Shown here: positions 1-64,000 of the stretch, in pieces | How the letters are laid out: each line of letters begins with the position of its first letter | How positions within the stretch are numbered: position 1 is the stretch's first letter | Virus record (IMG/VR): IMGVR_UViG_3300031801_001562 | DNA from: a virus | Taxonomy: Duplodnaviria > Caudoviricetes | DNA: 64,000 bases | Reading direction: 5' to 3' (one strand) | Notes under the pieces: generated by a model | What the model saw: only the letters and a program-made list of their open reading frames with translations | Database searches by the model: none | Told to the model about the DNA's origin: nothing | Translations under genes and position numbers: made by a program

Positions 1-2975
1 AAACTTTCAACAGATCTTGTTGCTCCAGAAGAATCTAAAAGAGGATGAAGTATAGTAACTGTAGTATTTGGTTTGACTTGGCGGTGACCAAAATCTTCAA
101 AGGAAGTTTCATTTCCCTTCATTTCATCTACAAATTCACCTTTTATTATCATCAATGTCTTACCTATAGATCTTAAACTTCCTTTAGCGGTAGTTGTATC
201 TGGATTGGCTTTGAGCGACTCTTGAATCAAGTTTATTTCAATTGCTTGTATTAATTCTGTAATTCTTTGGGTTAATAATTCCAATTCTCGTAAATCATTT
301 TCTCTCAATTGAGTTAATTCTTCATAAATATTTCTATCTGGACCGTTGAAGACACCGGTTGATATATCAATAGAACCAAAACGATTAACATCCATTATTA
401 GTTCCGTCAAATTTTTTCCGGAAGGTGGCGAGCCCTCCAAATAGTCCAAAATTACGGCTAATGCTATTTTAGCCTCCTTCAACCAAGTAATTTTATCTTT
501 TGCCATCTGGACCGCGTCTCTTGAGTCTCCAAGTTCAACTTCTGTGTCGTCTCCAGTGGTCGCTTCCGCTAAACCCCAATAAGTAGAATTTCGCCTGATC
601 TTACCGCTCCATTCGTCTATCATTAACGGTCCTTCCCCTAGGGGAGCGTTCGTGATACATACATAATTTGTTTGTTTATAAGATACTTTCTCACCCGTCA
701 AATATGCAAATCCATCTGCATCATTGGGTTTGTCTGGATCATAACCCGGAATAGCTATAGCTTCCATTTCTGCGGCAATTTCCACTTCAGCAACAGTTTT
801 TTGTCTTAAACCTAATAACAAAGATAACATATCTAAAGATCTTAAAAGTGGATTCCCGGTCGGGCCTCCTCCTAAAAAACACACGCCGGCACAAAATTTT
901 AAAGATTCCGGTGGTTTGCGATCACCTCCTGCAGCCATCATTCTTTCTCTAAATTTAGTTACTCCACCAGGTCTTGGTTCTAAATATAAAGAATACATAC
1001 CAGTAGCTGGAACACCATCAGCAAATAATTCTAATATTTCTTCGATATCTTTTGCAAAAGCCTGCACGTCCGCCATTTTACCATCGAGCCAAGCTATAAT
1101 AGGATCTAAAGTTTTTTTAGCAGATTCAACACTTGCTTTTATCCCTTTTACTTCTGCTTCACATTTATTAAGCAGTGGGCCCAAAGCTGGAAATAGTTGT
1201 TCTAAACTTTTGCCGGACCAGTTAGGAGATTCTGGCAAAGCATTATCATCATAAGCATCTACTACTATACCCACTGTACATGTGCCTTCTTTAACTTGAT
1301 GGTATATATCGCTCCGTTGATCGTCTGGATTAACTCTATTTCCCTCGCTTTTCTTCGCCTTATCCTTTTGTTCACCCGAGGCCTCCTTGGGCGCTGGCCG
1401 GGCTTCAAATATTATATCACCTGCTTGAAATTCTTGGCCTCCACTTTCAAAATATTCAATTTCTAATGTTTGATTCATATATGGCAAAGAGTTGCGGTTT
1501 ACTTTTGTGCCTATATGTAGCTGTCTTATTCTACTTTCTGTCAACGGAAGATCCGTTGAATCCATGGATTTTGCTGCATTCATTTCTATTTTTTCATTGA
1601 GCCATGGTACAGATTCTATAACTCTTTTTACTCGAGCATAAACATGTTTTGTATTTGATAATATTCTATTAGTTTCATCTGGATCCTGTGCTTCAAACAT
1701 TCCGGAATTTTCTTCTTGCATAACATAGTATGTGGATGTAAGTCCTTCCGTCCCCGAGATGTTTAAGCTAGCATCTCCACTCGCCGCGGTGTCTCCGCCT
1801 ACATTGGTTTGAGCATGCCCGATGGAATCGGCTGTTTGTACCTTCCCCTCGCCTATCGCCCCACTACCCTCTTTACCTTCAGCAACGGTTAACTTCGCTA
1901 CTTTAGATAATAATAATTTATGAGTAACTGCTTTAGGTGCCCATATTTTATCAATTTCTTCTAATAATGTTACAAATCCTTTAATTTCTATAAGCTTATT
2001 AAACTTTTGCAAAATTGTTTTAAATTTGTCAAATTCCGGCATGCCTATTATAAAAATAATGCCTCCAACTGTAGCTGAATCAGACATAATTGGTCTGCCT
2101 GATTTATAATAACTTGGATCTATTAAATCTTTAAATGCTGTTATATCAACATTAGGAACATAATCTCCGAGTCCTAGGTCTGTACCTCCGATTGAATGCA
2201 GTCTTTTAAAATGCTTCGGCACATCACCTAAATCATCAAAAGATTTATCTATAGTTTGTAAAATCCCTCCGGGAGTTAATGACATCAAACCTGTATAATT
2301 ATTCATTTTTATATAAGCTTGGTCAATGAGGCCTTCCTTGGTAGCACCGGCTTCCCCTCCCCACCATTTCAGCGGCGTTTCATCGTACTCCGGAGATTCA
2401 ACATAATTTATTTCACCTGAAATAGGATCTACCTCTATTGGATCAAGTTTTCCTGCGGCGGACAAATGAGAGGGTGTGACTGAACCGTCTGCTTTTACTA
2501 CTGCCGGAACTCGTGTTGCTGGAACATAAACGTTTTTACCAAAAAATAAAGAACCTGTCACAGGATTTCGTTCTACATTTGGTTCAACCGCTCCAGCATG
2601 AACCGGGAGCATGAAAAAGCCAAGGCCTCGTAAATCTGCTAATAATTTTAAAATTTCATCTAGAACCGCTTGAATTGCCGCAAATATAGGATCTATAGTA
2701 GCAAACATTAGAGCTTTATTTAATTCATATATATCTTTAATAAATGCCGCGTTTGCCTTATGAAGTTCCAAGCCCTTTTTAGCAGCTGCAAAAAAAGGTT
2801 TTAAGAAACTTATATCACCTAATGTTTGAGATTTCCAAAGATCCGGATCTTCTTCTACTTCAACTGCTTCAGTTCCAAAAATCGCTCCGGTTGCTGGAGT
2901 ACCATCTGGATTAGTAGTTTTACCCAGCAAGTCCCTATCAACTGTAACCCCTTTAGCGAATGCTTGTGTGGCCAT
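1..2975 (-). CDS. Large (>991 aa) hypothetical protein, probably virion/baseplate-associated; runs off the window edge
   Basis: Absent from the ORF track because its stop is outside the window. Frame checked line by line with no stop from ATG at 2975 (MATQAFAKGVTVDRDLLG...) to base 1. TAATG overlap with the upstream ORF. Function is inferred only from its position after gp5. Confidence 0.8.
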   Translation of the reverse strand, partial: MATQAFAKGVTVDRDLLGKTTNPDGTPATGAIFGTEAVEVEEDPDLWKSQTLGDISFLKPFFAAAKKGLELHKANAAFIKDIYELNKALMFATIDPIFAAIQAVLDEILKLLADLRGLGFFMLPVHAGAVEPNVERNPVTGSLFFGKNVYVPATRVPAVVKADGSVTPSHLSAAGKLDPIEVDPISGEINYVESPEYDETPLKWWGGEAGATKEGLIDQAYIKMNNYTGLMSLTPGGILQTIDKSFDDLGDVPKHFKRLHSIGGTDLGLGDYVPNVDITAFKDLIDPSYYKSGRPIMSDSATVGGIIFIIGMPEFDKFKTILQKFNKLIEIKGFVTLLEEIDKIWAPKAVTHKLLLSKVAKLTVAEGKEGSGAIGEGKVQTADSIGHAQTNVGGDTAASGDASLNISGTEGLTSTYYVMQEENSGMFEAQDPDETNRILSNTKHVYARVKRVIESVPWLNEKIEMNAAKSMDSTDLPLTESRIRQLHIGTKVNRNSLPYMNQTLEIEYFESGGQEFQAGDIIFEARPAPKEASGEQKDKAKKSEGNRVNPDDQRSDIYHQVKEGTCTVGIVVDAYDDNALPESPNWSGKSLEQLFPALGPLLNKCEAEVKGIKASVESAKKTLDPIIAWLDGKMADVQAFAKDIEEILELFADGVPATGMYSLYLEPRPGGVTKFRERMMAAGGDRKPPESLKFCAGVCFLGGGPTGNPLLRSLDMLSLLLGLRQKTVAEVEIAAEMEAIAIPGYDPDKPNDADGFAYLTGEKVSYKQTNYVCITNAPLGEGPLMIDEWSGKIRRNSTYWGLAEATTGDDTEVELGDSRDAVQMAKDKITWLKEAKIALAVILDYLEGSPPSGKNLTELIMDVNRFGSIDISTGVFNGPDRNIYEELTQLRENDLRELELLTQRITELIQAIEINLIQESLKANPDTTTAKGSLRSIGKTLMIIKGEFVDEMKGNETSFEDFGHRQVKPNTTVTILHPLLDSSGATRSVES

Positions 2976-3145
2976 TATACATTCCTTCTTTTCTTTTCAT
3001 TTTCATTAAATTTTTCTATATCTGATTTAACAGTTTCCAATAATATATTTTCTAATTCTATTAATTTTTTAGTTTTTTCAGCCAATTTAACCAATGTAGG
3101 ATGAACTCCTATTACATCTGGTTGTTCCCATTCGTCTTTTGCCAT
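2975..3145 (-). CDS. 56-aa hypothetical protein (coiled-coil-like)
   Basis: Hand translation MAKDEWEQPDVIGVHPTLVKLAEKTKKLIELENILLETVKSDIEKFNENEKKRRNV. Fills the gap between gp5 and the large ORF; its stop overlaps the next ATG. Confidence 0.65.
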   Translation of the reverse strand: MAKDEWEQPDVIGVHPTLVKLAEKTKKLIELENILLETVKSDIEKFNENEKKRRNV

Positions 3146-3150
3146 ATTAC

Positions 3151-5214
3151 CTACGATAATAATGAATTTAAATTTGTTTGCGACTCTACAGTTTTTGGCA
3201 TTACAGCCACCAGCTGAGGAAGTGCTTTGCCTCCAACAATTGGGCCCGGAGCAGCAGGTACGCTGCCTACTAAGTCATGTCCGTGCGATTGATATTCTGT
3301 AAAAAAATCATCTAGAATTTTTCTTAAAGAAGCTACATCATTTTTAATTGTTATTAAGCCAGCACCATCAATTGCTAGTACACCTTTTGCTTTGTTCGAT
3401 ATATTTATTTCTCCTGCTGCTCCGCTGCTTTGAATTTTTATTTCTCCTGAGGGAGAGTCGCCAAGAGAAATTTCTCCAACTTTATTTTTCATTGTTATAG
3501 CGCCAAGTGGAGTAGCCATTGTTATTTGAGCTGTTGCCGGATTTTTAGGAGTAATAGCAATATACCCGGATGAAGAAGCTTTTGCACCTTTTTCAGAAGT
3601 AGAAGGAAGTCTATTTAATTGAAATAATAGGCCACCGGTAGACTCTGTTGCAGCAGATCTTAAATTAATAATTCCATTATTACATATAATAGATTTGCCT
3701 GCACCACTACCCGCATTTATTACATTCATTCCTTGAATAATTTCTTCACTATTATGCGAATAAGTTTCCGTTCCACTTTGAGCAGATAAACCGTACGCTC
3801 CCATGGTACTTTGTGTTATTTGTGAAGCAGTTGTAATTTTTGCGCCACCAATATTTTCTGAGAAAGGACCTTTTCTTGTAATATATGTTCCGGTGTTGTC
3901 AGCAAGCGGAAGCATGGGGCCCCCATGAAGAGTTGGTAAATCAAGGGCTCGTTCCCCTTCTAAGTACAAAGGCGTATTGAATGCAATAGATTCTTTAGCG
4001 TTAAATTCAATTTTAGCCGCAGTGATAAAAGCAATTCCATCTTTACAATACACTTCAACATTGCCTTGTTCTGCTTCTAGATGTACGTCACCAGATCCTT
4101 TAACTCGCAACCAATAATCTTCTTGTCCGCCTGCAGTATTCACACATAATTCATATCCATACTTTATGGATGAATATTTAACGCCACCAACTGATTCATA
4201 AGCATTTTTTAAAACACAAGAATAATAATCTCGATTAGATTTATCAACCATAGTTCCTAGTGGACCTATTTCTCTATAGGTTCCGGAACGATGATACCAA
4301 TGTAATCTTTCTCTAGTTGGAGTATCATCAATTTCAATAACATGACCACTTTCTGATACATGTACATGATTATACGGATACGCGGCATCATAAGGAGGAA
4401 TTGGTTCTTGAAAAGTAGTTTTTCCTGTACCTTTGGCCATAGGATAAGGAAGCATTCTTAAATCCGTTTTTGTTTGAACAATAGAGGTGCCCTGCTGTGC
4501 AATTATCGACTCACCTTGGGCATTGGATGTTAGGACTGTATCAATTTTTGTACTGTTATCTTCGCGCCCTCTAGCTAATCTTGGAGTCGTTGGTTCGCCC
4601 AAAAATCTAAAAAGAGGATAATTATAAGAAAATTCATAATCTGGAACTTGTGCTTCCTGTGATTCTGTTTCTTTAACTAAAGTTTCCTCTAAAACTTGGC
4701 CCTTAACAAAAGTAGCTCTATCACTTCTTTCAATTATTTCAATTCCTCTTTGTTTATTGAATTTTATACTTAGAGGATGTTGTGGAACATCTTTAAACTC
4801 GGGAGGATTACCTTTGATTTCGCCAGTTTTAGCATCTACTTGATAAAAGCGTGGAGTAAAATCTCTCGGATCATTAAAACCTTCATCGGGATTACAAGGT
4901 TTATCAGGTCTGCCAGGTAATGTGCCTATCATAACAGGATCATTAGCGGCGTCTCCATCTCTAAAAAATCCCATAACCCATGTGCCTTCAACAGGACCAG
5001 TTGGACTTGTTCCTACTCCTGTTTGAGAAGCAGAGGTAATGGGCAGTAACGGATGAGCCCATGGCAAAAGTTTTGTGGGTAGGTCCATCTTATCTTTTGT
5101 ATGCCAACCAAGCCATCTTACTCTACATCTTCCCAAATATAGAGGATCAAATCTATTTTCTACAACACCAACAGCCCAAACAAAGCCTTCTTTTCCCATA
5201 AAATCGGGTTCCAT
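3151..5214 (-). CDS. gp5: Baseplate central spike gp5-like protein (OB-fold N-terminus, beta-helix C-terminus, no recognisable lysozyme domain)
   Basis: N-terminal FVWAVGVVENRFDPLYLGRCRVRWLGWH...LPWA...GTWVMGFFRDG and internal YPYNHVHVSESGHVIEIDDTP..ERLHWYHRSGTY are typical gp5 motifs. Confidence 0.93.
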   Translation of the reverse strand: MEPDFMGKEGFVWAVGVVENRFDPLYLGRCRVRWLGWHTKDKMDLPTKLLPWAHPLLPITSASQTGVGTSPTGPVEGTWVMGFFRDGDAANDPVMIGTLPGRPDKPCNPDEGFNDPRDFTPRFYQVDAKTGEIKGNPPEFKDVPQHPLSIKFNKQRGIEIIERSDRATFVKGQVLEETLVKETESQEAQVPDYEFSYNYPLFRFLGEPTTPRLARGREDNSTKIDTVLTSNAQGESIIAQQGTSIVQTKTDLRMLPYPMAKGTGKTTFQEPIPPYDAAYPYNHVHVSESGHVIEIDDTPTRERLHWYHRSGTYREIGPLGTMVDKSNRDYYSCVLKNAYESVGGVKYSSIKYGYELCVNTAGGQEDYWLRVKGSGDVHLEAEQGNVEVYCKDGIAFITAAKIEFNAKESIAFNTPLYLEGERALDLPTLHGGPMLPLADNTGTYITRKGPFSENIGGAKITTASQITQSTMGAYGLSAQSGTETYSHNSEEIIQGMNVINAGSGAGKSIICNNGIINLRSAATESTGGLLFQLNRLPSTSEKGAKASSSGYIAITPKNPATAQITMATPLGAITMKNKVGEISLGDSPSGEIKIQSSGAAGEINISNKAKGVLAIDGAGLITIKNDVASLRKILDDFFTEYQSHGHDLVGSVPAAPGPIVGGKALPQLVAVMPKTVESQTNLNSLLS

Positions 5215-5229
5215 TTTATCCTTTCTTAA

Positions 5230-7449
5230 TCATAATTTTACCATAGGAAATCCTAGTTTGGAGTAATCCACTTTGTAGAATCCTTCTGCGTCCACTGAAA
5301 CGGCATCAGAGTGCCTGGTGCCGATTAGTTCTTGTGCCATTACACCTCTCCACTTGATATCCTTATCCCACTTGAAACTGAAGGAGTAGATATTTGGATT
5401 GCCATCCTTTCCTTCTTCTATAAGTTGAATGTTTTCTTTTAATCTAATATCAGAAGACCCTTGGCTCTCTGCTAGCGATTGTTTATCATAGATTCGTGTC
5501 GGTGTACCGTGCCTTGATAAGCCCATTCTGCCTTTGTTCGGCTTTAGCTTCGGCCTCGGTTGTGCCTGGCTGCTGCTTTGCGACGGCGGGCTGTAGCTTT
5601 GTGTAACGCTATCACCGGCATCCTTCAATTCAGTTGGGTCGACTCTGTCTTCATTAGACAGCCCGGTGTTCTCGGCCCTAACCGCGGCTTCCAAAGATTT
5701 GAGGCGCAGCTGTGCTTCTTCGTGTGCTGATGCCCCTCCAGCCCAAGCTGAAATTACAGCTTCATCTAAACTAGGTGGTACATTTTCTAAACAATCTTTT
5801 CTAATTTGAATTTCTTGATAATATCTTTCATTCGTAAATACGTGATTTATTTTTGTCATAATATATTTACCACTCAAAAAGGGATCCTCTCCGGATCCGG
5901 AACTCTCGGTCAGATACGCGTGAGATGGCATATGCCACCAAATAATATCTCCAACTCTTAAAGATGAATCTCCGGCTAATTTAAGAGTTATTTTTATATT
6001 ATCAAGTTGCTGAAATTGTGAATCTCTTTTTTGTGATCGATACTCAAGGTTAGTTTCGTTAATGCCAGGTTCTGCGCCTCCTCCCCCCGAACTGCCTCCC
6101 CCCATGTCTTTTCTATTTTCTTTTAGAAAAAACGCATGATTAAAATTTGTTCCCATTAATTTTACGCGTGCGCCTTCGCCGCCGTCTTCATCAATCAAAC
6201 AATCATGATTATATGAACAAAGTTTACCGTTTCCAAGCGAAATGGTAAAATCTGCTAGTTTCTTGTCGGATTTTTCTGCGGTGCTGTCTCCTATCTGAAC
6301 CTCAGTCGACGAGTTCTCGGCAGCCAGTTCTATTACTCTGTCATCTTTTTTCTCAATATATCTATATCCTATAATTTCATATCTCATTCGAATCATATCA
6401 TGCGTTATTAATCTAGCAGCATACATTCCTTCTCTCATATTATCAATAATATCAAAAAGACTATCAACACTATATTCTTCTACATTATTAAATGCTATTC
6501 CCGGCCAGCCTCCTCCGGCCCACGTGTCCTTTGGATCTACTGAAGAATCTACTTTTGCCACAAAATTTCGTTTAGGTTCTCTTTTAAAACTTGTTTCCAA
6601 ACTTTCAAATTTAAATTGAGTTAAAGTTTCATAAAACATATATAAAGCACCATCTGCTGGCGCGATTTCCTCTTGACTATCGTCATCTTCTATTGGTTCA
6701 TTTGCAGATGTCGCTTTTTCAGCCAAATCATTCATAATATCAAATGGAGATTTAAAAGGAAAACAAAAAGTATGTTTATCGGCTGTTGGTTCAACTATAA
6801 GCTTTTTGGGTTCAGTTGTAAACTTATATGATGAATAGTAAGTTGACATTGGCTTTGCGATATAATTTTCGTAAATATCCTTAACGACGGATTCAATTTT
6901 TACATCATGATATCCTTTACTCATTTTCTTTTTTTCACTAATAATAGCTTCTATTGAAATACAATGGAGCACATATAATTTTAATCTTTCAGTGGAATTA
7001 ACTATAGGAGAAACAGTATATACTCTAAATGTTTTTTTAATAATATTATCGAGAGGATTATCGGCGTCCACCAATTCAAATCCTCTGGTCTGTGCTTCAA
7101 ATTGAACAAATTCTTCACCTATAATTGGAATAGTTTCTCTAAATCCATAAGAATCTCTTATTGCAATATCACATAATAAATAAGGTTTATTAATATCTTC
7201 ATATACGGTTAATGTATCAATCATTGGTATCATATTAACTGGTTCTAATTGTCCGTCTCCTTCAGATAATGCTACATTTGGAGATATTATATCACATTTT
7301 ACAATATCATACAATCCCGCCATTGGTGCCGCCTCTTCAATTTTTTCCGCATCGGGTGCACCTATGCTAACTGGAGACCGAAGCTGAGGGGGCTTTAGTA
7401 CATTAACTATTTCTTCTGCTCGATTTTCATGAAAATCCGCATCTGCCAT
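5230..7449 (-). CDS. gp27-like baseplate hub protein with a C-terminal Peptidase_S74-type intramolecular chaperone domain
   Basis: Lies between gp53 and gp5. Hub-like segments (LTVYEDINKPYLLCDIAIRDS; GDSSLRVGDII...SGKYIMTKINHVF). C-terminal SSDIRLKENI...GVMAQEL...YKVDYSKL matches the S74 pattern. Confidence 0.7.
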   Translation of the reverse strand: MADADFHENRAEEIVNVLKPPQLRSPVSIGAPDAEKIEEAAPMAGLYDIVKCDIISPNVALSEGDGQLEPVNMIPMIDTLTVYEDINKPYLLCDIAIRDSYGFRETIPIIGEEFVQFEAQTRGFELVDADNPLDNIIKKTFRVYTVSPIVNSTERLKLYVLHCISIEAIISEKKKMSKGYHDVKIESVVKDIYENYIAKPMSTYYSSYKFTTEPKKLIVEPTADKHTFCFPFKSPFDIMNDLAEKATSANEPIEDDDSQEEIAPADGALYMFYETLTQFKFESLETSFKREPKRNFVAKVDSSVDPKDTWAGGGWPGIAFNNVEEYSVDSLFDIIDNMREGMYAARLITHDMIRMRYEIIGYRYIEKKDDRVIELAAENSSTEVQIGDSTAEKSDKKLADFTISLGNGKLCSYNHDCLIDEDGGEGARVKLMGTNFNHAFFLKENRKDMGGGSSGGGGAEPGINETNLEYRSQKRDSQFQQLDNIKITLKLAGDSSLRVGDIIWWHMPSHAYLTESSGSGEDPFLSGKYIMTKINHVFTNERYYQEIQIRKDCLENVPPSLDEAVISAWAGGASAHEEAQLRLKSLEAAVRAENTGLSNEDRVDPTELKDAGDSVTQSYSPPSQSSSQAQPRPKLKPNKGRMGLSRHGTPTRIYDKQSLAESQGSSDIRLKENIQLIEEGKDGNPNIYSFSFKWDKDIKWRGVMAQELIGTRHSDAVSVDAEGFYKVDYSKLGFPMVKL

Positions 7450-7454
7450 TTTTA

Positions 7455-8012
7455 TTACCTGTATCGTTTAGATTGAGCTTCTTTCATAATATTTTCAACA
7501 TATTGTCTATCAATTATTTTGATATGTCTATTTCTCTCATTTCTTTTAAATTCCATATCATATTTGGTTATTCTTTTTCTCTCTGGATCTGCTAGAAGAT
7601 TATATGCATCTTTATCAACTATAACTTCCATTAATTTAGTTGTATCAGTTTCTTCTTGTGTTATTTGTCTATATTCATGAACTTGTTTTTTAGCTCGTTC
7701 AGTGGTCCCGTATTTTCCTTTTATCATTTTTGTAAAATCTTGAGAACTCAAAGGCCAATCGAAATAGGGATTAAACATTTGATTAGTTAAAAATATTATC
7801 CAATCATATTTGACATCACCATATACGAGAAAAGCTGTTGTATCGGGACGCTCAGTATCTCCTATGATATGTTTATCAAAATTTATAGCTTTATCAAGCA
7901 CATTTTGTTTTATTAAATTTCGAATAAATATATCTTTGGCAGTAGTTGTCTCGGCGTATTTGCTTCCGGTTATATTATATTGAATATTTGGTAAGTATGA
8001 AAAATATGACAT
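7455..8012 (-). CDS. gp53: Baseplate wedge subunit gp53
   Basis: MSYFSYLPNIQY...ERPDTTAFLVYGDVKYDWIIFLTN..NPYFDWPLS pattern and synteny with gp48. Confidence 0.9.
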   Translation of the reverse strand: MSYFSYLPNIQYNITGSKYAETTTAKDIFIRNLIKQNVLDKAINFDKHIIGDTERPDTTAFLVYGDVKYDWIIFLTNQMFNPYFDWPLSSQDFTKMIKGKYGTTERAKKQVHEYRQITQEETDTTKLMEVIVDKDAYNLLADPERKRITKYDMEFKRNERNRHIKIIDRQYVENIMKEAQSKRYR

Positions 8013-8893
8013 TAATATCCCTGCGTAACTAGTTCTTTGGTTATAATAACGACTTCTGTAAAAGAAACAGTTAATTTTATTTCAAATGGAGCATTATCTC
8101 GAAAAAAGAATGGTACTCCCGCTGCGGCATAATTAGCTATAACACTATTACATACACTTCTTGCTATTTTAAATGGAGTTCCATCCGCTCCGCCTGCGTG
8201 ACCAAATCTAATATCCCAAGTACTTGGAAAAGTATAAAAGTTTGATCCGGCACCTTTTTTACGCTCAGATCCGCCAGTCCCAGATTGTGCTGTACCATCT
8301 CCGGCCAAGTTCGATATTGGATCCGCATAGCCGGGTAAAGTTGAGATTCTGAAAGCTTCTATAATCTTCCGAATTGTTTCCGATTCCGTATCATTTTTTG
8401 CTATCATAGGGAATTCAAATACAAATTTTCTAAATTTTCCAGGACCCTGATATAGTAAAGACATTTTAGGATTAATTGCAATATTCGAACCACCCAATGC
8501 TTTTTTTAATAAATCAGATTTTTTTATTGTTGTGGAAAGAGCATGCTCCCCGACGGCCTCTGCCATTTTGCCATAATTAACATTTTTAAAGGCAGCAATA
8601 AAATTTTCATGAGTTCCTTCGGATTGAAAATAATCTTTAATCCCAGAAGAAACTTTTCCGGCTGCTTCTGTAAGAACTGTTCCTAATCCTTCTTGTTCCG
8701 CATATACTGCTTCTGCTGTTGAAATTAATGCTTGCGCACCCATAGGAAGGGCTATACTATATTCAGCACCACTAGGGGCACTTTGCGCAAAAAGTTGAGG
8801 ATAAGAAGTAAACAAGACCCAATGACTCTCATCTCCTTTGTTGGATTTCACTGCTAGATTGTCTGGATAGGTAAGATCCGGTTTGGATGCCAT
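8012..8893 (-). CDS. gp48: Baseplate tail-tube cap gp48
   Basis: IALPMG, INPKMSLLYQGP.FRKFVFEFPMIAKN..ES..I..II..FR, and C-terminal FFRDNAPFEIKLTVSFTE; sits upstream of gp53. Confidence 0.8.
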   Translation of the reverse strand: MASKPDLTYPDNLAVKSNKGDESHWVLFTSYPQLFAQSAPSGAEYSIALPMGAQALISTAEAVYAEQEGLGTVLTEAAGKVSSGIKDYFQSEGTHENFIAAFKNVNYGKMAEAVGEHALSTTIKKSDLLKKALGGSNIAINPKMSLLYQGPGKFRKFVFEFPMIAKNDTESETIRKIIEAFRISTLPGYADPISNLAGDGTAQSGTGGSERKKGAGSNFYTFPSTWDIRFGHAGGADGTPFKIARSVCNSVIANYAAAGVPFFFRDNAPFEIKLTVSFTEVVIITKELVTQGY

Positions 8894-8903
8894 TGTTTCT
8901 CCG

Positions 8904-8911
8904 TATAAATA
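8904..8911 (+). promoter_or_regulatory. T4-type late promoter TATAAATA
   Basis: Exact TATAAATA in the gp48/gp4 divergent intergenic gap, 37 nt before the gp4 start. gp33, the late coactivator, is encoded in the window. Confidence 0.7.
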
Positions 8912-8947
8912 GTTTACACATGTTCAATTATTTATCGATTATTTATT

Positions 8948-9391
8948 ATGGCGTACAAAGGAAAATTTAAACCAAAACATCGCGATAAATATAAAGGGAA
9001 CCCCACTAATATAATTTATAGAAGTTTGTGGGAGAGGCGCTTCATGGTTTATTGTGATTTTAATGATAATGTTGTAAAATGGTCTAGTGAGGAAATAGTT
9101 ATACCATATAGATCACCTTTTGATAAGAGGATTCACAAATATTATCCTGATTTTTGGGTTAAAATAAAAAAACATGATGGTACCTTTGAAACATCAGTTA
9201 TTGAAGTTAAACCCAAATCACAAACTATTCCACCTAAGCCTCGTTTGAATAAAAGGAAGAGTGGTAGGTATTTATTAGAAATGAAAAGATATGGCGTAAA
9301 TGAAGCTAAATGGAAAGCTGCTACCACATTTTGTGAGTATAAAAATTGGAAATTTAAAATTATAACAGAAGATCAATTGCTCTCTAAATAA
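8948..9391 (+). CDS. gp4: Head completion nuclease gp4
   Basis: MAYKGKFKP....KYKGNPTNIIYRSLWERRFMVYCD...WSSEE..IPY..P.D...H.Y.PDF...EVKP...N.AKW.AA. Confidence 0.93.
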   Translation: MAYKGKFKPKHRDKYKGNPTNIIYRSLWERRFMVYCDFNDNVVKWSSEEIVIPYRSPFDKRIHKYYPDFWVKIKKHDGTFETSVIEVKPKSQTIPPKPRLNKRKSGRYLLEMKRYGVNEAKWKAATTFCEYKNWKFKIITEDQLLSK

Positions 9392-9394
9392 TAC

Positions 9395-10012
9395 ATGGCA
9401 CTACGAAAACTTTCACATATAGAAGATGATGCAGTTGAATGGCTTAGGGAAAAGTATGAAAAGCTCCGGCACTCATTAATAGTTGCAAGAGTTGGATCAA
9501 TTAAAAATCCCTATAATATTATAAGTGAAGGTAATAGAGAAAAAGAGTTGAAATTAGGGAGAATGTATTTTTTTCATTATCAGCCCAAAACGAGAATGAA
9601 ATTACCTTATTATGATACATTTCCGCTAGTTATTCCAATAAAACCTTATCCCAAAGGTATGCTGGGAATGAATTTTCATTATCTCCCTTATAGATTAAGA
9701 GAAAAATTAATGAAAAAATTGATTGGGTTTTTAAATGAAGAAGATTTGCAAGCTTATTTACATGTTACATATAATGATATTAAAGGATTTACTCGATATA
9801 AAGAAGCTAAGCCTACCCTTCATAAATATGATTTAACAGGCTCATATGTTCGTTCACAATTTATTCATATAGAACCCGGTGAATGGACCACCGCATTACA
9901 TTTGCCCGTAGAGGAATTTAGATCTCGCGGAGGCGGTATGGGGGTTACAAAAGCTAAAGTTTGGGGTGATAGTAAAGATATAATCGATCATCACGCTAGA
10001 AAATTTATATAA
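9395..10012 (+). CDS. gp2: DNA end protector protein gp2
   Basis: GRMYFFHYQPK....LPYYDTFPLVIP...GMLGMNFHYLP motif; adjacent to gp4. Confidence 0.9.
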   Translation: MALRKLSHIEDDAVEWLREKYEKLRHSLIVARVGSIKNPYNIISEGNREKELKLGRMYFFHYQPKTRMKLPYYDTFPLVIPIKPYPKGMLGMNFHYLPYRLREKLMKKLIGFLNEEDLQAYLHVTYNDIKGFTRYKEAKPTLHKYDLTGSYVRSQFIHIEPGEWTTALHLPVEEFRSRGGGMGVTKAKVWGDSKDIIDHHARKFI

Positions 10013-10028
10013 AATATTACGGAGATTT

Positions 10029-10592
10029 ATGAATACAGATATCTTTTTATCGAAAATTGACGGTGAAAAAGGTTTAGCTCCTTTAAATAGATTTGTAGCA
10101 AGGTTTAAGATGCCGAGCATGGTCGCGGTCGGTGAAACTGAAATATTATCTTATCTGTGTGATTCCGCCCCGATGCCAGGAAGAACAATAGCGACTTCAG
10201 AATTAAGACATTATGGTCCGACTCGAAAACTAGCAAGAGAAGCAACTTATCCGGAACTCCAATTAGGATTTATATTAACAAACGCTATGTCGGCAAGAAA
10301 AACGTTTTTAAATTGGATGGATTATATAATTGATCCAGAATCAGCAAATATTCAATATCAGGATGAATATAAAGGGCAAGTTGATATATTAATGTTTGAT
10401 CAATACTCGGAATCTGCTACGCAAGATGCAATTGCTGTTGCTCAATATTTAGAGGCCTTCCCAACCAATGTTGATCCTATTAGTTTGGGTTGGGATCAAA
10501 TGAATCAAGTAGGAAAATTTAGTGTGAATTTTCAATATAAAAGATGGATAGACGGAAGACAGAAAGCGACGGATGATAGTCCATCTCACTGA
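10029..10592 (+). CDS. gp54: Tail tube initiator / gp54-like (gp19 tube fold)
   Basis: LCDSAPMPGRTIAT.E.R.YGP.R..., F..WMD.I, Y..EY...V.I, EAFP..V..I.L.W...N....F.V.F.Y..W. Confidence 0.72.
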   Translation: MNTDIFLSKIDGEKGLAPLNRFVARFKMPSMVAVGETEILSYLCDSAPMPGRTIATSELRHYGPTRKLAREATYPELQLGFILTNAMSARKTFLNWMDYIIDPESANIQYQDEYKGQVDILMFDQYSESATQDAIAVAQYLEAFPTNVDPISLGWDQMNQVGKFSVNFQYKRWIDGRQKATDDSPSH

Positions 10593-10619
10593 TTAATTAA
10601 TTTTTAATATGGAGATATT

Positions 10620-11330
10620 ATGGCTTTACCAAGTGTGGGTAATCCTACCTATGAACTTAAATTACATAGTGTAGATCACAAAATAAAATATAGACCTTTT
10701 CTAGTTAAAGAAGAAAAGATTTTACTAACGGCTCTTGAAGGCGGTGAAACAGCGGACATCGTGAGAGCCACAAAAGAAATTATCAGTAATTGTTGTCTTG
10801 ATGATAGTATTGATATTCAAAAACTTCCTGCTTTTGATATTGAATTATTTTTTCTAAATTTAAGAGCTCGTTCAGTTGGAGAAACTGTTGAAATCAGCAT
10901 GAGTTGTCAAACCAAAGATTGTGACGAATCTACTCCAATTAAAGTTAATCTTGAGAAAATTGGTTTGGAGATCAGCAAAGATCATACGGATGTAATAAGA
11001 CTTACTAATAAAATAAAAGTTAAATTAAAATATCCTGATATTGATAGAATGACAAGACCGCCTGAAGAATCACAAATGGATTCTATTTTTGAAATCACCA
11101 AAGCATGTATAGAATCTATTTGGGACGGTGACGAAATACATGATATAAGAGATTATACAGAACAAGAATTAGAAGATTTTATAATGTCTTTAAATCAACA
11201 ACAATTCGGGAAACTAATTGGTTATTTTAATACCATGCCCAAGTTAAAACATAAGGTAGAATTTACTTGTCCAAAATGTGGCAGTAAACAAGAGTCAGTC
11301 CTGGAGGGGCTGCAAAGTTTTTTCGGTTAG
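10620..11330 (+). CDS. gp26: Baseplate hub assembly protein gp26
   Basis: MALPSVGNPTYELKL...IKYRPFLVKEEKILL...FDIELFFLNLRARSVGE...MPKLKH...CPKC...LEGLQSFF. Confidence 0.9.
   Translation: MALPSVGNPTYELKLHSVDHKIKYRPFLVKEEKILLTALEGGETADIVRATKEIISNCCLDDSIDIQKLPAFDIELFFLNLRARSVGETVEISMSCQTKDCDESTPIKVNLEKIGLEISKDHTDVIRLTNKIKVKLKYPDIDRMTRPPEESQMDSIFEITKACIESIWDGDEIHDIRDYTEQELEDFIMSLNQQQFGKLIGYFNTMPKLKHKVEFTCPKCGSKQESVLEGLQSFFG
11318..11324 (+). promoter_or_regulatory. Candidate -1 ribosomal frameshift slippery heptamer T TTT TTC at the end of gp26
   Basis: gp26 ends AGT TTT TTC GGT TAG, so the X XXY YYZ heptamer is in the correct phase. The -1 frame reads CGG TTA GCG CTC GGC CAT... into the gp51-like ORF. 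Confidence 0.6.
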
Positions 11331-11524
11331 CGCTCGGCCATAATAATTTACATAATTATTATAAAACTCTATTCGCGGTTGTACAAGGTCATAAGTGGAG
11401 TTTAACCGAGCTAGAAAATTTAATTTGTTATGAAAGAGAAATATATCTCACATTATTAATAGAACATATTGAAGAAGAAAATGAAAGAATGGAAAAGGAA
11501 GCCAATAAAATGAGAAATAGTTAA
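11324..11524 (+). CDS. gp51: gp51-like small baseplate assembly chaperone segment with no start codon of its own
   Basis: Hand translation RLALGHNNLHNYYKTLFAVVQGHKWSLTELENLICYEREIYLTLLIEHIEEEN...RNS* resembles the short gp51 of marine T4-like phages. No ATG/GTG/TTG lies between the in-frame TAA at 11285 and the conserved body. Confidence 0.78.
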   Translation, partial: RLALGHNNLHNYYKTLFAVVQGHKWSLTELENLICYEREIYLTLLIEHIEEENERMEKEANKMRNS

Positions 11525-11535
11525 AAGGAAATTAA

Positions 11536-13836
11536 ATGGCTGAAGAAAAAGTAACTGTAAAAGGAACCACTAAAACCGATCCGGCAGAAATGTCTGCCCG
11601 ACAAAAATGGCAAGCTAACATGTCTGCTCAGCTGGGCGAACAGACTGCGGGCCAAACGCAGTTTGCAGATACTATGAAAAACATGATGGGGGGTTTTAAG
11701 ACCGATGAAGCGCTAGCGCAGCAGACTAAAATGTCCGGTTTGCTTACGAGTGTTAAAACTGCATCGTTTAAGACAGCAAATTTATTAGAAGGTTATATTG
11801 ACTTCATGAAAGATGCTGAACGCAAACGATTAGAAGCCGCAATGGAAGCCGCGCGTCTAAAAGATAAAGATAAAGACAAAGGTGGTCCAGCAATTGAAAA
11901 AGCCAAAGAATCGGAATTTGGTTTAGGTGGACTTGCTGCTGGATTAGCAGCCGCCTTAGGTGCAGGAATACTTGCATTTAAAGAAAAATGGGGAAACATG
12001 TTCTCTCTTTTTGGAAATGACCTTGATGAATTTGGTAAGCCAAAAGCGAGTTTCTTTTCGAAGATAAAAAAATTCCTTGGTTTTGGTGATGATGCTGCAG
12101 ATATTAAAAATCTTGGTAAGGCGAAAGTAGGCTTTTTTGCTAAACTAGGATCATGGCTTGGCTTTAAAACATCACTTCCAAAAGATCTCGCAAAGAGCAA
12201 AACTAGCTTTGTTGATGATATAGCAAAATTTTTTAGATTTGATAAAGATGTCCCCGGAAACCTGCTGAAGAACCAAAAGAAATTCATGGCCTCTCACGCG
12301 GCTATGTTAAATTGGGCAAAAGGCACTGAAAAAATGTCTGATGTGGGCAAATCAAAGTTCTTTAAAACTCAAGCAAATATGTTAAAGTGGCTAGATAAAG
12401 CTGAAGGTTTAAGCGACGCGAAAAAAGCTAGCTTTTTGAAAAAACAATCTAAAATGTTAGAGTGGGTAGCAAAAAATACTAAGGGTATAGATGCGAGCAA
12501 ATTAAAGTTTATAAAAGGCCAATCTAAAATGTTAGAATGGGCTGCCGAAAATATGGACGCATCCAAAAGTCAAAAACTAAAATTCCTCAAAAAGCATGCC
12601 AATATATTAGATATTGGTGATGACATTATGGATAAGTCAAAAATTGCTAAAGGTTCATTTTTTGAAAAACAATTGAAAATGTTGGGTTTATCGCCGGATG
12701 ATGTTGATGGCGTCCGATTGAAAAAAGAAGGTATGTTTTCTAAATTGAAAACTAAAATTTTTCATGTAGGCGATGATATTGTAAAAGGTGTTTCCAACTT
12801 GAAAAATAGTTTCTCTACAAAAATGACCAAATTTTTAACCTTCCCGGCAATAGATGAAGGTAGTAAATTAGGAAAATTTAAAGCTGGATTCTTTACTTCG
12901 ATGGATAATATGTTAGGAACTTTGCTAAAAATTACAAAAGGATTTTTTAAATTAGTAAACGTACTTAGCTTTAATTCTATGGGATTTTTAAACGCGGAAG
13001 CTCTCAAGCACCCAATAGAAACTTTTAAAAAGTTTAAAAATTCGATTGGTGCTGCATTTGGCAAGGAAGGCGCTTTCGGTAAAATTGCTAATACATTTAA
13101 AGCTATAATGGCTCCTTTCGAGACTTGGATGAAACCTATAAAAGGTATTTTAAAAGCAGTGAAGGTAATCGGAAAACTCATAGGTAGGATTTTTATTCCT
13201 ATTGGTTTCTTATTCGCCGCATTTGATGTTATATCAAATGTTATGAAGGGTTATGAAGAAGGAGGTATTACAGGCGCAATAGGAGCCGGTATAGAGTCTA
13301 TATTCGATGATGTATTATTCATTATCCCAAATCTTTTAGGTGAGGCAGTTGCATGGTTATTAAAGAAATTTGGTTTTAAGAATGCTGTAAAATTTATTGA
13401 TGAAAATTTAAGAGATTCAGATGGGAATTTTTCTTTATTTACTGGAATAAAAAATTTATTTAGTTCATTAATGGATGCTGTCAATGAGATATGGACCAAA
13501 GTAATGAAATTTATGAGTATTGATAATATTTTGACAATGATTGGAGCAAAACTTTACAAAAGTAATATGCCAGGTTCTGATGCCATGGCAAATGCGTTAT
13601 TAAGTGAAAAATTTGAGAAGAGAGCTAAACTACGTGCGAAAAGCGAAGAAGATTATCAAAAACTAGTTGAAAGTGAAACTAGACAATCGGATCTGGCAGA
13701 TGCAAGGCGAAAACCATCAAGCGGTAATATACAGGCCAACGATAACAGCGCAACCAGTGTAACAAACAATATCACAAGCTATCAAGCACCATCAACAGAA
13801 GTTAAAAAAGATTCATACTCCAAGAAGAAATCCTAG
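11536..13836 (+). CDS. Tape-measure-like protein (gp29 position)
   Basis: 766 aa, helical K/A/G/F-rich, periodic repeats, hydrophobic Gly-rich stretches; follows gp26/gp51; has an AAGGA RBS. Confidence 0.65.
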   Translation: MAEEKVTVKGTTKTDPAEMSARQKWQANMSAQLGEQTAGQTQFADTMKNMMGGFKTDEALAQQTKMSGLLTSVKTASFKTANLLEGYIDFMKDAERKRLEAAMEAARLKDKDKDKGGPAIEKAKESEFGLGGLAAGLAAALGAGILAFKEKWGNMFSLFGNDLDEFGKPKASFFSKIKKFLGFGDDAADIKNLGKAKVGFFAKLGSWLGFKTSLPKDLAKSKTSFVDDIAKFFRFDKDVPGNLLKNQKKFMASHAAMLNWAKGTEKMSDVGKSKFFKTQANMLKWLDKAEGLSDAKKASFLKKQSKMLEWVAKNTKGIDASKLKFIKGQSKMLEWAAENMDASKSQKLKFLKKHANILDIGDDIMDKSKIAKGSFFEKQLKMLGLSPDDVDGVRLKKEGMFSKLKTKIFHVGDDIVKGVSNLKNSFSTKMTKFLTFPAIDEGSKLGKFKAGFFTSMDNMLGTLLKITKGFFKLVNVLSFNSMGFLNAEALKHPIETFKKFKNSIGAAFGKEGAFGKIANTFKAIMAPFETWMKPIKGILKAVKVIGKLIGRIFIPIGFLFAAFDVISNVMKGYEEGGITGAIGAGIESIFDDVLFIIPNLLGEAVAWLLKKFGFKNAVKFIDENLRDSDGNFSLFTGIKNLFSSLMDAVNEIWTKVMKFMSIDNILTMIGAKLYKSNMPGSDAMANALLSEKFEKRAKLRAKSEEDYQKLVESETRQSDLADARRKPSSGNIQANDNSATSVTNNITSYQAPSTEVKKDSYSKKKS
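12037..12792 (+). repeat. About 10 tandem degenerate 25-aa (75-nt) repeats in the tape-measure-like gene
   Basis: Units such as VGKSKFFKTQANMLKWLDKAEGLSD / AKKASFLKKQSKMLEWVAKNTKGID / ASKLKFIKGQSKMLEWAAENMDASK. At DNA level caatctaaaatgttaga recurs at 12445 and 12520. Confidence 0.8.
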
Positions 13837-13852
13837 TACCAGACTAGGATTT
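13828..13852. terminator. Probable bidirectional intrinsic terminator between the convergent tape-measure-like gene and gp32
   Basis: Perfect 10-bp stem aaatcctagt-accag-actaggattt; on the minus strand it is followed by CTTCTT. Confidence 0.7.
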
Positions 13853-13876
13853 CCTATGGTAGAAATTAAAGAATAA

Positions 13877-14815
13877 TTATTCTTCGTCAGCTAATTTTGC
13901 GAAATAAGAAAGACTATTGGAATCTTCCCCTTCTTTAGATGAACTCTCGTCCAAGCTAGCACGTGCCATCGGTGCGGCCGCTGGTCTACTAACTGCTTCA
14001 GTTGGAGTATAACTAGTTCCTCCATCAAAAGGCATTGTATCAACTGGACCAATTGCAGTTTCTCTTTGCATGCTAGGATCTACTCCACCACCAAGAACCT
14101 TATTAAGTCTTGCTTTAAGATCCTCATAAGATTTAAAATTATCTGGCTTGAGGAAGTCTTGAAGAGAATATTGCTGTTTCCATGTAGTTTCTAGTTTTTC
14201 ATCATCTTTAAATAATGGTGAAGGCGAAGCAAATTCAGCTTTATCGTAATTAGTAAAACCTTCTACTTTACGAATTTTTAATTTAAAATTTGCGCCTTCC
14301 CAAAAATCAAAAGGATTAACAGAAGTCTCATCTTCGAATTGAGGATTCATTTGATCATTGATCTTATCAAATATTTTCTTTCCGAACTTAAACAAAAATG
14401 TTTTACCCTCATTCTCGGGACGCTTTGAATCTTCTATAACCATAATATTTGTATAATAAGTTAAGCGCCTTTTTTGTTTGCGAACAATATCTCTATTAGC
14501 TTCGAGACCGGTATCCCAAAGTTTAGAATTATATTCAGAAACTGGATCTTTATTACCATTAGTAGTAAGACTATTTTCAATATACCAGCCACCTGGTCCT
14601 TGAAAACCGTGATTGAATACACGTACCCATGGAATATCTTCTCCTTCAATTGAGGGAAGAAATCTAATAACAGCATAACCGTTACCAGCTTTATCTAGAT
14701 CTGCTTTCCAGAATCTATCATCTACTCCAATTTGGGGACTGTTAATTTTATTAAGCTCTTCGGAGAGGCGGCTTAATGAGGAACCTCTTTTCTTTTTCAT
14801 ATCTGCAAACGACAT
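13877..14815 (-). CDS. gp32: Single-stranded DNA-binding protein gp32
   Basis: DDRFWK..LDKAGNGYAVIRFLP...PW.RVFNHGFQGPGGWYIENSLTT...DPVSEYN..LW...KRRLTYY.NI; acidic C-terminal tail. Confidence 0.97.
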   Translation of the reverse strand: MSFADMKKKRGSSLSRLSEELNKINSPQIGVDDRFWKADLDKAGNGYAVIRFLPSIEGEDIPWVRVFNHGFQGPGGWYIENSLTTNGNKDPVSEYNSKLWDTGLEANRDIVRKQKRRLTYYTNIMVIEDSKRPENEGKTFLFKFGKKIFDKINDQMNPQFEDETSVNPFDFWEGANFKLKIRKVEGFTNYDKAEFASPSPLFKDDEKLETTWKQQYSLQDFLKPDNFKSYEDLKARLNKVLGGGVDPSMQRETAIGPVDTMPFDGGTSYTPTEAVSRPAAAPMARASLDESSSKEGEDSNSLSYFAKLADEE

Positions 14816-14881
14816 ATTTTTCCTTGTATCTGCTTTGTTTCGATTTTTTCGTTATATCCACGCTGTCATAATATAACTATT

Positions 14882-14910
14882 ATTATAACCTAAATCTTAC
14901 TGAATTTCAA
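14882..14910 (-). promoter_or_regulatory. sigma70-like promoter upstream of gp32
   Basis: TTGAAA-N17-TATAAT on the minus strand, overlapping the gp59 stop. Confidence 0.55.
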
Positions 14911-15493
14911 GTACTTTTTTCAAAGTATCTTTACTGTTATTAAGATTATGGTTAAAGAAAGGTTTATATTTCATACACATTTTGAAGTAGTCCGGCCACA
15001 CTATTGTATCCTGCAACTCTTCATTAAATCTTGGTATGAAATTCAAGATATCATCCAATATAATAAATGTTTCAATATTTATTTTTTTCGCTAAAACATA
15101 ACGAAATATTGGAGGATGTTGACCGTCAACTATTTCAAATAAACTGTCGAAATTCTTAGGGTCATCATCCATGATACTTGTACAATCGGAACGGAAGTTG
15201 TATTGTAAACTTTCAATACGTTTTTTCCATTCTCGATAAGTTGATACACACCTTTCACCAAATGCATCACCTATCCACATATTTATATTACTTGAAAAAT
15301 TAGATACTAAAAAATCTACTAATTCTTCACTATTATATTCTCGAGATAATTTTTTAAAAAAAAATTTCTCTCTTCTTTTATTAAAAGATGATACAGTTAC
15401 ATTACACTTTCCATTGTATTTAAAATAATCATAATCTGATGTAAAATGTAATTTTAAAGCCGTGTAAGTACTATAACATTCAAATTCATTCAT
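14897..15493 (-). CDS. gp59: Helicase loader gp59
   Basis: Y..Y.ALKLHFTS.YDYFKYNGK..V...SF.KR....FF.KLSR...GQHPPI.R..L...I..ET. Confidence 0.9.
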   Translation of the reverse strand: MNEFECYSTYTALKLHFTSDYDYFKYNGKCNVTVSSFNKRREKFFFKKLSREYNSEELVDFLVSNFSSNINMWIGDAFGERCVSTYREWKKRIESLQYNFRSDCTSIMDDDPKNFDSLFEIVDGQHPPIFRYVLAKKINIETFIILDDILNFIPRFNEELQDTIVWPDYFKMCMKYKPFFNHNLNNSKDTLKKVLEIQ

Positions 15494-15675
15494 AATATAA
15501 TTGCAATATAAAGTAAGATTACATTGGTTATAGCTAATTCAACCGCAAGGACTGTATGATACCATACCCATTTTATTTCATATTCCTTATCTCTCTCTAT
15601 ATCGACTTTAGTTTTGCCATCTTGTAATTTAGGTAACCAAATTTTTTCCCAACTTTTTTTAATGCTTTGGAACAT
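15490..15675 (-). CDS. Small hypothetical membrane protein
   Basis: 61 aa with a C-terminal hydrophobic helix; ATGA overlap with gp59. Confidence 0.6.
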   Translation of the reverse strand: MFQSIKKSWEKIWLPKLQDGKTKVDIERDKEYEIKWVWYHTVLAVELAITNVILLYIAIIL

Positions 15676-15685
15676 TTGTTGTCTC

Positions 15686-15934
15686 TCATATTGGTAATTT
15701 AGAAGTTGTTTGAATAAAATTTAAATCTTCTGCTTCCTTTCTCAGCAATCTTTTAAGATCTGTTGAAATTAAAGAAGCAGCTGTTTCATACTCTAATTTA
15801 TTTTGTTCACAATAATGTAATATAGCATCCATTATAGGCATTTTATCTGCTAGATTTTTGACATCTATATTAAATGTTTCAGGTGATAACATCTTAATCA
15901 AATTTTTCTTATCAATATCAATCTTTTTCGCCAT
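15686..15934 (-). CDS. gp33: Late transcription coactivator gp33
   Basis: MDAILHYCEQNKLEYETAASLIS..LK..L..EAEDLNF....SKLPI; start reassigned to the MAKK ATG. Confidence 0.9.
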   Translation of the reverse strand: MAKKIDIDKKNLIKMLSPETFNIDVKNLADKMPIMDAILHYCEQNKLEYETAASLISTDLKRLLRKEAEDLNFIQTTSKLPI

Positions 15935-16388
15935 AATCCCCATCATATTTGTGAAGTGTTTCTGCCTTAGCTATAACTAAATGAGCAAACCGAGTATTAG
16001 GTTTCACTGTAGTTTCACCACCAATATTATACAAAGTCGCTCCTGCATAATCTTTAAATCCTGAATCATATATTGAACTAATAATTAAAACTCCGTTCCT
16101 ATTAAAAGTACTCCTACCGAGAAGAATTGCAATTTCACCTTCTGCTATATCTACATGTTGATTAGACTGAATTTCATAACATGCACCATGATCTAAAACA
16201 TAATTACCATCTTCATCAACCTTTTGTTCTATTGATTTTCTAGGTTCTTTTTTATCTTCATCCATATGCATCGGCCCGGCACCAATCCGATAAACCTTAT
16301 CGATTCGTAAATCAATAGTATTAGGTTGAATCATTTTTTTATCAATATTAGTTACTTCAGTAGAAGCATTCACAGGATGTATAAACAT
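15918..16388 (-). CDS. dCTP deaminase / dUTPase superfamily protein
   Basis: IQPNTIDLR, GRSTFNRNGV, SSIYDSGF, RFAHL, C-terminal KYDGDY. Substrate not resolvable from motifs. Confidence 0.8.
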   Translation of the reverse strand: MFIHPVNASTEVTNIDKKMIQPNTIDLRIDKVYRIGAGPMHMDEDKKEPRKSIEQKVDEDGNYVLDHGACYEIQSNQHVDIAEGEIAILLGRSTFNRNGVLIISSIYDSGFKDYAGATLYNIGGETTVKPNTRFAHLVIAKAETLHKYDGDYGEKD

Positions 16389-16999
16389 TATTCTCCGAAA
16401 TAATAAGGGTTTTCTTTTGTTTTAAATATAAACCCTTGTTCTAGAACATCTGAATTATAATCTAATTTCCAATAAACATTAGGATCTACAGCAGATGCTT
16501 CAGGAAATATAGTTGAAGAAAAAGTAGAATCAGATTTAAATAAAGGACTAATTTCATTACGAAAAACATATATTTGATTTTCATGATATAGCATGCAAGC
16601 AAAAGTTCCATCTACTTCATTTAGATCTTCATTTAATGCTTGATCAAATAACCATTCCGTATCCCAATCACCTTCAAATTTTCCTTCTTTAATAATACCA
16701 TTATGCCACAAAAATGATTTATCTTTTTTAGCTGGATGGATAAATCTACCTGTTGCCAAATCAGTATTATTAACTTCTTTTGATGTTGGTGCTTGTTGAT
16801 GTACTACACAATAATCCCAATTTCCATCTAATAAATCTAAATCTAAAGGCCCGTAAGATTTTGTTTGAGATTTAAGGTCTAGACCATCATCAGTATACAA
16901 AAACTGAGAAACTGAATGAGATTCTTCTCCCCGATATCTATTTAGGTCAACTAATTTTAGTAATTGCTTTTTATCTTTACTTGCAGAAATACTACACAT
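16388..16999 (-). CDS. Class II (Ntn) glutamine amidotransferase, stand-alone
   Basis: N-terminal Met-Cys nucleophile, WHNGII, DTEWL, VDGTFA, RNEISPL; overlaps the queC stop. Confidence 0.8.
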   Translation of the reverse strand: MCSISASKDKKQLLKLVDLNRYRGEESHSVSQFLYTDDGLDLKSQTKSYGPLDLDLLDGNWDYCVVHQQAPTSKEVNNTDLATGRFIHPAKKDKSFLWHNGIIKEGKFEGDWDTEWLFDQALNEDLNEVDGTFACMLYHENQIYVFRNEISPLFKSDSTFSSTIFPEASAVDPNVYWKLDYNSDVLEQGFIFKTKENPYYFGE

Positions 17000-17738
17000 T
17001 CCAGTTTATCTCCTTTTGATATTGTATAGGATCCGGTACTCCTATATTCATAAATGCTTTAATTCGTTCACTACATGAAGGACATGTGCCACAGCTTTTT
17101 CCTTCTACATCGGGATCATAACAAGTTAAAGTATGTTTTAATAAATCAAAATTCCCTAATTCTTTACAAATCTTAAGTTCTTCTGTTTTACTTAATTGAG
17201 AAAAAGGTGCCACAATTTTGGTTTTAAATGTTCTATTTAAGGCTGCCACATTATTAAGAGCATCTACAAAAGCTTGACTAGTATCCCAATAACCATACTC
17301 ATCATGAACCTGTAATCCACAAAAAATAAATTCTGCTTTTACTACCTCTGCAAAAGCACAGGCATTACTTAATAACATCATATTTCTAAATGGAACATAT
17401 GTTACGGGTTGAGGATCTCCTAACACTTCTTTAATGTCAGGCATATCAATATCAGTACCAGATATATTTGCACTAATAGGTTGAACTAGTTCTCCAAAAT
17501 AACCAATATCTAATTGTTTATGTGCTACGCCTAATTCTTGACATAATTCTTTAGCTTTATTACATTCTTCAGCTTGTTTTTGTCCATAATTAAAAGTTAA
17601 TGCAAATACTTTTTCTGGACCATATTGATTAACAAGCATCATTGTAACAATGGAACTATCCATTCCTCCAGATAAAATTACTGCAACATTATCAAAATAA
17701 AATGGAAGTTTTTTTCTCGCTTCTTCTAAATCTGACAT
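16992..17738 (-). CDS. queC: 7-cyano-7-deazaguanine synthase QueC
   Basis: SGGMDS PP-loop, FNYGQKQ..E, TYVPFRN, C-terminal CY...CGTCPSC.ER zinc site; start at a TAATG overlap. Confidence 0.95.
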   Translation of the reverse strand: MSDLEEARKKLPFYFDNVAVILSGGMDSSIVTMMLVNQYGPEKVFALTFNYGQKQAEECNKAKELCQELGVAHKQLDIGYFGELVQPISANISGTDIDMPDIKEVLGDPQPVTYVPFRNMMLLSNACAFAEVVKAEFIFCGLQVHDEYGYWDTSQAFVDALNNVAALNRTFKTKIVAPFSQLSKTEELKICKELGNFDLLKHTLTCYDPDVEGKSCGTCPSCSERIKAFMNIGVPDPIQYQKEINWNV

Positions 17739-17971
17739 TAACTTTTCTCTACAACTTCTATCAATCGCGATAGATACCATTTAGCTTTATTTAAATCTTC
17801 AAGCTGTTTTTCTTTATTTTCATAACCCTTTTCCGTTTTCCTACCAGCTCGTAATATATACTTAACAATATTACCACGATGAAAATTTAAATCAAACGCT
17901 TCTATAACATCAATTGCTTCTAAGTTAGTATTACTTTGATAATGTTCGGGGTCTATTTTATTGGTAACCAT
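17738..17971 (-). CDS. DUF3310-like small protein
   Basis: PEHY....EAIDVI....LNF..GN.VKY..RAG.K.....EDL.KA.WYL. Confidence 0.85.
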   Translation of the reverse strand: MVTNKIDPEHYQSNTNLEAIDVIEAFDLNFHRGNIVKYILRAGRKTEKGYENKEKQLEDLNKAKWYLSRLIEVVEKS

Positions 17972-18818
17972 ATTTATTCCTATCTATCCAATCAGGATAT
18001 TTCCGTTCCGGCCATTCTCCTGTTACTATTTCCCTAAATTTATCTACATTTTTATATAATAAATTAAAATCTATTTCTTCAGGTTGTAAATTATAAACAG
18101 AATCAAAAGAAGATTTTGGTTTATTTAATCTACCCATATTTCCATATATATCCCCATCTAATGCTGCCATAACTGGATTAGATGTATCCACACTATAAAT
18201 CCAATTATAATCTCTATAATGAGAAAATTCTCTTGCCTGCCAAGTTCCTAATAAATGATGCTTGAGATTTAGATCTATAATCTCTTCTTCAACCATCCTT
18301 TTAAGCAATTTAATTCTTTCATTCGCTTGTGTTGTCGGTTCTTTATCTGCCCAAGAATATACAAAAGGAATTCCGATAATATCAAAATGTTTTACCTGCC
18401 CCCCAAACTCTAAACCAAAATCTCTGAATTGTTTATAACAATCTATGAGCTCATCTTGTGTTGCACCTTGAGCAACAGGCATACCTTGACTAATAGTATC
18501 TGGATAACTATTTACAAATTCCATAGTTCTTTGTAAAGTTGTTTCTTTATTTCCTAGAACATCTGGCAATATAACATATTCCGGTTCTATTCGTTGATAC
18601 CATTCATATAACAATTCATTATCTAATGATTCCCCCAATTCAAAACAACTATTATCCAAATATATTATTTCCCCATGATCGGAAAATTCTAATGCTAGGT
18701 TTGCATATTCTTTATCTTCTAAAATTTTATGCAACAAAACGAACATATAATCACTTATAAAATCTTGATGTTCGTCTATTATAGAGAAAGGAATTTCGTG
18801 AGAAATTTTTACATTCAT
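17958..18818 (-). CDS. dpdA: DpdA-like DNA:7-deazaguanine transglycosylase (TGT fold)
   Basis: YLDNSCFELG, ILPDVLG, MPVAQG, HHLLG and SVDTSNP follow the TGT/DpdA motif order; lies between folE and queC. Confidence 0.75.
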   Translation of the reverse strand: MNVKISHEIPFSIIDEHQDFISDYMFVLLHKILEDKEYANLALEFSDHGEIIYLDNSCFELGESLDNELLYEWYQRIEPEYVILPDVLGNKETTLQRTMEFVNSYPDTISQGMPVAQGATQDELIDCYKQFRDFGLEFGGQVKHFDIIGIPFVYSWADKEPTTQANERIKLLKRMVEEEIIDLNLKHHLLGTWQAREFSHYRDYNWIYSVDTSNPVMAALDGDIYGNMGRLNKPKSSFDSVYNLQPEEIDFNLLYKNVDKFREIVTGEWPERKYPDWIDRNKYGYQ

Positions 18819-18824
18819 ATAAGT

Positions 18825-19508
18825 TTAACTCATTAAAGATCTACACCCAGCTAAAAACTCTCTACGACATTCACCGTCTTCGAATTGTCCCGATGCTGAA
18901 AGTGTGGCTGTTGAAGATCGAAGATCTTGTATGCCTCGAGATTTAACACAAAAATGTAGTCCATCAATTTGAACAGCTACGTCTTCTGTTTTAGCAACAA
19001 ATGCAATTGTTGCGCGCACTTGTTCTGTTAATCTTTCTTGAACTTGAGGTCTTTTGGAAAAGAATTGAACTATTCGATTTAATTTTGAAAGTCCTAAAAC
19101 ATAATCATTAGGAATATATGCTACAGATGCTACTCCATCAATAACAATAAAATGATGTTCACAATATGATTGAACATTTATATTTCTTTCAAGAACAAAA
19201 GAACCCCTATAATTCATTGAATTTTTAATTTGTGTACATTTTGGAAATCTGTCATAATCTAAACCCCAAAAAATTTCATTAACATACATTTGAGCAACTC
19301 TTTCTGGAGTATCTCGTAAAGAATCATCTTTAAGATCTAAACCTAATTCAAACATAATATTTTTAACATTGTTTTGAATCTTTTCAATAGCTTCTTCAGA
19401 ATTAAATTCATCTCGAACTCGTGACATGGGTGTTTCTAATCCTAAAGAAAGTAAATGCTCATTCACTTTTCGACCCAACTCTGGATCGCATTTTCTACGT
19501 ACTTCCAT
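18825..19508 (-). CDS. folE: GTP cyclohydrolase I
   Basis: DDSLRDTPERVA.MY..E.F.GL, SYCEHH, GLSKLNR.V.FF..RPQVQERLT, HFCVKSRG. Confidence 0.97.
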   Translation of the reverse strand: MEVRRKCDPELGRKVNEHLLSLGLETPMSRVRDEFNSEEAIEKIQNNVKNIMFELGLDLKDDSLRDTPERVAQMYVNEIFWGLDYDRFPKCTQIKNSMNYRGSFVLERNINVQSYCEHHFIVIDGVASVAYIPNDYVLGLSKLNRIVQFFSKRPQVQERLTEQVRATIAFVAKTEDVAVQIDGLHFCVKSRGIQDLRSSTATLSASGQFEDGECRREFLAGCRSLMS

Positions 19509-19535
19509 TTTCTCCTTTGTTTAATTTATTATTAT

Positions 19536-19564
19536 ATTATATAACATTATAGGCACAATGTCAA
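19536..19564 (-). promoter_or_regulatory. Perfect-consensus sigma70 promoter for the folE-dpdA-queC operon
   Basis: TTGACA-N17-TATAAT followed by an A-rich leader and an AAGGAG RBS before folE. Confidence 0.85.
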
Positions 19565-19623
19565 GAATTTTTTAACATTTGTTTATTGTGGGGGGTATTA
19601 TGATGGGTATGATTTTATTATTT

Positions 19624-19818
19624 TTAGTGTTCGTCGAATGATATAATGTTACCGCGGGTATCAAGTTTAATATTCTTGATTCCAAATCGCGATTCCATAC
19701 TTTTCTTTTTTCGATCATCAGAAGCTATATGATCAAGATCTTTCCAATAGTGATTCATCTGTGTGACTGCTTGTTTTGAAGTCATCAAACGTTCTAAAAA
19801 TACTTTAAAAGATTTCAT
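19624..19818 (-). CDS. 64-aa protein with a T4 capsid-targeting-like N-terminus (possible internal head protein)
   Basis: Begins MKSFKVFLE, similar to the T4 internal-protein leader MKTYQEFIAE; TAATG-coupled to the nuclease gene. Confidence 0.55.
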   Translation of the reverse strand: MKSFKVFLERLMTSKQAVTQMNHYWKDLDHIASDDRKKKSMESRFGIKNIKLDTRGNIISFDEH

Positions 19819-20330
19819 TAACTGTGCTCCAGATATTTAACGCCGTCTCGTTCTTCGAGAAGTTTTCTATTTTTCATATGTTCTGCTTCAATTTCTTCTT
19901 TACTTCCGCCAAAATAGCCAACGGCATAACCATTTTCGCACATCCATTTGTTTACATTGGTCCAACCATTCCATTCATCGCCGGTGGCAGTGCAGTTGAT
20001 CCAGAGTTCTCCAAGAATTCTTCCGAATTTACCTCTACTGTCTTTCTCTGGACATCGACATTGGATTTCAATATCATCCCTGTCCGACACAATTGCCCAA
20101 TGTACCCACGATTTAAGGGCGGCCGAGGAGAGTTTTCCGTAAAACTTTTCTGCCAAATCACGAGTTCTTGATTCTGGTGTATCGATTCCCAACAAACGGA
20201 TTCGTCCACAATACCTAACATCGAACCCCAAATCAATAACTGCATCAATAGTATCTCCATCTACAACCTTCTCTACTGCAGTTATGTGGTAAATGAACTC
20301 GCAGGGGTTATCATTTTTATATTCGGCCAT
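19818..20330 (-). CDS. Thermonuclease (SNase-like) family protein
   Basis: VVDGDTID..IDLGF...RIRL.GIDTPE...GKFGRILG. Confidence 0.88.
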   Translation of the reverse strand: MAEYKNDNPCEFIYHITAVEKVVDGDTIDAVIDLGFDVRYCGRIRLLGIDTPESRTRDLAEKFYGKLSSAALKSWVHWAIVSDRDDIEIQCRCPEKDSRGKFGRILGELWINCTATGDEWNGWTNVNKWMCENGYAVGYFGGSKEEIEAEHMKNRKLLEERDGVKYLEHS

Positions 20331-20402
20331 AATTTTCCTTCTTCAAATTTTGTGGCTGACCGTGCTTCTGTTCCCAAGTGACGGCCACAACTCGGCTATA
20401 GT

Positions 20403-20450
20403 CTACGCAGCGAGTGCGTAAGAGTATGCAGTATAATCGTCATTGTTTGC
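20403..20450 (-). other. tmRNA proteolysis-tag reading frame (A)ANNDDYTAYSYALAA*
   Basis: Resume context AAACTAATC-GCA-AAC; ends GCA CTC GCT GCG TAG. Confidence 0.9.
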
Positions 20451-20538
20451 GATTAGTTTGATGGACCGTTACGGTGGTGCCTCTACCGAATACCTCTATA
20501 TCTACCTTCACAATCAATCGAAATCTATTTCAGCCCCA

Positions 20539-20631
20539 TCAACGAAAGTCATATCCAATAAAAAGTGTGGCATAAGTTAAACCCAATGCAAGTATTATAA
20601 TTATTGCTAACCACATTAATTTCTTTTCCAT
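20539..20631 (-). CDS. 30-aa hydrophobic peptide inside the tmRNA intervening segment
   Basis: MEKKLMWLAIIIILALGLTYATLFIGYDFR*; fills nearly the whole spacer between CCA and G1. RBS is weak (AAGAAAG). Confidence 0.5.
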   Translation of the reverse strand: MEKKLMWLAIIIILALGLTYATLFIGYDFR

Positions 20632-20700
20632 AACTTTCTTTGGTGGAGCTGATCGGAATCGCACCGATGTCTTAACTGTTATCTAGATATGTCAACAGTA

Positions 20701-21345
20701 TCATCTGTATTTATTAACCCATGGAACTCTCACAGAAATATCCCTTTTTTCAGATATTCCGGTTGATTGGCCCTTATTAAAAAGAACTATAGGATAATCC
20801 AATTCTTCGTAATTAGAAAAATGTGCTGAATAATAAAAATTATCTGGTATACGAATAGGGTCTAATCTTTTCATCCAAAGATAAGTATCAAAGCCACCAT
20901 ATTTTTCTATATCTTCAAATTCAAATCTTTCCCAAATTTTTAAACTCGTATCTGGTCTCCATCCTAATATTGAAGAATTATATGGAGTACATAATATATC
21001 CCTATTTCTTTGATCTTCGAAATCATCCATATGTTCTCTCCAACGAGCCCATGGCGCACATAAATAATCTTGTTTTTCTACCCAATCAAATAAACTATCT
21101 ATATTACCTTTTATTACAACATCTAAATCAAATGCTAAAACAACATCTTCTGTAAACTGTTCTATTATTGGTGAATGATATAAAACTTTGGTCCACCATT
21201 TAGGAAGAATCGGTTCATCAAATACACGAAAATTTATATTATAAGTAGTATTTTTAAATACCATTTTTTCTAAACGTTGTATATCTTTTATAGTGTATTT
21301 GTCTCCTACACATATGCAGGCAACAGCTCTTCGCATAAAATTCAT
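20701..21345 (-). CDS. Putative GT-A glycosyltransferase
   Basis: CVGDKY...RL..MV, WWTK, FDLDVVI.GNID (DxD), NSSI..W; paralog of 23441-24190. Confidence 0.65.
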   Translation of the reverse strand: MNFMRRAVACICVGDKYTIKDIQRLEKMVFKNTTYNINFRVFDEPILPKWWTKVLYHSPIIEQFTEDVVLAFDLDVVIKGNIDSLFDWVEKQDYLCAPWARWREHMDDFEDQRNRDILCTPYNSSILGWRPDTSLKIWERFEFEDIEKYGGFDTYLWMKRLDPIRIPDNFYYSAHFSNYEELDYPIVLFNKGQSTGISEKRDISVRVPWVNKYR

Positions 21346-22034
21346 CGCCATTGGCCTATAACCATAAATCGTTTATAATTACCAAAATCTTTTTCTCCTT
21401 TATACCATATATTTTTTATTTGATTTTTTTCAGTTAATTCTTCAACATCCTTTACACAATTTATATGATCCGTTAAATCAATATAATCATTAGATTGTAA
21501 ACAAACAAAAGGATTTCCTTTAAAAGAAAATTGATTTGTAAAATCTTGCATGTGCTCACAAGATGTACAGATAATTAAATGTCTTCTTCTAAGTTCTTTT
21601 CTTTCGAAATAATCATCATGTTGAATTACTTTATATTTTGGATTAAAAATATTTTTATATTGAGCCATTACTTTTTGACAAACTTCGTCTGGATCATATA
21701 AATCAATTTGAGTTATTCTTCCTTTAGTGAACCTGTCAATTAATTCTATCAGGGGCCAACCAAACCAAGATCCAATTATTTCTATTAGAAGAGGATAATC
21801 CCAATCCGGATTACCATCAGGAAATCTAATACTTTCAGAAGAATCTTTTGAATATTTTTTAATATTATCAGGAGTAGTTATTCTTAAATCATTTAAAATA
21901 TCACACATCCATTTTTTAGATTCATATTGATCATCAGATATAGAATCATCAAAACTTTTTTCATATTCAGAATGATTATTTTTTATAAATTTCTGAACAG
22001 TATAATATGGTGAATTTCTAAAATTTTCTACCAT
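21342..22034 (-). CDS. Class I SAM-dependent methyltransferase-like protein
   Basis: QYESKKW, IEIIGSWFG, DLYDPD, ICTSCEHM, LQSNDY, HINCV. The Rossmann-like assignment is tentative. Confidence 0.5.
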   Translation of the reverse strand: MVENFRNSPYYTVQKFIKNNHSEYEKSFDDSISDDQYESKKWMCDILNDLRITTPDNIKKYSKDSSESIRFPDGNPDWDYPLLIEIIGSWFGWPLIELIDRFTKGRITQIDLYDPDEVCQKVMAQYKNIFNPKYKVIQHDDYFERKELRRRHLIICTSCEHMQDFTNQFSFKGNPFVCLQSNDYIDLTDHINCVKDVEELTEKNQIKNIWYKGEKDFGNYKRFMVIGQWR

Positions 22035-22888
22035 CTACCTACCACCATAAAACGCTTATAATAACCAAAGTCTTTTTCTCCTTTATACATAATATCTGAG
22101 ATTCCATTTTTCTCTGCTAATTCATTTGCACTCTCAACACAATTTTCATGTTCTGGTAAATCTATATAATCATTACTTTGTAAAACATAAATTGGTTTGG
22201 GAGTATCTTTATAATATTCTTTCATCTCGCCAATATCAGGCATATGTTCACATGAAGTACAAATTATCATGTGTCTGATTCTTTTATCATTTCTTTCAAA
22301 GTAATCACCAAATTGATTTATATTATAAGACGGTTCAAAATGATACTTATATTTTTGAACTACTTCTTGACATACTTCATCTGGGTCGTATAAATCAATT
22401 TGTTCAATCTGGACAATAGTATCTTCTAACATTTCTATTAATGGCCATCCAAACCATGCTCCAACAATTTCAATTTTAAAAGAATCCTTGCTCCCGAAAA
22501 GTTCAGGTTTTAAAATTTGACACATCCATCTTTTAGATTCATATTGCCCATCAGTAATAGAATCTAAAAGGTTTGAAGCATATTCTGGATAAGATTCATC
22601 TAAGAATCTTTTAACTTTCATATATGGAGACCATTCCATAGTATTATTATAATTTACTTCATCTTTTTCAAATTGCCCCAAAGTTCTTTCCCATTCACCT
22701 TTAGTTCTTTCCCATTCAATCGCATTCCGGCGTTTTTCGGTTGCACGTCTTGCATCTTCCTTGTCCCATTGTCCTGAAGTTTTTTCCCATAAACCTTCAC
22801 AACGTTGCCATTCAATATTAGCTGCGCGTCTATCTCTTTGGAGAATTTTTAAATCAATTTCCGCTTTTTTAAAATCTTTTATGAACAT
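22028..22888 (-). CDS. Methyltransferase-like paralog with a Trp-rich N-terminal extension
   Basis: Same motifs as 21342-22034 (QYESKRW, VGAWFG, TSCEHM, LQSNDY). Confidence 0.5.
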   Translation of the reverse strand: MFIKDFKKAEIDLKILQRDRRAANIEWQRCEGLWEKTSGQWDKEDARRATEKRRNAIEWERTKGEWERTLGQFEKDEVNYNNTMEWSPYMKVKRFLDESYPEYASNLLDSITDGQYESKRWMCQILKPELFGSKDSFKIEIVGAWFGWPLIEMLEDTIVQIEQIDLYDPDEVCQEVVQKYKYHFEPSYNINQFGDYFERNDKRIRHMIICTSCEHMPDIGEMKEYYKDTPKPIYVLQSNDYIDLPEHENCVESANELAEKNGISDIMYKGEKDFGYYKRFMVVGRW

Positions 22889-23454
22889 CCTACCACTATT
22901 GAATATTTAACTTTTTGAAAATCATATTCTTCTTCAAATAAAACATCATTCAAATTATTCTGCTCTATTAATTGTTGGGTTGACATCACGGGATTGCATG
23001 AATATAAACGTTGTCTATTATTCCCGGCTAAAATGAATTTTCCCTTATGTACTTTACCGATAGGATATGTATCTTCACAAAATTTGTGAATAATGGGCCC
23101 CTTAAATTTTATATCATCGAATATAACATCTGTGCAATAAATGTTATCACTTATGAGTTCACAATCTTCACATACATAAGGATCTGAATCATAATATGAT
23201 ATATTATAACCTAATTTTTCTATTTTATCAACATGATAATTCATATACCAAGAACAGACGATATTCAAATCATCTTCATCAAAAAATTGAGTAATTAAAG
23301 AATGAATCTTATCATTTAAAACAATATTATATCGATTATTGGCTGAACCTAAATTATGTCGTCTATTTTCCAGTGTACTATACCACAAAGTATCGTATGC
23401 ATTTTCCGTTCCATATTTTGAAATAGAAGCAGCGAACTTTTCAAATTCTATCAT
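22879..23454 (-). CDS. Divergent third paralog of the methyltransferase-like family
   Basis: The C-terminus CNPVMSTQQLIEQNNL..VLF....Y..VVG aligns by eye with HENCVESANELAEKNG...F.VVG. Start is uncertain (23454 or 23493). Confidence 0.45.
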   Translation of the reverse strand: MIEFEKFAASISKYGTENAYDTLWYSTLENRRHNLGSANNRYNIVLNDKIHSLITQFFDEDDLNIVCSWYMNYHVDKIEKLGYNISYYDSDPYVCEDCELISDNIYCTDVIFDDIKFKGPIIHKFCEDTYPIGKVHKGKFILAGNNRQRLYSCNPVMSTQQLIEQNNLNDVLFEEEYDFQKVKYSIVVGCS

Positions 23455-24190
23455 AACTGCTCCACATGTCAAGAGCCCAACCTTTTGCTTCATGCAACTC
23501 TACATGAGTTTCATTAGGTTTCGCCCATTTTTTATGAGAAGTATTAAAAAGACATATCTTATAATCAGATCTATATTCTGTTGGATTTAAATCATCTGAA
23601 TATTTACAACCTATATTATAATTATATACATTTCCTGGTAACCAAAAATCTAAATTATTTTTTCTATGTTCCTGATAAAACAAATATTTGTCATATGAGG
23701 GATATGTAAAGAAAGCCTTTTCCTTATTTCTAACTAGCCTCTCATACATATCAAATCCAACATCGTCCTGCCAGGAAACAAAAGAAGAATTAATCGGAGT
23801 CGTCATATATCCATAATTAATTTTTGCCGCTTCATTGTTTCTCCAATAATTCCAAATATAAGTTACCTTATTCTTTTTTCTGTCTACTAGATCGGTTATA
23901 TTATTTTGAATTAAGATATCTAAATCAAACCAAGCCTTAGATCCGGAGACATGTTTATATCTATCGAAATAACACATCTTTTCGGATGTAAATATTTGTG
24001 TTCTTGGAAATTCGGAAAAATCATCTGGTATACTTTCTATTTTTATATCTGGATCTATACCAGTTGAATTATCAGTAAGACATGTAAAATTAAAAGGATT
24101 ATTATAATGTTTTTTAAGACTCTTGAAAAGCCTATTAACATATAATCTATTATACTTGGTTCCCCATTTCAAACAATAAAAATTTGTCAT
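23441..24190 (-). CDS. Putative GT-A glycosyltransferase
   Basis: CLKWGTKY...YVNRL..SLK.H...F.FTCLTD, FDLDILI (DxD), INSS...W. Confidence 0.7.
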   Translation of the reverse strand: MTNFYCLKWGTKYNRLYVNRLFKSLKKHYNNPFNFTCLTDNSTGIDPDIKIESIPDDFSEFPRTQIFTSEKMCYFDRYKHVSGSKAWFDLDILIQNNITDLVDRKKNKVTYIWNYWRNNEAAKINYGYMTTPINSSFVSWQDDVGFDMYERLVRNKEKAFFTYPSYDKYLFYQEHRKNNLDFWLPGNVYNYNIGCKYSDDLNPTEYRSDYKICLFNTSHKKWAKPNETHVELHEAKGWALDMWSSYDRI

Positions 24191-25227
24191 TTCCATTGAT
24201 CTCTAAAAGCATCAAAACCTGATCCACACTTCTCAGCACATACTGTAGATTTACCATCTGCGCAAGAAGATATATTCCAACTTTTTTGTAATTTTTTAAA
24301 GAATCCACCTTCAATAATATTTCGAAGAGGTGTATGAAGTGCATTAATATCTTTTAAATCATCGAAATATGACCATATCTGATTTTCACCTATTTCTTGA
24401 TAAGCTTTATAAAATCTACCTGCTGTCCAACAACAGGGAGTTACTAAACCTTCAGCACTTATATATATTTCATTATTATCTAATGACTTACATGTGATTT
24501 TTGTTTGATCTAAATACTTTTGAAAGGAACCATGACTCTTAATCAATTTATCATAGCTGTTAACGCTCTTATTCTGATTTTCTGGATTAGTTGGTGGCTT
24601 AATCTCATTCCCCTTAGTGGTTATCTTTTTATCAACTTTCTTACCTTTATAGCTTTGTACCCACCTACCAGTTTTTTTTCTTACAAATTCGAGTCCGAAT
24701 AATTTAGCCATTCTTTCCGCTTCTTCGACTTGATGTTCATTATGTTCAAAAATTAAATATACCCAAATACCCTTACCGCCGGCTTGAGTAAATACATCCA
24801 TGGCATGTTCTACCTTTTTCCAATTTACATTAACTCGATATAAATGATTTGTATCTTCTAAGCCATCTACACTAAAAGTAACCTTTCCTCTAGATCCTAA
24901 TATTAAAACTAATTCTTTCCACCAATCATCATCTCTAGCTCCAGCATTTGTAGTCATATGAAGATACATTTTAGGATTATTAACTCTAAGATATCTAAAA
25001 ATGGAAAGCGTATCATTAGACACAAGTGGATCTCCATGATTACCACACATCAATAAAGAATTTAATTGATGAACAAAATCTATATCAACCATGCTCATGA
25101 AATTATTCAAAGATAATTCAGCATTTTTCATATGTCGATTATTTGTCCTGTCACACATCGGGCATTGTGCTTGACATCTTTGTGTTGGTTCTAAATGAAT
25201 ATGTTTTATTTGATCCGAAATATACAT
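24187..25227 (-). CDS. Radical SAM protein with C-terminal Cys-rich auxiliary (SPASM-like) domain
   Basis: CQAQCPMC; CGNHGDP; C-terminal C...G...PCCW...C...C. Confidence 0.9.
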   Translation of the reverse strand: MYISDQIKHIHLEPTQRCQAQCPMCDRTNNRHMKNAELSLNNFMSMVDIDFVHQLNSLLMCGNHGDPLVSNDTLSIFRYLRVNNPKMYLHMTTNAGARDDDWWKELVLILGSRGKVTFSVDGLEDTNHLYRVNVNWKKVEHAMDVFTQAGGKGIWVYLIFEHNEHQVEEAERMAKLFGLEFVRKKTGRWVQSYKGKKVDKKITTKGNEIKPPTNPENQNKSVNSYDKLIKSHGSFQKYLDQTKITCKSLDNNEIYISAEGLVTPCCWTAGRFYKAYQEIGENQIWSYFDDLKDINALHTPLRNIIEGGFFKKLQKSWNISSCADGKSTVCAEKCGSGFDAFRDQWK

Positions 25228-26346
25228 TTAATAAAAACTTTCAAACTCTGGCCACTCATTAAGTAAATTAGTTTTATTTCTTTTATCACATAATTTAAGA
25301 AAATTCATTCCTTCTATAAAAATATTATTATCAACCGGAATATTTAATTTTAATAAATTTTTTATATCATCAGAAATATATCTTTGATTTTTGCCTTGAT
25401 ATAATTTTTTCACTCCGTTTGGCAAACAATCTATTGTAAAATAACCGGGAACAACTAATAAATTTGATAATGGTGATAATATATTAAAATTCTCTTTTAA
25501 ATAAATTTGTATCTCATCTAAGTAACCAACATTTAATGTTTGAACCGTAACTTCAAATCCTATAGGATATGTTGATTGTAATTTTTTAATATTCTCGATC
25601 TTTTTTTTCCAAACAGTTCCGGTTCTAATATATTCTTCTTTTTTATCAATCCCATCTATAGAAATATTAAAATATAATTTTTTAAATGCTTTTTTATATT
25701 GAAATAAATGTCCGGGAATTTTTGTGGCGTTAGTAAGAGTAGATATTTTTATTTTTTTTGAAAATCCATGACCGATAAGCCACTCTAAAAAATCATAATA
25801 TCCATCAGTCATTAACGGTTCGCCGCCCGAAATAATTATTCTTGTTACAGAAGGTAAAATCTCTTTTAAATCTTCATAAGTTTTTTTATTAAAAGTATTT
25901 TCATATATTGGCCATTCTCCTTCATTATATTTCTCCTTATGTTGCGACCAGGCGGACGAAGATTGTGGACCGCACATCAAACATTTGAGATTACATAAAT
26001 TTCCAAATTTAATTTTAAAGGTTGGGTTATTGGGAATTAATTTTTTGCCTTGTTTAAATTTTTCTACTTGTCCCGCATAATCATTCTTTAAACTTTCTTT
26101 TCTTCTGGAATTCAATCCGAGATCTTCTCGTTTCCAACAGGATTGACAAATATCTAATCTTTTATTTTCTAAAAAAGCTTTTCTTTTATCGTTGATATAA
26201 TCAGAATTAAAATATTCTAAAATAGAATACTTATCACTGAACATTTTAGATTCACCTAGATTATCACAGCATAATTGATATTCATTGAATGAAGAAACAG
26301 TAAATTGTGTAAAAGGGAGAGCGCAGAAATTTTTTAATTTTTCCAT
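25228..26346 (-). CDS. Radical SAM protein with N-terminal SPASM/twitch-like domain
   Basis: N-terminal C.LPF...CC...C..C; core CNLKCLMC, SGGEPL. Confidence 0.9.
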   Translation of the reverse strand: MEKLKNFCALPFTQFTVSSFNEYQLCCDNLGESKMFSDKYSILEYFNSDYINDKRKAFLENKRLDICQSCWKREDLGLNSRRKESLKNDYAGQVEKFKQGKKLIPNNPTFKIKFGNLCNLKCLMCGPQSSSAWSQHKEKYNEGEWPIYENTFNKKTYEDLKEILPSVTRIIISGGEPLMTDGYYDFLEWLIGHGFSKKIKISTLTNATKIPGHLFQYKKAFKKLYFNISIDGIDKKEEYIRTGTVWKKKIENIKKLQSTYPIGFEVTVQTLNVGYLDEIQIYLKENFNILSPLSNLLVVPGYFTIDCLPNGVKKLYQGKNQRYISDDIKNLLKLNIPVDNNIFIEGMNFLKLCDKRNKTNLLNEWPEFESFY

Positions 26347-27362
26347 AGAGGAAATTTATTTTCAGGTTTTCTTTTTGGAATTTTACTATCTGCAGAACTT
26401 ACACAATTATCAGTTATACAAGGCATGAGCTTATCAAATAATTTAAATCCGGTTTCAATATTTCCTAGAGGTACATCTGAGCAAGAATATGACCGCTTAA
26501 TGCTCCCACAAGGCTCGCGTATAATAATACTACGATACCCCGACGAACAGATCCAGCCTTTGAATTCATTAAAATTAAACGCATTAAATCTCTCAGCTTG
26601 ATCCACTTCATATATATTTCCTTTTGAATCTACTAAATCTATTTCACGTTCTGTTGGTCTGGAATCATTATGTAAAATATCTAACTGTCCTTGTGTATAT
26701 CCATCTACAACTTTTGTAGCTGTCGGATTTGATTGTGGTTTTAGTGTTGTGTGTATACCACGATCTTTAAAATATAAAACATGTTCTGTTAGTTCCCAAA
26801 ATCTTTCTGGAATCATCACCATATTAATTGTTATTCTAATTCCATTATCTTGAAGAAAAACTAACTTATCAGCAAAATCTGCTATCTTATCTTGTGTATT
26901 TAAAGCTTCAAAATGTGCGGAAGCAGTAATAGAAGCCTTATCAAATTTATTCGCGTATTTAATATATGTTTCAAACCATTTTATTTTACGAGAACAATTT
27001 GAAGTCATATGTATGCGCTGACGATTACAATTATCTTCATCATCTGCTAGGTGTTGTAGTATATCCAAATAGCCGGGATGAAAGGTCGGCTCTCCTCCGG
27101 ATAAAGACCAATTGAAAGAATTAAATCCTTGTTTTCTTGCTTGTTTTTTTATGCTATCAATTGTCTTAATACAAAGTTCAGTTGGTCTATGATCTTTTTT
27201 ATCTGATCTAGCATACGGCCAACAATAGGAACATTTGTAATTACAAAATCTACCTAACAACCAAGATATTGTAAACGTATCTCGATACAACATTGTTTTA
27301 GTACCGAGAGCTTCAATATCCTTCCATGGTATTTTTGTAAAATCTTCTTCATTGCGTCGCAT
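26334..27362 (-). CDS. Radical SAM protein with C-terminal FKGWxC auxiliary domain
   Basis: WLLGRFCNYKCSYC; SGGEPTFH; start may be 27374. Confidence 0.9.
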   Translation of the reverse strand: MRRNEEDFTKIPWKDIEALGTKTMLYRDTFTISWLLGRFCNYKCSYCWPYARSDKKDHRPTELCIKTIDSIKKQARKQGFNSFNWSLSGGEPTFHPGYLDILQHLADDEDNCNRQRIHMTSNCSRKIKWFETYIKYANKFDKASITASAHFEALNTQDKIADFADKLVFLQDNGIRITINMVMIPERFWELTEHVLYFKDRGIHTTLKPQSNPTATKVVDGYTQGQLDILHNDSRPTEREIDLVDSKGNIYEVDQAERFNAFNFNEFKGWICSSGYRSIIIREPCGSIKRSYSCSDVPLGNIETGFKLFDKLMPCITDNCVSSADSKIPKRKPENKFPLWKN

Positions 27363-28260
27363 GAACAAAATCAAATTGTTTAGGTGTATAATTCATTAAA
27401 TTCATTTCATTATCCATATCCCATAAAGGGGCTGTCAATGTGTGAACATTTTCAAATTTTCCTTTAAATCTTGCATACACCTTTGTTATTAATTCTTCAT
27501 ACTTTGGCAAATACATAATTTTAATTTTACAAGGTAAATTTACTTCTTCACAAAATCGTTCTAATTTATTAATATACCTATCATTAATAAATTCTGGATG
27601 TATTGAAAAATTTATTAATGAAAGTTTATTTAATTCTTTTAAATAGGATACTTGCTTGGTGCCGTTAGTTAAAGTCCAAATTGTCGCTTCGGGTACTTTT
27701 TCTTTTAACCATTTTACAAAATCTATATAATGAGGAATAAGAGTTGGTTCTCCTCCTGAAATAGTTATTTTTTTAACATTTAAGGGATTAACTTTGGTCC
27801 AGGCTTCTTGCATTCTCTCCAAGGAAGTCCAGGAGCCTTTATAATCATGGCTACGAGGGTCACAATAAGTGCAGCTGAAATTACACCTACGATCAGTATA
27901 ATAATCAACGGCAACACCAACATCACTCGTAACAGCGTAAATTTTATCATGGGGTTCCAACTTTCCTTTTAGTCTCATATTGTCTATCATTAATAAATGA
28001 TCTTCAGTCCGACCTTTTGGCATCGCTATATCAGTACCACAAAAACAATTTTCATTAGGACATACTATTGTTTTAGGTTCTGTATATTCATCTATTGAAA
28101 CTGGATAAGGTGTCCTACATACCGCAGTGCCTACCTCCCACCATGCAGCATCAATAATATAATTCGTTTGTTTACAATGCCATCCTTTAAAATTAGTTCT
28201 ATTTTTAATAGTTTGATCATCACAAGATTTTAAACCATGGTCGGTTAAAACTTTAAGCAT
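27349..28260 (-). CDS. Radical SAM protein with N-terminal FKGWxC auxiliary domain
   Basis: N-terminal FKGWHC...C...CPNENCFC; core CNFSCTYC, SGGEPTL. Confidence 0.9.
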   Translation of the reverse strand: MLKVLTDHGLKSCDDQTIKNRTNFKGWHCKQTNYIIDAAWWEVGTAVCRTPYPVSIDEYTEPKTIVCPNENCFCGTDIAMPKGRTEDHLLMIDNMRLKGKLEPHDKIYAVTSDVGVAVDYYTDRRCNFSCTYCDPRSHDYKGSWTSLERMQEAWTKVNPLNVKKITISGGEPTLIPHYIDFVKWLKEKVPEATIWTLTNGTKQVSYLKELNKLSLINFSIHPEFINDRYINKLERFCEEVNLPCKIKIMYLPKYEELITKVYARFKGKFENVHTLTAPLWDMDNEMNLMNYTPKQFDFVHATQ

Positions 28261-29267
28261 TTAGAGACCTCGTAATATATTTCTTCACATTTATTTGGAA
28301 GATAATCCCTTTTATTCATCCAGTTAATTAATTTAATGCAATAATTTTTATCGAATACATTTGTCTTTAAGAAATTTATTATTTCTTTCTGTAAAAAATT
28401 ATTATTATTATTTATTATAATATCTTTTACGCTAGAAGGTAAATAAGATGCGTTTAACCATTCTGGTGCATCTAAAAAATCATATGATATAGTATTATTG
28501 GTTATCCCTTTTGATTCTATCCACTTAATCGTATCAGTTAAGTCTGTGCTATTAAGGGTATGAAAGACGTAATGAGGTATTACGAAAAAATACTTTAATT
28601 GTTTATCAAAATTTCTTTCAAATCGAGACCATTTAGTTCCATATCTAACGAATTCCGCTACATCACCAATTCCGTCAATACTAACATTATAATTCAAACT
28701 CTTGAATCTGGTAAGATATTCTCTCCATTTTTCATTTGGGAAAATAGAATTATTTGTAACAATCATTAAATTAATATTTTCAATTTTAAGAGTATTAAAC
28801 AATTCTAAATACAGTGGATCCATAAATGGCTCACCACCAAGAATTTTTAAATCTTCTAACTCACTTAAATCTAAATCTGGTAATGAATTTTTATGTAATT
28901 TTCCACCAATTGCCGAACTGAATTTGGAATTACAACCCATGCATTTAAAATTACATAAATTGGAAGCGGAAAATTCTAATTCCTTTATTTTTGGATTTTG
29001 AATATATTTTTTATCATATTTGCTATTGAAATTTTTGCGATAACTAGGTTTGCCTATTTCGTCATCTCTGTAACATTTTTCGCAACCCTCAATCCATTCA
29101 TCTTTAAGCATTTTTGATCTAAGGTCTATATTTTCAGGACCATTAAATGCCTGAAATAGACTATCATATTTTGGATAAATTCTTTTATCAAAAATGCAAC
29201 ATGGATTTATTTCTCCAGACGGATTCAATTGTATATGAGTAAAGGGCGCCATGCAAAAATGTTTCAT
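28245..29267 (-). CDS. Radical SAM protein with N-terminal SPASM/twitch-like domain
   Basis: CMAPF...G...PCC...CEKC; core CNFKCMGC, LGGEP. Confidence 0.9.
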   Translation of the reverse strand: MKHFCMAPFTHIQLNPSGEINPCCIFDKRIYPKYDSLFQAFNGPENIDLRSKMLKDEWIEGCEKCYRDDEIGKPSYRKNFNSKYDKKYIQNPKIKELEFSASNLCNFKCMGCNSKFSSAIGGKLHKNSLPDLDLSELEDLKILGGEPFMDPLYLELFNTLKIENINLMIVTNNSIFPNEKWREYLTRFKSLNYNVSIDGIGDVAEFVRYGTKWSRFERNFDKQLKYFFVIPHYVFHTLNSTDLTDTIKWIESKGITNNTISYDFLDAPEWLNASYLPSSVKDIIINNNNNFLQKEIINFLKTNVFDKNYCIKLINWMNKRDYLPNKCEEIYYEVSKCLKF

Positions 29268-30667
29268 TTTACGCGGACCAATTCATTATGTTCATCTATT
29301 TGATAATTTTGAAAATAGTCATTGAAATTTTGATTCCATATCATATCGGATTTTTTTCTATAAATTAAAAATCTATTATATTCATGGTATCGGGGTTTAA
29401 AGCTTTTAATATATTTAACTATGCGATGTAGTTTTTCCAGAGTCTGTTCATGCTTTACCCAATACATGTGTCCGGTTTTTTCGGAAACTCTGTCTATAGG
29501 TTTATCAAAATATGATTTAATTAGTTCCTCTGTTTTTTCTATATCTTTCATTGTTTCTTTTTCAAAATCTAATAATATCAATGAAGGGTCTAAATATTTT
29601 GGGGACTGCACTATGGATATATTCACAGATGCTTGCAAACTTATAAAAGATTCAAATACATCATAAATGTCCAGCATTTGATATATTGATGTTGTACATG
29701 TAATATCCAACCAGGTATAATCATTATATTCTCTAAATTTTTTAATATTTTTTTCTAATTGATCCCATGTTCCACCATTCCTAAAATAAGAATAAAATGT
29801 CCTGCCGGCATCAACCGATATTGTAATGGTAGAGGTATTAAATGGTAATAATAATTCAGATAATTTAACAACATCAAAATCAGAATTAAAATTAGAATGG
29901 AAACTAAGATGTATATTAGAAGCATTAGGGTGATCAGCTAACTTTTTTAATACTGGAAGAAATTGTTTTTGATATAAAAGTTCTCCACCTGCAAAATTAA
30001 TATGTTCCAGATAAGGAAAATTTTCATTCAAATCATCGACTATTTGCAAAGCTTGCTGGACAGTCAGAGACATTTCATAATCATCATTATCATCATGCCT
30101 ATGCTCGGTTCCTAATAGTTGTTTTAAATCGTATAGGTGTGTTTCTTCATCTGGTATAAAATTTTGAAGCTTCTTTGACCACCCGGAAGAAAATACTTTA
30201 GAACAATGTATACAAGCGAAATTGCAAGCATTACTAAATCTAAGTTCTATATGCCTTAACCCTTCATTTCTCACATAATGAGTTTTTGGATCATAACATT
30301 TTATTAAAAGATGTTCATCCGGACAATGTTCTTTATGAAATTTTTCATAAAATTGAACAGTATATATGTTAGCGTCTTTGGGAGGTTTTCCCTGATCCTT
30401 ATAAAAACTGCCATTCTTTTCTAAAGTAAAATCCTGTCTCATAGAAGGGACACCAACCGCTTCCATTGATTCGCAAGTATCACACCCTTTAGGCCATTCA
30501 TCATTGTGAAGTTTTCTTCTCAACTCTTTAAAATTTTCATGATTATAAATTTCCGAAGGTAAAAAAGTATCTTTTTGGAAAACTAATTGATCTGCCTGCC
30601 TTGGACAACAAGAAACAGTTCCGTTTTTATAATTTATTCCACCCATTGCATAAAAACATTGTTTCAT
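29264..30667 (-). CDS. Radical SAM protein with N-terminal SPASM/twitch-like domain
   Basis: C......G.V..CC...CDTC; core CNFACIHC, AGGE. Confidence 0.9.
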   Translation of the reverse strand: MKQCFYAMGGINYKNGTVSCCPRQADQLVFQKDTFLPSEIYNHENFKELRRKLHNDEWPKGCDTCESMEAVGVPSMRQDFTLEKNGSFYKDQGKPPKDANIYTVQFYEKFHKEHCPDEHLLIKCYDPKTHYVRNEGLRHIELRFSNACNFACIHCSKVFSSGWSKKLQNFIPDEETHLYDLKQLLGTEHRHDDNDDYEMSLTVQQALQIVDDLNENFPYLEHINFAGGELLYQKQFLPVLKKLADHPNASNIHLSFHSNFNSDFDVVKLSELLLPFNTSTITISVDAGRTFYSYFRNGGTWDQLEKNIKKFREYNDYTWLDITCTTSIYQMLDIYDVFESFISLQASVNISIVQSPKYLDPSLILLDFEKETMKDIEKTEELIKSYFDKPIDRVSEKTGHMYWVKHEQTLEKLHRIVKYIKSFKPRYHEYNRFLIYRKKSDMIWNQNFNDYFQNYQIDEHNELVRVK

Positions 30668-30668
30668 A

Positions 30669-31595
30669 TCATATCTCCTTATCTATAAAAATATCTCTTT
30701 TTTTAACTTTACAAGTATCCCAACATTTTTCTACTGGTGAGGGCCACGACCAAGATTTTTGTATAAGATCAAACATTTCACCATCAATAACTTCTGATAT
30801 AGTATTATATTTTAAATTGTTTGCTAAAATTCCTCCGGAGCCAGTCCAAATTTTTCCAAATTTAGTTTTTCCTTTTCTGGTAGCGGCTATTTCCAAAGCC
30901 TCGGAATTTAAATAACAACAAGGTAGCAATGCTCCGGTATGATTTATAAATAATCTTTTTTGATTACCATATTTACATTGAATTTCTTTTTCTTCTTCCA
31001 CTTCTTTTTTTACCTCTCCACTTCCTCCTCTATGAGAAAATATTGCTCTGAATCTTTTAAACCCTTCCTCTTCCGACATTCTTTCTGCATCATCAAATAA
31101 GTGCTCGTTATGGTCAAACACAATAAACTGCCAAGTTGCATTGCCTCCTGCTCCTATAAAGGCTCTCCAATTTTCTTGCACTTTTTTAAAATTAGAACCG
31201 ATTCGATATTTTACTAATGATTCCTGATCTGTTCCATCTAATCCAAAAAATACTGAGGTCCCTAGTTCACCCAACTCCTTCCAAAATTCTTTTGTTTTGG
31301 TAGACCCATTAGATGCAATATTAACATCTGTAAAAGATTTAAAATGTCTTACAATTTTTAATATATCTGGATGAAGGGTGGGCTCATCTACGGAACCACA
31401 AAAATTTAATAATTTAAGATTAGGAAATTCTTTAGAGGTAATCCATCTTTTAAGATCTTCAAAATCAATAATATTTTTATTTAAAATAGATTCAACTTGC
31501 TCTTTCTTTTCTTGCCTAAGACAACCGGGGCATGCTATATTACAAAAGCTAGTTAATTCTACATCAATCCATTCAATTGTTTTATTATTCCACAT
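30669..31595 (-). CDS. Radical SAM protein with C-terminal SPASM-like domain
   Basis: CNIACPGC; CGSVDEP; C...G.LLPCC...CWDTC. Confidence 0.9.
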   Translation of the reverse strand: MWNNKTIEWIDVELTSFCNIACPGCLRQEKKEQVESILNKNIIDFEDLKRWITSKEFPNLKLLNFCGSVDEPTLHPDILKIVRHFKSFTDVNIASNGSTKTKEFWKELGELGTSVFFGLDGTDQESLVKYRIGSNFKKVQENWRAFIGAGGNATWQFIVFDHNEHLFDDAERMSEEEGFKRFRAIFSHRGGSGEVKKEVEEEKEIQCKYGNQKRLFINHTGALLPCCYLNSEALEIAATRKGKTKFGKIWTGSGGILANNLKYNTISEVIDGEMFDLIQKSWSWPSPVEKCWDTCKVKKRDIFIDKEI

Positions 31596-32571
31596 TTTTT
31601 ATAACCGCTCGCTTTCCATCATCACCGCAAGTAAGATAACATCTGGGGATATGAAGAGGGTGCATATTATTCCAACTTTCTTTTAATGTTGTTTTATACC
31701 ATTCGCTTTCTAAAATTTCTTCTATAGAATGTTTTTTTAAATTATTAAAATTATGACCTATATTAGTAAATAAATTTTCTATATCTTTAGTTTTATTAGC
31801 AACTTGCTCATCATACAAATGACAACACGGCCATAATCTTCTATTTACTCCAATAAATATTTCACCTTTTATTTTATGACGACAAGCGATTCTGGCTTCT
31901 TCATAATTTTTTTCTCTAGCTCTTTTTTCAACATCCTCATATGTTTCAGAATCTATTTCCTTTGCCACTCTCGATTTTATTTTAGCAAATTTAGAATTAT
32001 TTCTCCAACTTTTTCTAGTAGCAAATTTCATTCCTTTCTCTTTAGCCATTTGTCTTGCTAAATCAATTTCATGTTCATTATAATCAAAAATAATATATTG
32101 CCAAATAGAATGGCCACCTGCTTCATTATATACATTTACATTTTCCCAAACCTTTTCCAAACTAACATTTTCACGATAATCATTTCTAGTAGCTCCGTCA
32201 ATAGCCCAATGAACATAAAATCTTTTATCAGAATTTTTAGATAATAATCCAAGATGTTTCCAAAAATCTAAATGTCTGGTTCCACCATTTGTAGACATTT
32301 CAATATCTCGAACTTTCTTTTCAAAAAGAAAATAAAATATAATTTCAACTAAATCTGGATTTATTATAGGATCACCTAAAACCCCACACATTTTTATTTT
32401 GGTTTTAGTTAAATCTATTTTATCAAACCAATCCTGAATCTCTGAAATATTTAAATTATCTTTTAAATAATATTCTCCACGTTCATCAAGAATAGTTCTC
32501 ATACATCCGGAACATTTTGCATTACAAAGAGAAGATAATTCTATTTCTATAATGTTTATATCAAATTGCAT
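31585..32571 (-). CDS. Radical SAM protein with C-terminal SPASM-like domain
   Basis: CNAKCSGC; CGVLGDP; C...WPCC...CYLTC. Confidence 0.9.
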   Translation of the reverse strand: MQFDINIIEIELSSLCNAKCSGCMRTILDERGEYYLKDNLNISEIQDWFDKIDLTKTKIKMCGVLGDPIINPDLVEIIFYFLFEKKVRDIEMSTNGGTRHLDFWKHLGLLSKNSDKRFYVHWAIDGATRNDYRENVSLEKVWENVNVYNEAGGHSIWQYIIFDYNEHEIDLARQMAKEKGMKFATRKSWRNNSKFAKIKSRVAKEIDSETYEDVEKRAREKNYEEARIACRHKIKGEIFIGVNRRLWPCCHLYDEQVANKTKDIENLFTNIGHNFNNLKKHSIEEILESEWYKTTLKESWNNMHPLHIPRCYLTCGDDGKRAVIKNVE

Positions 32572-33700
32572 CGAGTTCTTGAAAAACTTTTTTTGTTGTT
32601 AAATCCGTTTCCCAATTACTTTCTTTTTGAGAAACAATTTCATATGTAAGATCATCAACCACATGCTTTGTAAACATAGGTTCAATATTTTGACTGGTTT
32701 TTGTTACACACATTCCACATCCGCAAAATGTCTTAGGGCACGTAATCATCGGTATACGATTATGAACATATAATTCATGTTCTAAACCATCAATGATTTT
32801 ATCAAATTCTGAAATCTTACCTAATGGTGCAACTTCTCCATCTAAATTAACCCCGCATGTTTGGTGAGTCCAAACTCTATCAGCTTCAGAATTTATAAAA
32901 AGAAAATACCAATTGACCATACAATTCCAACCCACAAAATTAGTGCTAGGAAGGAAATAAGTATCCACACCATCAGCTTTGAAGCTTCTACCCCCGCAGC
33001 AAGGTCGACCAAGCCCGGTTTGACTGTTTCCTTTTTCGGTAACATTTTGTCCTTTCTGTTTCCAATAATTTCGAAACCATTTCATCTGTTCTCGATTATA
33101 ACGATGGGCATATCCTAATTTAATAGCCATTTTATCATTTTCTTCATCACCTATAATTCTGGGAACAAAATCTACTCCGTTTTTTTCTAACTTTTCACAA
33201 ACATCTATACATTCTTTAAAATAATCCTTATGAAACATTACATTAACTTTATACTTAGATCTTAAAGATATTGCATTTGATATACAAGTTTCTTTTTGTT
33301 TCTTTGTGGCTTCACCATGATATGATATAGTACCACCTGTTGTATAAGCATGTACTTGAGATAAAACCTTTTCACCAAACCACCCATTAGTAGTAAGACC
33401 TCTACTAAAATCTGGATATTCATATCTAATATCTTTTAAGAGTTTAAAAAAATCTGGATGAACAGTGGGTTCACCTCCAGTAAAACTTAATTTCTTTTTG
33501 GCAGGTTTTTTTCTAAAAGCATCATATAGCAGTGCATACTCTGCTATTCCTTCCATAGTTTTTTTTAAAGTTTCATATTTTATATATGGAGAAGTTTTAT
33601 TATTACGATGTGGTGGACAATAAGTACAAGCAAACGAACATCGGCGTCCTAAATCCCATATTATCTGATAACGATTTGATTTATCTTCTATACTATACAT
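32561..33700 (-). CDS. Radical SAM protein with C-terminal FxGWxC auxiliary domain
   Basis: WDLGRRCSFACTYC; TGGEPTVH; start reassigned from 33790 to the overlap-coupled ATG. Confidence 0.9.
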   Translation of the reverse strand: MYSIEDKSNRYQIIWDLGRRCSFACTYCPPHRNNKTSPYIKYETLKKTMEGIAEYALLYDAFRKKPAKKKLSFTGGEPTVHPDFFKLLKDIRYEYPDFSRGLTTNGWFGEKVLSQVHAYTTGGTISYHGEATKKQKETCISNAISLRSKYKVNVMFHKDYFKECIDVCEKLEKNGVDFVPRIIGDEENDKMAIKLGYAHRYNREQMKWFRNYWKQKGQNVTEKGNSQTGLGRPCCGGRSFKADGVDTYFLPSTNFVGWNCMVNWYFLFINSEADRVWTHQTCGVNLDGEVAPLGKISEFDKIIDGLEHELYVHNRIPMITCPKTFCGCGMCVTKTSQNIEPMFTKHVVDDLTYEIVSQKESNWETDLTTKKVFQELDAI

Positions 33701-34505
33701 ATCTACCAAATGCCCAATATCGTTCCTGACACCACCAACACTTTTTACAATGTCGAGTATGATGTTTTGTGTCCTCGATACTTCCTTCACAACTATATGT
33801 TAATGGAAATAAAGAATCTAATAATTCTTTATCTTTATATGCTTCTGCTTCCCATTTTTTATTAACATTTATAAATGGATTTATATAGTGTCTATATCCA
33901 TTTCGTTGTTCAACAATTTTATCAACTCCAGTGTCATCCCTAACACGTTCTTTGTTCTTAGGTATCGTTGAATCATCCGCTGGTGGATTTGAAGTGATTC
34001 CTGAATATAATATTTCAAATTTACGATGACGAAAATTATAATCATCTCTTTCCCAAAATATTTTTATTTCTCTCATATATTCATCATCTAATGGAGGATA
34101 ATAAACCTCGTGAGGTAAAATGAAATCAACACCCAAATCTTCCTCTATAAAGTCTATTACGTTTCCGGCATATATAGGATTGTTCGCCCGGCCTCTGCGA
34201 ACAGATATAGGTTGAAATTTAATATCTAATTTTTCATCACGTATTTTTTTACATAATAGATAAGCCAATAAAGAACTATCTGCCCCGCCAGACATCCATT
34301 GTCCTATAACATTAACAGGAATTTCTTCTATATCTGTAGAACCTTCAAACGAACCCAATTTAAATAAAAATTCTTCATTTTCATATGGTTCTTTATCTGC
34401 ATCTTTATATGAATCAAAAAAATCTTCTAAAACTTGTTGCTTTAATCGTTTTGTAGTTGATGGTATTTTAATTTCAACAGTTTTATTTAAATATGTTAAT
34501 TTCAT
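33693..34505 (-). CDS. QueC-like PP-loop (adenine nucleotide alpha hydrolase) protein, divergent
   Basis: MSGGADSS PP-loop; C-terminal TYSC...HCKKCWWCQER zinc site; lacks the QueC YVPFRN motif. Confidence 0.75.
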   Translation of the reverse strand: MKLTYLNKTVEIKIPSTTKRLKQQVLEDFFDSYKDADKEPYENEEFLFKLGSFEGSTDIEEIPVNVIGQWMSGGADSSLLAYLLCKKIRDEKLDIKFQPISVRRGRANNPIYAGNVIDFIEEDLGVDFILPHEVYYPPLDDEYMREIKIFWERDDYNFRHRKFEILYSGITSNPPADDSTIPKNKERVRDDTGVDKIVEQRNGYRHYINPFINVNKKWEAEAYKDKELLDSLFPLTYSCEGSIEDTKHHTRHCKKCWWCQERYWAFGRYV

Positions 34506-35929
34506 AATTTATTATACCATTCTAACCATTCTAAATCTGGAAAAATTTTATTAAAATCTAAATCTCTTTTGTCTGATACTTTATAACACCATTCAACTGT
34601 TTCCGGTAATCTTTCGGACCAATCTTCCGAATTCATGAAAGAAGTAAGGCCTTCTAATCTTTTTATTCCGTAAGGAAGTATTTTCCATTCATCCCATGTT
34701 AAATTTTCAACACCATTACATTTGCGCCAATTATCTTTTAACCATTTTCCAAAATCTTTATATTTTAATGTTGTTTCCTTTTTAAACCAATCAGGTAATA
34801 CTTTACAATTTAATTGCGGAGGCCAATATGCAAGATGCAAATCTATCATGCCGGCACCCGCAGGAAATTTATTTAATATCTTCCAATCTTCTTCTAATTT
34901 CCAAGTTATAAATTCGGGTAAGTAAAAAATATTTAGTGCTGTAATACATGTTGCAGTTGTAAGTCTTAAATTATCATAAGGATAATCATCCATTTTATGT
35001 AATTGGTTTACAACTCTTTTCCACTTTGCAGGATATCGAATAAAATAATTTTGTTCTCCGTATGCATCTATACTAAAATGCATAATAACATTTTTAAATT
35101 CTTTCCAAAGATCAAATAAATTAGATTGCCATTCTATACCATTTGAATTATATCTCAGCTCAATATTTTTAGCATGACCCATTTCAATAATTTTTTCAAG
35201 AACTTCATAATGTTCATTCATTATAAGTGATTCTCCACCAGCCCAATATAACTGCCTTAATGTAGGGACTTGTTCGTAAAAGTCTTCCCAAAATTCCGGA
35301 TTTTTTTTATGCCAAGCATAACTTCCACCTGACCATGCTAATTTTCCAGATTCCTTTTCCCACTCCATACTAGACTTGAGTCTTTTATTTTCTAGAGTAG
35401 GCCAAATTTCTTTATATTCTTTTATCCATTTGCTACTATCATGAGGGCTACACATAACACATGCGAGCTGGCACTTATTACCAAGGCGAAGATCAATGTA
35501 CCTTATTTTAGGTGGTATAGCGCCGTCTGTTTCAGTTTCGCCAATGATCTCGTCGAGGCCAAGTTCATTAACCCACTTCGCGGTTTCCCATTGCCTTTTG
35601 CTTCTGTGACCAGCATCTTCTTCCTTAAAACATTTTAAACAAGATGATGGTTTTTCACCTCGCAACATCATTCTTCTGACACCTTTCATATATTCATTAT
35701 TCCAGGCATCTAATAATCTAGTTGTGGCTAAATTTGCTGGCTTACCATCATCTCTTTTAAGAACTCCGGCTTCCGAAACAGTTTTATTAGTAGAATCTTT
35801 ATCTTGTACCGCCGAAGCATTTGCAGTACAGCATACTCTCATATGACCCGATGGTCGAGTCGAAATATGCATCCATGGTAAAGCACAAAATGTTGAAGAT
35901 GGAGTTGGCGGATCATTATCTATTTTCAT
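34502..35929 (-). CDS. Radical SAM protein with N-terminal SPASM/twitch-like domain
   Basis: FCALPW...G..RVCC...CLKC; core CQLACVMC, AGGE. Confidence 0.9.
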   Translation of the reverse strand: MKIDNDPPTPSSTFCALPWMHISTRPSGHMRVCCTANASAVQDKDSTNKTVSEAGVLKRDDGKPANLATTRLLDAWNNEYMKGVRRMMLRGEKPSSCLKCFKEEDAGHRSKRQWETAKWVNELGLDEIIGETETDGAIPPKIRYIDLRLGNKCQLACVMCSPHDSSKWIKEYKEIWPTLENKRLKSSMEWEKESGKLAWSGGSYAWHKKNPEFWEDFYEQVPTLRQLYWAGGESLIMNEHYEVLEKIIEMGHAKNIELRYNSNGIEWQSNLFDLWKEFKNVIMHFSIDAYGEQNYFIRYPAKWKRVVNQLHKMDDYPYDNLRLTTATCITALNIFYLPEFITWKLEEDWKILNKFPAGAGMIDLHLAYWPPQLNCKVLPDWFKKETTLKYKDFGKWLKDNWRKCNGVENLTWDEWKILPYGIKRLEGLTSFMNSEDWSERLPETVEWCYKVSDKRDLDFNKIFPDLEWLEWYNKL

Positions 35930-35930
35930 A

Positions 35931-37106
35931 TTAACTGTCTAACCAGGATATTAAGTTGGGGTGAAGATAATCTCGGAAATTCTGATTACGAGATGAATCA
36001 AACAATTTTATTTCTTTAATCATCTTTTGTTTATCTTCTTGATTATTATCAATAGCATCTTGAATCATATTTAATAACATATGATCACTAAACTCTACAT
36101 TAAGAATTTTATTATATAATTTTTTTAATAAAAATATAGGTAATCTTTTTATACCTATACCTCTGAGATTGGGATATACTTCAGTAAAATAAATATTAAA
36201 TGAATCATTATTCCAGTTTATCAATTCATCTATATAAAATATATTTAATGAACTTACTACACAATTATATTTAATTTCTCTTATATTATAACATTTTTTA
36301 ATAAAATTAGCAATTGATTTTTCTACTTTTTTAAAAGTATATGGATATCTCACATATTCAAAATTTTTCCCTATTGAATCAATCGATATTGTAAAATATA
36401 ATCCCTTGAAGTCGTTAAGAATATCACAAATTTTATTAGTAAATAAAGACCCATTCGTTGTTACATTTAAATTTAACCCATCTTTTTTTAGCGGTATCAT
36501 GGCATTAATAAATTGTTTATTAAAAAGAGGTTCTCCTCCAGTTACTTTTAATGCACCAATTTTGTGTATATTATTGATCACCCACTCCCATTGGGGCAAT
36601 TCTACTGAGCTTAATATATCACTAGAAGAAAAAAATCCATCAGTTACCGAAGTGATATCATCAATGCTTTCATGGCGTTTGAAATAATTAAAATCTTTTT
36701 GAAGTAAGCTTGAAGCCATCGGGGAACACATTCGGCATGCCATATTACATTTATTATCTAATAAAAAATGTACCATTAATCCGAGAGTGTCTTTATCAAT
36801 TTTGTCAGGATTTAATCTGGGACTATGTGGTCCTGTTTTTTCTCGGTCCCAACAAAATTTACACCTTTTATCTTTTACGCCCTTTAGGTGGTTATCCTGC
36901 AGGGTTCGATAATTTGAAGAATCAATTATTTGTTCCGGATTTAATTCCGAATCATTGGATTGCCATTCAAGGGGGTTTGGTATTTTTTGAATAGGGCAAT
37001 GGCTTTCATTATTTTTAGTTATAGCCTCACAGGGCATAAAAAGAGGAAAATCTTTTTTTCGATTTATAAAAAAAACAGATTTAAATGGTAAATCACAAAG
37101 AGGCAT
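35931..37106 (-). CDS. Radical SAM protein with N-terminal Cys-rich domain
   Basis: C.LPF...PC...CKFCW; core CNMACRMC, TGGEP; paralog of 54447-55592. Confidence 0.9.
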   Translation of the reverse strand: MPLCDLPFKSVFFINRKKDFPLFMPCEAITKNNESHCPIQKIPNPLEWQSNDSELNPEQIIDSSNYRTLQDNHLKGVKDKRCKFCWDREKTGPHSPRLNPDKIDKDTLGLMVHFLLDNKCNMACRMCSPMASSLLQKDFNYFKRHESIDDITSVTDGFFSSSDILSSVELPQWEWVINNIHKIGALKVTGGEPLFNKQFINAMIPLKKDGLNLNVTTNGSLFTNKICDILNDFKGLYFTISIDSIGKNFEYVRYPYTFKKVEKSIANFIKKCYNIREIKYNCVVSSLNIFYIDELINWNNDSFNIYFTEVYPNLRGIGIKRLPIFLLKKLYNKILNVEFSDHMLLNMIQDAIDNNQEDKQKMIKEIKLFDSSRNQNFRDYLHPNLISWLDS

Positions 37107-37109
37107 TTT

Positions 37110-37778
37110 CTAAACATAATTAACACTGATTTGCTTATTGCGCTTTAATGATGGAAATGTAAAAGTAGGATCGCTGTGATGTTCTCGTCTATCTCTTTTT
37201 GTATCTGCAACACCAACACCCATTAACAATACAGGGCTCTCTCCTAAAATATCTTTAACAGCTTGAGAATCCATACACTTACAACAACCAGTGGAATAAC
37301 CCATCTGCGTTGCTATAACATTTACGTAGCCGGCTGAAATACCAATCGCCATTGCACGATCTTCTTCATAATCATCATCCTCTTCTCTTACTTGAGTAGG
37401 TTCATTTTTAGTAAATGCCAATAGCATTTGTCCTAAAACTTGAGGATTAGTATACCAATCGCCCTCTCCATCACCTTCTTCAAAGTGAGCTCGACCGTCT
37501 TTAGATCTTTCATGAGGAGATTTGTTCGCATCATAGGTTTTATAGATTGGTCCAAAGCCTTCTGTGTGTGAATGAATTTTTTCAATCATATCTCGATCTT
37601 CAATAACGTGAAGATTAAAATAGTTAAGATTTTGTTTTGAAGGAGAATTAGTTGCGGCCTCAACAATTAAATCTTTATCTTCTTGAGGAATGTCTTTACT
37701 TAAATCCCAATTCCTCTGACACTTTTGAGATTCATGAATCGTTTCTCGCAGCATCTTATTAAATGAACCATGTGCCAT
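37110..37778 (-). CDS. Nitroreductase-family flavoprotein
   Basis: SQKCQRNWD....IP.E....IVEAA...PSKQN, GISAG.....A..MGY.TG. Confidence 0.85.
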   Translation of the reverse strand: MAHGSFNKMLRETIHESQKCQRNWDLSKDIPQEDKDLIVEAATNSPSKQNLNYFNLHVIEDRDMIEKIHSHTEGFGPIYKTYDANKSPHERSKDGRAHFEEGDGEGDWYTNPQVLGQMLLAFTKNEPTQVREEDDDYEEDRAMAIGISAGYVNVIATQMGYSTGCCKCMDSQAVKDILGESPVLLMGVGVADTKRDRREHHSDPTFTFPSLKRNKQISVNYV

Positions 37779-37802
37779 AATTATTTCCTTATTAAATTTT
37801 TA

Positions 37803-38132
37803 TTAATCAATAATCTGTTCCATAACATCTGAAACGGTATAACTTATATTATATTTATGCATTAATCTTTTTTGATCATTTCTTAATTTTATACTATTAT
37901 AATATTCTTCTTGTGTTTGATATATGTGTGTTAATATACCGATATTAGGCGGGGTAAAGGTTAAGAAAAAGTGTTCATGACCATATTGCTCCATAAGTTT
38001 AAAATTATATATTCGTAAAGGATCTTTGTTTTGGGGCACCAACGATATTTCAAACCATTTTTTAAATTCATATTTATTTTTAAATGCTTTATCAGAACAC
38101 GTTATTATTGTTTGTATAATATATCTATTCAT
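37803..38132 (-). CDS. Hypothetical protein (109 aa)
   Basis: Track ORF 37803-38309 trimmed to the MNRYII ATG that overlaps the upstream stop. Confidence 0.65.
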   Translation of the reverse strand: MNRYIIQTIITCSDKAFKNKYEFKKWFEISLVPQNKDPLRIYNFKLMEQYGHEHFFLTFTPPNIGILTHIYQTQEEYYNSIKLRNDQKRLMHKYNISYTVSDVMEQIID

Positions 38133-38649
38133 TATTCTCCGGAATAATCCATGGATAATCAATATTACTTGGTGCCGAAAAATAGTTAAGAGACCAACGA
38201 TTATTCTTACATTCAACTTTATGTTCCATTGCCGGCTTATTAAATTGTTTTGCTCCCATATCGCCGAGCCAAATAAACAATCCATAATCCAACTCTTCCC
38301 ATTGTTCATTTATTTTAAGATACATTCCAGGATAAATGTTATAAAGAAAAGATAACATTCCTCTATCTGTATGCTCTCTAATATAACCTTTATTATATTT
38401 TAATATCGAAGCTTTAAAGTTTTTTGTATTTTCATATAAAGGATCATCTAAAATATCCATATTTAAATTATACATTTCACTACACCATTTTTCAGCCTTC
38501 ATTTCTAGAAATGGAGTCCAATCATACATTTCCATTTTCCAATAGTTATCGTGAAAGTTATTCCATTCTACATTATCAAATTCTTTAATAGGGATATCAA
38601 TTTGATAATCTATTTTACAATATCCTTTATCTAATATTTTATCTATCAT
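38125..38649 (-). CDS. Fe(II)/2-oxoglutarate oxygenase (IPNS-like C-terminal motifs)
   Basis: HTD...LSFL...LGD...H.V....RWS. Confidence 0.75.
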   Translation of the reverse strand: MIDKILDKGYCKIDYQIDIPIKEFDNVEWNNFHDNYWKMEMYDWTPFLEMKAEKWCSEMYNLNMDILDDPLYENTKNFKASILKYNKGYIREHTDRGMLSFLYNIYPGMYLKINEQWEELDYGLFIWLGDMGAKQFNKPAMEHKVECKNNRWSLNYFSAPSNIDYPWIIPENNE

Positions 38650-39121
38650 AAAATTCTTTAAAAAGTTTTTTACCTATTTCTAAATTATTAAATAAATCTT
38701 TTATATTATTATTACCTACTTCATCGGTAATATATTTGTAACATTCAAAACCTACGAGAAATTCATCACATATTTCTTTTAAGAAAAAGGCTTCACAATC
38801 TACTAAATCTGGATTTGAAACATTTTGAGAAACAACTTTTTTTGTAACATACTTACCTTGAGATAAGAGAGTCAATCCTATATTGTTACCTAAAATTTTG
38901 TTTCCATGTTTAAATGTAGTAATTTGATGTAAGCCTCTTAGACCTGAAACATATGTTCCACAAGAACCATAATTTACTATTCGTGTTAATAACTGTTGAG
39001 TCAACGATAAAGATTGTAAATAATTTCTTAAACTTTCTTTACATTTTTTTTCGCCGATTCCTAATAAAATATCCGGATTATCATATTCCTCCGGCATTGC
39101 TACTGCTAATATGTTTCGCAT
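38639..39121 (-). CDS. Nucleoside phosphorylase / MTA-SAH nucleosidase-like protein
   Basis: AMPEE, GIG, NYGSCG, DLVDCEA, YKYITD resemble the PNP_UDP_1 family. Confidence 0.65.
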   Translation of the reverse strand: MRNILAVAMPEEYDNPDILLGIGEKKCKESLRNYLQSLSLTQQLLTRIVNYGSCGTYVSGLRGLHQITTFKHGNKILGNNIGLTLLSQGKYVTKKVVSQNVSNPDLVDCEAFFLKEICDEFLVGFECYKYITDEVGNNNIKDLFNNLEIGKKLFKEFYDR

Positions 39122-40215
39122 ACACTATCGTAAATGGTTTGACATTCTTTCGGCATTCCCCATTTTTGAAAATACTTATAAAATTTTATATATTGATTTG
39201 TATATTCTGGATTATTTTTTTCACTAAACATGAATTCAGAAACCTTGTCTAATTTTTTATCTAATTTATTTGATATTAATTCTTTTGTAATATCTGGTAA
39301 ATGTAAAATACTTAAATAATGAGGTTTTAATATTAAATCTAATGCGTGGTTTTCGCCTTCCATACCGTAATGAATTGGAAGGTCTATCCAATTGATTAAA
39401 TCATTTAAACCTAGAATAGAAAAATTATGAATTACAGAATTATAAGAAATGTTTGTTGTATAATTCATCCATTTTGCAGAATTAATTTTAAAATCTTTTA
39501 TATTTAAACCGCGTCTATTCCATTCACCTAATTTACCAATAGAATCTATACTTAATACTAAAGAAATCTTTTTAAATTTGGGCAAATAATATTGCCATTT
39601 TTTATTTGGAAAAACAGAATTATTTGTGTTAATAAACAATTCAACATTTTGAATAATTTTTTGATCTTCTAAAACTTTAAAAACTTTTAAAAAATTATCT
39701 TCTATTAGTGGCTCTCCTCCAAGGATTCTTAATAATGTTAAATTTTCTAGATTTACATTGAACAAATCATATGGAGAAGTTAAATGTTTTTGAGGAGATA
39801 TTTGTCCAACTTTATCTACTCCAATATTATTTAATGCTATATCATCCTCATACCAATTTTGACTAAAATGGCTGCAACACATGATGCATTGAAAATTACA
39901 TTTATTACTTAAACATAATTCTAATTCTCTTATAGAAGGAGTTACAACGTGAGGATATTTTTCATTCCAATAATCTCTATGACTAGGATTACCGTTTTTA
40001 GCATCAACTTTACATTCTATACATCCAGGAATATCTTCATTGGTAACCATTCGCATACGAAAATTATAGTATTCTTTACCATCAAAAAATTCTTGAAGAT
40101 TTTTATGAGTTTCACCAATTTTTACATTCTTAAATCTATTAAAATATGTTGAACAAGGAACTACACTTCCATTTTCATCTTGTCTTATTGCCACCCATGG
40201 CGCACTACATCTCAT
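39106..40215 (-). CDS. Radical SAM protein with N-terminal SPASM/twitch-like domain
   Basis: CSAPW...G.V.PC...CIEC; core CNFQCIMC, LGGEP. Confidence 0.9.
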   Translation of the reverse strand: MRCSAPWVAIRQDENGSVVPCSTYFNRFKNVKIGETHKNLQEFFDGKEYYNFRMRMVTNEDIPGCIECKVDAKNGNPSHRDYWNEKYPHVVTPSIRELELCLSNKCNFQCIMCCSHFSQNWYEDDIALNNIGVDKVGQISPQKHLTSPYDLFNVNLENLTLLRILGGEPLIEDNFLKVFKVLEDQKIIQNVELFINTNNSVFPNKKWQYYLPKFKKISLVLSIDSIGKLGEWNRRGLNIKDFKINSAKWMNYTTNISYNSVIHNFSILGLNDLINWIDLPIHYGMEGENHALDLILKPHYLSILHLPDITKELISNKLDKKLDKVSEFMFSEKNNPEYTNQYIKFYKYFQKWGMPKECQTIYDSVCETY

Positions 40216-40961
40216 GACCAATCCCCCATGGTATTTGGGTCTGGACATCGACGAAATTGTCTATCATATTCTTTATAATGATCTAAAGACCTTTCTGTTA
40301 ATCCGCTTTCGAGTTTTATCATCTCTTGTAATCGATTAATTTTAGTGCTTCTAACAATTGGATTAACACCTTTAGATAATAACCAATCAAGCATAACACC
40401 TGATGAGATTGATGTCTCACCCGGCAAAGACGGAGGTTTACCTCTACAAATGGAAGAATAAGACTGTACTTCAATGTTATGACGTTTACATTCATTAATT
40501 AATTCATCATTCTGACAAAATATATTCAATTCAAATTGATTTATATCAGGTGGTATTTCACATATATCTAATAATTTTTGAAGATGTTTAATTGTAAAAT
40601 TACAGACACCTATTTTTTCAACTTGGCCTTCATTTTTAAGATGTTCAAATGCTCTCCATGTTTCTTTTAATTCTTTTAATGGTAAAACGGGCCAATGTAT
40701 TAAATATGTTGTTATACTTAAATGTTCACTAGATTTTTCAAACTCCTCAATAACATTTTCATATCCCCATTTAAAATAATCTAATTTGGACTGGACTTGA
40801 AAGATACCCTCAAGATCATTACCAACTTCTTTCTCATTTAAATATACAGGAGCAGTATCAAAAGTATCAAAGCCGGCTTTTATAGCATCTTCAATTCCAG
40901 TACCTTTACCTTTTAAAGCGTGACCATCATCGCCCCACTTTTCAACTGTTCCAAATATCAT
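40212..40961 (-). CDS. Aldo/keto reductase
   Basis: FDTAPVYLNEKEVG, YLIHWP, KIGVCNF, NQFE. Confidence 0.92.
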   Translation of the reverse strand: MIFGTVEKWGDDGHALKGKGTGIEDAIKAGFDTFDTAPVYLNEKEVGNDLEGIFQVQSKLDYFKWGYENVIEEFEKSSEHLSITTYLIHWPVLPLKELKETWRAFEHLKNEGQVEKIGVCNFTIKHLQKLLDICEIPPDINQFELNIFCQNDELINECKRHNIEVQSYSSICRGKPPSLPGETSISSGVMLDWLLSKGVNPIVRSTKINRLQEMIKLESGLTERSLDHYKEYDRQFRRCPDPNTMGDWS

Positions 40962-42025
40962 ATATTATACATTATAATGGGTGGGACATTGTCAGTTATT
41001 TTACCCATATCCTCTAAGAGATATTCAGAAGGTAGAGCTCGCTTATATTCATCTTCAAATTCCGGTAAAAAATCTAATAATGATTTATTATATTGAACAT
41101 CGCGCACTTTTAAAAAACTCATGGCTGATTTAAATTTGCCTAAATCTGGTTCAGCATGTTTAAAAGATTTTGTTAACTGGTGGCTTTCACTATTTTGAAG
41201 CTTATATGGAATAGGTAAATTTATAGCATCTAAAATACTAGGTATCATCAATCTATTAACTGTAGTTAATGTTTTCCCAAATTCACCAGACACATAATTT
41301 TTAATATCATTTAAATACTTATAATTCATCATTTGCATGGTACAGTAGAAATCTATATCAAAGTATTCCGCATATTTTTTTACATTTAAATGTTTTTTAG
41401 TAAAATTGGAACCTTGACGAATATAATCATCTAATTGCCCAACACCATCTATCGAAACTATAAATTTAATTTTCTTCTTAGTTAATTTATATAACCATTT
41501 GGGAAAAACGGTGGCATTAGTTATGAGTACAAATTCTGCATCAAGATTAAATAGTGCGTCTTTTACACTTTTCATTAATAATGCTTCGCCTCCTATAAAC
41601 CCAATTTTTTTAATATCTTTAAATTCATCAATATTATAATTCCAATTATCTATTAATGGTCCATATCTGGAAGACCTTTCAGGACCACAACCAGCGCATC
41701 GTAGGTTGCATTGATTACCAATTTGATTTAAATTAATATGAGTTAATTCTTCCTTAGGTGGCTTAATAAAAGGAATTCTAGGAGACGTTTCATTAGAGTT
41801 TTCTAATTTTATACAAAATTGGCACATGTCTTGTATATCAGAAGAAAATATGCCATTAGCCATATCTGATCGAATATTTTTTAATAAAGAACTATTAAAG
41901 AAATTATTCGGCGATGAATTATGATATTTTGGATATACTTTAGACCAAGAACAAGTTTGATAATCCCCTTCCATGGTCATGTTTAACATGCTATATGGAA
42001 ATTCACATGTGAAGTTTTTAATCAT
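40958..42025 (-). CDS. Radical SAM protein with N-terminal SPASM/twitch-like domain
   Basis: CEFPY...G.Y..C...CQFC; core CNLRCAGC, IGGE. Confidence 0.9.
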   Translation of the reverse strand: MIKNFTCEFPYSMLNMTMEGDYQTCSWSKVYPKYHNSSPNNFFNSSLLKNIRSDMANGIFSSDIQDMCQFCIKLENSNETSPRIPFIKPPKEELTHINLNQIGNQCNLRCAGCGPERSSRYGPLIDNWNYNIDEFKDIKKIGFIGGEALLMKSVKDALFNLDAEFVLITNATVFPKWLYKLTKKKIKFIVSIDGVGQLDDYIRQGSNFTKKHLNVKKYAEYFDIDFYCTMQMMNYKYLNDIKNYVSGEFGKTLTTVNRLMIPSILDAINLPIPYKLQNSESHQLTKSFKHAEPDLGKFKSAMSFLKVRDVQYNKSLLDFLPEFEDEYKRALPSEYLLEDMGKITDNVPPIIMYNI

Positions 42026-42026
42026 A

Positions 42027-42884
42027 TTAATCGGGAACAGCTATCCTATACGTCATGCCCCATTTTACAAAAGAATCAACTGTTGTGATAGAATATCCTA
42101 GACTAGCAAAAAAATCATTAACCGTAGTAATATTTATATTGAAAGGTTCATTTGCTTTATCTGTACCGGGACCAAAATTAACAGAATCTGATGCATGACC
42201 ATAATAACCCATTTGATCTTCGTATACTTGGTATATTATAGCGGGCCTGTGTGTTTGTATAGTATTAATGGCTCCCATAATAGCAAGATATTCACAACCA
42301 TTAGTATGTAAATTAATTAAATCAACATCGGGGAAATCATATTCATCAAGTTCTTTCATTGGAAGAGTAGCATCATCCGGAAGAGTATATTTAGCCGCAT
42401 TTACTGCTATATCATTTCTGACAAATCTGGAAGAACTATGGTCAGCGTCATCAGTTAATTCTATGAGACCTAACTCGCCCCCTTTATACTGTCCTCCCAT
42501 TGAACCATCTTTCAAAAATACGTTCACATTATAATCCCAACCATCCGACAGAGTAATTTGTTTACTAAATCGGTGTGAAATAATAACTTTGTATATTTCT
42601 ATATTGGATAGACTTTCGGTATTTTTCTGAAAACAATCAATGTTAGATGCAGAAGGTTCAAATGCTTGCACTATGTTGAAATCTTTACTCAATGCAGTTG
42701 ACCAGGCCCCCGTATATGCTCCAATATCTATTGCTGTTCTTTTATTAGATAAATTTAAATCATCTAATATTTTCTGATGAAGACTAAGAGACGCATCATT
42801 ATCTCCAATGGGAAAGTCATCAGCTAGCTTGTCTCTAAGTGCTGTATCGTCTTCGTGTCTATACCATCCGTTATCTTTTATCAT
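42027..42884 (-). CDS. FkbM-family methyltransferase
   Basis: AIDIGAYTGAWS, AFEP, D.D.I....NG.E..AI.GA..TI....P.I. Confidence 0.8.
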   Translation of the reverse strand: MIKDNGWYRHEDDTALRDKLADDFPIGDNDASLSLHQKILDDLNLSNKRTAIDIGAYTGAWSTALSKDFNIVQAFEPSASNIDCFQKNTESLSNIEIYKVIISHRFSKQITLSDGWDYNVNVFLKDGSMGGQYKGGELGLIELTDDADHSSSRFVRNDIAVNAAKYTLPDDATLPMKELDEYDFPDVDLINLHTNGCEYLAIMGAINTIQTHRPAIIYQVYEDQMGYYGHASDSVNFGPGTDKANEPFNINITTVNDFFASLGYSITTVDSFVKWGMTYRIAVPD

Positions 42885-42899
42885 TTAATTCCCTTTTGA

Positions 42900-43979
42900 T
42901 TAATAAGAATTGAACGCTGGAATTCTTTCATCAGTATATCCTAAAATATTGTTCATCTCATTAATTTCTTTTATATATTGTGATTTCCATGGTTCTTTTA
43001 AATATAGACTATCAACTCTTTGAATATATCTTAAATTATGTTGGATCCTATATCCTAATCTGCCAGTAGATAAATCTCCTTGACGCCTATGTAGAGAAAT
43101 AGTATTATCAAGAAAAATTAAATCACTGGACTTATACCAATGATCGTAAATATATTTATCTACTAATAATGTTTTATTTATATTATCGGTTATTTTTTTA
43201 AATTCAGAATCAGTCGCGCCTTTAATTCCGGCAACAGTGCTGGTAATAGTATAATGTAAACCCTTTATTCCGCCGGGAGACTGCATAACCATGGGCAGTT
43301 CACTTCTTTCGGGGCACATATTATTTTTAATTATTACTTGTTGTTCATCTTCCGATAATTCGGGAGTAAATCTATTTTTAGTAAAATCATGTATGAGAAT
43401 CATATCATCGAGCTCACTTCTAAAAGATTCTGTCTGTTCTTCATACCAATCGGCCGTAGTCAAAAACCCGGTAGAGGATCCTATGACATCTGCATATCCA
43501 TAAAAAGATACGCTAGGCGCGAATAAAAAATTGCCAGATTCATTAGCATGCCAAAGCAGGTCTCCATCGGGAAACATTCCCATAAAATCACCATTAGAAT
43601 CTCTTCTAGATGTTACTCTAACTGCTGCAGCTTTTTCTTTATCTATATCAGTAGCCTTAATCTTATCTACTGCTCTAAACCATTGCTTCTCTTCATCAGT
43701 TAAGTTTAATTTCGACATATTTTCAGCAAATTGAAAAACATCTGCGAACCCATATTTTTTGGTAATATTAAATAAAAAAGTACTAGTGCCATCACCCCAT
43801 TTCAAGGTTAGCTCTTCGAATTGTGGTAAAGTAAAATCACAATTGCGTATTATAATTACTAAATTGTCCAAATATAAAGTGGCGATCTCATTCCATAATT
43901 CGGGAGTAATATCTTCATAACGTAGATTATCTATGAATAGGCCAAAGCTTCCTAATCCAGGTATTTTACTTGTTTTCAT
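42900..43979 (-). CDS. TauD/TfdA-like Fe/2OG dioxygenase
   Basis: LVIIIRN, LLWHANES, T.F, H.Y...D....DN...LHRR. Confidence 0.8.
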   Translation of the reverse strand: MKTSKIPGLGSFGLFIDNLRYEDITPELWNEIATLYLDNLVIIIRNCDFTLPQFEELTLKWGDGTSTFLFNITKKYGFADVFQFAENMSKLNLTDEEKQWFRAVDKIKATDIDKEKAAAVRVTSRRDSNGDFMGMFPDGDLLWHANESGNFLFAPSVSFYGYADVIGSSTGFLTTADWYEEQTESFRSELDDMILIHDFTKNRFTPELSEDEQQVIIKNNMCPERSELPMVMQSPGGIKGLHYTITSTVAGIKGATDSEFKKITDNINKTLLVDKYIYDHWYKSSDLIFLDNTISLHRRQGDLSTGRLGYRIQHNLRYIQRVDSLYLKEPWKSQYIKEINEMNNILGYTDERIPAFNSY

Positions 43980-43987
43980 ATAATTAT

Positions 43988-45004
43988 TTAAAATTGAGTG
44001 GTGTGACTCATAATATTGTTTGTTATGTCGTCTATTTTATCTGCCGATACAAACTTTGATTCTAAGTGAGACCAATACCATTGATAATCTGTACTGTCCC
44101 AATCTTCATATATTTCATCCCACGTATACTCGGTCATATGAGGTATAAAAAAATAATCTGCTAAAGGATCAGATAATGGTATAAATCTAAAATCAGCAGA
44201 AAGTCTTATATGATTCGTTGTATTAGTTGTACTAAAATGGGTAGTCAGATTATGAAAAAAGAATACATCGCCGCTTTCAAAATCATTGGTTAACCATTCA
44301 TGATCATCTTTTTTTAGTTTAAAAGTTATCTGATCGGATTGGTCATAAAATCTATCTTCATTTGGAATAAAACCCAAATTTAAATGACTATCCTTCGCAG
44401 TTACTATAACACCCTTATCCATGGGAGTATCGCCTAATGGGACCCACGCGGTCCACATATTTCGCGCAATTCCGGAATACCAAAAATCCTGATGTAATTT
44501 AGAAAATTCACCATTATTTTTAAAAAATCTAAAAAGTACTCTAGGCAATAAAACAAATTCTTCGCCATACATATGAGAAAATAATTTAAGTACAGAAGGT
44601 TCTTTATGTAAATATTCATTAAAAGATTGTAATTTAACGCATTTTTCCCAAAATGCATGGGGCCCAGATCCGGAATTAACATCTACATCATCGCGTAAAA
44701 TATCATCTTTTAATAATAAATTTTGTTCATTACATATACGCAAAACATCATCCCTTAAAGATATGTTTCTTTCTACATCCACTATTCCTTTTATATATAA
44801 GTAACCATCTAACTTAGCCCTTTTTTTAATCTCGTCAAAATCACCATCATGAAATGCCTCACTGGAATCTGTATATGGAGACATATCATAATCATTAATA
44901 TCACCAGACCAATCATTATGAACGGTTTCATATAAACCATGCATTACAGCGCTGTCCGTAGCATTATGTTGAATTCGTTTTTCTACGTCATGCATAGATT
45001 TCAT
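43988..45004 (-). CDS. PhyH-family Fe/2OG dioxygenase
   Basis: DGYL, LHQD, TAWVPLGD, GDV.FF...T.H.S..N....IR.S.D.R. Confidence 0.88.
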   Translation of the reverse strand: MKSMHDVEKRIQHNATDSAVMHGLYETVHNDWSGDINDYDMSPYTDSSEAFHDGDFDEIKKRAKLDGYLYIKGIVDVERNISLRDDVLRICNEQNLLLKDDILRDDVDVNSGSGPHAFWEKCVKLQSFNEYLHKEPSVLKLFSHMYGEEFVLLPRVLFRFFKNNGEFSKLHQDFWYSGIARNMWTAWVPLGDTPMDKGVIVTAKDSHLNLGFIPNEDRFYDQSDQITFKLKKDDHEWLTNDFESGDVFFFHNLTTHFSTTNTTNHIRLSADFRFIPLSDPLADYFFIPHMTEYTWDEIYEDWDSTDYQWYWSHLESKFVSADKIDDITNNIMSHTTQF

Positions 45005-46817
45005 TCCTCTCCGCCAATCCGGATTGCTCCGTGATATTTTTTGTTACATCTCGATAGTAAAAATCCGAATCGGATTTAGATTTTATCATTTCAATCACCT
45101 CGGCGAACTGTTCATCATTTAAAGTATTTATATATGCTTCAGAAATAAATGTTGTGACATCGTGGAAAAAAAACATATGATGTTCCTTGAAAAATTTAAC
45201 ATCTTGAAATTTTAAAGATTTCATATCATATGCAAAATAACTCTTGTTTATTAAAGATTCTAATTCTGAATATCTTTCATGTATTATTCCATGAGAATTA
45301 ATAATATATGTTTGCAATTTTTTAAAAACTTCAACTAGTGGAACATTGATACATTTGCTTATATAACTTACAACGTCTTTTAGAATAATATGATACCAAA
45401 AACATTCTATTATCCAATAAAACATCCAACACTTAATAACATCAGATTCTGACATTGAAGCGGTTTCTACTATTATATCAGCATATTCTAAATGTTCATT
45501 TTTATATTTGTCTAAGCTGGTATATATACGCCTCTCGGAAAATTCCTTACTTACAAAATAATTATATGGCATATTTCTAACTTTGATTTTATATTTTTTT
45601 TGATATTCCGGCGCACCAAATTCGGAATTAGGAAGAACCATGGCTGGATATATCATCCCATCAGACGAATCATTTTGTAAAAAATATTCCCAATCAGAAA
45701 TAAAACTATTATATGTCATTCCCGGTAAAGGAATTATAAGTTCAACTTCAAAAGGCACATCATTTTGCTTTTGATTATCTACTATTAGATCTAGATCAGC
45801 TATGCTTAAATTATCTCGCCTAATATTAGCTAATGTATCATGATCAAAACTTTGTATAGCTACTCTGGGCGATGGTGTTTTATCAAAGGGTAATGCCTCT
45901 CTGATTAATTTCTGAATTTCCGCAACTCCATTTTTTTTCGGTGGCGTCTTGGCATACCCTAAGGTTGGAAAAAATTCAGGATAGCCCTCTTTTTTGTAAA
46001 CATCAACCAAATGTTGCACGAGTTCAATATCTCTTTTTTTAAATATACCAAAATTTGCATCAGATATCCACATTGCAAACATTTTTTTATCCGCAATGTA
46101 TGTAATTTCATCCTTACACCGATCTATATCAAATATTTTTACTTTTTGATAAGTTAATCCTCCCCAATCACAAAAAGAACATCTAAAGGGACATCCTCTA
46201 TTAGATTCCCATGTAGCATGGAATTTTACATTGGGATGATCTGTCATTAATTTTTCAAAAAATCCAGTGAGATAAGGACTTGGTATTACATCAAGATCTT
46301 TCATTCTAGGATGGGAAGAAGTTCTCAGAATATCATTAGTATCATTTAATATGATCCCATTTATTTTAGAATAGTCTGGAATATCATTAATTCCTTCTAA
46401 TAAAACATTTTCAAAAATTTCTTCGCCTTCATTTACAACAGCAATATCAATATATGGGTGATCTTTAAACCACTTATCCTGTTTAATTGGTATATGAGGA
46501 CCGCCAACAATAATAAGACAATTAGGATATAGTTCTTTAATTTTTTTTGCTATAATACATTGAAAGCTTGTATTCCAAACATAACAGCAAAATGCTACCA
46601 CATCTGGATGATCTAAGGAATCTAATATATCATTTAAAGGATCCCTAAACACAATAGTGTCTTTAAGAATATAATTATTTTTAATCAATTCATTGCGGTA
46701 AGCATATTCCCACAATACCCCTGCCGTATAAGGCAAGAAGGCCCACTCACATTCTGACATGCCCCCTATAGTTTCGTCAGCTGGGGTTATTTGACACATG
46801 TATAAATTTTTATTCAT
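44988..46817 (-). CDS. Cobalamin-binding radical SAM protein
   Basis: LPY..G.L, PDVV.F..Y.WN, IVGGPH, EGEE, ESNRGCPFRCSFCDWG. Confidence 0.92.
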   Translation of the reverse strand: MNKNLYMCQITPADETIGGMSECEWAFLPYTAGVLWEYAYRNELIKNNYILKDTIVFRDPLNDILDSLDHPDVVAFCCYVWNTSFQCIIAKKIKELYPNCLIIVGGPHIPIKQDKWFKDHPYIDIAVVNEGEEIFENVLLEGINDIPDYSKINGIILNDTNDILRTSSHPRMKDLDVIPSPYLTGFFEKLMTDHPNVKFHATWESNRGCPFRCSFCDWGGLTYQKVKIFDIDRCKDEITYIADKKMFAMWISDANFGIFKKRDIELVQHLVDVYKKEGYPEFFPTLGYAKTPPKKNGVAEIQKLIREALPFDKTPSPRVAIQSFDHDTLANIRRDNLSIADLDLIVDNQKQNDVPFEVELIIPLPGMTYNSFISDWEYFLQNDSSDGMIYPAMVLPNSEFGAPEYQKKYKIKVRNMPYNYFVSKEFSERRIYTSLDKYKNEHLEYADIIVETASMSESDVIKCWMFYWIIECFWYHIILKDVVSYISKCINVPLVEVFKKLQTYIINSHGIIHERYSELESLINKSYFAYDMKSLKFQDVKFFKEHHMFFFHDVTTFISEAYINTLNDEQFAEVIEMIKSKSDSDFYYRDVTKNITEQSGLAERNEIYA

Positions 46818-47740
46818 TGCAATGTATCATTAAAATCTATTTTTATAGTTGCATGATTATCATGAACGGCGCTGGATAACGATTCATCCGGAACAATATT
46901 TAAATTATATCTATCCCAATAAAAACATTTTGATTTATCTTTAAAATTTGAATATATATCTTTCCATTCCAAATCTTTAGAATGTGTATCAAAAAATAAA
47001 TCAAAAAATCTCTCATCTATGGGTTGGTATCTAACGTCTAAGGTACTCCGAACTTTAGATGATATATTATGATTGTTTCCATGTTGAGTGAGGACATTGA
47101 ACATTAAAAAATCTCCTGTTTGAAAATTATCAGAAACCCATTCTTCAAAGTTAGTTGGATGAAATGCAATCATCTGATTTTTTTCATGAAAATATCTTTG
47201 TTCTGGAGGAATTTCTCCAAGAATATGAGATTGAGAATTTATTTTCATGGTACCAAGCTCTATAGGAACGTCTCCAAAAGGAACCCATATCGTCCACAAA
47301 TCATTTGACATTCCAGCATACCAATGATCTTGATGTGGTAATGTTGTCAATCTGGGATTATTAGGAAAAATTGTCCTTTGAACTAATCTGGGTATAGGTA
47401 TGCAATCTTTGCCAGTAATTATTTTCATTACATCATAAAACATTTTTTGATGCATATATGAATGTAAATCTTCCAGATAATTAATATCAGTAAAATATTC
47501 ATCCGGGCCCACTCCGCCCGCATAAAACATATCTTGAAAATCTGTATTAAAATCCCCAGTTTCAGTAATATAATTATATTTTAATAAAATTTCGTCTATT
47601 TGGCGTTTAACATTTAAATTCTCTTCTACATCTAAACATTGTTTGAAAAAAAGATATCCATACTCATCTGCAAAATTTTTAATTTCTGAAACATTTCCAT
47701 TTTTCCAATGCTCACTACAATCTATGAATTTTTTTACCAT
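46814..47740 (-). CDS. PhyH-family Fe/2OG dioxygenase
   Basis: YGYL, PHQD, TIWVPFGD, GDFL.F...T.H....N...VRS..D.R; paralog of 43988-45004. Confidence 0.88.
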   Translation of the reverse strand: MVKKFIDCSEHWKNGNVSEIKNFADEYGYLFFKQCLDVEENLNVKRQIDEILLKYNYITETGDFNTDFQDMFYAGGVGPDEYFTDINYLEDLHSYMHQKMFYDVMKIITGKDCIPIPRLVQRTIFPNNPRLTTLPHQDHWYAGMSNDLWTIWVPFGDVPIELGTMKINSQSHILGEIPPEQRYFHEKNQMIAFHPTNFEEWVSDNFQTGDFLMFNVLTQHGNNHNISSKVRSTLDVRYQPIDERFFDLFFDTHSKDLEWKDIYSNFKDKSKCFYWDRYNLNIVPDESLSSAVHDNHATIKIDFNDTLQ

Positions 47741-48429
47741 AAAACATCCAGTGCTCGAGGATTCAATGATATAAAAAACTGGTATACATCATCAGCAAAG
47801 GCTAGCCCTTCGTGAGGTTTAATGGAATCATGTAAATAGAGCCGGCCTTGTTCTATATGCGATTCGCTTACCATTTTACCATCTTTTTCATAACGTATAA
47901 CCATGCCGTCGGGATTAGTAGTGCCCCATAATTTAATCCATTGTGTTGGATGCCATGTATCTATATGTTTTTTAAAATGGCCCAAATAATCCCATTTGAG
48001 TATGCAGCTTCTATACATATAAGGCGATAATTCACTTAATGCAGATAGGCTAGAAATCTTTAATGCATCGGTTGGCACTTTAAAATGTTTTTCATTCACA
48101 ATGCTGTCCATATCAATTTCCCGAGAATTCCATTCTTTCCATTTAATTAGATGATCATCTGTCCATTCTTTATATTTAAATTGTGGATATTCTAATAAAA
48201 AATTCCATCTATCTAATGGATAACACGCAGGGTCATCTTTTTTAAAAATACCATCTTCATTGATTAAAGGAACCGCGGATCTTGGAAATTCTAGGTGAAC
48301 ATCTCCCCACGGAAGAAAATTAAATTTGGATATTTCTTTTACAAATATTTCACTATCTATTTTTAACTTTGTGGGAACTAAATTTTGGGTATGATATGTG
48401 TAATATTCTTTTTCCGTTAAGACTTCCAT
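47734..48429 (-). CDS. Hypothetical protein, possible Fe/2OG oxygenase fold
   Basis: HFKKHID (HxD) and a late PH motif; weak. Confidence 0.45.
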   Translation of the reverse strand: MEVLTEKEYYTYHTQNLVPTKLKIDSEIFVKEISKFNFLPWGDVHLEFPRSAVPLINEDGIFKKDDPACYPLDRWNFLLEYPQFKYKEWTDDHLIKWKEWNSREIDMDSIVNEKHFKVPTDALKISSLSALSELSPYMYRSCILKWDYLGHFKKHIDTWHPTQWIKLWGTTNPDGMVIRYEKDGKMVSESHIEQGRLYLHDSIKPHEGLAFADDVYQFFISLNPRALDVLW

Positions 48430-49037
48430 GTATCATTCTTTATCTGAGTTGATCTAGTCAAAAATTCTCCTGTGTCAAGGTTAAATGTATCACCTGTATT
48501 TACACCATCAACAAATAATGTATCTTCGTGTTCCAAATAATATGGAGAGTCTTTAAAATTAAAAACAGCACCATTTGAAATCATTACTGGCGGAATGCAT
48601 TCTGTAGAGCCATATATGTTCCAAACATTTTGAGCACCTGTTGATTTCATTAATAAAATATCTTCATCAGTAACTGGAGCAGAACCTGTAGAAAAATTTC
48701 TAACAAATTCAAGATTTGGTTTTCTTCTTTTAGCAAGAATTCGCCATGTTCCAACTGCCAATGTAAGAACTGTTGGTTTAACTTCTTCTACAACATCCCA
48801 GAATTTCAAAGGTTCAAATTTAACATTTACTACGTCGCAATGAGTAATCTTTGCGGGTATTATACAAAATGCCCAACATGCTATAGTCCATGACGGAAAA
48901 GGATTTATAATAACATCTCGTTCATCTATTCCCCATTTTTCAACTAACCAATGTCCTGCTTGATAAAATTTTTTTATGTCATGCGTAACTTTTTTTTGCT
49001 TTCCTGTGGAACCACTACTATACATAGATATATTCAT
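48417..49037 (-). CDS. Minimal AMP-binding (adenylate-forming) enzyme
   Basis: YSSGSTGKQK, TGSAP, IYGSTE, TGD; about 206 aa, lacking most of the usual fold. Confidence 0.75.
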   Translation of the reverse strand: MNISMYSSGSTGKQKKVTHDIKKFYQAGHWLVEKWGIDERDVIINPFPSWTIACWAFCIIPAKITHCDVVNVKFEPLKFWDVVEEVKPTVLTLAVGTWRILAKRRKPNLEFVRNFSTGSAPVTDEDILLMKSTGAQNVWNIYGSTECIPPVMISNGAVFNFKDSPYYLEHEDTLFVDGVNTGDTFNLDTGEFLTRSTQIKNDTWKS

Positions 49038-51232
49038 AAATTATATCTCCAAATATTTTGTTTTACATTATTAAACATTTTACATTCCACCAAATCCACG
49101 ATACCTTTTTGGGATAACTTTTTCATAATGTTTGAAAATTTATAACTCCTGACACCAGTTTTAGAATCTACATTATTTGTTAAATAATATGGACCGACAC
49201 CGCCGGTAATTTCCTTTTGGATGTTTATATGGCTCCATTGATACGAACTTTGTGTAATATCTCTCGATACTTTTTTTACATATCCAGGAAGAGAAGCGCC
49301 TCTGAATAATAAGCGGTATCCTTTTAATTCTTCCTCCCATTTAACCCCACTCATAGAAATTAAAGTTGAACCTATAAAAGTTCCCACCCATTTGGCTTCA
49401 TTATATTTGATACTTTTTAAACTCACATTATTATTGTATCTTGAATATGAACATTCAACTAAAAATTCCAATATTATCAGTAAATCATCATCATTTAATA
49501 ATCTATTCCCACATACTATACTACTTCCAAACCGGTTCGGATGCAGCCGACCATAACCCGCACTTAAATTATGTATATGTTTATTAAAATATATGGATAT
49601 AAAATTTTCAATGTCCTTTAAAACTAAAATAATATTTTGTCGAAGATACTTGATGGAACGTGTATTATCAACCACATGATCATAGTCATCATATGTATTA
49701 TGAATATTATTTTTTATTTGATTATATAATACGCCTATGATTGTTGTTTGCATATCTTGAAACTTGGAAGTGATGAATATCGGATCACTTTCTAAATAAT
49801 CTTGAAATTTAACAAAAAAATCTTTTAATGTAACTTCATCTTTTAAATAATCATAATATATGTATTTTAATATTCGTTGTTCTCCAAACCAAAAATTCAT
49901 AACAATCCATGCGAACATCCAGCCTTTAACAACATCTTCATAAGACATAGATTTCAAAGAAGTAATTATTTCACATTCTTCCATGTCGACATTAAAAGGG
50001 ATAATTTTTGTTTTTATTTTAAAACGTTCCCTATAAGATTTATCATTAAGTTCCGCGTTAGGTAAAATCAAACAAGGATATACGTTTATTTTTAATTTTT
50101 TAACAGGCATTAACGCGGATAACTCATCAACCCACCCATCATACGTAGTACCTGGTAAGGGGTATATTAATTCAACTTCTCTCTCTGTAGAATCCATCTT
50201 ATCTGCATTGACAATGCTCATATTTTTTCTTTTAATATTAGATAAAACTTCTGGATTGGTAGATTGTAAAGCTACTCTAGGAACAGTATTATTATTCTCA
50301 ATACCCTCTAATAATCGTTGTTGTATTTGTAATGAAGAATTTTTACTTGGTGGTGTTTTTGCATAACCTGAGTGTGCTATTTTTTTGGGATAGCCTGTGG
50401 CTTCATGATATCCCACTGCCTTATCTATTATATTATAATCTCTTTCTTTAAATATGCCCAAATTACTATTTGTGAACCAAAGATAATTTATTTTATTACG
50501 ACTAACCCATTCGAATTCTTTAAATAATCGCGGTTCATCAAATTTTATCATTTTTTGTGCAGTTAAACTACCCCAATCACAAAAAGTACATTTAAATGGA
50601 CAACCTCTATCCATCTCAACGGTAGCGTGAAAATTAACCGAAGGATTTTTTAATATAATATTATTAAAAAGACCCGACAAATATGGACTAGGGATTGTAT
50701 TAATATCTTTAATTCTGGAAGCCGGCTTCGTTTTAAAAATTTTATTATTTTTTCTAAAAATAAGACCCGGTATCTCAGAAAAATCTTTTTTATTAAAATA
50801 TTCTAATAAAATTTGTTCAAAGACTTTTTCTCCTTCTCCCACAACACCAATATCTACATAGTCATGCGAATTATACCATTTGCTATCATTAGAATTAGGC
50901 ACATGTGGTCCGCCACAAATAATCAAACAATTAGGATACTTTTTTTTTATTTTTTTTAATATATAAAGGTGCTTATTAGAATTCCACATATAATTACTAG
51001 TAGCAACTATATCTGGTTGTCCCATATTATCAATATAATAATCTAAATTATCTATATTAAACACCAAATCTTTTAATATAAAATTATCGGATATTATTTT
51101 ATTTTGTAAACAATAAGACCAAAGAAGGCCGGCGGAATATGGTAAAAATGCCGATTTATTACTTGACATTTCAGTGCCAGTTGAAGAGTCTATTAAAGGA
51201 GCCGTTAATTGTAATAGATATATATTTTTCAT
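49034..51232 (-). CDS. Cobalamin-binding radical SAM protein with C-terminal extension
   Basis: LPYSAG.L, Y.WN, ICGGPH, GEGE, EMDRGCPFKCTFCDWG; paralog of 44988-46817. Confidence 0.92.
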   Translation of the reverse strand: MKNIYLLQLTAPLIDSSTGTEMSSNKSAFLPYSAGLLWSYCLQNKIISDNFILKDLVFNIDNLDYYIDNMGQPDIVATSNYMWNSNKHLYILKKIKKKYPNCLIICGGPHVPNSNDSKWYNSHDYVDIGVVGEGEKVFEQILLEYFNKKDFSEIPGLIFRKNNKIFKTKPASRIKDINTIPSPYLSGLFNNIILKNPSVNFHATVEMDRGCPFKCTFCDWGSLTAQKMIKFDEPRLFKEFEWVSRNKINYLWFTNSNLGIFKERDYNIIDKAVGYHEATGYPKKIAHSGYAKTPPSKNSSLQIQQRLLEGIENNNTVPRVALQSTNPEVLSNIKRKNMSIVNADKMDSTEREVELIYPLPGTTYDGWVDELSALMPVKKLKINVYPCLILPNAELNDKSYRERFKIKTKIIPFNVDMEECEIITSLKSMSYEDVVKGWMFAWIVMNFWFGEQRILKYIYYDYLKDEVTLKDFFVKFQDYLESDPIFITSKFQDMQTTIIGVLYNQIKNNIHNTYDDYDHVVDNTRSIKYLRQNIILVLKDIENFISIYFNKHIHNLSAGYGRLHPNRFGSSIVCGNRLLNDDDLLIILEFLVECSYSRYNNNVSLKSIKYNEAKWVGTFIGSTLISMSGVKWEEELKGYRLLFRGASLPGYVKKVSRDITQSSYQWSHINIQKEITGGVGPYYLTNNVDSKTGVRSYKFSNIMKKLSQKGIVDLVECKMFNNVKQNIWRYNL

Positions 51233-52236
51233 GCCGCGGCATCATTTAAAAATTTATAAGAATAATTTTCCCTAAAAAAATTAATTTGATATTTGGGTTT
51301 ATTCAATGTATGATATTTTTTTAAAGATCTCCAATATTCAGTATGATCATTTTTAGAAGAAGTGTAAAACAATTCTAAAAAATCATATACATGCCGACAC
51401 AATCTAACATATGAACGATTAAATATTTCCTCTTTATTTTTTTTATATTTTAATTTTTCAATAGTTTCTATCGCCCATGTTATTAGAAAAAGTCCTGTAG
51501 CTTCAAGAGGTTCTGCAAATCCACAACTTAATCCCACAGATACGGTATTCCCCAACCACGGAGTTAAACAATATCTATTATTAAAGGGAATGGCGCGAAT
51601 GTCTTCGGCTTTAACATTACCTACATTTTTATTTTTAAATTCTTCAATGGCATCATTTACACTTATAAAATTATTATTAAAAACATACCCATTACCACTC
51701 CTTGATCTTAAATCTACATTCCACATCCACCCATAATCCATAGCGAAAGTGTTTGTTATAGATTGACAATTAGAATCACCAGGCGCGAAGAGGGCCATAT
51801 TATTAGACAGAGTTTTATAAGAACCAAATTGTTTATTTTTAGAAAAATCACTATTGAATCCAGTACAATCTATTACTAGATCAGGATTATCCACTTTACA
51901 TAATCTAGGTCGCGTTATTTCTTCTAGAAGAATAATCATTTTTAACGCATCTAAATGATAAGCATGCATATTATTGGGAAACGGGTGTATCCAATCAGTT
52001 TTATGCCAACCATGATGTTTAATACCATATTTAATTACGCCGTCACACTTATTAATTACATCATCTTCAGATATTCCACAATAATCAAAGAATTTAACTA
52101 GTCCAGGTAATGTACTTTCTCCAACACCTATAGGTTTGGAATTTTTAGGAAGTTTTATTTCAACTTTATTAGTTTGGGATAAATATGCGGCAGCTAACCA
52201 ACCGGCGCTTCCACCGCCTAAAATTATTATGTTCAT
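51229..52236 (-). CDS. Tryptophan-halogenase-family flavoprotein (short form)
   Basis: GGGSAGW, GVGEST, IKYGI (Lys at the PrnA K79-like position), DCTGF, WMWNV, FAEPLEATG. Confidence 0.85.
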   Translation of the reverse strand: MNIIILGGGSAGWLAAAYLSQTNKVEIKLPKNSKPIGVGESTLPGLVKFFDYCGISEDDVINKCDGVIKYGIKHHGWHKTDWIHPFPNNMHAYHLDALKMIILLEEITRPRLCKVDNPDLVIDCTGFNSDFSKNKQFGSYKTLSNNMALFAPGDSNCQSITNTFAMDYGWMWNVDLRSRSGNGYVFNNNFISVNDAIEEFKNKNVGNVKAEDIRAIPFNNRYCLTPWLGNTVSVGLSCGFAEPLEATGLFLITWAIETIEKLKYKKNKEEIFNRSYVRLCRHVYDFLELFYTSSKNDHTEYWRSLKKYHTLNKPKYQINFFRENYSYKFLNDAAA

Positions 52237-52874
52237 AGACAAAGCTTCGTCCTTCTATAAGTTATATCCCATGACTTAAATTCTTGCAATGATTCTATCT
52301 TATAACCAAAACTATTTAAATATACTTCAATATCTTCTTCACTATGTCCATACTGTTTTAATTGATGAGGATATGCTTGATATACTATTGTAGGTAAATA
52401 TTTTTCAATAGTTCTTTCTAATCCTAACAATGCTTCATATTCCATACCTTTTATATGCATTTGTATAAAAGTAATATTTTTAAAATCGAAATCATCAATA
52501 ACTTTTACTATTACTTCTTCGCCTTCTTCTTCATTTAATTGATAACCTCCATAATTACCTTCTTGATCAGGCTTAGCAAATTTTTTGCTTTGTTTAGAAG
52601 CTGCGGCAAATGGAAATATTTTTACATCGGGTACATTTTGTCTTAAACATTCACAATTACTTTCTATAGGTTCCCAAGCATACACTTCATCAAACTTTTT
52701 AGTTAATTGCCTACTCCAAATACCAACATGAGCTCCTACATCAATAGCATTACCCTTAGGTACTGATTTAAGTATTTCTCTATGAATACTACCATCCATA
52801 GGAAAACCGCTTGAATGCATATATTCAAAAAATGAATCATCATCTTGTATGTAAAAGTTGCCTATCTTCTTCAT
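52233..52874 (-). CDS. FkbM-family methyltransferase
   Basis: AIDVGAHVGIWS, AWEP..N..CL..N, ID.F.F; start reassigned to the RBS-preceded ATG. Confidence 0.82.
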   Translation of the reverse strand: MKKIGNFYIQDDDSFFEYMHSSGFPMDGSIHREILKSVPKGNAIDVGAHVGIWSRQLTKKFDEVYAWEPIESNCECLRQNVPDVKIFPFAAASKQSKKFAKPDQEGNYGGYQLNEEEGEEVIVKVIDDFDFKNITFIQMHIKGMEYEALLGLERTIEKYLPTIVYQAYPHQLKQYGHSEEDIEVYLNSFGYKIESLQEFKSWDITYRRTKLCL

Positions 52875-53041
52875 TTCCCTCCGCGCTTCTTCCACTGCTC
52901 AGGATACTTTTCTCGTAATATCTCATCTATAGAATCTTCAAATGCTTTGCTATTTCTGCCTGGTTTATAAGTACAAGGAAATTTAAAATCTTTATTCCCA
53001 AAGTTTTTTTTCCAAAAGTTGACTATCTTGTTTATTATCAT
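52871..53041 (-). CDS. 56-aa hypothetical protein
   Basis: Hand translation MIINKIVNFWKKNFGNKDFKFPCTYKPGRNSKAFEDSIDEILREKYPEQWKKRGGK; ATGA overlaps at both ends. Confidence 0.7.
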   Translation of the reverse strand: MIINKIVNFWKKNFGNKDFKFPCTYKPGRNSKAFEDSIDEILREKYPEQWKKRGGK

Positions 53042-54462
53042 ACATGTACCATAGTCAAAAAATCATCATGTGTAATATTGTTTGAATAATCTATATCGTA
53101 ATCAGGCTCTGTCCAATCTACATATTTCATATTTTTTGTTTTGTTTAAGTACGGTTTTTCGTAACCAATTAACATTGATGCAAGGTTAAAATGATTAAAA
53201 ATGGTTTCTCCTTTTTTACAATATCTCTTTTTAGAAAGAAACATATTCAAATAATCATTATATTCTTCAATGTTTTGTTGATTATTCCAATATCTCCAAA
53301 ATTCGGAATCAGTTCTGTCACTCAATGTATAATGATATTTTACAAATTCTTTTGAATGTTTGAGAAATCTTTTGAGATGCCTAGATAAAACTTTAGATTC
53401 TTTTGAAGTCCATTTCTTTTTCTTTTTATATTGGTCTACAAAATTAATTACCGTCACACAGGTTAACATCAATGAAGTCGCTTCCATAGGTTCTATAAAA
53501 CTCTGTGCCAGCCCATTTGATATGCAATTATCGACCGCAACATTTTTCATAGATCCATTTTCATATTTTATGCAATCAAATACAAAATCTATTTGGCCAT
53601 TCCAAGCATCTTTTAAAATTTTTCTTGCCTCATCATCAGTAGTAAAATAATCTGAATAGATAAATCCACCCGCAGTTCTATTACGTGTGTTCACATCCCA
53701 CAACCATCCATCAGGTTTTGCAGTCAATTCCGTATAAATTTTATGTTGTTTAGGAACACCTCTGACTTTTCCAGCAACAAATTTATTACAAATCATGTCA
53801 TCATAACTTTCATAATCAGACAATTTTGAAATCAAAACTCTATTAAAACCAGAGCAATCAAAAAATACATCACCATATACGGTTTGGCCATTTTCTAAAC
53901 GTAAAAATTCTATACCATTTTCATTTATGCAAACATCTTTTACACCACTGGTAATTAATGTGTAATCATTGAGATGTTTCTGTAATGTCGCTCCAAATTT
54001 ATCTGCTAATATTTGATATGCATGCCCTGGTCGATCACTAATTGTTTTTGGATAAGGAGTTAAATTTTTATCAAGCAAATATTGTTGAGGACCGTGAAAT
54101 AAATTAAAATATTTTGTGGACATATCTAAATTATTGATACAATACTCAACAGAATCTACTTTTGTTTCTGAAAATTCGAAAGCATCTTCAAATAAATGAT
54201 ACCACACGCTACCTGAATAATTCCAATCATTAAATTTAATTCCATATTTAAATGTAGCATCACTATCTTTTAACCAAACATTTTCTGAAATATTTGCATT
54301 TTCGGCTATCAAACGCAATGTCGGTGTTACTGTTTCACCAACACCAATCGGGTTATTTTGCTCTTCGTGAATAACTGTCAACTCACAATCAATAGAATTT
54401 TTTATATAACTAGCAGTTGTCCAACCTGCGGAACCGCCACCGACTACTACGATTCTAACCAT
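53038..54462 (-). CDS. Tryptophan-halogenase-family flavoprotein
   Basis: VVGGGSAGW, IGVGE, TFKYGIKF.DW, DCSGF, WLWDV, FIEPMEAT. Confidence 0.9.
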   Translation of the reverse strand: MVRIVVVGGGSAGWTTASYIKNSIDCELTVIHEEQNNPIGVGETVTPTLRLIAENANISENVWLKDSDATFKYGIKFNDWNYSGSVWYHLFEDAFEFSETKVDSVEYCINNLDMSTKYFNLFHGPQQYLLDKNLTPYPKTISDRPGHAYQILADKFGATLQKHLNDYTLITSGVKDVCINENGIEFLRLENGQTVYGDVFFDCSGFNRVLISKLSDYESYDDMICNKFVAGKVRGVPKQHKIYTELTAKPDGWLWDVNTRNRTAGGFIYSDYFTTDDEARKILKDAWNGQIDFVFDCIKYENGSMKNVAVDNCISNGLAQSFIEPMEATSLMLTCVTVINFVDQYKKKKKWTSKESKVLSRHLKRFLKHSKEFVKYHYTLSDRTDSEFWRYWNNQQNIEEYNDYLNMFLSKKRYCKKGETIFNHFNLASMLIGYEKPYLNKTKNMKYVDWTEPDYDIDYSNNITHDDFLTMVHV

Positions 54463-55592
54463 TGTGTTAAATATGGATGTAAATAATTTTGAAATTGTTG
54501 ATTTCGAGAAAAATCAAATAGTGTAATTTCTTTAAGCATTTTCTTTTTATTTTCCACATTTCTTTTAAAATATGAATTGCGTATTTGATTAAACTTTTTC
54601 GAATCTATCCGAGGAACTTTTTCTAACAATTGTCTGCTTAGATGAATCGGGCTTATACCTCGATTATCTGGATATACTTCACAATATGAAACATAAACTT
54701 TTTTAGGTAAGGTGCAACACCATTGCCAATGATTAAGCAAATCTAAAATATTTAAAGCAGAAACAACAACTGCCACATTAACTCTTCCTAAATTTGTAGA
54801 AGTTGTTAAAAATAATCTTATGGTCTTATCTAGTTCATCAAACGATTGAGGATATCTTATATATTCGTAACCTTCTTCAACTGAATCTATACTTAATTTA
54901 GGATGCTGCTTTTTAAATTTATTTAATTTTTTAATTAATCGATCGTTAAACATTGTACCATTAGTATGATACGCAAGAATAGTATTTTTAGCCCATCCAT
55001 TATCAATATATTTATCGAGAAGTTTCAAAACTTGTGTATCAAAAAAAGGTTCCCCTCCACTGAATCTAAGTTCCTTTAAGGGATTATTTAAAAGCCAATT
55101 ATATTGTTTTGAATTGGAAGTTTTGGGAATTGTAATCCGCCCCCTAAATTTACCAGATGTAGACTCTTCAACTTCATGAAGTATGCCTTCTTTGCTAAAG
55201 AATTCATAATCTAACATTAATCTATGACTCGTTTGAGGATCACACATTCTACAAGCCAGATTACATTTATTAGAAAAAATGAAATCAACTACATCTAATT
55301 TTCCTCTGGGAATAGTATCATCATTATGGATTCTGAAAGATTCGATACCTCTATCTTCCATATCCCAACAAGTTTTACAAAATGGATGTTTTATATTATT
55401 AGATAAAGCTTCGCGTAATTCTTTAAATTGTTTTGAATTAAAAGCTTCTTCGGGGGTAAGATCTGTCTCTTCCCATTCCATTGGGTCTTCCCAATCGGGT
55501 CGTGACATATTACAACAAGGATGAAACCATTTAATTTTGTCTCCATCCCAATCTCTAATTGTAATTTGTTTAAAGGGATAACTACATAACAT
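54447..55592 (-). CDS. Radical SAM protein with N-terminal SPASM/twitch-like domain
   Basis: CSYPF...PCC...CKTCW; core CNLACRMC, SGGEP. Confidence 0.9.
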   Translation of the reverse strand: MLCSYPFKQITIRDWDGDKIKWFHPCCNMSRPDWEDPMEWEETDLTPEEAFNSKQFKELREALSNNIKHPFCKTCWDMEDRGIESFRIHNDDTIPRGKLDVVDFIFSNKCNLACRMCDPQTSHRLMLDYEFFSKEGILHEVEESTSGKFRGRITIPKTSNSKQYNWLLNNPLKELRFSGGEPFFDTQVLKLLDKYIDNGWAKNTILAYHTNGTMFNDRLIKKLNKFKKQHPKLSIDSVEEGYEYIRYPQSFDELDKTIRLFLTTSTNLGRVNVAVVVSALNILDLLNHWQWCCTLPKKVYVSYCEVYPDNRGISPIHLSRQLLEKVPRIDSKKFNQIRNSYFKRNVENKKKMLKEITLFDFSRNQQFQNYLHPYLTQWLES

Positions 55593-56377
55593 TATTCTAC
55601 ATTAAAATCATCACTCGCAAAGCTTGCTTCCCAACCAAACTTTTTAATTTCAGTAGGATCAGCACAAGTTTCTTCGCTCTCACCGGTTACATTTTTAAAA
55701 TCAATTGAATCAATATCAATATCTTCCGGTGCATGTTCTTTAGCAAAATCATAAACAGATTTTGGTGTTCCATATCCAATATCAAAAACTTTAGGAAATT
55801 TTTTCCATACAGGAGTTTCAGTCATTAGTAAATATATAGCTTTTACACAATCTTTTACATATAACCAATCTCTCGTATGAGTTGTTAAATAATTAATATT
55901 TCCTTCTTGTAATTGTCTATAAAACATATCAGGTCGCGAATTCGATCCCCATACTGTAAAGAATCTCATTCCTATAGCATTAGTTGGTGCCATTACTTCA
56001 CAGACCCCTTTAGTCATTGCGTAAGGACTTTTCATATCCGAAACTGAAGAACTCGATGCATATAAGATTTTAGAATTTTTATAAGTATCAAAGATACGTT
56101 TTGTTCCCTTAATATTTACTTCATAATATTCTTTTAAATATTTTGGATCCCAACTATTACGAACACCGGCTCTCGCAGCTAAATGAACTACAACTTTTGC
56201 ATCAACATGAGGTAAATCATCTGTGGTAATATCACAATGAGAATGAGGAACTTCGCGATCCTCCCAACCTAATCCCGAACAATTATCAATACCATAAACT
56301 TCATGACCCTCTTCAGTTAAAAAATTAAATAAATGATGACCTATAAATCCTTTAACTCCAGTAATTAAAATTTTCAT
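55592..56377 (-). CDS. NAD-dependent epimerase/dehydratase
   Basis: ITGVKGFIG, HLAARAGVR, ASSSS, YAMTK, RFFTVWG. Confidence 0.92.
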   Translation of the reverse strand: MKILITGVKGFIGHHLFNFLTEEGHEVYGIDNCSGLGWEDREVPHSHCDITTDDLPHVDAKVVVHLAARAGVRNSWDPKYLKEYYEVNIKGTKRIFDTYKNSKILYASSSSVSDMKSPYAMTKGVCEVMAPTNAIGMRFFTVWGSNSRPDMFYRQLQEGNINYLTTHTRDWLYVKDCVKAIYLLMTETPVWKKFPKVFDIGYGTPKSVYDFAKEHAPEDIDIDSIDFKNVTGESEETCADPTEIKKFGWEASFASDDFNVE

Positions 56378-57021
56378 TATATCCATTCTTTTAATGTTGT
56401 TTCAAGCAATCGCCAATAATCAAAAGATTTCTCTTCAAAAATTTGAGGTTCTTCATTCTCAACTGCTATTACTATAACAATATTATTTATTGGGATTTTA
56501 GTTCTTTCTTCAAACATTATTGAATAAGCTGTTGTCTGGAGGAAATATTCTTCAACCCATTCTCTTTTTTTAAGTTTTCCGGAAGTCTTCCAATCTAAAA
56601 TTGCTTTTTGGCCTTTCCAATCGGCAACACAGTCGCAACGGCCGGCGACTCCTAATTGTTTACTCCATAATGGAATTTCAATGCCTGCAATATTATCGAG
56701 ATTTTTATCTAGGTGGGGCTTGATTGTATTAAACATCTCGCGAACATGCGGTAGAGAATCTCCAAAATAATCTTCTTGATTTAAAATATAATTTTCTACA
56801 ACTTTATGTACTTTTGTTCCGCGACGTGTGGCTTGAGTTGTTATTTTATTGGCTTCTTCTTCACCAATTCTAGCTCGCCATTCTTTAAAAAATTGAGCTT
56901 TTTTTCTACCTAGTACTGTTGTAATGGATGGAAAGGTTCCGTCAGGGGTTTCATAAACTCTGGAACCACTTGTGGTGATTGACTTTAATTCTTCAAATTC
57001 AAGTTCTACATGATCAAACAT
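56377..57021 (-). CDS. PD-(D/E)xK exonuclease (Cas4-like phage family)
   Basis: YETPDG.FPSITTVL, RGT.VH, AGRCDC, LDWKTS, YFLQ..AY. Confidence 0.85.
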   Translation of the reverse strand: MFDHVELEFEELKSITTSGSRVYETPDGTFPSITTVLGRKKAQFFKEWRARIGEEEANKITTQATRRGTKVHKVVENYILNQEDYFGDSLPHVREMFNTIKPHLDKNLDNIAGIEIPLWSKQLGVAGRCDCVADWKGQKAILDWKTSGKLKKREWVEEYFLQTTAYSIMFEERTKIPINNIVIVIAVENEEPQIFEEKSFDYWRLLETTLKEWI

Positions 57022-57277
57022 TCATCTTACTTCCCGGATAATTCCTTTTCATTTGTTTCAGATGATCTGTAAAAGCTTCATCGGGTTTTTTTCGATGGCC
57101 TTTAGCAGTTGTACCTGAAATGTTATCATAAACAAACATCGGGCTTGCAACTTTCATTTTTATCTCCCCATTGCATTCAGGACAATGGCTTTCCAAAGGC
57201 TCATTCCTTCTTGCAATAGGAAGAATATCTTCAAATTCAAAATCACATTCCACACACTCATAATCATATGTTGGCAT
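57014..57277 (-). CDS. FmdB-family zinc-ribbon protein
   Basis: MPTYDYECVEC...FE...CPEC. Confidence 0.88.
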   Translation of the reverse strand: MPTYDYECVECDFEFEDILPIARRNEPLESHCPECNGEIKMKVASPMFVYDNISGTTAKGHRKKPDEAFTDHLKQMKRNYPGSKMNV

Positions 57278-57280
57278 AAT

Positions 57281-57898
57281 TTACCTATAAAATATATGCG
57301 TATCTATTTGCACTGTTTTTTTCTTATACGTTGCCCATCTGGGGCTATCAATATAATCAGCATGGTAATGTGTTGCTCCATCTGTTATATCTCTTAAATC
57401 ATCTGCATTTGCATAATAATAACTTGCCAAATCCTGAACCCTACTCCAAGTCGGTCCTGGATATGGATTATCATGTCTTCCGTCACAATACCAACTGAAT
57501 TGGCATCGATCTCGTTTAGGAAAACCACTTGTGTAGTGTTTTCCTTCATAAATTACTTTACAATAAGAATCAGGCCAAGAGTGGCTACTTACTCTATTAT
57601 GAGTTACATGAGCGACAGCTAATTTTCCGGCCGTACTTTCTACAGCTGCTTCAAAATATATATTTAAAGCTAGACAAGCTATTTCATCTTGTGCTACAGA
57701 TATTAGAGTGGTCGGATCCATTAGTTGTGGGCCCATGGTCATTAAATTTTTCTTTTCAACAATTTCAGGAAGTATTTGCTGCTCTGCGCGAGGTAAATTT
57801 ATTTTCGCTGCTAGAGCATCTGCTTCCTGAATAACTATTTTTACTGGGTAAGTAATTACTACTACTACCGCCATAACAAAAACTATTATAAATTTCAT
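57281..57898 (-). CDS. SleB-like cell wall hydrolase (Hydrolase_2) with N-terminal membrane anchor
   Basis: CLALNIYFEA..E...G..AVA.V..NRV, CQFSWYCDG, GATHYH, I..H.FY. Confidence 0.9.
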   Translation of the reverse strand: MKFIIVFVMAVVVVITYPVKIVIQEADALAAKINLPRAEQQILPEIVEKKNLMTMGPQLMDPTTLISVAQDEIACLALNIYFEAAVESTAGKLAVAHVTHNRVSSHSWPDSYCKVIYEGKHYTSGFPKRDRCQFSWYCDGRHDNPYPGPTWSRVQDLASYYYANADDLRDITDGATHYHADYIDSPRWATYKKKTVQIDTHIFYR

Positions 57899-57953
57899 AT
57901 AATCCTTGATTAGAAGTTAGAAAATCACACTTCCATAATTATTATAATAAATT

Positions 57954-58409
57954 TTATGTATTGCTGGTTTGCATAGGTGGTATAAGATGGGGAAAAGTCT
58001 CACTTACGAGCTTATAAGTTAAACCGCGGATACCAAGGTCTTTCTTTTTTATATTTATAAGAATCTCAGCTTCTCTTGGTGTAACACTCTCTAACATTGT
58101 TATGTACATTGTCTCCATTCTGGTAGAATCTATAGTATTTCCTACACAAAAAATCTCTCCTCCTGGGCCGTCAACAAAATATCTTAATTTACGAATTTGT
58201 CCGTAAAGCATTGTTGAACCGGGATCTTCCGCCGCTGCATTAAAAGGTGGCTTCCCCTCTGGTAACAAAAATTTTACATCCGGATGAAATGTATACCACA
58301 ATAAATTTTCCAGATGATCCGTTTGATTTTGTTTAAGTAGATCCCCTCTCTCTTTTTGACTTTTTGCTTTGTCTACCAATTCCAATAATTGCATTAATGA
58401 TATAGCCAT
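57954..58409 (-). CDS. Hypothetical protein of the type found next to rnh in T4-like phages
   Basis: 151-aa ORF with V.FLLPEG.PPF...E.MYI.MLE.V...EA; family recalled, not searched. Confidence 0.7.
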   Translation of the reverse strand: MAISLMQLLELVDKAKSQKERGDLLKQNQTDHLENLLWYTFHPDVKFLLPEGKPPFNAAAEDPGSTMLYGQIRKLRYFVDGPGGEIFCVGNTIDSTRMETMYITMLESVTPREAEILINIKKKDLGIRGLTYKLVSETFPHLIPPMQTSNT

Positions 58410-58411
58410 AA

Positions 58412-59269
58412 TTAAAACTCCTGTATCGATTCAGTCATATCTTTGAGTCGATGCTTAATAAAATAATTAAGCATTCTGTCGCGACCTAAATATTGCGCGC
58501 TCTCATATCGTGTTCTTATATTTATCTCGATTTTATCTGGGATACAACCGAGATCTATTAAAGTTTCATTGCGTTTGAAATTTCTTAAAATTTCTCCCTC
58601 GAAATGTTTTTCTGGTGAAATATTTAGCCAATCCATGATCTTCTTCTTCGACATTGGCTTCTGTCTTAACCCCTCTACCAAACAAGCATCATTTGAAAGA
58701 ATATTTGGTATACCATCGCTTCTATCTCCTTTTACTATTAAAGCGCGCAATTGTCCGGCCGGATCATTTTCTTTAATAAATTTTTTAGTTCGAGGCGACC
58801 ATTGAAAAATATTAGGATATCGTTGCAATTGAATAAAATCTTTATCTGAAGAAACTATCAATATATTATAATCTCTATGAGAATAATATTTACAAATAAC
58901 ACCAATAATATCATCTGCTTCACATCCATCTAAAACAACTACTCTATAAGGCATATTTTCTGCTATTTCAACTCGAATGCCATCGAGTATATTAAATAAT
59001 GCCTGCCAATCTACATTTTGTTTATTTTCTTCTCTTGCTTTTTTTCTATTGGCTTTATATTGTGGAAAAACATCCCGGCGCCAATTTTTTCTACTATCAC
59101 AACAAAAAACAATTTCTTTTCCGTACTTAGTACTAAATTTGTTTTTAATCATTTTAATATTATTAAGAACCATATGCCTCATTACAGCATCTTCTTTACC
59201 TGGCTCAAATTGTTTTCGAAATTGCATAAAATTAGCAATTATCATCTGATTATAATCAATTAATATCAT
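58412..59269 (-). CDS. rnh: RNase H / 5'-3' exonuclease (T4 Rnh family)
   Basis: ILIDYNQ, NWRR.VFP.YKA.R, EADDII, SSDKDF.QL, GD.SDGIPN. Confidence 0.95.
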   Translation of the reverse strand: MILIDYNQMIIANFMQFRKQFEPGKEDAVMRHMVLNNIKMIKNKFSTKYGKEIVFCCDSRKNWRRDVFPQYKANRKKAREENKQNVDWQALFNILDGIRVEIAENMPYRVVVLDGCEADDIIGVICKYYSHRDYNILIVSSDKDFIQLQRYPNIFQWSPRTKKFIKENDPAGQLRALIVKGDRSDGIPNILSNDACLVEGLRQKPMSKKKIMDWLNISPEKHFEGEILRNFKRNETLIDLGCIPDKIEINIRTRYESAQYLGRDRMLNYFIKHRLKDMTESIQEF

Positions 59270-59270
59270 A

Positions 59271-60026
59271 TTATTTTTTTTGTTTATATTTCGCTGCTTT
59301 CGTTACTTTTTGTTTTTTTGTTGTAATAACAACATCACATTCTTCTATCATCATATCATAAAATTTAATTAATCTATTTTGTTGTGGGCCACTCATATGA
59401 CTATATGCTTCTTTAAAATCTATATCACCTTCTTTAGCTAATTTTATTTCACCGGCCATTTCTACAATTTCAGATTTTAAATGTTTAGCAACTGGTCTTG
59501 AAACTTTATTATGTTTAACAAATTGTTTAAAATTAAATTTCTTTTTAAAATCTTCTTCAAGTTGTTCTTCAACAATATCTTCTATGTCATATTTTAAATT
59601 TTTTGCTGCTTCTCGAATTCTTTTTTGAATATCTGGTTTTACTTTATCTTTTGATTCTACTACTACCTTACGATGCTCGGCAATTTCTTCTATCTTTTTT
59701 AATTTTTGGATAAAAAGCTCTTCATATTCTTCTGGTAAACTCTTTAATCCTCTTATTTTCATTCGAGCAATATAACCAACATGATTTCCAACCTCGATTA
59801 AATCGGCGATTTTAAGTTTTCCAGGAGATTTACTTTTTACTTTATTTTTTTTATAATATTCTTGAACAAAATTCATACTCTCTTTAAAATCAAAAAATTT
59901 ATAATACCATCTAAAGGCTTCATGAATTTCAGATTTTAATTTATCAGGAGGTAAACTATCCCAATCAATTGGATCCGGCTCGTCACCCATATATTTTGCG
60001 TTAATACTTCTTTTCGAAAAAGCCAT
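59271..60026 (-). CDS. Hypothetical protein
   Basis: 251-aa K/E-rich ORF coupled to its neighbours. Confidence 0.75.
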   Translation of the reverse strand: MAFSKRSINAKYMGDEPDPIDWDSLPPDKLKSEIHEAFRWYYKFFDFKESMNFVQEYYKKNKVKSKSPGKLKIADLIEVGNHVGYIARMKIRGLKSLPEEYEELFIQKLKKIEEIAEHRKVVVESKDKVKPDIQKRIREAAKNLKYDIEDIVEEQLEEDFKKKFNFKQFVKHNKVSRPVAKHLKSEIVEMAGEIKLAKEGDIDFKEAYSHMSGPQQNRLIKFYDMMIEECDVVITTKKQKVTKAAKYKQKK

Positions 60027-60716
60027 TTAACTACCTTCATACTCTCCGAGTGTTATGTTATATAATTCTTTTAGCTCACACATAATATAATGTAAGATAA
60101 CAGACATAATTCCTTCACATTTTTCCATATGATTTAAATTAATATGTATATAATTTGAGAGTTTATCTTTCAAAATTCCTCCATCATATCCTAAAATGCC
60201 ATATGTTTCTATGCCATTTGAATGAGCCCATTCAACAGCTTCTATGAGATTTTTACTATTGCCACTACCACTAAGAACTAATAATCCATCACCCCTATTA
60301 GCATAAGCTACAAGTTGATGCTTAAAAATATTATCATAAGAATCATCATTAGATGTAGCAGTAATGAAGCCGATATCGTTGCAAAGAGATATAGCTTTAA
60401 TCCTAGGTCTTGAAAGTCCATTTTCAATTGTCCCTTTAGTTAGATCTTGTGCGAAATGATTAGAATTACAAGCACTTCCTCCATTTCCACATATAAAAAA
60501 TTGGTTTTCATTTATATATAGGTTCCAAATGCCCTTTAATAGTTCATCAAGTTGACTTTCCGAAACTAAATGTAGAGAATTACTTATAGAGGTAACATGA
60601 GATCTCCATCCGGATGTATCCTTTAATAATTCTATTTCCGAATTTATTTTAATTTCTGACACATTATTTGATAAAGTATTATCAGCCCATTTTACATGTA
60701 TATTTTTATTTTTCAT
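60027..60716 (-). CDS. gmhA: Phosphoheptose isomerase (SIS domain)
   Basis: FICGNGGSA.NS.H.A.D, TA..ND..Y..IF, LS.SGNS.N..A. Confidence 0.9.
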   Translation of the reverse strand: MKNKNIHVKWADNTLSNNVSEIKINSEIELLKDTSGWRSHVTSISNSLHLVSESQLDELLKGIWNLYINENQFFICGNGGSACNSNHFAQDLTKGTIENGLSRPRIKAISLCNDIGFITATSNDDSYDNIFKHQLVAYANRGDGLLVLSGSGNSKNLIEAVEWAHSNGIETYGILGYDGGILKDKLSNYIHINLNHMEKCEGIMSVILHYIMCELKELYNITLGEYEGS

Positions 60717-61668
60717 TATAAAACACTATTCTTGTTCCCTGATTATCGAATCCAACATCAAATGTATCTAAAGTTCTATTTTTCATATGTATCTCTTTAG
60801 CATGATCTGTCATGAAAAGTATATAGCCACCACCACCAGCTCCACATATTTTACATCCTGTAGCCCAAGAAACAGAATTTTGCATAATAGCATTAATTGC
60901 ATCATTAGTAATTCCTTTAGCTAGAGTGTTTTTAATTTGCATGGATTTATTCATGAGTATACCAAAATCATCGTACTGTCTATGATCATAATAATCCAAA
61001 GCTTCGGTACAAATGTCATATATTTTATTATATTTTTTTAATTTTTTTTCAATAGATTTTTTCTGAGAAGTAAGAATTGAAGATGATTGTCTATGTTGGC
61101 CAGTATTAACCAGAACAAACTTTCTTTCAAACTCTGTATCATATTGTAATTCTTCAATTTTTACACTGCCATCTTTAAAAAACTGAAAGTGGTTAAAACC
61201 GCCGTAACTAACCGCAAATTGATCTTGTTTCCCAATCGGCTTATCCAAGATTTCAAGCTCAATATGACATGCTAGATGAGCTATATCGGCCTGATTCATT
61301 GGAGCCCCGATCCAAGTACTTATAGCATTTATTAACCCAACCAGAATACTTGAAGAGGAAGCTAAACCAGATCCCTCAGAAGGAATGTCTGCTAATGTTG
61401 TAATTTCGAGGCCAGGTTTTACATTAAAATGTCTGAGGACTTCGCGAATATATTCATGTTCGATTTCTTCAACATAACTGACTGATTCTTTTTTAGTATA
61501 ATTACAAACAAATTGATCTCGATATAATCTATTTAATATAACATAGGTAGATTTATCGATAGCTGCGCTCATGACTTGACCGCCATCGGGAGCTGTCATA
61601 TAATATTCCGGAATATCGGTTCCGCCCCCGAAAAAACTAATCCGTAAGGGTGTTTGACAAACTAACAA
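60706..61668 (-). CDS. hddA: D-glycero-D-manno-heptose 7-phosphate kinase (GHMP family)
   Basis: TPLRISFFGGGTD, DIPS.GSGL.SSS, IGKQDQ....YGG, K..GAGGGG. Confidence 0.9.
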   Translation of the reverse strand: MLVCQTPLRISFFGGGTDIPEYYMTAPDGGQVMSAAIDKSTYVILNRLYRDQFVCNYTKKESVSYVEEIEHEYIREVLRHFNVKPGLEITTLADIPSEGSGLASSSSILVGLINAISTWIGAPMNQADIAHLACHIELEILDKPIGKQDQFAVSYGGFNHFQFFKDGSVKIEELQYDTEFERKFVLVNTGQHRQSSSILTSQKKSIEKKLKKYNKIYDICTEALDYYDHRQYDDFGILMNKSMQIKNTLAKGITNDAINAIMQNSVSWATGCKICGAGGGGYILFMTDHAKEIHMKNRTLDTFDVGFDNQGTRIVFYNEK

Positions 61669-62056
61669 TTCTCTTCTTCAGTTCAGTTGATGAATAATGA
61701 TGAAATCTCTTACAATAATAGAGTTCAATATTTTTTAAGATACATGTATTATATCCTGTTATGAATTTATTGTCACGGGAATAATCTTCACCTAAAAATC
61801 TAATATTAATTTCTATTGTTTTTAATATATTTTTAAGATCTTTTTCTGATTCATAAGGAATAATTTCATCAACATATCTACATCCTTTTAATTGTATGAA
61901 TCGTTCAAAGACTGACTGTATTAAATCTTTTTTGTGGGCAGGGCTAGTGTGAAGACCAACAATTAAATAATCACAATTTTTTCTCGCTTCTTCTAACATT
62001 ACAATATGACCCGCATGCAGTAAATCAAAACTGGAAGCTGTAAATCCTTTTTTCAT
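61637..62056 (-). CDS. Cytidylyl/adenylyltransferase (TagD/RfaE-like)
   Basis: FDLLHAGH...L..A...CDYLIVGL, ER...L...YVDE, G.DY, YSST. Confidence 0.9.
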   Translation of the reverse strand: MKKGFTASSFDLLHAGHIVMLEEARKNCDYLIVGLHTSPAHKKDLIQSVFERFIQLKGCRYVDEIIPYESEKDLKNILKTIEINIRFLGEDYSRDNKFITGYNTCILKNIELYYCKRFHHYSSTELKKRIVSLSNTLTD

Positions 62057-63048
62057 TCTGATTGTTCTTCGAGTTCATCTTCAATATCCATTAATTCAAA
62101 CATCTCTATCCATTTAGGTGCTCTATAATCCCAACTATAATATTTGTCCGCATGTTTTTTAGCTCGATCTATAACATCCTGAGTTTCATCGTCCCAATAT
62201 GTATCCATTAATTTATCTATTTCATCTGTGACTCTATAACAATGTTCTATTTCATCTTTAATATAAGGATACATAAAAGCATGATCGGAACAAGTCTCTG
62301 GTAACGCTCCTAGACTATTTGTAAGCATTAATGTCCTGGAAGACATTGCTTCCATGGCAGTCCTACAAGAAGTTTCTTCCCATATACATGGATAAGCCCA
62401 AATATGCATATCTTTCCATTCTTCTCTTAAAGGTCTTCCTCTAACAATTTTATGTAAGGTCATATTAGGATTTTTTTCAATATGATCGAATAATTCTCCG
62501 TATGGTTGATCGTTCTCTTTCCACCCATATATCTGAAAACTTGAATATACATGCAAATGCCAATCATCTCTTTCGAGTTCATGTAAAGCATTACATAATA
62601 CATGTAAACCTCTTTGAGGGGTAGAAGCATAGATTAAATTTATTTTACCCTCTCTAGGTTTTTCATAATGTTCAAATGGAAATATTGCTGTTTTTTGAAC
62701 TTCACAACGATCCATTGGTAAATCATATTTTTCTAGAAAAGTATGCATTTGCCAATAACTCGAAAAAATTAATTTTTCAAATTGTTCTGCTCCGTCTTTA
62801 TTTTTTAAAAAATCATGTCCACCACTTGGATCTTTTGCTAAATCATGAAACCACCAAATTCTGGGCAAAATAGTTTGAATATTTTCTGGATATAATCTTG
62901 ATATTATCCATTGATAATCTGTTTTATATTTTTTAGGCAAATGCGACCATAATTCTAAGGTTGTTAATTCTGTTCCCCCAAAAGAATTCTTAGCCATATT
63001 ATTTTCTTTTCTTTGAGGTATTGTCTTATCTTTATAAATGTCTTTCAT
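62053..63048 (-). CDS. GT-B glycosyltransferase (family 4-like)
   Basis: GGTE, YASTP.RGL, YP..WEETSC..A.EAM. Confidence 0.85.
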   Translation of the reverse strand: MKDIYKDKTIPQRKENNMAKNSFGGTELTTLELWSHLPKKYKTDYQWIISRLYPENIQTILPRIWWFHDLAKDPSGGHDFLKNKDGAEQFEKLIFSSYWQMHTFLEKYDLPMDRCEVQKTAIFPFEHYEKPREGKINLIYASTPQRGLHVLCNALHELERDDWHLHVYSSFQIYGWKENDQPYGELFDHIEKNPNMTLHKIVRGRPLREEWKDMHIWAYPCIWEETSCRTAMEAMSSRTLMLTNSLGALPETCSDHAFMYPYIKDEIEHCYRVTDEIDKLMDTYWDDETQDVIDRAKKHADKYYSWDYRAPKWIEMFELMDIEDELEEQSE

Positions 63049-63908
63049 ACTTCAATCTTGAATGTTCTGGGACTATTTAAAATATGTTCTTTTAATTCTT
63101 TATGAAAATTTATATTTGCTTCTCTACATTCTTCTAAAGAACTTTTATACTGTCTTTGTTCTTTATCTTGTATAGTTTTCCACCAATCGGTTGTGGGACA
63201 ATATAAAGGTTTATGTTTTAAACCATAAAATTTAGAACACCAAGGAAAAACTACAACAACCTTTCCTAAAAGTGTTGCCCAATAAGCGCCATGATAAGAA
63301 TTTGTAACAACAATATCTCCACTTGCAATAAATTCTATTGTTTCTTCAAAATTGATTTCATTGTTTCCCTTATGAGGATAATCCCAAGTTTCCGAAGGCA
63401 TGCCATGAATAACATTCATTGGAAGAGTTGAATGAGTAAAAAATACAACATCATATTTGACTTTATATTCTTTATCAAAAGCTTCATGCATACAGCTTGC
63501 GCATGGAACCCATCTTGCGGTTGGTATTGCTTGATATATATGTGGATGATGATCTCGTATACCCAATAAATCAAATGATCTTATATAACCTGGATAAGTT
63601 ATATTCATTGGTGGTATACATTGTACTTGTTCATCTAAACAAATATACATATGTTCGCCTAATCCCCATCCATATATTCTATAATTAGAATTTTTTTGAT
63701 GTTTCAAAACATGAGACATTGGCCTCATTTGACCTATGAGTCCTCCACCACCGTAAATGACGTTTTCATGAGGTGGCATATAATCATATTCTAATTTAAA
63801 GATATCTTTTTGATTTCCTGGTAAATCAAAATATTTTGTAGGAGTACTGTACGAATCGCCTATGTTAGTTTCATCTGTCCTAAATATATTGGTAAACTGT
63901 AATTCCAT
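63045..63908 (-). CDS. Polysaccharide pyruvyl-transferase-like protein
   Basis: YGGGGL, GWG.G, GIRD, VPC.SC, VTNSYHG...ATL.G. Confidence 0.65.
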   Translation of the reverse strand: MELQFTNIFRTDETNIGDSYSTPTKYFDLPGNQKDIFKLEYDYMPPHENVIYGGGGLIGQMRPMSHVLKHQKNSNYRIYGWGLGEHMYICLDEQVQCIPPMNITYPGYIRSFDLLGIRDHHPHIYQAIPTARWVPCASCMHEAFDKEYKVKYDVVFFTHSTLPMNVIHGMPSETWDYPHKGNNEINFEETIEFIASGDIVVTNSYHGAYWATLLGKVVVVFPWCSKFYGLKHKPLYCPTTDWWKTIQDKEQRQYKSSLEECREANINFHKELKEHILNSPRTFKIEV

Positions 63909-63922
63909 AGAAAGGTATATTC

Positions 63923-64000
63923 ATGCAAGATTTAAATGATTTTGGTTTTAGCACAGTTAGTGAACAAGAATTTACATCGGCTGCTAAAGAACCTGAAGAG
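63923..64000 (+). CDS. Start of a hypothetical protein (partial, truncated by the window edge)
   Basis: AAAGGT RBS then MQDLNDFGFSTVSEQEFTSAAKEPEE, open to the edge. Confidence 0.6.
   Translation, partial: MQDLNDFGFSTVSEQEFTSAAKEPEE

Follow-up and report, generated by a model that had tools for sequence, protein, structure and literature searches.

Introduction

The gp51-like segment in the tail region of this uncultured marine T4-like phage raises a simple question: how is a coding sequence expressed that has no start codon of its own? The window (the whole stretch of DNA analysed, 64,000 nt in length) carries a T4-like tail and baseplate block, in which a gp26-type gene is followed, in the −1 frame, by a short segment resembling part of gp51. 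T4-like phages have been regarded as lacking the frameshifted pair of tail chaperones that is found in most long-tailed phages, and for which Xu, Hendrix and Duda are said to have described, in 2004, a conserved −1 frameshift of the tail assembly chaperone genes. In T4 itself both gp26 and gp51 are needed and are encoded by separate genes; both are classed as hub assembly chaperones, and the particle does not contain gp51 (PMC3004832). A search of the full-text literature outside subscription journals found no report of a slip between gp26 and gp51.

Identity and neighbourhood of the gp26-type gene

The gp26 reading frame was identified by its matches to PF12322 (T4_baseplate; E 7e-63, 212.6 bits against a gathering cut-off of 24.5 in Pfam) and to phrog_150 ('baseplate hub', E 5e-67 in PHROG). 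One PF12322 gene and one −1-frame extension, here called the T segment, are present within the 64-kb window. A tail-tube-like gene lies directly upstream of gp26, and 12 nt past the T-segment stop begins a gene for a 766-aa protein (Table 1). The latter protein had no match in Pfam, PHROG or PDB sequences, and PDB sequence searches with it and with a gp26 profile gave nothing useful. It is probably the tape measure protein, an analogue of gp29, on the basis of its position, its size and its nearest named Atlas clusters (PF25671 T4_Tape_measure, score 0.93, a language-model lead only). The order tube-like gene, gp26, T segment and tape-measure-like gene, which an earlier note on this DNA had given, holds.

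Table 1. Positions of the features at the gp26/T-segment locus of the window
Feature	Position	Strand	Evidence or remark
Tail-tube-like protein (gp54-like), directly upstream of gp26	10029..10592	+	PF23849 Phage_TTP_2 E 2e-11; phrog_45 E 4e-33
gp26-type gene, short (G-like) form, 236 aa	10620..11330	+	0-frame stop TAG 11328-11330
Long form (conceptual), 301 aa	10620..11324 then 11324..11524	+	by −1 slip; first 235 residues same as short form
Shine-Dalgarno-like GGAGGGG, candidate upstream stimulator	11303..11309	+	GGAGG core 11303-11307 ends 10 nt before heptamer
Slippery heptamer T TTT TTC, X XXY YYZ phase	11318..11324	+	116/118 loci; 89/89 unique haplotypes
T segment, 66 aa, predicted C-terminal extension of the long (gp51-type) form	11324..11524	+	stop TAA 11522-11524; phrog_634 E 1e-25
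All-A/U hairpin, 9 bp, doubtful stimulator	11340..11362	+	starts 15 nt past heptamer
Probable tape measure protein (gp29 analogue), 766 aa, directly downstream	11536..13836	+	position, size

The gp26 protein was modelled with AF2 (pLDDT 86). When residues 1-96 of the model were compared with known structures by VIA-align, the top three matches were 3fgx (Z 8.0), YqbN 3klu (Z 7.1) and the HK97 tail assembly chaperone 2ob9 (Z 7.0), with 81-86 residues aligned and the next match at Z 5.5; values of 7-8 are moderate and, according to the tool, common for best hits. YqbN belongs to the tail cluster of a PBSX-like prophage. Foldseek gave no match to the gp26 model in the PDB, and Pfam recognised PF12322 alone, and no Phage_TAC family, in the N-terminal 100 residues. 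The resemblance of the modelled N-terminal domain to the tail assembly chaperone fold is suggestive only. The C-terminal half of gp26 is extra and zinc-ribbon-like.

Conservation of the slippery heptamer

The last codons of gp26 are AGT TTT TTC GGT TAG, and the heptamer T TTT TTC is in phase within them with the stop one codon later, as the earlier note had read it. Since TTTTTTC occurs 57 times on the plus strand of the 32% G+C window, one heptamer by itself is unremarkable, and its weight comes from conservation. The set of loci compared comprised 24 IMG/VR loci of the window's own clade (gp26 64-94% identical), 80 P-SSM2-like cyanophage loci, loci of Vibrio and Aeromonas phages, and the annotated records of S-SSM4, P-SSM2, RB33, Desulfovibrio phage 7757, Stenotrophomonas phage Ps15, Aeromonas CC2, Vibrio VH7D and Cba120; a query of IMG/VR with the Desulfovibrio phage found no relative. 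At 116 of the 118 loci (complete gene end) the 0-frame stop follows exactly one codon after the heptamer, and the two exceptions to the heptamer are RB33 and Cba120. The site is common to lineages in which gp26 is only 20-43% identical, namely the window's clade, Kyanoviridae, Schizotequatrovirus, Ceceduovirus, Menderavirus and a Desulfovibrio phage. Terminal codons of the form NNT TTT TTC are retained by the orthologs, and their gp51-like frame is −1 in every case, which is the outcome that the earlier note had looked for in its ortholog check.

Codon usage at the site is constrained. Among the 89 haplotypes the codon 5′ of the Phe pair is AGT, AAT, TCT, GAT or GCT and always ends in T; the first Phe codon is TTT in 89/89 and the second TTC in 89/89, while the rest of the gene uses 83% TTT and 17% TTC. 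The three synonymous positions of the heptamer are invariant, and flanking two-fold codons vary (Gln CAA 46, CAG 31; Glu GAA 51, GAG 21). The Stenotrophomonas phage, with 54% G+C and TTT making up 17% of its Phe codons, still keeps GAT TTT TTC. A rough product over six lineages, calculated from codon frequencies, came to about 2e-6. However, the C of TTC, which never varies, also opens a −1-frame Arg codon. That codon explains the C as well, and this base is therefore not an independent signal of slipperiness. The same Arg codon shows that the −1 frame is under selection from the codon straddling the heptamer onward.

Two related sites were observed. A second TTTTTTC lies inside gp26 at 10848-10854 of the window, read as codons TTT TTT C and thus outside the slip phase; it is conserved within the window's clade, and no open −1 frame follows it. 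Ackermannviridae-type relatives have NTT TTC NNN stop at the slip position, in which only the half-site U UUC remains and the geometry is unchanged: ATT TTC ATT TAA in Cba120 (locus L032, 2790-2807) and CTT TTC AAG TAA in Vibrio phage K353 (locus L121, 2362-2379). A homologous −1 ORF (MPWHL motif, phrog_9633) follows this half-site, which may work by a single-tRNA slip or by some other mechanism.

Coding constraint on the T segment

In the window the −1 frame has a TAA at 11285-11287 and is open over 11288-11521 (78 codons). Its first ATG, GTG or TTG is codon 67 of the 78 (ATG 11489), which bears out the statement of the earlier note that the gp51-like frame, bounded by a stop at 11285, has no such codon before its conserved body. 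ATT, ATA, ATC and CTG are likewise absent before the conserved body of this frame, and throughout the window's clade no canonical or near-cognate start occurs before codon 43. The −1 product matched phrog_634 ('baseplate hub assembly catalyst', gp51) at profile positions 54-120 of 121 only, and weakly matched the C-terminal end of phrog_150. Pairwise comparison within the window's clade, in which the segment is without a start codon, gave dN/dS values of 0.07-0.26 with dS up to above 1, and the other two frames are closed. Judged from these substitution patterns, the −1 segment is a translated coding sequence under purifying selection; a pseudogene was rejected on the same values.

The T segment is predicted to form a helical hairpin (pLDDT 86). 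A complex prediction of the segment with the upstream tube-like protein scored 0.00, a value that has no bearing on binding either way. In the records of S-SSM4 (locus L001, 2606-2792), CC2 (locus L030, 2697-2863) and VH7D (locus L031, after 2831) the segment is unannotated and appears as a 'gap' of 170-190 bp; in those of P-SSM2 and Ps15 an ORF of 54-57 aa has been called in its place.

Collinearity of the conceptual fusion with T4-type gp51

The fusion of about 301 aa that the earlier note had predicted from a −1 slip comes to 301 aa, with the predicted junction, ...LQSFF-RLALGHNN... In BLASTP against T4-type gp51 it gave a single alignment (residues 23-280 against 15-244, E 3e-4) that crosses the junction. 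When fusions from seven lineages were aligned together with gp51, no gap fell at the junction, and phrog_150 spans both parts of the fusion. This collinearity was observed directly, as were the sequence signals, their conservation and the coding constraint on the −1 segment. The junction tryptic peptide derived from the window's sequence is QESVLEGLQSFFR then LALGHNNLHNYYK, and the 0-frame C-terminal peptide ends in ...SFFG. For the window's gp26, the best 120 homologs in the database span 143-248 aa in length (232-248 aa where full-length), and 0/120 are single-ORF fusions.

The T4-type phage RB33 allows the two proteins to be compared as separate entities. There, gene 26 and gene 51 stand apart and are transcribed divergently, and their products are detectable paralogs. 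RB33 gp26 consists of PF12322 alone, while RB33 gp51 (249 aa) consists of PF12322 over residues 1-201 (E 4e-55) and, behind it, a C-terminal extension with matches to phrog_634 and to the end of phrog_150. By this sequence comparison, T4 gp51 is a full-length gp26 paralog plus the segment, that is, the equivalent of GT, and the short ORF found here is its C-terminal part only. A PF12322 search of complete records found one gene each in P-SSM2, VH7D, CC2 and Ps15, in which the slip site is present, and two in RB33, in which there is no slip site. The two-gene layout was also found in Dhakavirus and in an Acinetobacter Lazarusvirus. The contrast between records with one gene and a slip site and records with two genes, together with the unfused homologs, suggests that these phages have either a slip site or a separate gp51, and not both.

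The present pair therefore resembles T4 gp26/gp51 in its family, PF12322, with a short form similar to gp26 and a conceptual long form collinear with gp51 including the C-terminal extension. It differs from RB33, Dhakavirus and the Acinetobacter Lazarusvirus in that those T4-type phages have two divergent paralogous genes and no slip site, whereas here one gene would have to supply both products. The earlier note had read the locus as a lambda G/GT-like pair in a T4-like phage; in T4 proper, where the genes are separate and divergent, no slip is involved. On balance we favour the view that the long form is a true ortholog of gp51, that the T4-like superfamily uses a G/GT-type pair for the tape measure and the hub, that the frameshift is widespread and probably ancestral, and that Tevenvirinae and Twarogvirinae replaced it by a duplicated, divergently transcribed gene. 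In the record of Acinetobacter phage Berthold (locus L119, 927-2394) both gp51 and gp26 have been annotated by the depositors as 'tape measure protein assembly chaperone'. This label means that the functional analogy is already in use among annotators, and in none of the records examined is the slip annotated.

Signals around the slip site

An element resembling a Shine-Dalgarno sequence precedes the heptamer. Its Glu codon is GAG in 78 of 82 haplotypes, compared with 24% GAG and 76% GAA elsewhere in gp26. Of 100 unique genes, 74 have their strongest anti-Shine-Dalgarno match at this element, whose value in the window is −9.8 kcal/mol. The element is, on the codon evidence, selected at synonymous sites. 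The Stenotrophomonas phage is without it.

Downstream of the heptamer, the fold energy of the window's hairpin is no better than that of shuffled sequences (z −0.12). In relatives the hairpin shows one compensatory path from A-U through G-U to G-C, and in others two kinds of breaks; RNAalifold found no consensus structure in 16 diverse junctions. A stable stem-loop of the dnaX type, 5-9 nt downstream of the heptamer, is not supported in the window. In P-SSM2-like loci (L034, L043, L046, L102 and others) we observed a conserved stem-loop of about 11 bp, 5 nt past the heptamer (−16 to −18 kcal/mol, z about −3). It has the classical spacing of a stimulator and overlaps the ATG annotated as the gp51 start.

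The arrangement in the window may be compared with the E. coli dnaX tau/gamma frameshift, in which an internal Shine-Dalgarno-like element reportedly acts as a stimulator (Larsen and co-workers, 1994). Both have such an element about 10 nt upstream of the heptamer. In dnaX, however, there is a strong downstream hairpin and the slip shortens the protein, whereas here the slip would lengthen it and the downstream stem is unsupported in the window.

Proposed mechanism and alternative explanations

We consider it very probable, on the strength of these comparisons, that the gp26 gene undergoes a programmed −1 ribosomal frameshift of the lambda G/GT kind and that the long product is the equivalent of gp51. 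Most ribosomes would read gp26 to its stop and give the 236-aa protein. A fraction of them would slip back by one base, with two tRNA-Phe moving on U UUU UUC (11318-11324), and continue in the −1 frame, adding 66 residues to give the 301-aa protein; both the occurrence of the slip and its rate are what we infer here. The GGAGG 10 nt upstream, like its counterpart in E. coli dnaX, probably helps the slip by base-pairing to 16S rRNA. The short form would be the counterpart of T4 gp26 and the long form that of T4 gp51. Both would serve as assembly chaperones for the tape measure protein and the baseplate hub, like lambda gpG/gpGT, and neither form would be expected in the virion. The reading of the short gp51 in the earlier note, as the T segment of a frameshift product, is supported by the conservation of the site, the dN/dS values and the collinearity with gp51.

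The same 301-aa fusion would arise with no ribosomal slip if RNA polymerase inserted an extra U into the T6 run. As a homopolymer the site would allow this, the resulting protein would be identical, and sequence conservation alone does not tell the two mechanisms apart. Nevertheless, transcriptional slippage seems quite unlikely. The T6 run is always ended by C, and six T are short for efficient slippage by bacterial RNA polymerase; the second T6C run in gp26 (10848-10854) would yield aberrant transcripts too. Ackermannviridae-type relatives keep the geometry with only TTTT, and a selected upstream Shine-Dalgarno-like element makes sense solely for a ribosomal event. In addition, one metatranscriptome contig (RNA run X15) covers 11188-11410 with zero differences and reads T6 at the site, albeit at a depth of 4 and in a form, the contig, that hides minor variants; runs X9 (DNA), X16 and X17 (RNA) are without the site. 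The identity of the X15 contig argues against an assembly error and against editing of the majority of transcripts, and is still compatible with minor transcriptional slippage. A homopolymer error that splits a real 301-aa gene was considered as well, since such runs are error-prone and T7 would give a single ORF, and so was a dead remnant. Either is scarcely credible: over 100 independent assemblies share the same T6, isolate genomes of several families among them, no fused ORF occurs among the best 120 homologs, the 0-frame stop always lies one codon past the site, and dN/dS is well below 1. An assembly error was rejected on the independent assemblies and the metatranscriptome contig.

It may also be asked whether there is any recoding at all, or whether ribosomes reach the segment independently, by re-initiation or at an unusual start codon, and make a small gp51-like protein from it. 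The P-SSM2-like cyanophage clade has an ATG 2-5 nt past the gp26 stop, from which the P-SSM2 annotation draws a 57-aa gp51, and a separate small protein is possible in that clade; ATG, GTG or TTG occurs within 45 nt past the stop in 82 of 113 loci. Start codons are nonetheless inconsistent among orthologs. In 29 of the 113 loci there is no ATG, GTG or TTG up to 45 nt past the gp26 stop, and there is none in the window's own clade, where a free-standing small gene was rejected in view of the missing start before the conserved body. Furthermore, amino-acid conservation begins at the codon straddling the heptamer (FF-R-hydrophobic), upstream of the cyanophage ATG. Separate translation would leave unexplained the invariant heptamer, the fusion of the T4 gp51 segment to a PF12322 body and the complementarity of one-gene and two-gene layouts, and we regard it as very improbable.

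Comparison with known tail chaperone frameshifts and implications

Like lambda gpG/gpGT, the two forms proposed here share an N-terminus and would be produced by a −1 slip at a heptamer that lies within a few codons of the first stop. The lambda gene pair lies between tube-type and tape measure genes, and the pair here between a tube-type gene and a probable tape measure gene; the chaperone role and the absence from the virion that are predicted here would agree, and the modelled N-terminal domain of gp26 may share the HK97 chaperone fold. There are also differences. There is no sequence similarity to lambda gpG/gpT and no Pfam Phage_TAC match here; the heptamer is U UUU UUC in place of G GGA AAG; the body is larger, at 236 aa, and the T part is a short helical hairpin of 66 aa. 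In phage P2, the E / E+E′ tail chaperone frameshift, at the heptamer T TTT TTG, was reportedly described by Christie and colleagues in 2002. P2 has a contractile tail, and its −1 slip on six U takes place close to the 3′ end of the first ORF, with the tape measure gene further downstream; its protein family is unrelated by sequence, and its heptamer ends in another base.

If the slip is real, gp51 gains a defined role, and the logic of tail-length control and hub assembly would be unified across contractile and non-contractile tails. If, further, the long form is the true gp51 ortholog, the long-enigmatic 'hub assembly catalyst' gp51 of T4 would be the equivalent of GT. A real slip would also mean that recoding and gene duplication can stand in for each other in nature, with this family as an example. 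In hundreds of genome records the segment is either unannotated or given as a 'gp51' of 55-65 aa with a doubtful start, and a joined CDS is needed.

Other features of the window

At 8948-9391 lies a gene for a gp4-type head closure protein (phrog_218, E 1e-55), which also matches the TnsA-like endonuclease N-terminal domain PF08722 (E 5e-23). On the minus strand, positions 20701-63908 form a one-strand array of about 43 kb with about 45 tightly packed ORFs. Among its products are several radical SAM proteins, two proteins with B12-binding domains, a GHMP kinase, a glycosyltransferase and a tryptophan halogenase (PF04820, E 7e-74; 53038..54462). The array has the look of a biosynthetic island, and it is unusually large for a T4-like phage.

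Follow-up and report, generated by a model that had tools for sequence, protein, structure and literature searches.

Two-piece tmRNAs of phages were described by Buchholz et al. in 2022, who reported an alpha-type two-piece ssrA gene in phage Melnitz, infecting OM43 (Methylophilales) (PMC9004378). Permuted tmRNAs were present in 17 of 47 Melnitz-like contigs, and two-piece tmRNAs were also found in Pelagibacter phage Mosig and in pelagimyophage contigs. A phage genome database contained 53 two-piece tmRNAs, and 50 of these 53 belonged to marine or aquatic phages. The same paper discusses functional ideas similar to those considered below, including selective degradation as a possibility, and points out that the tmRNA type is not a reliable guide to the host. 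A paper on a tmRNA database (PMC11915505) counts 79 bacteriophage sequences; of intervening sequences, it mentions only one tRNA gene and one repeat, and no genes for proteins. Hence, two-piece tmRNA genes recur as accessory genes among marine T4-like phages and are not unheard of, and the premise of the first-pass annotation of the locus studied here, that phage tmRNAs are one-piece only, is outdated by the two-piece tmRNAs of marine myophages published in 2022.

The DNA analysed here, referred to as the window, is a stretch of 64,000 nucleotides of IMG/VR record IMGVR_UViG_3300031801_001562, with a G+C content of about 31%. The window belongs to an uncultured marine T4-like myovirus. It encodes the T4 protein gp32, the best isolate matches of which are cyanomyoviruses (about 53%); the identity is 61% to gp32 of G001, a 134.5-kb IMG/VR genome rated complete, and 58% to that of Pelagibacter phage Mosig. 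Other genes of the window encode gp59, a dCTP-deaminase-like protein, QueC, GTP cyclohydrolase I, the baseplate wedge protein gp53 and the tail tube protein. No psbA gene was found in the relative G001.

The tmRNA gene is located on the minus strand between two genes of the same strand. The upstream neighbour (20701..21351) closes a long island of enzyme genes on the same strand and has no Pfam family; its stop codon (20703-20701) overlaps the first bases of the tmRNA. The downstream neighbour (19818..20330) encodes a staphylococcal-nuclease-like protein (Pfam PF00565, E = 1.9e-10), and no terminator-like site was found on the minus strand between the tmRNA gene and this nuclease gene. Neither a glutamine riboswitch, nor a sigma-70-type promoter, nor an intrinsic terminator was detected around the tmRNA gene. 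A 64-residue ORF at 19624-19818 was considered as a candidate for a protein resembling gp33 of Mosig and was rejected, as the two share no similarity. The genes for GTP cyclohydrolase I and QueC are located a short way downstream of the tmRNA gene (16388-19508, minus strand), and this pair suggests a 7-deazaguanine pathway and thus possibly modified DNA.

Both halves of the tmRNA are readily recognised in the sequence, in the order acceptor piece, spacer and coding piece. The acceptor piece (20641..20702, 62 nt, positions 1 to about 63 of the RF04321 model) contains the 5′ strands of the cross-piece helices (GAUAC, UAUC and CAG-U-UAA), the T-arm, the acceptor 3′ strand and CCA. In the T-arm, AUCGG (20668-20664) and CCGAU (20656-20652) enclose the loop UGCGAUU, and the arm is followed by the acceptor 3′ strand CAGCUCC (20651-20645), the discriminator A (20644) and the encoded CCA (20643-20641). 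The intervening segment of 103 nt (20538..20640) appears as an insertion between the halves in both covariance-model alignments and is predicted to be missing from the mature RNA. The coding piece (20352..20537, with a predicted 3′ end), which is covered by the RF04321 and RF01849 alignments, comprises the acceptor 5′ strand GGGGCUG (20537-20531, with G1 at 20537), the 3′ strands of the cross-piece helices, pseudoknot 1, the tag frame and the terminal pseudoknot. The permuted order read in the first-pass annotation, with the tRNA-like 3′ half (T-arm and CAGCUCC-ACCA) ahead of GGGGCUG, is thus correct.

The acceptor stem of 7 bp joins both pieces, and G3 (20535) pairs with U70 (20647). The G3.U70 pair is an alanine identity element. 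Beyond the acceptor stem the pieces are connected by the helices GAUAC/GUAUU, UAUC/GAUA and CAG-UAA/UUG-UUG, that is, by more than the two cross-piece helices named previously. Pseudoknot 1 (20488-20463) consists of the stems CGGU/ACCG and GG-ACC/GGUCC. The tag frame (20403..20450) runs from the resume codon GCA at 20450 to the stop codon UAG at 20405-20403 and encodes ANNDDYTAYSYALAA, which agrees with the YALAA frame noticed at first reading. The terminal pseudoknot (20395-20352) is built of CCGAGU/ACUUGG, CCGU/ACGG and GUGG/CCAC with the loop GAACAGAAG; the 3′ hairpin loop contains GGGAACAGAAG, in line with the AACAGAA hairpin seen before at the end of the coding piece. Cofolding of the two predicted pieces recovered the same architecture, with 28 intermolecular pairs.

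Searches with covariance models led to the same result. Rfam tmRNA_permuted (RF04321) matched at full length at 20702-20403 on the minus strand with 110.6 bits (E = 1e-20, gathering score 47), and alpha_tmRNA (RF01849) at 20758-20357 on the same strand, also at full length, with 61.8 bits (E = 1e-14, gathering score 50). Both scores are far above chance expectation, and that of alpha_tmRNA exceeds its cut-off just moderately. These two were the sole families matched in a permissive rerun over 19800-21400. In the subtype test, alpha_tmRNA was the clan member retained for this stretch, and the 3′ loop with AACAGAA aligns to it. The subtype models do discriminate, since viral contigs with the tag ANDNNFALAA score best as beta_tmRNA. 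These contigs form a second large group (L131, L133 and at least about 20 other IMG/VR loci) with spacers of 29 or 47 nt, and may represent phages of OM43-like hosts, or host DNA.

ARAGORN, also proposed as a check in the first-pass annotation, called no tmRNA in the window. The program missed the relatives L003, L006 and L029 as well and called L027, L152, L132 and Mosig, reading the same tag frame in L027 and L152. As relatives with the same tag family are called, the miss in the window is taken as a limit of the program. Spacer length was ruled out as the cause, because L152 is called despite a spacer of 205 nt. Many relatives, among them L102, L125, L174, L183 and L099, carry a CA-rich run beginning CACACACA in the 3′ flank, immediately past the terminal pseudoknot, the counterpart of which in the window is CACAAAA within 20340-20351. 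This run could be a processing or end signal of the coding piece.

Relatives were collected in two ways. The IMG/VR scan with a pattern of the T-arm plus acceptor, which itself demanded the U of G3.U70, gave at least 119 contigs, and a second scan via the neighbouring nuclease gene gave 80 syntenic loci; at least 111 loci match the tmRNA gene of the window by blastn. The window and 30 distinct IMG/VR genes of the same tag family were aligned with MAFFT (n = 31), and 50 proposed pairs were counted. Canonical pairing was found in 88.7% of cells, versus 35-44% when the 3′ partners were slid by 1-3 columns, and in 24 of the 50 pairs both partners have changed. Every one of the 31 sequences has a fully (100%) paired T-arm and acceptor stem, with compensatory changes. 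The cross-piece helices (15 pairs in four helix segments) are 74-98% paired, and 11 of the 15 pairs have changed on both sides. Pairing of the distal helices and pseudoknot 1 ranges from 74 to 80% (78-80% for the pseudoknot 1 stems), values that are lower partly because MAFFT misaligns sub-lineages there. In the terminal pseudoknot, CCGAGU/ACUUGG is 96% paired and CCGU/ACGG 89%, the latter with 3 compensatory pairs. Support is weak for the outermost stem, GUGG/CCAC, which pairs in 64%.

The G3.U70 pair is present in 31/31 aligned genes, many of which were found by the pattern that demanded the U. For this reason, six relatives found independently of the pattern, by synteny and the Rfam model, were also checked; the pair is kept in 6/6 of them, and stem positions 5-7 change compensatorily. 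The tag frame occurs in 21 distinct 15-codon spellings with a dN/dS of 0.26, and its ALAA end is spelled in at least six ways. This is the outcome expected from selection on the peptide and points to purifying selection. The beginning of the tag, ANN[DNS]DY, is conserved across the family as strongly as its ALAA end. Orthologs in viral metagenomes, at least 30 of them distinct, have kept both the tag frame and the G3.U70 pair on which the first-pass annotation had relied.

For the nuclease gene, about 68 relatives had sufficient flanking sequence, and 34 of these have a permuted tmRNA nearby, which was found upstream by the motif in 27 cases. About half of the related phage loci are without the gene, which makes it a common but dispensable accessory. 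A blastn search of the isolate phage collection with the tmRNA gene gave no match. A DNA search of 401 sampled alphaproteobacterial genomes returned matches of 25-44 nt only, mostly in the T-arm/acceptor region, and the permuted tmRNA pattern was missing in most of the loci fetched from these genomes. With matches that are only T-arm-sized, no bacterial genome carrying this lineage was found. The T-arm plus acceptor pattern was discarded for bacterial genomes as too generic, its matches being mostly one-piece tmRNAs of Saccharibacteria and others. The tag-start pattern, applied to the genome collection, found unrelated one-piece genes of Thermodesulfobacteriota and four contigs of marine MAGs (L283, L301, L229 and L259), which are binned variously as Flavobacteriales, Chloroflexota, Acidimicrobiaceae and the archaeon Nitrosopelagicus. 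The contig from the Acidimicrobiaceae MAG (L301) is collinear with the window over the 8-kb stretch 14897-22888, with a protein identity of 65-97%. That from the Ca. Nitrosopelagicus MAG (L283) carries a tmRNA 87% identical and an adjoining nuclease gene 83% identical to those of the window. At least two of the four contigs are misbinned phage DNA; the Chloroflexota and Flavobacteriales contigs were checked less closely. The lineage has so far been found only in phage contigs.

A T4-type late-promoter-like motif, ATAAATA, is located at 20708..20714 on the minus strand, within the 3′-terminal codons of the upstream ORF. Five bases (CAGAU) separate it from the first base of the RNA (20702). In T4-type late promoters (TATAAATA), transcription starts about 6 bases past the motif. 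With the motif at 20714-20708, such a start would fall at 20702, which is the first base of both the RF04321 match and the outermost helix. In 26/26 distinct upstream contexts of this tmRNA family, a TAAATA is found whose end is 40-56 nt away from the T-arm, with exactly the spacing of the window in 17 of the 26; the background rate for a span of 19 positions is 1.3% in these loci. The sequences further upstream in the 26 contexts fall into several unrelated groups. The same arrangement is seen in several alpha-type relatives outside the family, and TAAATA is missing upstream of the beta-type genes with the tag ANDNNFALAA. The sequence thus suggests that a late promoter may serve the tmRNA gene; read-through from the upstream gene array instead is possible. 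PMC9004378 cites Geiduschek and Kassavetis 2010 for the late-promoter motif.

Similar motifs occur elsewhere in the window. In the divergent intergenic region 8904-8946, next to baseplate and tail genes, the plus strand contains TATAAATA and the minus strand two copies of ATAAATA, each strand having an ORF 36-47 nt further downstream. These positions fit a putative role as T4-type late promoters of this phage. Across the whole window, ATAAATA is not enriched. In RNA libraries of three marine studies, assembled contigs extend over 20365-20713 and, in the runs examined, leave the 150 bases upstream uncovered, with DNA carry-over being possible. In one contig, 20543 is followed directly by 20640, so that 96 bases are missing, and one side of the junction has only 23 letters; this contig was rejected as a trace of processing and most likely derives from a relative with a short spacer.

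The spacer itself is taken up nearly completely by a 30-codon ORF (20539..20631, minus strand) encoding MEKKLMWLAIIIILALGLTYATLFIGYDFR, with one hydrophobic helix and a stop codon 1 nt before G1. Its start codon is preceded by a purine-rich stretch, which reads AAGGAAG in most relatives. Among 21 distinct nucleotide variants, neither indels nor stop codons were found, and the two other frames are stopped in 21/21. The dN/dS is about 0.3, and replacements preserve the hydrophobic character. A profile of the 21 peptides, run against 1.84 billion proteins, matched six representatives. Where a match has additional residues, they locate the ORF to the same site: two N-terminal extensions translate the acceptor arm and two others overrun the end of the ORF. 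Taken together, these findings give moderate support to the prediction that the spacer ORF codes for a membrane peptide.

The ends of the intervening segment are predicted, in the window and in relatives, to pair with each other and extend the acceptor stem; in the resulting long helix, the YDFR codons lie opposite the ribosome-binding region and the AUG. This pairing explains the near-invariance of the last (YDFR) codons. Spacer length in relatives varies from 16 to 330 nt. Among close relatives, L003 has lost the ORF (spacer of 42 nt) and L027 has a spacer of 16 nt, and in other lineages the slot is occupied by small hydrophobic ORFs of another kind or by basic ones of 56-59 residues. Variants of the slot were noted among L029, L074, L085, L185, L152, L184, L046 and L060; in L046 and L060, the spacer frame runs without a stop past G1, the predicted RNase P site. 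The chances are about even that the late precursor transcript has two roles, in that its excised spacer would also be the mRNA of a 30-residue membrane peptide, with the spacer acting as a slot for tiny genes. Since the stop codon is one base from the RNase P site, and is missing in the two relatives, processing could silence the message or turn it into a tmRNA substrate. Such coupling of spacer-message processing to the tmRNA is speculation.

The locus is very probably a functional permuted ssrA gene of alphaproteobacterial type, carried by the uncultured marine T4-like myovirus. The idea of the first-pass annotation that the phage brings its own ribosome-rescue and tagging RNA is supported by the intact, covarying gene and the selected tag, and this remains the most likely function, deduced by analogy: the mode of action of the phage RNA is modelled on that of bacterial tmRNA. 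The expected requirements for host factors follow the two-piece tmRNA of Caulobacter, as far as it is described in PMC9004378 after Keiler et al. 2000. The precursor would be made late in infection from ATAAATA, starting at about 20702. Host RNase P would cut before G1 (20537), and 3′ trimming by the host would expose the CCA (20641), leaving two pieces held together by at least 22 base pairs. The RNA would then be charged by host AlaRS and brought by host SmpB and EF-Tu to ribosomes stalled on broken mRNAs, where translation would resume at GCA and append ANNDDYTAYSYALAA, with the ALAA end flagging the product for host proteases. The phage would probably benefit from having ribosomes released, and perhaps amino acids recycled, after host RNA synthesis stops and mRNA decay yields non-stop messages. 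No SmpB gene was detected in the window, either by Pfam among the twenty ORFs scanned or by tblastn and a profile of four alphaproteobacterial SmpB proteins in six frames, and none was found in the complete relative G001 (134.5 kb); the RNA therefore most likely works with host factors.

The tag might serve a different purpose, with ribosome rescue in general being secondary: redirecting proteins to another fate or adaptor through its ANN-DY...YALAA sequence, or selectively degrading host proteins to feed the phage. We regard this as unlikely, even though ANN[DNS]DY and the ALAA end are equally conserved, the phage tag is unlike the tags of the four alphaproteobacterial genomes examined and selective degradation was raised as a possibility in the Melnitz paper (PMC9004378). 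The ALAA end is an ordinary protease signal, no phage adaptor or protease partner was identified, and the tags compared come from four genomes that may not include the host. Much less probable is a decoy that binds host SmpB, AlaRS or ribosomes and blocks trans-translation of the host. A precedent exists in mycobacteriophage DS6A, whose tmRNA-like RNA without a coding frame is mentioned in PMC11915505 as an inhibitor of the endogenous tmRNA. Here, however, the tag frame is complete, under purifying selection and synonymously respelled, and pseudoknot 1 and the resume context, which a decoy would not need, are kept.

It is also true that ssrA is a common integration site and that its fragments occur in prophages, so the sequence could in principle be an inert leftover: a fragment of a host ssrA, an attachment-site remnant or part of a bacterial contig mistaken for phage. 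The evidence makes this highly improbable, the least credible of the readings considered. The gene is of full length, covaries and has been retained in no fewer than 30 distinct phage contigs; T4-like genes flank it on both sides; the 401 alphaproteobacterial genomes provided only T-arm-sized matches; and the tag-start scan found the lineage only on phage-like contigs in unrelated MAGs. The reading as a functional gene for ribosome rescue and tagging is therefore preferred.

The alphaproteobacterial host suggested as a possibility in the first-pass annotation is plausible. The alpha model is the best-scoring subtype model, and gp32 is nearer to that of Mosig (58%) than to those of cyanophages (about 53%). 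A SAR11-like host would fit the alpha type, the low G+C content and the kinship with pelagimyophages. On the other hand, the alpha-type tmRNA of Melnitz occurs in a phage of OM43, a host outside the Alphaproteobacteria, and the host can therefore not be read from the tmRNA type.

What is new here is a widespread lineage, so far known only from phages, with a conserved tag of its own, which is absent, by DNA similarity, from the isolate phage collection. Another new feature is the late-type motif, which predicts late transcription with a primary 5′ end identical to the end of the mature acceptor piece. A third is the 103-nt stem-closed spacer, which appears to be a 30-codon gene for a membrane peptide. 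A caution for databases also follows: contigs of this lineage sit in unrelated MAGs, one of them archaeal, so some of the permuted tmRNAs recorded as archaeal or as crossing phyla (cf. PMC11915505) may be phage DNA.

The closest described counterpart is the ssrA gene of Pelagibacter phage Mosig EXVC030M (MT647606.1, SsrA at 111467-111805), which has the same permuted architecture and the same loop ACUUGG-AACAGAA as the window. In both phages, the gene is on the same strand as gp59 and gp32 and a few kilobases upstream of them, and the alpha_tmRNA scores are similarly modest, at 67.6 bits for Mosig and 61.8 bits for the window. As in phages of the Melnitz/Mosig type, the gene is patchy among relatives. 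The tags differ, Mosig having GEDNFALAA according to ARAGORN and the window ANNDDYTAYSYALAA. In contrast to the Melnitz/Mosig-type phages compared, the window has no glutamine riboswitch, and its upstream motif is of the late type, whereas an early promoter was reported for Melnitz. The spacer of the window is 103 nt long and holds a putative gene, while that of Mosig is 43 nt long with only a 7-codon frame.

With the alphaproteobacterial tmRNA (RF01849; Caulobacter), the window shares the gene order, the tRNA-like domain, the start of the tag (AN), the 3′ loop AACAGAA and the pseudoknot 1 motif ACCACCGU-A-CGGU-CA. It differs from it in being phage-encoded, with no partner SmpB gene, and the 5′ leader hairpin of RF01849 is not formed, its pairs being mismatched. 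The bacterial spacers seen were 11-37 nt long and gene-free, unlike the spacer of the window, which holds an ORF.

Follow-up and report, generated by a model that had tools for sequence, protein, structure and literature searches.

A permuted tmRNA gene of a marine phage whose spacer is a slot for a probable small membrane-peptide gene

The intervening sequence (IVS) of bacterial permuted tmRNA genes was reportedly described by Keiler et al. in 2000. It is the same spacer, between the CCA end and the first base of the coding piece (G1), as the one analysed here, is removed by tRNA-type processing and is absent from the mature RNA; the bacterial IVS has been described as non-coding, whereas the IVS in the window (the whole 64,000-nt stretch of viral DNA that was analysed, IMG/VR record IMGVR_UViG_3300031801_001562) carries an open reading frame (ORF) for a predicted membrane peptide. 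A tmRNA database paper of 2025, which covers 97,000 sequences, remarks on one tRNA-Ala gene and one repeat element as IVS contents (PMC11915505). In phages, the same form of acceptor piece, IVS and coding piece, of the alphaproteobacterial type, occurs in Melnitz and in pelagimyophages, which like the source of the window are marine, AT-rich and T4-like (PMC9004378); that paper does not mention the tmRNA IVS. A promoter lies directly upstream of the Melnitz tmRNA, with a -10 region that reads TATAAATA. The Melnitz IVS of 139 nt (MZ577097.1, around 46070-46210; 1560-1710 in locus L218) contains an ORF with a GGAG-ATG start that is hydrophilic, unlike the window peptide, and the GenBank record annotates the tmRNA alone and not this ORF. 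The Melnitz ORF starts with MFKWLSK, is basic, and continues beyond G1 into the sequence of the mature tmRNA; the IVS ORFs of L210 and of L409/L503 have the N-terminus and a YLSG motif in common with it. The IVS of pelagiphage HTVC008M, also unlike that of the window, is a 49-nt hairpin without an ORF; the permuted tmRNA of this phage (NC_020484.1, 145161-145370; L632, 1500-1710) scores 90.6 bits and is unannotated in RefSeq. In these two papers (PMC9004378, PMC11915505) and in full-text literature searches, we found no published mention of coding capacity in a tmRNA IVS.

Rfam searches of the window revealed a permuted tmRNA gene on the minus strand, on which all features described below also lie. 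The tmRNA_permuted model (RF04321) matched 20403-20702 over its full length with 110.6 bits (cut-off 47), and the alpha_tmRNA model (RF01849) covered 20758-20357, likewise over its full length, with 61.8 bits (cut-off 50); ARAGORN reported no tmRNA in the window, where Rfam does call one. The gene has the permuted order, with the T-arm, the 3' acceptor strand and CCA followed by the spacer and then by G1 and the 5' acceptor strand, and the two acceptor strands are complementary (GCTCCACCA ... GGGGCTG). The acceptor piece, made up of a 5' pairing strand, the T-arm, the 3' acceptor strand and CCA, extends over 20641-20702 (RF04321 model positions 1 to about 64). The IVS (103 nt, 20538-20640), as defined by sequence, Rfam, folds and covariation, is a hairpin that is closed by a stem and bears the ORF in its loop, and the coding piece, which begins with G1 at 20537, occupies 20357-20537 in the RF04321 and RF01849 alignments. 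Its tag reading frame, read off the sequence at 20450-20403, is ANNDDYTAYSYALAA followed by a stop, and the tag has hydrophobic residues plus AA at its end, as looked for in a tmRNA. After the tag stop, a long imperfect hairpin (GTGGCCGTCAC...GCACGGTCAGCCAC, 20357-20400) forms the 3' end of the coding piece; directly after this hairpin come the Shine-Dalgarno (SD) motif and ATG (20330) of a thermonuclease-like gene, with no terminator between. The tmRNA gene is flanked by this thermonuclease-like gene and by a gene for a 216-aa protein. The G+C content of the window is about 31% (AT-rich), and the nearest cultured relatives of the nuclease neighbour are those of the OM43 phage Melnitz and of T4-like cyanophages, at less than 50% identity. 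The source is an uncultured marine T4-like phage with a two-piece ssrA gene. Searches of 50,697 cultured-phage records by blastn with the locus and by tblastn with the peptide gave no match, and the low-complexity filter may hide the peptide in the latter.

Folds revealed a hairpin in every IVS, ORF-bearing or not. The closing helix of this hairpin joins the strand that begins at the third base after CCA to a strand whose last base lies 7 nt before G1; among 91 distinct IVS, pairing in this register amounted to 86%, compared with 37-55% in shifted registers, and all six pair types were found per column. The closing helix is amply supported by this covariation. In the window, the 5' strand found in the folds (GAAAGTTATG, 20629-20638) contains the start codon and abuts the SD-like run, and the 3' strand, found in the folds and from synonymous diversity (TATGACTTTC, 20544-20553), lies within codons 26-30. 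The duplex was calculated at -10.3 kcal/mol, the probability of being unpaired was about 0 at IVS positions 3-12 in the predicted ensemble, and the closing helix stacks under the acceptor stem in the predicted fold of the precursor. Synonymous diversity (pS) was 0.17 in the 3' helix strand and 0.35 in the loop, and this half-level points to a constraint that probably acts on the RNA; the presence of the 3' helix strand also explains why the final 20 nt of the ORF hardly vary, at synonymous sites included. Since the fold-back is also present in ORF-less spacers, it belongs primarily to tmRNA processing. The ORF is cargo in the loop of a processing hairpin, and IVS of 14-42 nt are the same hairpin minus the cargo.

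An earlier note on this DNA had claimed a 30-aa ORF nearly filling the 103-nt spacer, and both its coordinates and its translation proved exact. The ORF (20539-20631), recognized as that of a putative single-pass membrane peptide from its translation, dN/dS, shuffles and AlphaFold2, comprises 30 codons and a TGA; it runs from an ATG at 20631-20629 to the TGA at 20541-20539 and occupies 93 of the 103 nt of the IVS, with a single base, T at 20538, between TGA and G1 (20537). The same note had drawn attention to the TGA lying one base before the RNase P site. The position is correct, but it is not specific to the ORF, since the stop codon is included in a leader, GTTGAT before G1 (20538-20543), that ORF-less spacers keep too; the TGA beside the RNase P site is thus a property of the tmRNA leader that is used by the ORF. 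Residues 5-27 of the peptide are uncharged, with a maximal 15-residue Kyte-Doolittle mean of 2.7, and AlphaFold2, run with 25 homologues, predicted one helix over residues 3-29 (pLDDT 92). An ungapped alignment of the window family with a 28-aa sister family has M1 and Y20 in every sequence, and conservation of E2 and G26 is 90% or higher. The ATG is preceded by an SD-like purine run, AAGAAAG (20634-20640), which is weak and is paired in the closing helix; in most relatives the run reads AAGGAAG, AGGAG or AGGAGG and lies 5-9 nt ahead of the ATG. A 41-aa version with a GTG start (20664) was ruled out, as this GTG lies inside the T-arm and is missing where the T-arm reads GTTCG. A signal peptide with cleavage after TYA is unlikely, since the hydrophobic stretch runs on to the C-terminus.

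For comparison, IMG/VR loci were gathered via the two flanking genes and by pattern scans for permuted tmRNAs with IVS of 93-123, 124-154 and 62-92 nt, and an IVS was extracted only where it was bounded by a complementary acceptor stem. Alignment of orthologous spacers and calculation of dN/dS, the check that had been suggested for this ORF, revealed an intact ORF of 30 codons without indels in 26 of 26 distinct nucleotide variants of the window type, which came from more than 20 metagenome datasets, and purifying selection specific to its frame. The dN/dS was 0.37 in the ORF frame, compared with 1.07 and 1.35 in the other two (pooled Nei-Gojobori, 26 variants), and 0.51 for loop codons 4-24, which are under no RNA pairing constraint; positions 5-24 of the variants contain hydrophobic or small residues only. 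In dinucleotide-preserving shuffles of the window-type spacer, an ATG-ORF of at least 30 codons appeared in 1.4% of cases and one that was also equally hydrophobic in 0.04%, and shuffles of each peptide cluster gave an ORF at least as long in 0.2-3% of trials. The caution that an AT-rich spacer could give a hydrophobic ORF by chance is answered by this value of 0.04% and by the recurrence of such ORFs in many independent relatives.

An ATG-ORF fills 59 of the 85 IVS of at least 90 nt, and 55 of these 59 are transmembrane (TM)-like, with a single TM segment and 26-33 aa. The filling ORFs fall into 19 peptide clusters with largely unrelated nucleotide sequences, including at least 15 divergent single-TM families of 26-33 aa. 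An SD motif of the GGAG/AGGA/AAGG type before the ATG was found in 41 of 58 ORF-bearing IVS, as against 8 of 55 ORF-less IVS (first 14 nt). Across unrelated peptides, the hydrophobicity, the length of 26-33 aa and an aromatic residue near position 20 have been kept far more strictly than composition would predict. Selection acts on the peptide as such and not just on the act of translating it; its strength is no more than moderate (dN/dS 0.4-0.5), and the conservation of the C-terminus is in part a matter of the RNA. On this comparative evidence we hold with high confidence that the IVS ORF represents a protein-coding gene for a small membrane peptide. The proposal that the tmRNA precursor doubles as an mRNA gains the support of comparison in four respects, namely conservation of the ORF, dN/dS, the tie between SD and ORF, and retention of the TM character across unrelated sequences.

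Analysis of a maximum-likelihood tree of tmRNA bodies, built with the IVS removed, showed that 52 of the 53 IVS with a TM-ORF belong to one clade of 64 (SH-aLRT 89; 95 for a starred inner clade of 57 rows). Nested in this clade were six short IVS, two IVS with a hydrophilic ORF and a frameshifted copy (L149/L160). Outside it, the helix without an ORF is seen in 30 distinct phage IVS of 62-92 nt and in many others about 100 nt long. A 61-nt deletion in L003/L004, whose flanking proteins are 95-97% identical to those of the window, removes the ORF and keeps the hairpin, and L087 has a second short IVS with a deletion remnant of the window-type ORF; in some settings at least, the gene is thus dispensable. 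That the tmRNA does not need the ORF is shown by close relatives whose spacers are short and ORF-less. In L024 and L025, the flanks are 94-95% identical over 400 nt on each side, the IVS are 53% identical and the TM peptides are unrelated. L124 and L144, like this pair, have near-identical flanks and unrelated IVS loops with different TM peptides. Conversely, loops up to 96% identical were found in tmRNA bodies that are only 60-75% identical. This distribution points to probable replacement of cassettes inside the hairpin; the ORF is accessory cargo, and the IVS loop behaves as a slot that retains, exchanges or loses small ORFs. We assign a probability of about 80% to the reading that the ORF is a real, translated membrane-peptide gene carried as exchangeable cargo.

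Other kinds of cargo were encountered among the gathered loci. A second type is a hydrophilic ORF of 53-56 aa with a conserved C-terminus, RHEHF..DW..DLWD or, more fully, RHEHF.KDWD.DLWD, in L026 (IVS 183 nt) and L088/L089 (IVS 196 nt); it had no Pfam or PHROG match and was found only in the IVS position among the fetched loci. A third type, also hydrophilic, has the N-terminus MFKW or MFNW and is present in Melnitz, L210 and L409. In L149 and L160 (IVS 107 nt), two independent contigs, the same frameshift splits a membrane-peptide ORF of the MD..IIW.. type, which may be a pseudogene or may undergo a programmed shift. In bacteria, an Rfam search of 151 alphaproteobacterial genomes, one of which is unpublished and enters none of our claims, gave tmRNA_permuted matches mostly of 185-260 nt, compared with 300 nt in the window, and no TM ORF was found in the 53 alphaproteobacterial IVS measured (3-133 nt); in a pattern scan of genome contigs, nearly all matches were chance ones in GC-rich genomes.

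Upstream of the acceptor piece, a motif resembling T4-type late promoters (AATAAATA) is located at 20708-20715, and it puts the predicted start at about 20702, where the Rfam tmRNA model begins. In T4-type late promoters the motif is TATAAAT(A) (PMC9004378). NATAAATA lies 73-77 nt upstream of the CCA end in 47 of 110 distinct upstream regions, which differ in the preceding gene, and the motif was hardly seen elsewhere in the 140 nt examined. It is found at the window offset in many loci, for example L188, L088, L102 and L128. A search of 20200-21000 gave neither a sigma70-type promoter nor an intrinsic terminator. In some relatives and in Melnitz, the late motif is combined or overlaps with an early promoter of the form TTGACA-N17. 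The Melnitz paper assumed early expression only of the phage tmRNA (PMC9004378), and the motifs described here suggest expression that is late, or early plus late. Judging from the motif, tmRNA and ORF are probably late transcripts in which the acceptor piece is the 5' leader of the ORF.

Three RNA libraries, from two studies, include Logan contigs in which the IVS is continuous with the tmRNA piece on either side (for example 20503-20674, 20503-20582 and 20531-20647), with DNA carry-over possible in such libraries. These contigs are loosely compatible with a precursor; they are confined to about 20351-20713 and uneven in depth, and contigs of this kind cannot show transcript ends or levels. 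One low-depth contig in RNA run X18 lacks 96 nt of the IVS, with 20543 linked directly to 20640 and 23 letters on the shorter side; this junction could be that of a relative with a minimal IVS or an event at the RNA level.

Maturation had been proposed to destroy the message for the peptide. This does not hold, as the cut after CCA (20641) and the RNase P cut (20538|20537) both lie outside the ORF, so the excised 103-nt IVS keeps the SD, the ATG, the 30 codons and the stop. Processing would change only the context of the message, leaving it with a 9-nt leader, 1 nt after the stop and a ribosome-binding site (RBS) predicted to be locked in a helix of about -10 kcal/mol. The analysis shows how the locus is built, that the closing helix covaries, that the ORF is selected and in which clade it occurs; translation, the order of events and the function belong to an inferred model. 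The ORF would be transcribed together with the tmRNA, probably from the late promoter directly upstream, so that the acceptor piece would act as its 5' leader. The SD and ATG lie in one strand of the closing helix and the last codons in the other, and the helix would stack under the acceptor stem. A ribosome could load only while the helix is open, and most easily during transcription, when the 3' strand, which follows the RBS by about 85 nt, does not yet exist. While translating or terminating, the ribosome would hold the helix and the acceptor stem unfolded, and at the TGA it would cover G1-G7 and block the acceptor stem. Once the ribosome leaves, the RNA would fold, and RNase P at G1 together with 3' trimming at CCA would release the two tmRNA pieces. 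The IVS would be freed as an intact mini-mRNA with its RBS occluded and its stop codon 1 nt from the 3' end, and peptide output would therefore be limited and tied to the production of tmRNA. We expect the peptide to work in the late phase of infection, as a small protein of the inner membrane whose target, bound or perturbed, would be some component of the membrane.

Searches of Pfam and PHROGs with the peptide gave only chance-level matches (E up to 1), and homology to S23p was not found. The nearest cluster in the ESM Atlas, 'YoaK small membrane protein', had a value of 0.84, below a meaningful level. An exhaustive profile search of public protein clusters retrieved only 4 representatives, all of the same peptide family. 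The public calls P0002-P0004 are inconsistent with one another; two read through the TGA as Trp, and one is extended through the T-arm from a GTG or upstream start. The size and architecture of the peptide match those of small bacterial membrane proteins that act by binding larger membrane complexes, and also those of type I-toxin-like peptides. The late-promoter motif and the cassette-like diversity fit a role in host interaction or in the timing of lysis. The roles named in the earlier note, as exclusion factor, toxin or protease adaptor, would be guesses.

Within the reading of a translated cargo gene, one option is an effector that damages membranes in the manner of type I toxins or of holins and viroporins; the 5'-3' fold-back would restrain its synthesis, as in hok mRNA, until late release helps to time lysis or shuts down the host. 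Type I toxins have 19-60 aa, and the peptide resembles them in size and in its single hydrophobic helix; the RBS is locked by pairing of the 5' and 3' ends of the mRNA, the late-promoter motif is present, and diversity of the cassette-like sort is typical of lysis and host-interaction genes. However, the flanks encode the 216-aa protein and the thermonuclease-like protein, with no endolysin or spanin as a neighbour; no antisense element appeared in the ORF lists at the locus; the Pfam, PHROG and profile searches found no similarity to any toxin family; and 30 aa is less than in known holins, which usually have about 60 aa or more and are identified by the context of a lysis cassette, absent here. 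We therefore regard an effector of this kind as a minority option. An equally tentative idea is that hypervariable membrane peptides in a dedicated IVS expression slot, exchangeable by recombination, could be determinants of an arms race, acting for example in superinfection exclusion, in anti-defence or in control of the membrane proteolysis of ssrA-tagged proteins, with their synthesis gated by the folding and processing of tmRNA and amounting to a short burst of peptide per precursor.

Translation had also been suggested to time maturation, a plausible idea given that the helix stacked under the acceptor stem has the RBS in one strand and the last codons in the other. Taken further, the ORF might be a cis element resembling a leader peptide, translated with the peptide being irrelevant, in which the ribosome opens the closing helix and the acceptor stem and so paces folding and RNase P cleavage. 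Such an element would agree with the position of the RBS and the last codons in the two helix strands and of the stop 1 nt before G1, and with a peptide sequence that is hypervariable between lineages. Transit of a ribosome, however, needs no membrane helix, yet hydrophobicity, a length of 26-33 aa and the aromatic residue at about position 20 are kept; within the family, dN/dS is below 1 in the loop, which is free of RNA constraint; and relatives with ORF-less hairpins of 14-42 nt keep apparently intact tmRNA genes. We consider a purely cis-acting role improbable. Least likely by far is a non-coding spacer in which the ORF is a by-product of an AT-rich, structured IVS: AT-rich sequence can yield hydrophobic ORFs, and ORF-less IVS of 60-130 nt, closed by the same helix, are present in many permuted tmRNAs of phages and bacteria, but against it stand the shuffle tests and the frame-specific dN/dS, the 26 variants without any stop or frameshift, the occurrence of SD motifs specifically with ORFs, and the retention of ORF and TM character where the nucleotide sequence is unrelated.

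The membrane-peptide gene carried as cargo changes how a tmRNA IVS can be viewed. The IVS has hitherto been treated as disposable; in this locus the spacer of a permuted tmRNA gene is a gene slot, and it contains a conserved, selected gene that probably encodes a small protein, which would add a third coding layer to a transcript already acting as tRNA and mRNA. It would be a natural example, in a bacterial virus, of an mRNA whose ends are set by tRNA-processing enzymes, and a compact system for the competition between translation and RNA folding or processing. Such genes are systematically missed by annotation pipelines, being masked by the tmRNA call, miscalled from a GTG start or read with TGA as Trp. 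The results suggest that uncharacterised membrane peptides of phages make up an abundant family in ocean viromes.

Several known systems share parts of this arrangement. In tRNA-punctuated mRNAs, such as mitochondrial transcripts and the ORFs of the T4 tRNA cluster, the ends of the message are set by RNase P and by tRNA 3'-end processing; in the window, by comparison, the two flanking 'tRNA halves' are those of one tRNA-like domain that closes over the message. Dual-function RNAs, such as RNAIII/hld of S. aureus and SgrS/SgrT, combine a functional RNA with an mRNA for a small, sometimes membrane-active peptide. The peptide of RNAIII/hld and of SgrS/SgrT is encoded within the mature RNA, whereas that of the window lies in the excised part, so that the two functions would separate physically. 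The type I toxin mRNA of hok/sok encodes a small hydrophobic peptide, and its RBS is sequestered by pairing of the 5' and 3' ends. The RBS in the window is likewise end-paired, but no antisense RNA (ORF lists) and no plasmid or addiction context was seen there. The IVS of 23S rRNA that carries an S23p ORF in Coxiella and Leptospira is likewise an excised, stem-closed spacer with an ORF in its loop (PMC4990558). The S23p ORF of Coxiella is seemingly unexpressed and decaying, and its IVS is excised by RNase III (PMC4990558); the ORF in the window differs in being under purifying selection, in having an SD-like motif of its own and in being bounded by sites of tRNA-type processing, and the two have no sequence relation. 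With these differences, the S23p ORF in the stem-closed IVS of 23S rRNA is the closest published analogue of the membrane-peptide ORF in the tmRNA IVS.

Follow-up and report, generated by a model that had tools for sequence, protein, structure and literature searches.

What could a 36-kb run of phage enzyme genes act on when no substrate is evident from the genes themselves? The question is raised by an island in the window of 64,000 nucleotides that we analyzed (the window being the whole stretch of DNA), which is carried by an abundant uncultured marine T4-like myovirus. Cassettes of multiple radical-SAM genes in marine T4-like phages have already been noted, in passing only: one T4-like marine genome is reported to have 12 radical-SAM genes (PMC5332604), and the hypervariable regions of pelagimyophages are reported to carry glycosyltransferases and radical-SAM cassettes (PMC7029224).

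The ORF layout and motif count confirmed a same-strand island of about 36 kb with 16 radical-SAM genes. The ORF listing of the window gives 37 minus-strand ORFs between 20701 and 56386 (Table 1), slightly fewer than the 38 or so of the initial annotation. The island is nearly gapless: adjacent ORFs overlap by 1-53 nt or are spaced by at most 24 nt, and the 142 nt at 52896-53037 are its sole clear intergenic gap. One ORF, 37803, is probably not a gene, because 185 nt of it lie within the next gene and it has stops in relatives and shows a dN/dS of 0.37-0.64. The intact enzyme genes thus number 36-37. The flanks match the DNA-modification operon and heptose/glycosyltransferase cluster described earlier. 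On one side are FolE, QueC, and a dCTP-deaminase-like gene, together with gp32, gp59, and gp33. On the other are a Cas4-like nuclease and RNase H, followed by GmhA, a GHMP kinase, a nucleotidyltransferase, and a glycosyltransferase, a cluster 4 kb upstream of the island.

Table 1. ORFs of the island from its first gene to its last; in the text they are cited by their first coordinate. Bits for NF033640 are to be read against its cut-off of 170.
Coordinates	Strand	Length (aa)	Assignment	Basis and remarks
55592-56386	-	264	Short extended-SDR NAD-dependent epimerase/dehydratase; first island gene	Pfam Epimerase E 7.5e-24, GDP_Man_Dehyd E 7e-19; GxxGxxG and YxxxK; dN/dS 0.13-0.30
54447-55592	-	381	N-terminal-twitch radical SAM	NF033640 203 bits; CX3CX2C at residue 110
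53038-54462	-	474	Flavin-dependent halogenase family	Pfam Trp_halogenase E 7e-74; GGGSAG and KYGIK present, WxWxIP absent
52233-52895	-	220	FkbM-family methyltransferase	Pfam Methyltransf_21 E 3e-11; preceded by gap
51229-52242	-	337	Shortened halogenase family	Trp_halogenase E 5e-62, two stretches; GGGSAG; dN/dS 0.04-0.11
49034-51232	-	732	B12-binding radical SAM, class B, methyltransferase-like	CX3CX2C at residue 211; Pfam B12-binding 32.2 bits (cut-off 32.1); KedN5-type NF033712 203 bits (under cut-off of 700); 188-aa C-terminal extension without PDB sequence match
48417-49037	-	206	AMP-binding (ANL) fragment	Pfam AMP-binding E 2e-18
47734-48429	-	231	Possible cupin/2OG-oxygenase-like	HxD and later H, read from sequence; no Pfam, PHROG, NCBIfam, or PDB sequence match; dN/dS ~0.1
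46814-47740	-	308	PhyH-family Fe/2OG dioxygenase	Pfam PhyH E 4e-9; H-Q-D motif, therefore hydroxylase type
44988-46817	-	609	B12-binding radical SAM	Pfam B12-binding 33.8 bits; NF033712 234 bits (under cut-off)
43988-45004	-	338	PhyH-family Fe/2OG dioxygenase	Pfam PhyH E 2e-11; H-Q-D motif
42900-43979	-	359	TauD/TfdA family	Pfam TauD E 1.5e-10; canonical HxD/E motif not found on inspection; dN/dS 0.13-0.16
42027-42884	-	285	FkbM-family methyltransferase	Pfam Methyltransf_21 E 3e-6
40958-42025	-	355	N-terminal-twitch-like radical SAM	NF033640 129.6 bits (sub-cut-off); CX3CX2C at residue 106
40212-40961	-	249	Short aldo/keto reductase	Aldo_ket_red E 2e-25, profile positions 25-195 of 291
39106-40248	-	380	N-terminal-twitch radical SAM	NF033640 201 bits; Pfam SPASM at residues 14-80, N-terminal to radical-SAM core
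38639-39121	-	160	Remote MTA/SAH (5'-deoxyadenosine) nucleosidase-like	Two-step homology
38125-38649	-	174	Possible small 2OG oxygenase	H-T-D and later H, read from sequence; no family match; dN/dS 0.1-0.35
37803-38309	-	168	Doubtful ORF	No family match
37110-37778	-	222	Nitroreductase-family flavoprotein	Pfam Nitroreductase E 4e-12
35931-37106	-	391	N-terminal-twitch radical SAM	NF033640 172 bits; 87-97% identity across 8 IMG/VR loci
34502-35929	-	475	N-terminal-twitch radical SAM, "core" member	NF033640 402 bits; model pLDDT 84, fold matches only generic radical-SAM
33693-34505	-	270	QueC-like PP-loop ATPase	PHROG QueC-like E 2.5e-7
32561-33790	-	409 (from GTG)	Radical SAM	Pfam Radical_SAM E 1.5e-11; CX3CX2C at residue 51; 14 Cys; true start may lie downstream of GTG
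31585-32571	-	328	Radical SAM, C-terminal SPASM/twitch	Pfam Radical_SAM E 8e-9, SPASM E 8e-4
30669-31595	-	308	Radical SAM, C-terminal SPASM/twitch	Pfam Radical_SAM E 2e-12, SPASM E 8e-4
29264-30667	-	467	N-terminal-twitch radical SAM	NF033640 210 bits
28245-29267	-	340	N-terminal-twitch radical SAM	NF033640 217 bits; Pfam SPASM at residues 5-66
27349-28260	-	303	Radical SAM	Pfam Radical_SAM E 2e-13, Fer4_12 E 2e-9; weak MoaA, HxsC, viperin, and QueE matches, all far under cut-offs
26334-27374	-	346	Radical SAM, second "core" member	Pfam Radical_SAM E 2e-14
25228-26346	-	372	N-terminal-twitch radical SAM	NF033640 276 bits
24187-25227	-	346	Radical SAM, third "core" member	Pfam Radical_SAM E 9e-8; 10 Cys
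23441-24196	-	251	GT-A fold, GT8-like retaining glycosyltransferase	Model pLDDT 92; Foldseek best matches LARGE1, alpha-1,3-GalT, glycogenin, LgtC, UGGT (E 2e-9 to 1e-6); DxD invariant in 33 homologues
22879-23493	-	204	Protein with 8 Cys	75% identical orthologue in complete relative; no Pfam or PHROG match
22028-22888	-	286	Methyltransferase-like	Language-model atlas: viral methyltransferase-domain clusters, score 0.97
21342-22034	-	230	Paralogue of 22028-22888	49% identity
20701-21351	-	216	GT-A-like paralogue of 23441-24196; last island gene	31% identity, E 1e-7; DLD motif; weak PHROG glycosyltransferase match

The island genes appear to work: they are intact and under purifying selection, with a dN/dS of 0.04-0.3 (higher in 42027 and 37803) and, apart from 37803, no internal stops in up to seven related contigs. 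A 167-kb, 100%-complete relative from IMG/VR keeps all 37 ORFs in synteny, some cassettes having been exchanged or inserted as a whole. The fastest-evolving credible gene is 42027 (dN/dS 0.4-0.57, 62-65% identity in all relatives). The counterparts of the halogenase 53038 in relatives are only 44-45% identical, and the halogenase cassette has therefore been replaced. The neighboring 52233 has no orthologue at the same position in relatives.

CX3CX2C cores occur in exactly 16 island proteins, all backed by Pfam matches to Radical_SAM, SPASM, or Fer4_12; the proposed split into 14 proteins with extra Cys clusters and two B12-binding ones holds. Seven of the 16 score above the cut-off of the N-terminal-twitch family NF033640 (NCBIfam) and an eighth just below, and all eight retain the four N-terminal cluster cysteines, CX3CX2C, and GGE. 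Another paralogue group comprises 24187, 30669, and 31585, the first being 24-29% identical to the other two and, unlike them, without a Pfam SPASM match of its own. The two B12-binding proteins are 38% identical. Identity among island paralogues is 21-34%, against 48-56% between 34502 or 26334 and their chromosomal orthologues in Bdellovibrionota (about 38% for 24187), which suggests that these families are old and did not arise by recent copying. Our literature search found no paper on the function of NF033640, and no reported substrate for any of its members or for the other two island radical-SAM groups.

Most of the remaining assignments stood, some in reduced form. Both halogenase-like proteins were recovered by Pfam, as was the epimerase, a predicted NDP-sugar-type SDR; the two glycosyltransferases were recovered by fold (23441) and by homology to it (20701). 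Among the five or so proposed Fe/2OG oxygenases, the TauD and two PhyH proteins have Pfam matches, and 38125 and 47734 are motif-based candidates. Four of the five methyltransferase-like proteins were found, two FkbM proteins by Pfam and two paralogues by the atlas; the fifth was not. The adenylating enzyme has the AMP-binding fold but was overstated: 48417 is a truncated fragment. Its match spans profile positions 168-330 of 384, and in an alignment it corresponds to FadD13 residues 161-298; it begins at the P-loop, and both the part N-terminal to this and the C-terminal subdomain are missing. Its full length is retained in relatives (dN/dS ~0.3). The QueC-like ATPase has its PHROG match, but the Pfam QueC score is weak (17.6 bits, cut-off 22). 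It is a conserved partner of 34502: in one other marine contig a QueC-like gene directly follows the 34502 orthologue, in a second it lies within the same radical-SAM array, and homologues occur in 7 of 79 loci fetched from bacterial assemblies. Three genes had been overlooked, namely the nitroreductase-family 37110, the aldo/keto reductase 40212, and 38639. The latter has no direct PDB match; it matches (BLASTP E 9e-14) a 185-aa ORF of another radical-SAM-rich marine contig, which itself matches solved MTA/SAH nucleosidases (E 3e-10).

Gene neighborhoods were compared in these 79 loci from bacterial genome assemblies, mostly Bdellovibrionota, a few of the closest being phage-like contigs binned into MAGs. 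They contain 357 radical-SAM ORFs. Bdellovibrionota and Parcubacteria have arrays of 10-13 radical-SAM genes, and the bacterial arrays are intermixed with GT2/GT4/GT28 transferases, carbamoyltransferase, DegT, epimerases, PhyH, and PMT_2. Orthologues of 34502, 26334, and 24187 repeatedly occur as a trio in chromosomes of Bdellovibrionota: those of 34502 (~50% identical) occur in dozens of Bdellovibrionales genomes, and those of 26334 (50-56% identical) adjoin a 34502-type gene. The commonest non-radical-SAM partner is the 22028 homologue (32-34 of the 79 loci); GT2 transferases (22 and 16 loci), carbamoyltransferase, SDR, and an aminotransferase-like protein also recur. For example, a locus of Bdellovibrio sp. 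HCB2-146 has four radical-SAM genes, four GT2, and an acetyltransferase, and GT2 and PMT_2 flank 10 radical-SAM genes in a Bacteriovoracaceae chromosome. A Parcubacteria contig combines 12 with GT4, GT28, an aminotransferase, and an Asn-synthase-like gene, and a Saprospiraceae locus combines three with GT2, DegT, an epimerase, two PhyH, and UbiA. A 108-kb marine contig carries a GFO_IDH_MocA-radical-SAM fusion, Nucleotid_trans, an epimerase, and a carbamoyltransferase. GT2 turned up in 15 of 37 radical-SAM loci, against 0 of 20 randomly chosen 20-kb regions from two of those genomes (Fisher p 5e-4); this control is partly circular, the HMMs having been built from the locus GT2s.

The evidence favors a sugar or glycan as substrate, because the same radical-SAM families sit in bacterial glycosyltransferase/sugar-modification clusters and because the island itself encodes GT-A transferases and an NDP-sugar-type SDR. 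The FkbM methyltransferases, the nearby heptose/glycosyltransferase cluster, and the position of the MTA/SAH-nucleosidase-like gene within the array also count in favor of such a pathway. Several observations speak against it: gene neighborhoods are indirect evidence, the nearest structures are generic, the oxygenase/halogenase/FkbM half (42027-56386) is not found together with the radical-SAM arrays of the bacterial loci, and the late-promoter motif TATAAATA is no marker of the island.

An aromatic or amino-acid-derived substrate would suit the flavin-dependent halogenases and the AMP-binding fragment better than a sugar does, and a halogenated small molecule is one rival reading; profile searches of the island gave no NRPS/PKS, peptidase, or transporter domains, as initially described, and no carrier protein was found. 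Proteins or peptides could also be modified. The closest solved structures and profiles, all generic and with structural TM-scores <=0.4, include the peptide maturases SkfB, CteB, and TigE/8vpo; a precursor peptide, a His-x-Ser repeat protein, and a conserved small ORF were searched for in the island and not found. Nucleotide or DNA modification is a further rival, and the same generic matches include the nucleotide-acting viperin, MoaA, and BlsE; hypermodified bases are among the less likely options, as is a host cofactor as target. The earlier reading of a diversified tailoring system without visible scaffold thus stands, and its target, left open among bases, virion proteins, glycans, cofactor, and surface, is narrowed toward a sugar or glycan by the bacterial neighborhoods and the island's own sugar genes; making or altering an unusual glycan is its most likely role.

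We put at about even the chances that the island encodes a cytoplasmic pathway tailoring sugars or a glycan, with a virion or host surface as the possible acceptor; every island protein is predicted to be soluble, with no convincing membrane protein, and no flippase or polymerase is found in the island. What follows is inferred throughout, from the sugar as substrate to the individual reactions and the acceptor. The island would be co-transcribed. Activated sugars would enter as host NDP-sugars, perhaps NDP-heptose from the gmhA cluster, and be remodelled by the SDR and the aldo/keto reductase. The fourteen twitch/SPASM radical-SAM enzymes would then abstract hydrogen, with epimerisation, deoxygenation or dehydration, oxidation, or C-C bond formation as possible outcomes, and the two B12-dependent ones would add C-methyl groups. 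Further methyl groups would come from the FkbM and class-I methyltransferases and hydroxyl groups from the PhyH/TauD/2OG oxygenases, and the QueC-like ATPase may amidate a carboxylate. As 5'-deoxyadenosine is a by-product of every radical-SAM turnover, the MTA/SAH-nucleosidase-like protein would clear it, and reduced flavin for the two halogenase-family enzymes could come from the nitroreductase-family flavoprotein. The two GT8-like transferases would finally join the products to the acceptor, which may be part of the virion or else a soluble precursor passed to the host envelope machinery.

The 37 minus-strand ORFs of the island (20701-56386) overlap or almost abut, the sole clear gap being one of 142 nt (52896-53037); one ORF, 37803-38309, is probably spurious. 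The enzyme island is real and goes beyond chance. As claimed in the initial annotation, 16 of its proteins carry CX3CX2C with Pfam support for a radical-SAM assignment, and two of these 16 have a B12-binding domain. The same annotation counted about five oxygenases and five methyltransferase-like proteins. Three of the former have Pfam support and two more were recognised by motifs only, whereas two of the latter are backed by Pfam and two others are candidates proposed only by a language-model match. What had been taken for an adenylating enzyme is a 206-aa piece of the AMP-binding fold, covering only profile positions 168-330 of 384; it lacks the N-terminal part and the C-terminal catalytic subdomain, and the neighbouring ORFs do not hold the missing pieces. 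We agree that the island has no matched NRPS/PKS, transporter or peptidase domain and no obvious RiPP precursor; it also lacks carrier proteins and free small ORFs. Three enzymes had been overlooked: a nitroreductase-family flavoprotein, an aldo/keto reductase and an MTA/SAH-nucleosidase-like protein.

The radical-SAM proteins fall into four groups by all-against-all BLAST: eight proteins with a Cys-rich domain ahead of the radical-SAM core (group 1), three paralogues, two of them with a C-terminal SPASM/twitch domain by Pfam (group 2), two or three proteins of another type (group 3), and both B12 enzymes, 44988-46817 and 49034-51232 (group 4). All group-1 proteins but one, 40958-42025, passed the curated cut-off (170 bits, whole-protein score) of NF033640 (N_Twi_rSAM, "twitch domain-containing radical SAM protein"), for which we found no published substrate, reaction or function. 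In the alignment of the eight paralogues, CX3CX2C, GGE and four N-terminal cysteines are invariant; in the numbering of 34502-35929, C15, C33, C97 and C100 precede the CX3CX2C at 153-160. The Pfam SPASM matches of these N-terminal-twitch proteins lie at residues 5-100, before the radical-SAM core. Ten of the 16 CX3CX2C proteins reach the gathering score of PF04055 (29.5 bits), and three come just under it: 28245-29267 (27.8), 34502-35929 (28.0) and 40958-42025 (25.1). The protein 39106-40248 and the two B12 proteins have no PF04055 match, yet they carry CX3CX2C plus SPASM or B12-binding matches. In the B12 proteins, the CX3CX2C lies at residues 209 and 211, and the B12-binding match (PF02310; cut-off 32.1 bits) is marginal in both, with scores of 33.8 and 32.2 bits. 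Their nearest model is the KedN5-type NF033712, whose cut-off of 700 bits is unmet (234 and 203 bits). Recent tandem duplication was rejected as the origin of the array, since its paralogues are merely 21-34% identical. Foldseek matched the model of 34502-35929 to generic radical-SAM cores alone, with TM of at most 0.4, and hence cannot separate sugar, peptide and nucleotide substrates. Sequence searches of the PDB returned nothing for 47734-48429, the C-terminus of 49034-51232, 34502-35929 alone or 38639-39121.

Several other island proteins hint at sugars. The protein 23441-24196 was modelled as a GT-A fold (pLDDT 92), and nearly all of its top 50 Foldseek matches are sugar transferases (E 2e-9 to 1e-6), the best being the retaining enzymes LARGE1, alpha-1,3-GalT, glycogenin, LgtC and UGGT; its DxD motif (D91, D93) is invariant. 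A paralogue of this protein is encoded at 20701-21351, the first island gene encodes an NDP-sugar-type SDR, and FkbM methyltransferases are also present. No convincing membrane segment was found in any island protein, which argues for a cytoplasmic pathway. The two halogenase-family proteins (53038-54462 and 51229-52242) score 250 and 211 bits with PF04820, above the cut-off, and both have the GGGSAG (FAD) and KYGIK (conserved Lys) motifs; the WxWxIP motif was found in neither, so halogenating activity is unproven for both. The TauD-family protein 42900-43979 (minus strand) lacks a canonical HxD/E iron motif, with H-A-N-E at the candidate position, and is still under purifying selection (dN/dS ~0.15).

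Two further proteins may be connected with the radical-SAM enzymes. The island QueC-like protein stays below the Pfam cut-off (17.6 bits against 22) and has no NCBIfam match. Its gene immediately follows the orthologue of the radical-SAM gene 34502-35929 on one other marine contig and lies within the same radical-SAM array as that orthologue on a second one. This recurrence suggests that the QueC-like protein and its partner work on one intermediate. The other protein, 38639-39121, has a short homologue (E 9e-14) on a different marine contig that is rich in radical-SAM genes, and this homologue matches solved MTA/SAH nucleosidases. 5'-deoxyadenosine is a by-product of every radical-SAM turnover, and this MTA/SAH-nucleosidase-like protein would clear it.

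The flanks hold a T4-type core: gp5 OB domain, gp53, T4 baseplate protein, tail tube protein, gp32, gp59, late-transcription coactivator and RNase H. A DNA-level search of 50,697 phage records gave no match to the island or its flank, and gp32 is ~53% identical to its cyanomyovirus counterpart. With the alpha-type permuted tmRNA, these features indicate an uncultured marine T4-like myovirus, whose overall gene content resembles that of the pelagimyophage/cyanomyophage group. The tmRNA gene, which ARAGORN did not call, immediately follows the last island gene, with whose 3' end it overlaps. Its alpha type points to an alphaproteobacterial host. Because of the two island B12 radical SAMs and a class II ribonucleotide reductase, the host must supply B12; a cobalamin-supplying host presumably fits poorly with SAR11, despite the alpha-type tmRNA. 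The GC content is ~31% across the window, with a negative GC skew over the entire minus-strand block.

The neighbours of the island are those described initially, namely an adjoining FolE/QueC operon and, 4 kb upstream, a cluster with gmhA, GHMP-kinase, nucleotidyltransferase and glycosyltransferase (GT) genes. In the operon, which is of 7-deazaguanine type, we could not recognise QueD, QueE or DpdA; neither of its unassigned ORFs, 16388-16999 and 17958-18818, is matched by Pfam or by sequence in the PDB, and the former is not matched by NCBIfam either. The nuclease, zinc-ribbon and hydrolase genes at 56377-57898 are translationally coupled to the first island gene, and the hydrolase has a hydrophobic segment at its N-terminus. 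Sigma-70-type promoters are no commoner than in shuffled sequence, and terminator-like sites are rarer. With 7 copies in the window where 18.7 would be expected, the T4-type late-promoter motif TATAAATA is under-represented, and no copy lies in the island gaps.

Features in and around the island (window coordinates unless preceded by a locus handle, L) and radical-SAM clusters of other genomes and contigs
Feature	Position	Strand	Radical-SAM genes	Details
S74 protein	5230-7449			739 aa
Late-promoter motif copy	8904-8911	+		TATAAATA, just upstream of the plus-strand structural operon starting at 8948
7-deazaguanine-type operon	15918-19508	-		FolE, QueC (179 bits), dCTP-deaminase-like gene
True QueC, outside the island	16992-17780	-		179 bits
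Permuted two-piece tmRNA gene	20357-20758	-		Rfam tmRNA_permuted 111 bits, alpha_tmRNA 62 bits
Group-1 radical SAM	25228-26346	-		NF033640 276 bits
Group-1 radical SAM	28245-29267	-		NF033640 217 bits
Group-1 radical SAM	29264-30667	-		NF033640 210 bits
Group-1 radical SAM	34502-35929	-		NF033640 402 bits
Group-1 radical SAM	35931-37106	-		NF033640 172 bits
Group-1 radical SAM	39106-40248	-		NF033640 201 bits
Group-1 radical SAM	40958-42025	-		NF033640 130 bits, under the 170-bit cut-off
Group-1 radical SAM	54447-55592	-		NF033640 203 bits
Nuclease, zinc-ribbon and hydrolase genes	56377-57898	-		PD-(D/E)XK (Cas4-like) nuclease, 87-aa zinc-ribbon protein, cell-wall hydrolase
ThyX and class II (B12-type) ribonucleotide reductase	L112:5584-8345			Source-type contig past the window end, upstream of the heptose cluster
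Insertion in the 167-kb relative	L004:11161-16311		3	5.1 kb, seven ORFs, between the orthologues of 35931-37106 and 34502-35929
Bdellovibrio sp. HCB2-146 cluster			4	GT2 x4, acetyltransferase; adjoins Peptidase_S74 fibre-type protein; ~37-kb region at contig positions ~1,858,000-1,895,000
Peptidase_S74 (endosialidase chaperone) protein of HCB2-146	L095:17278-21377			1959 aa
Bacteriovoracaceae chromosome			10	GT2, PMT_2
Parcubacteria contig			12	GT4, GT28, aminotransferase
Saprospiraceae			3	GT2, DegT, epimerase, PhyH x2, UbiA
108-kb marine contig			5-10 by Pfam, plus GFO_IDH_MocA fusion	Nucleotid_trans, epimerase, carbamoyltransferase

To assess the conservation of the island, we compared it with related viral records. 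In IMG/VR, eight related contigs have 84-97% identity for one radical-SAM gene, and a distant ninth has 32%. Against these contigs, nearly all genes have dN/dS of 0.04-0.3 and no internal stops, which runs counter to the widespread pseudogenisation named initially as a possible refutation. A 167-kb relative rated 100% complete has every one of the 37 ORFs, with their order and the core genes on either side unchanged. Identity swings sharply between genes, from 97% down to 44%, and the 5.1-kb insertion of the relative, with CX3CX2C radical-SAM cores in three of its ORFs, is missing from the window. As judged from these comparisons, the genes are functional and the island is stable yet mosaic. 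Metagenomes of seawater and hydrothermal vents, from about a dozen studies, contain near-identical DNA. In one seawater run (X6; window 24000-43999), contigs reached a word depth of ~600x and showed many variant positions, which indicates that the phage population is microdiverse and very abundant. In RNA data (three libraries, two studies), contigs of 150-457 nt at depth 2-6 lie on several island genes, for which DNA carry-over is possible; the best contigs have 0-3 mismatches, and uncovered stretches carry no meaning.

The radical-SAM families of the island are not confined to phages. The profile of the eight group-1 paralogues matches at least 7,385 clusters at 50% identity (E <= 1e-30) and is too diverse for locus searches, for which we used an orthologue profile instead. 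The protein 34502-35929 has more than 3,000 metagenome homologues. Among species-representative genomes, its orthologues of ~50% identity are found mainly in Bdellovibrionales and Bacteriovoracaceae, in one cultured isolate and several complete MAG chromosomes among others. Of 121 Bdellovibrionota genomes sampled, 27 contain NF033640, with as many as 11 matches in a single genome, and its cut-off was passed in none of 14 control genomes. The orthologues of 34502-35929 and of two further core radical-SAM genes, 26334-27374 and 24187-25227, co-occur repeatedly in Bdellovibrionota. The phage thus has these families in common with predatory and epibiotic bacteria. Among the best family representatives, many measure 770-1400 aa and are matched in two stretches, as if two N-terminal-twitch radical-SAM units had been fused in tandem. 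The family fusions in Bdellovibrionota (600-1495 aa) have no informative additional Pfam domain; some may be double radical-SAM proteins.

We then looked at the neighbours of these genes in 79 loci from bacterial assemblies, which are mostly Bdellovibrionota and comprise 357 radical-SAM ORFs; the closest include a few phage-like contigs that had been binned with MAGs. The recurrent partners are GT2, carbamoyltransferase, SDR and an aminotransferase-like protein, together with homologues of the island methyltransferase-like pair and QueC-like protein. Precomputed Pfam maps of individual loci agree with this (table). GT2 profiles matched 15 of 37 radical-SAM loci and none of 20 random 20-kb regions of two of these genomes (p 5e-4), a control that is only partial because the profiles were made from the loci themselves. 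No counterpart of the oxygenase/halogenase half of the island (42027-56386) was found in the bacterial loci, and this half may act on a different part of the product. A literature search on Bdellovibrio radical-SAM/glycosyltransferase clusters returned nothing relevant.

With sugar transferases in the island and glycosyltransferases around its families in bacteria, our main reading is that the island is a cytoplasmic sugar/glycan tailoring pathway built around uncharacterised radical-SAM families, a reading that we consider about evenly poised between right and wrong. A wider and more tentative proposal, which we think rather doubtful, is that arrays of N-terminal-twitch radical-SAM genes are an unrecognised system of combinatorial radical glycan editing, common to marine phages, predatory Bdellovibrionota and epibiotic Patescibacteria. 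In such a system, each diverged paralogue would introduce a different C-H functionalisation in a sugar or glycan, and whole cassettes would be swapped between lineages. Its users would be entities that need attachment to other cells, and it would diversify a surface or virion glycan in a recognition arms race.

The same enzymes could instead modify a ribosomal product post-translationally, be it a RiPP-like peptide or some structural protein (a tail fibre, for instance), with radical SAMs, dioxygenases and halogenases acting on the protein that the GTs glycosylate. Peptide maturases (SkfB, CteB and TigE) are among the best solved-structure and profile matches, peptide-maturase models receive weak NCBIfam matches, and a fibre-type protein adjoins the Bdellovibrio cluster. 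A DUF4815 protein, which we take to belong to a phage structural family, precedes one marine array. Peptide or amino-acid substrates have also been argued for the dioxygenase-plus-halogenase arrays of cyanophage Syn9 (PMC2938197). However, these NCBIfam matches are far under the cut-offs, and the island has neither a precursor-like ORF nor a matched peptidase or transporter domain. A conserved small precursor ORF was rejected, as no small ORF family is kept across ~85 related loci, the best being present in six. An HXS system was rejected too: all frames of the window and of the fetched loci are free of HxS/SHG repeats, a His-x-Ser or other tripeptide-repeat protein was not found, and HxsC (TIGR03977) reaches at most 44 bits in island proteins against a cut-off of 268. 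We regard this explanation as unlikely.

Less probable still is a small molecule made during infection, i.e., a halogenated, hydroxylated, C-methylated and possibly glycosylated secondary metabolite, such as an antibiotic, siderophore-like compound or signal, derived from an amino acid or aromatic acid. It would account for the two halogenase-family genes with their intact FAD motif and conserved Lys, a possible flavin reductase, the AMP-binding fragment, the PhyH and TauD oxygenases and the best NCBIfam match of the B12 radical SAMs, a C-methyltransferase model; that all island proteins look soluble also fits. Yet the AMP-binding protein is truncated on both sides, NRPS, PKS, carrier protein, thioesterase and exporter are all missing, and in the inspected bacterial loci the radical-SAM families lie beside glycosyltransferases, not secondary-metabolite cores. 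Finally, we think it very improbable that the radical SAMs and the QueC-like ATPase extend the neighbouring 7-deazaguanine pathway or act on nucleotides to give modified, perhaps sugar-bearing, phage DNA: the adjoining FolE, QueC and dCTP-deaminase-like operon with no recognisable QueD or QueE, the radical SAM beside a QueC-like gene, a pairing that recalls the QueE-QueC steps and is seen again on one other marine contig, and the profile similarity to the nucleotide-acting viperin, MoaA, BlsE and QueE favour it, but QueE and QueC models stay far under their cut-offs (QueE at most 31 bits against 206-300), no TGT/DpdA-like transferase was detected in the island, the bacterial families lie in glycosyltransferase clusters without DNA-modification genes, and 16 radical SAMs far exceed the needs of any known base-modification pathway.

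Several known systems share features with the island read as a glycan-tailoring pathway. Cassettes of this kind have been reported in T4-like marine phages, in one-sentence mentions without analysis (PMC7029224, PMC5332604): radical SAM cassettes differ between two pelagimyophages with a hypervariable host-recognition cluster (PMC7029224), and an ATC-bearing T4-like marine genome has 12 radical-SAM genes (PMC5332604). Our phage is likewise a T4-like marine myovirus with an alphaproteobacterial-type tmRNA, LPS-type sugar genes, GTs and radical-SAM cassettes that vary between close relatives. No cultured phage is closely related to it. Unlike the pelagimyophage cluster, the island lies between replication and RNase H genes, away from tail fibres. 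Four related viral records yielded no Fe-S A-type carrier (PF01521), and hence no tie to the ATC-bearing genome. T4-like cyanophages such as Syn9 have dioxygenase-plus-tryptophan-halogenase arrays; Syn9 has 10 dioxygenases, with no radical-SAM array reported (PMC2938197). Tandem PhyH/2OG oxygenases and two halogenase-family genes are common to both phages, but oxygenases are few here and radical-SAM enzymes dominate.

The clusters of Bdellovibrionota, Parcubacteria and Bacteroidota resemble the island in the orthologous trio and in the QueC-like and methyltransferase-like partners, and they are likewise multi-radical-SAM, with arrays of up to 10-13 genes. Only the bacterial ones have GT2, GT-C (PMT_2), carbamoyltransferase and membrane steps; the enzymes of the phage island are all soluble, and it adds halogenases, PhyH/TauD, FkbM and B12 radical SAMs. 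Compared with NF033640, a family that is a sequence definition, the island shares the architecture, a 4-Cys twitch module on the N-terminal side of the CX3CX2C core, and goes beyond it with another two radical-SAM groups and both B12 radical SAMs. Glycan synthesis encoded by viruses includes the capsid or fibril glycans of chloroviruses and mimiviruses and the virion glycosylation of mycobacteriophages. These systems combine soluble sugar-nucleotide modification with transferases and methyltransferases, independently of host membrane machinery, and to our knowledge none of them uses radical-SAM enzymes. Unlike in these systems, no glycosylated virion protein is known for the present phage.

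Radical-SAM enzymes catalyse reactions that are among the hardest in biology. An abundant phage here devotes roughly a fifth of its genome to such chemistry, under purifying selection, with a dominant enzyme family that is large (at least 7,385 clusters) and for which we found no published function. The island is thus a large and well-preserved case of a kind of phage cassette noticed before and never explained. It also reveals a link across domains, since related gene sets occur among sugar-transfer genes in the chromosomes of predatory bacteria and ultra-small epibionts. The main reading is testable, as a cultured Bdellovibrio isolate bears an orthologous cluster and the phage enzymes are soluble. 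Should the product prove to be a glycan, no earlier virus-encoded glycan pathway built around radical chemistry is known to us, and the island would bear on how marine phages or their host cells escape recognition. If radical glycan editing is true, a family of more than 7,000 clusters would be opened to new carbohydrate radical chemistry.
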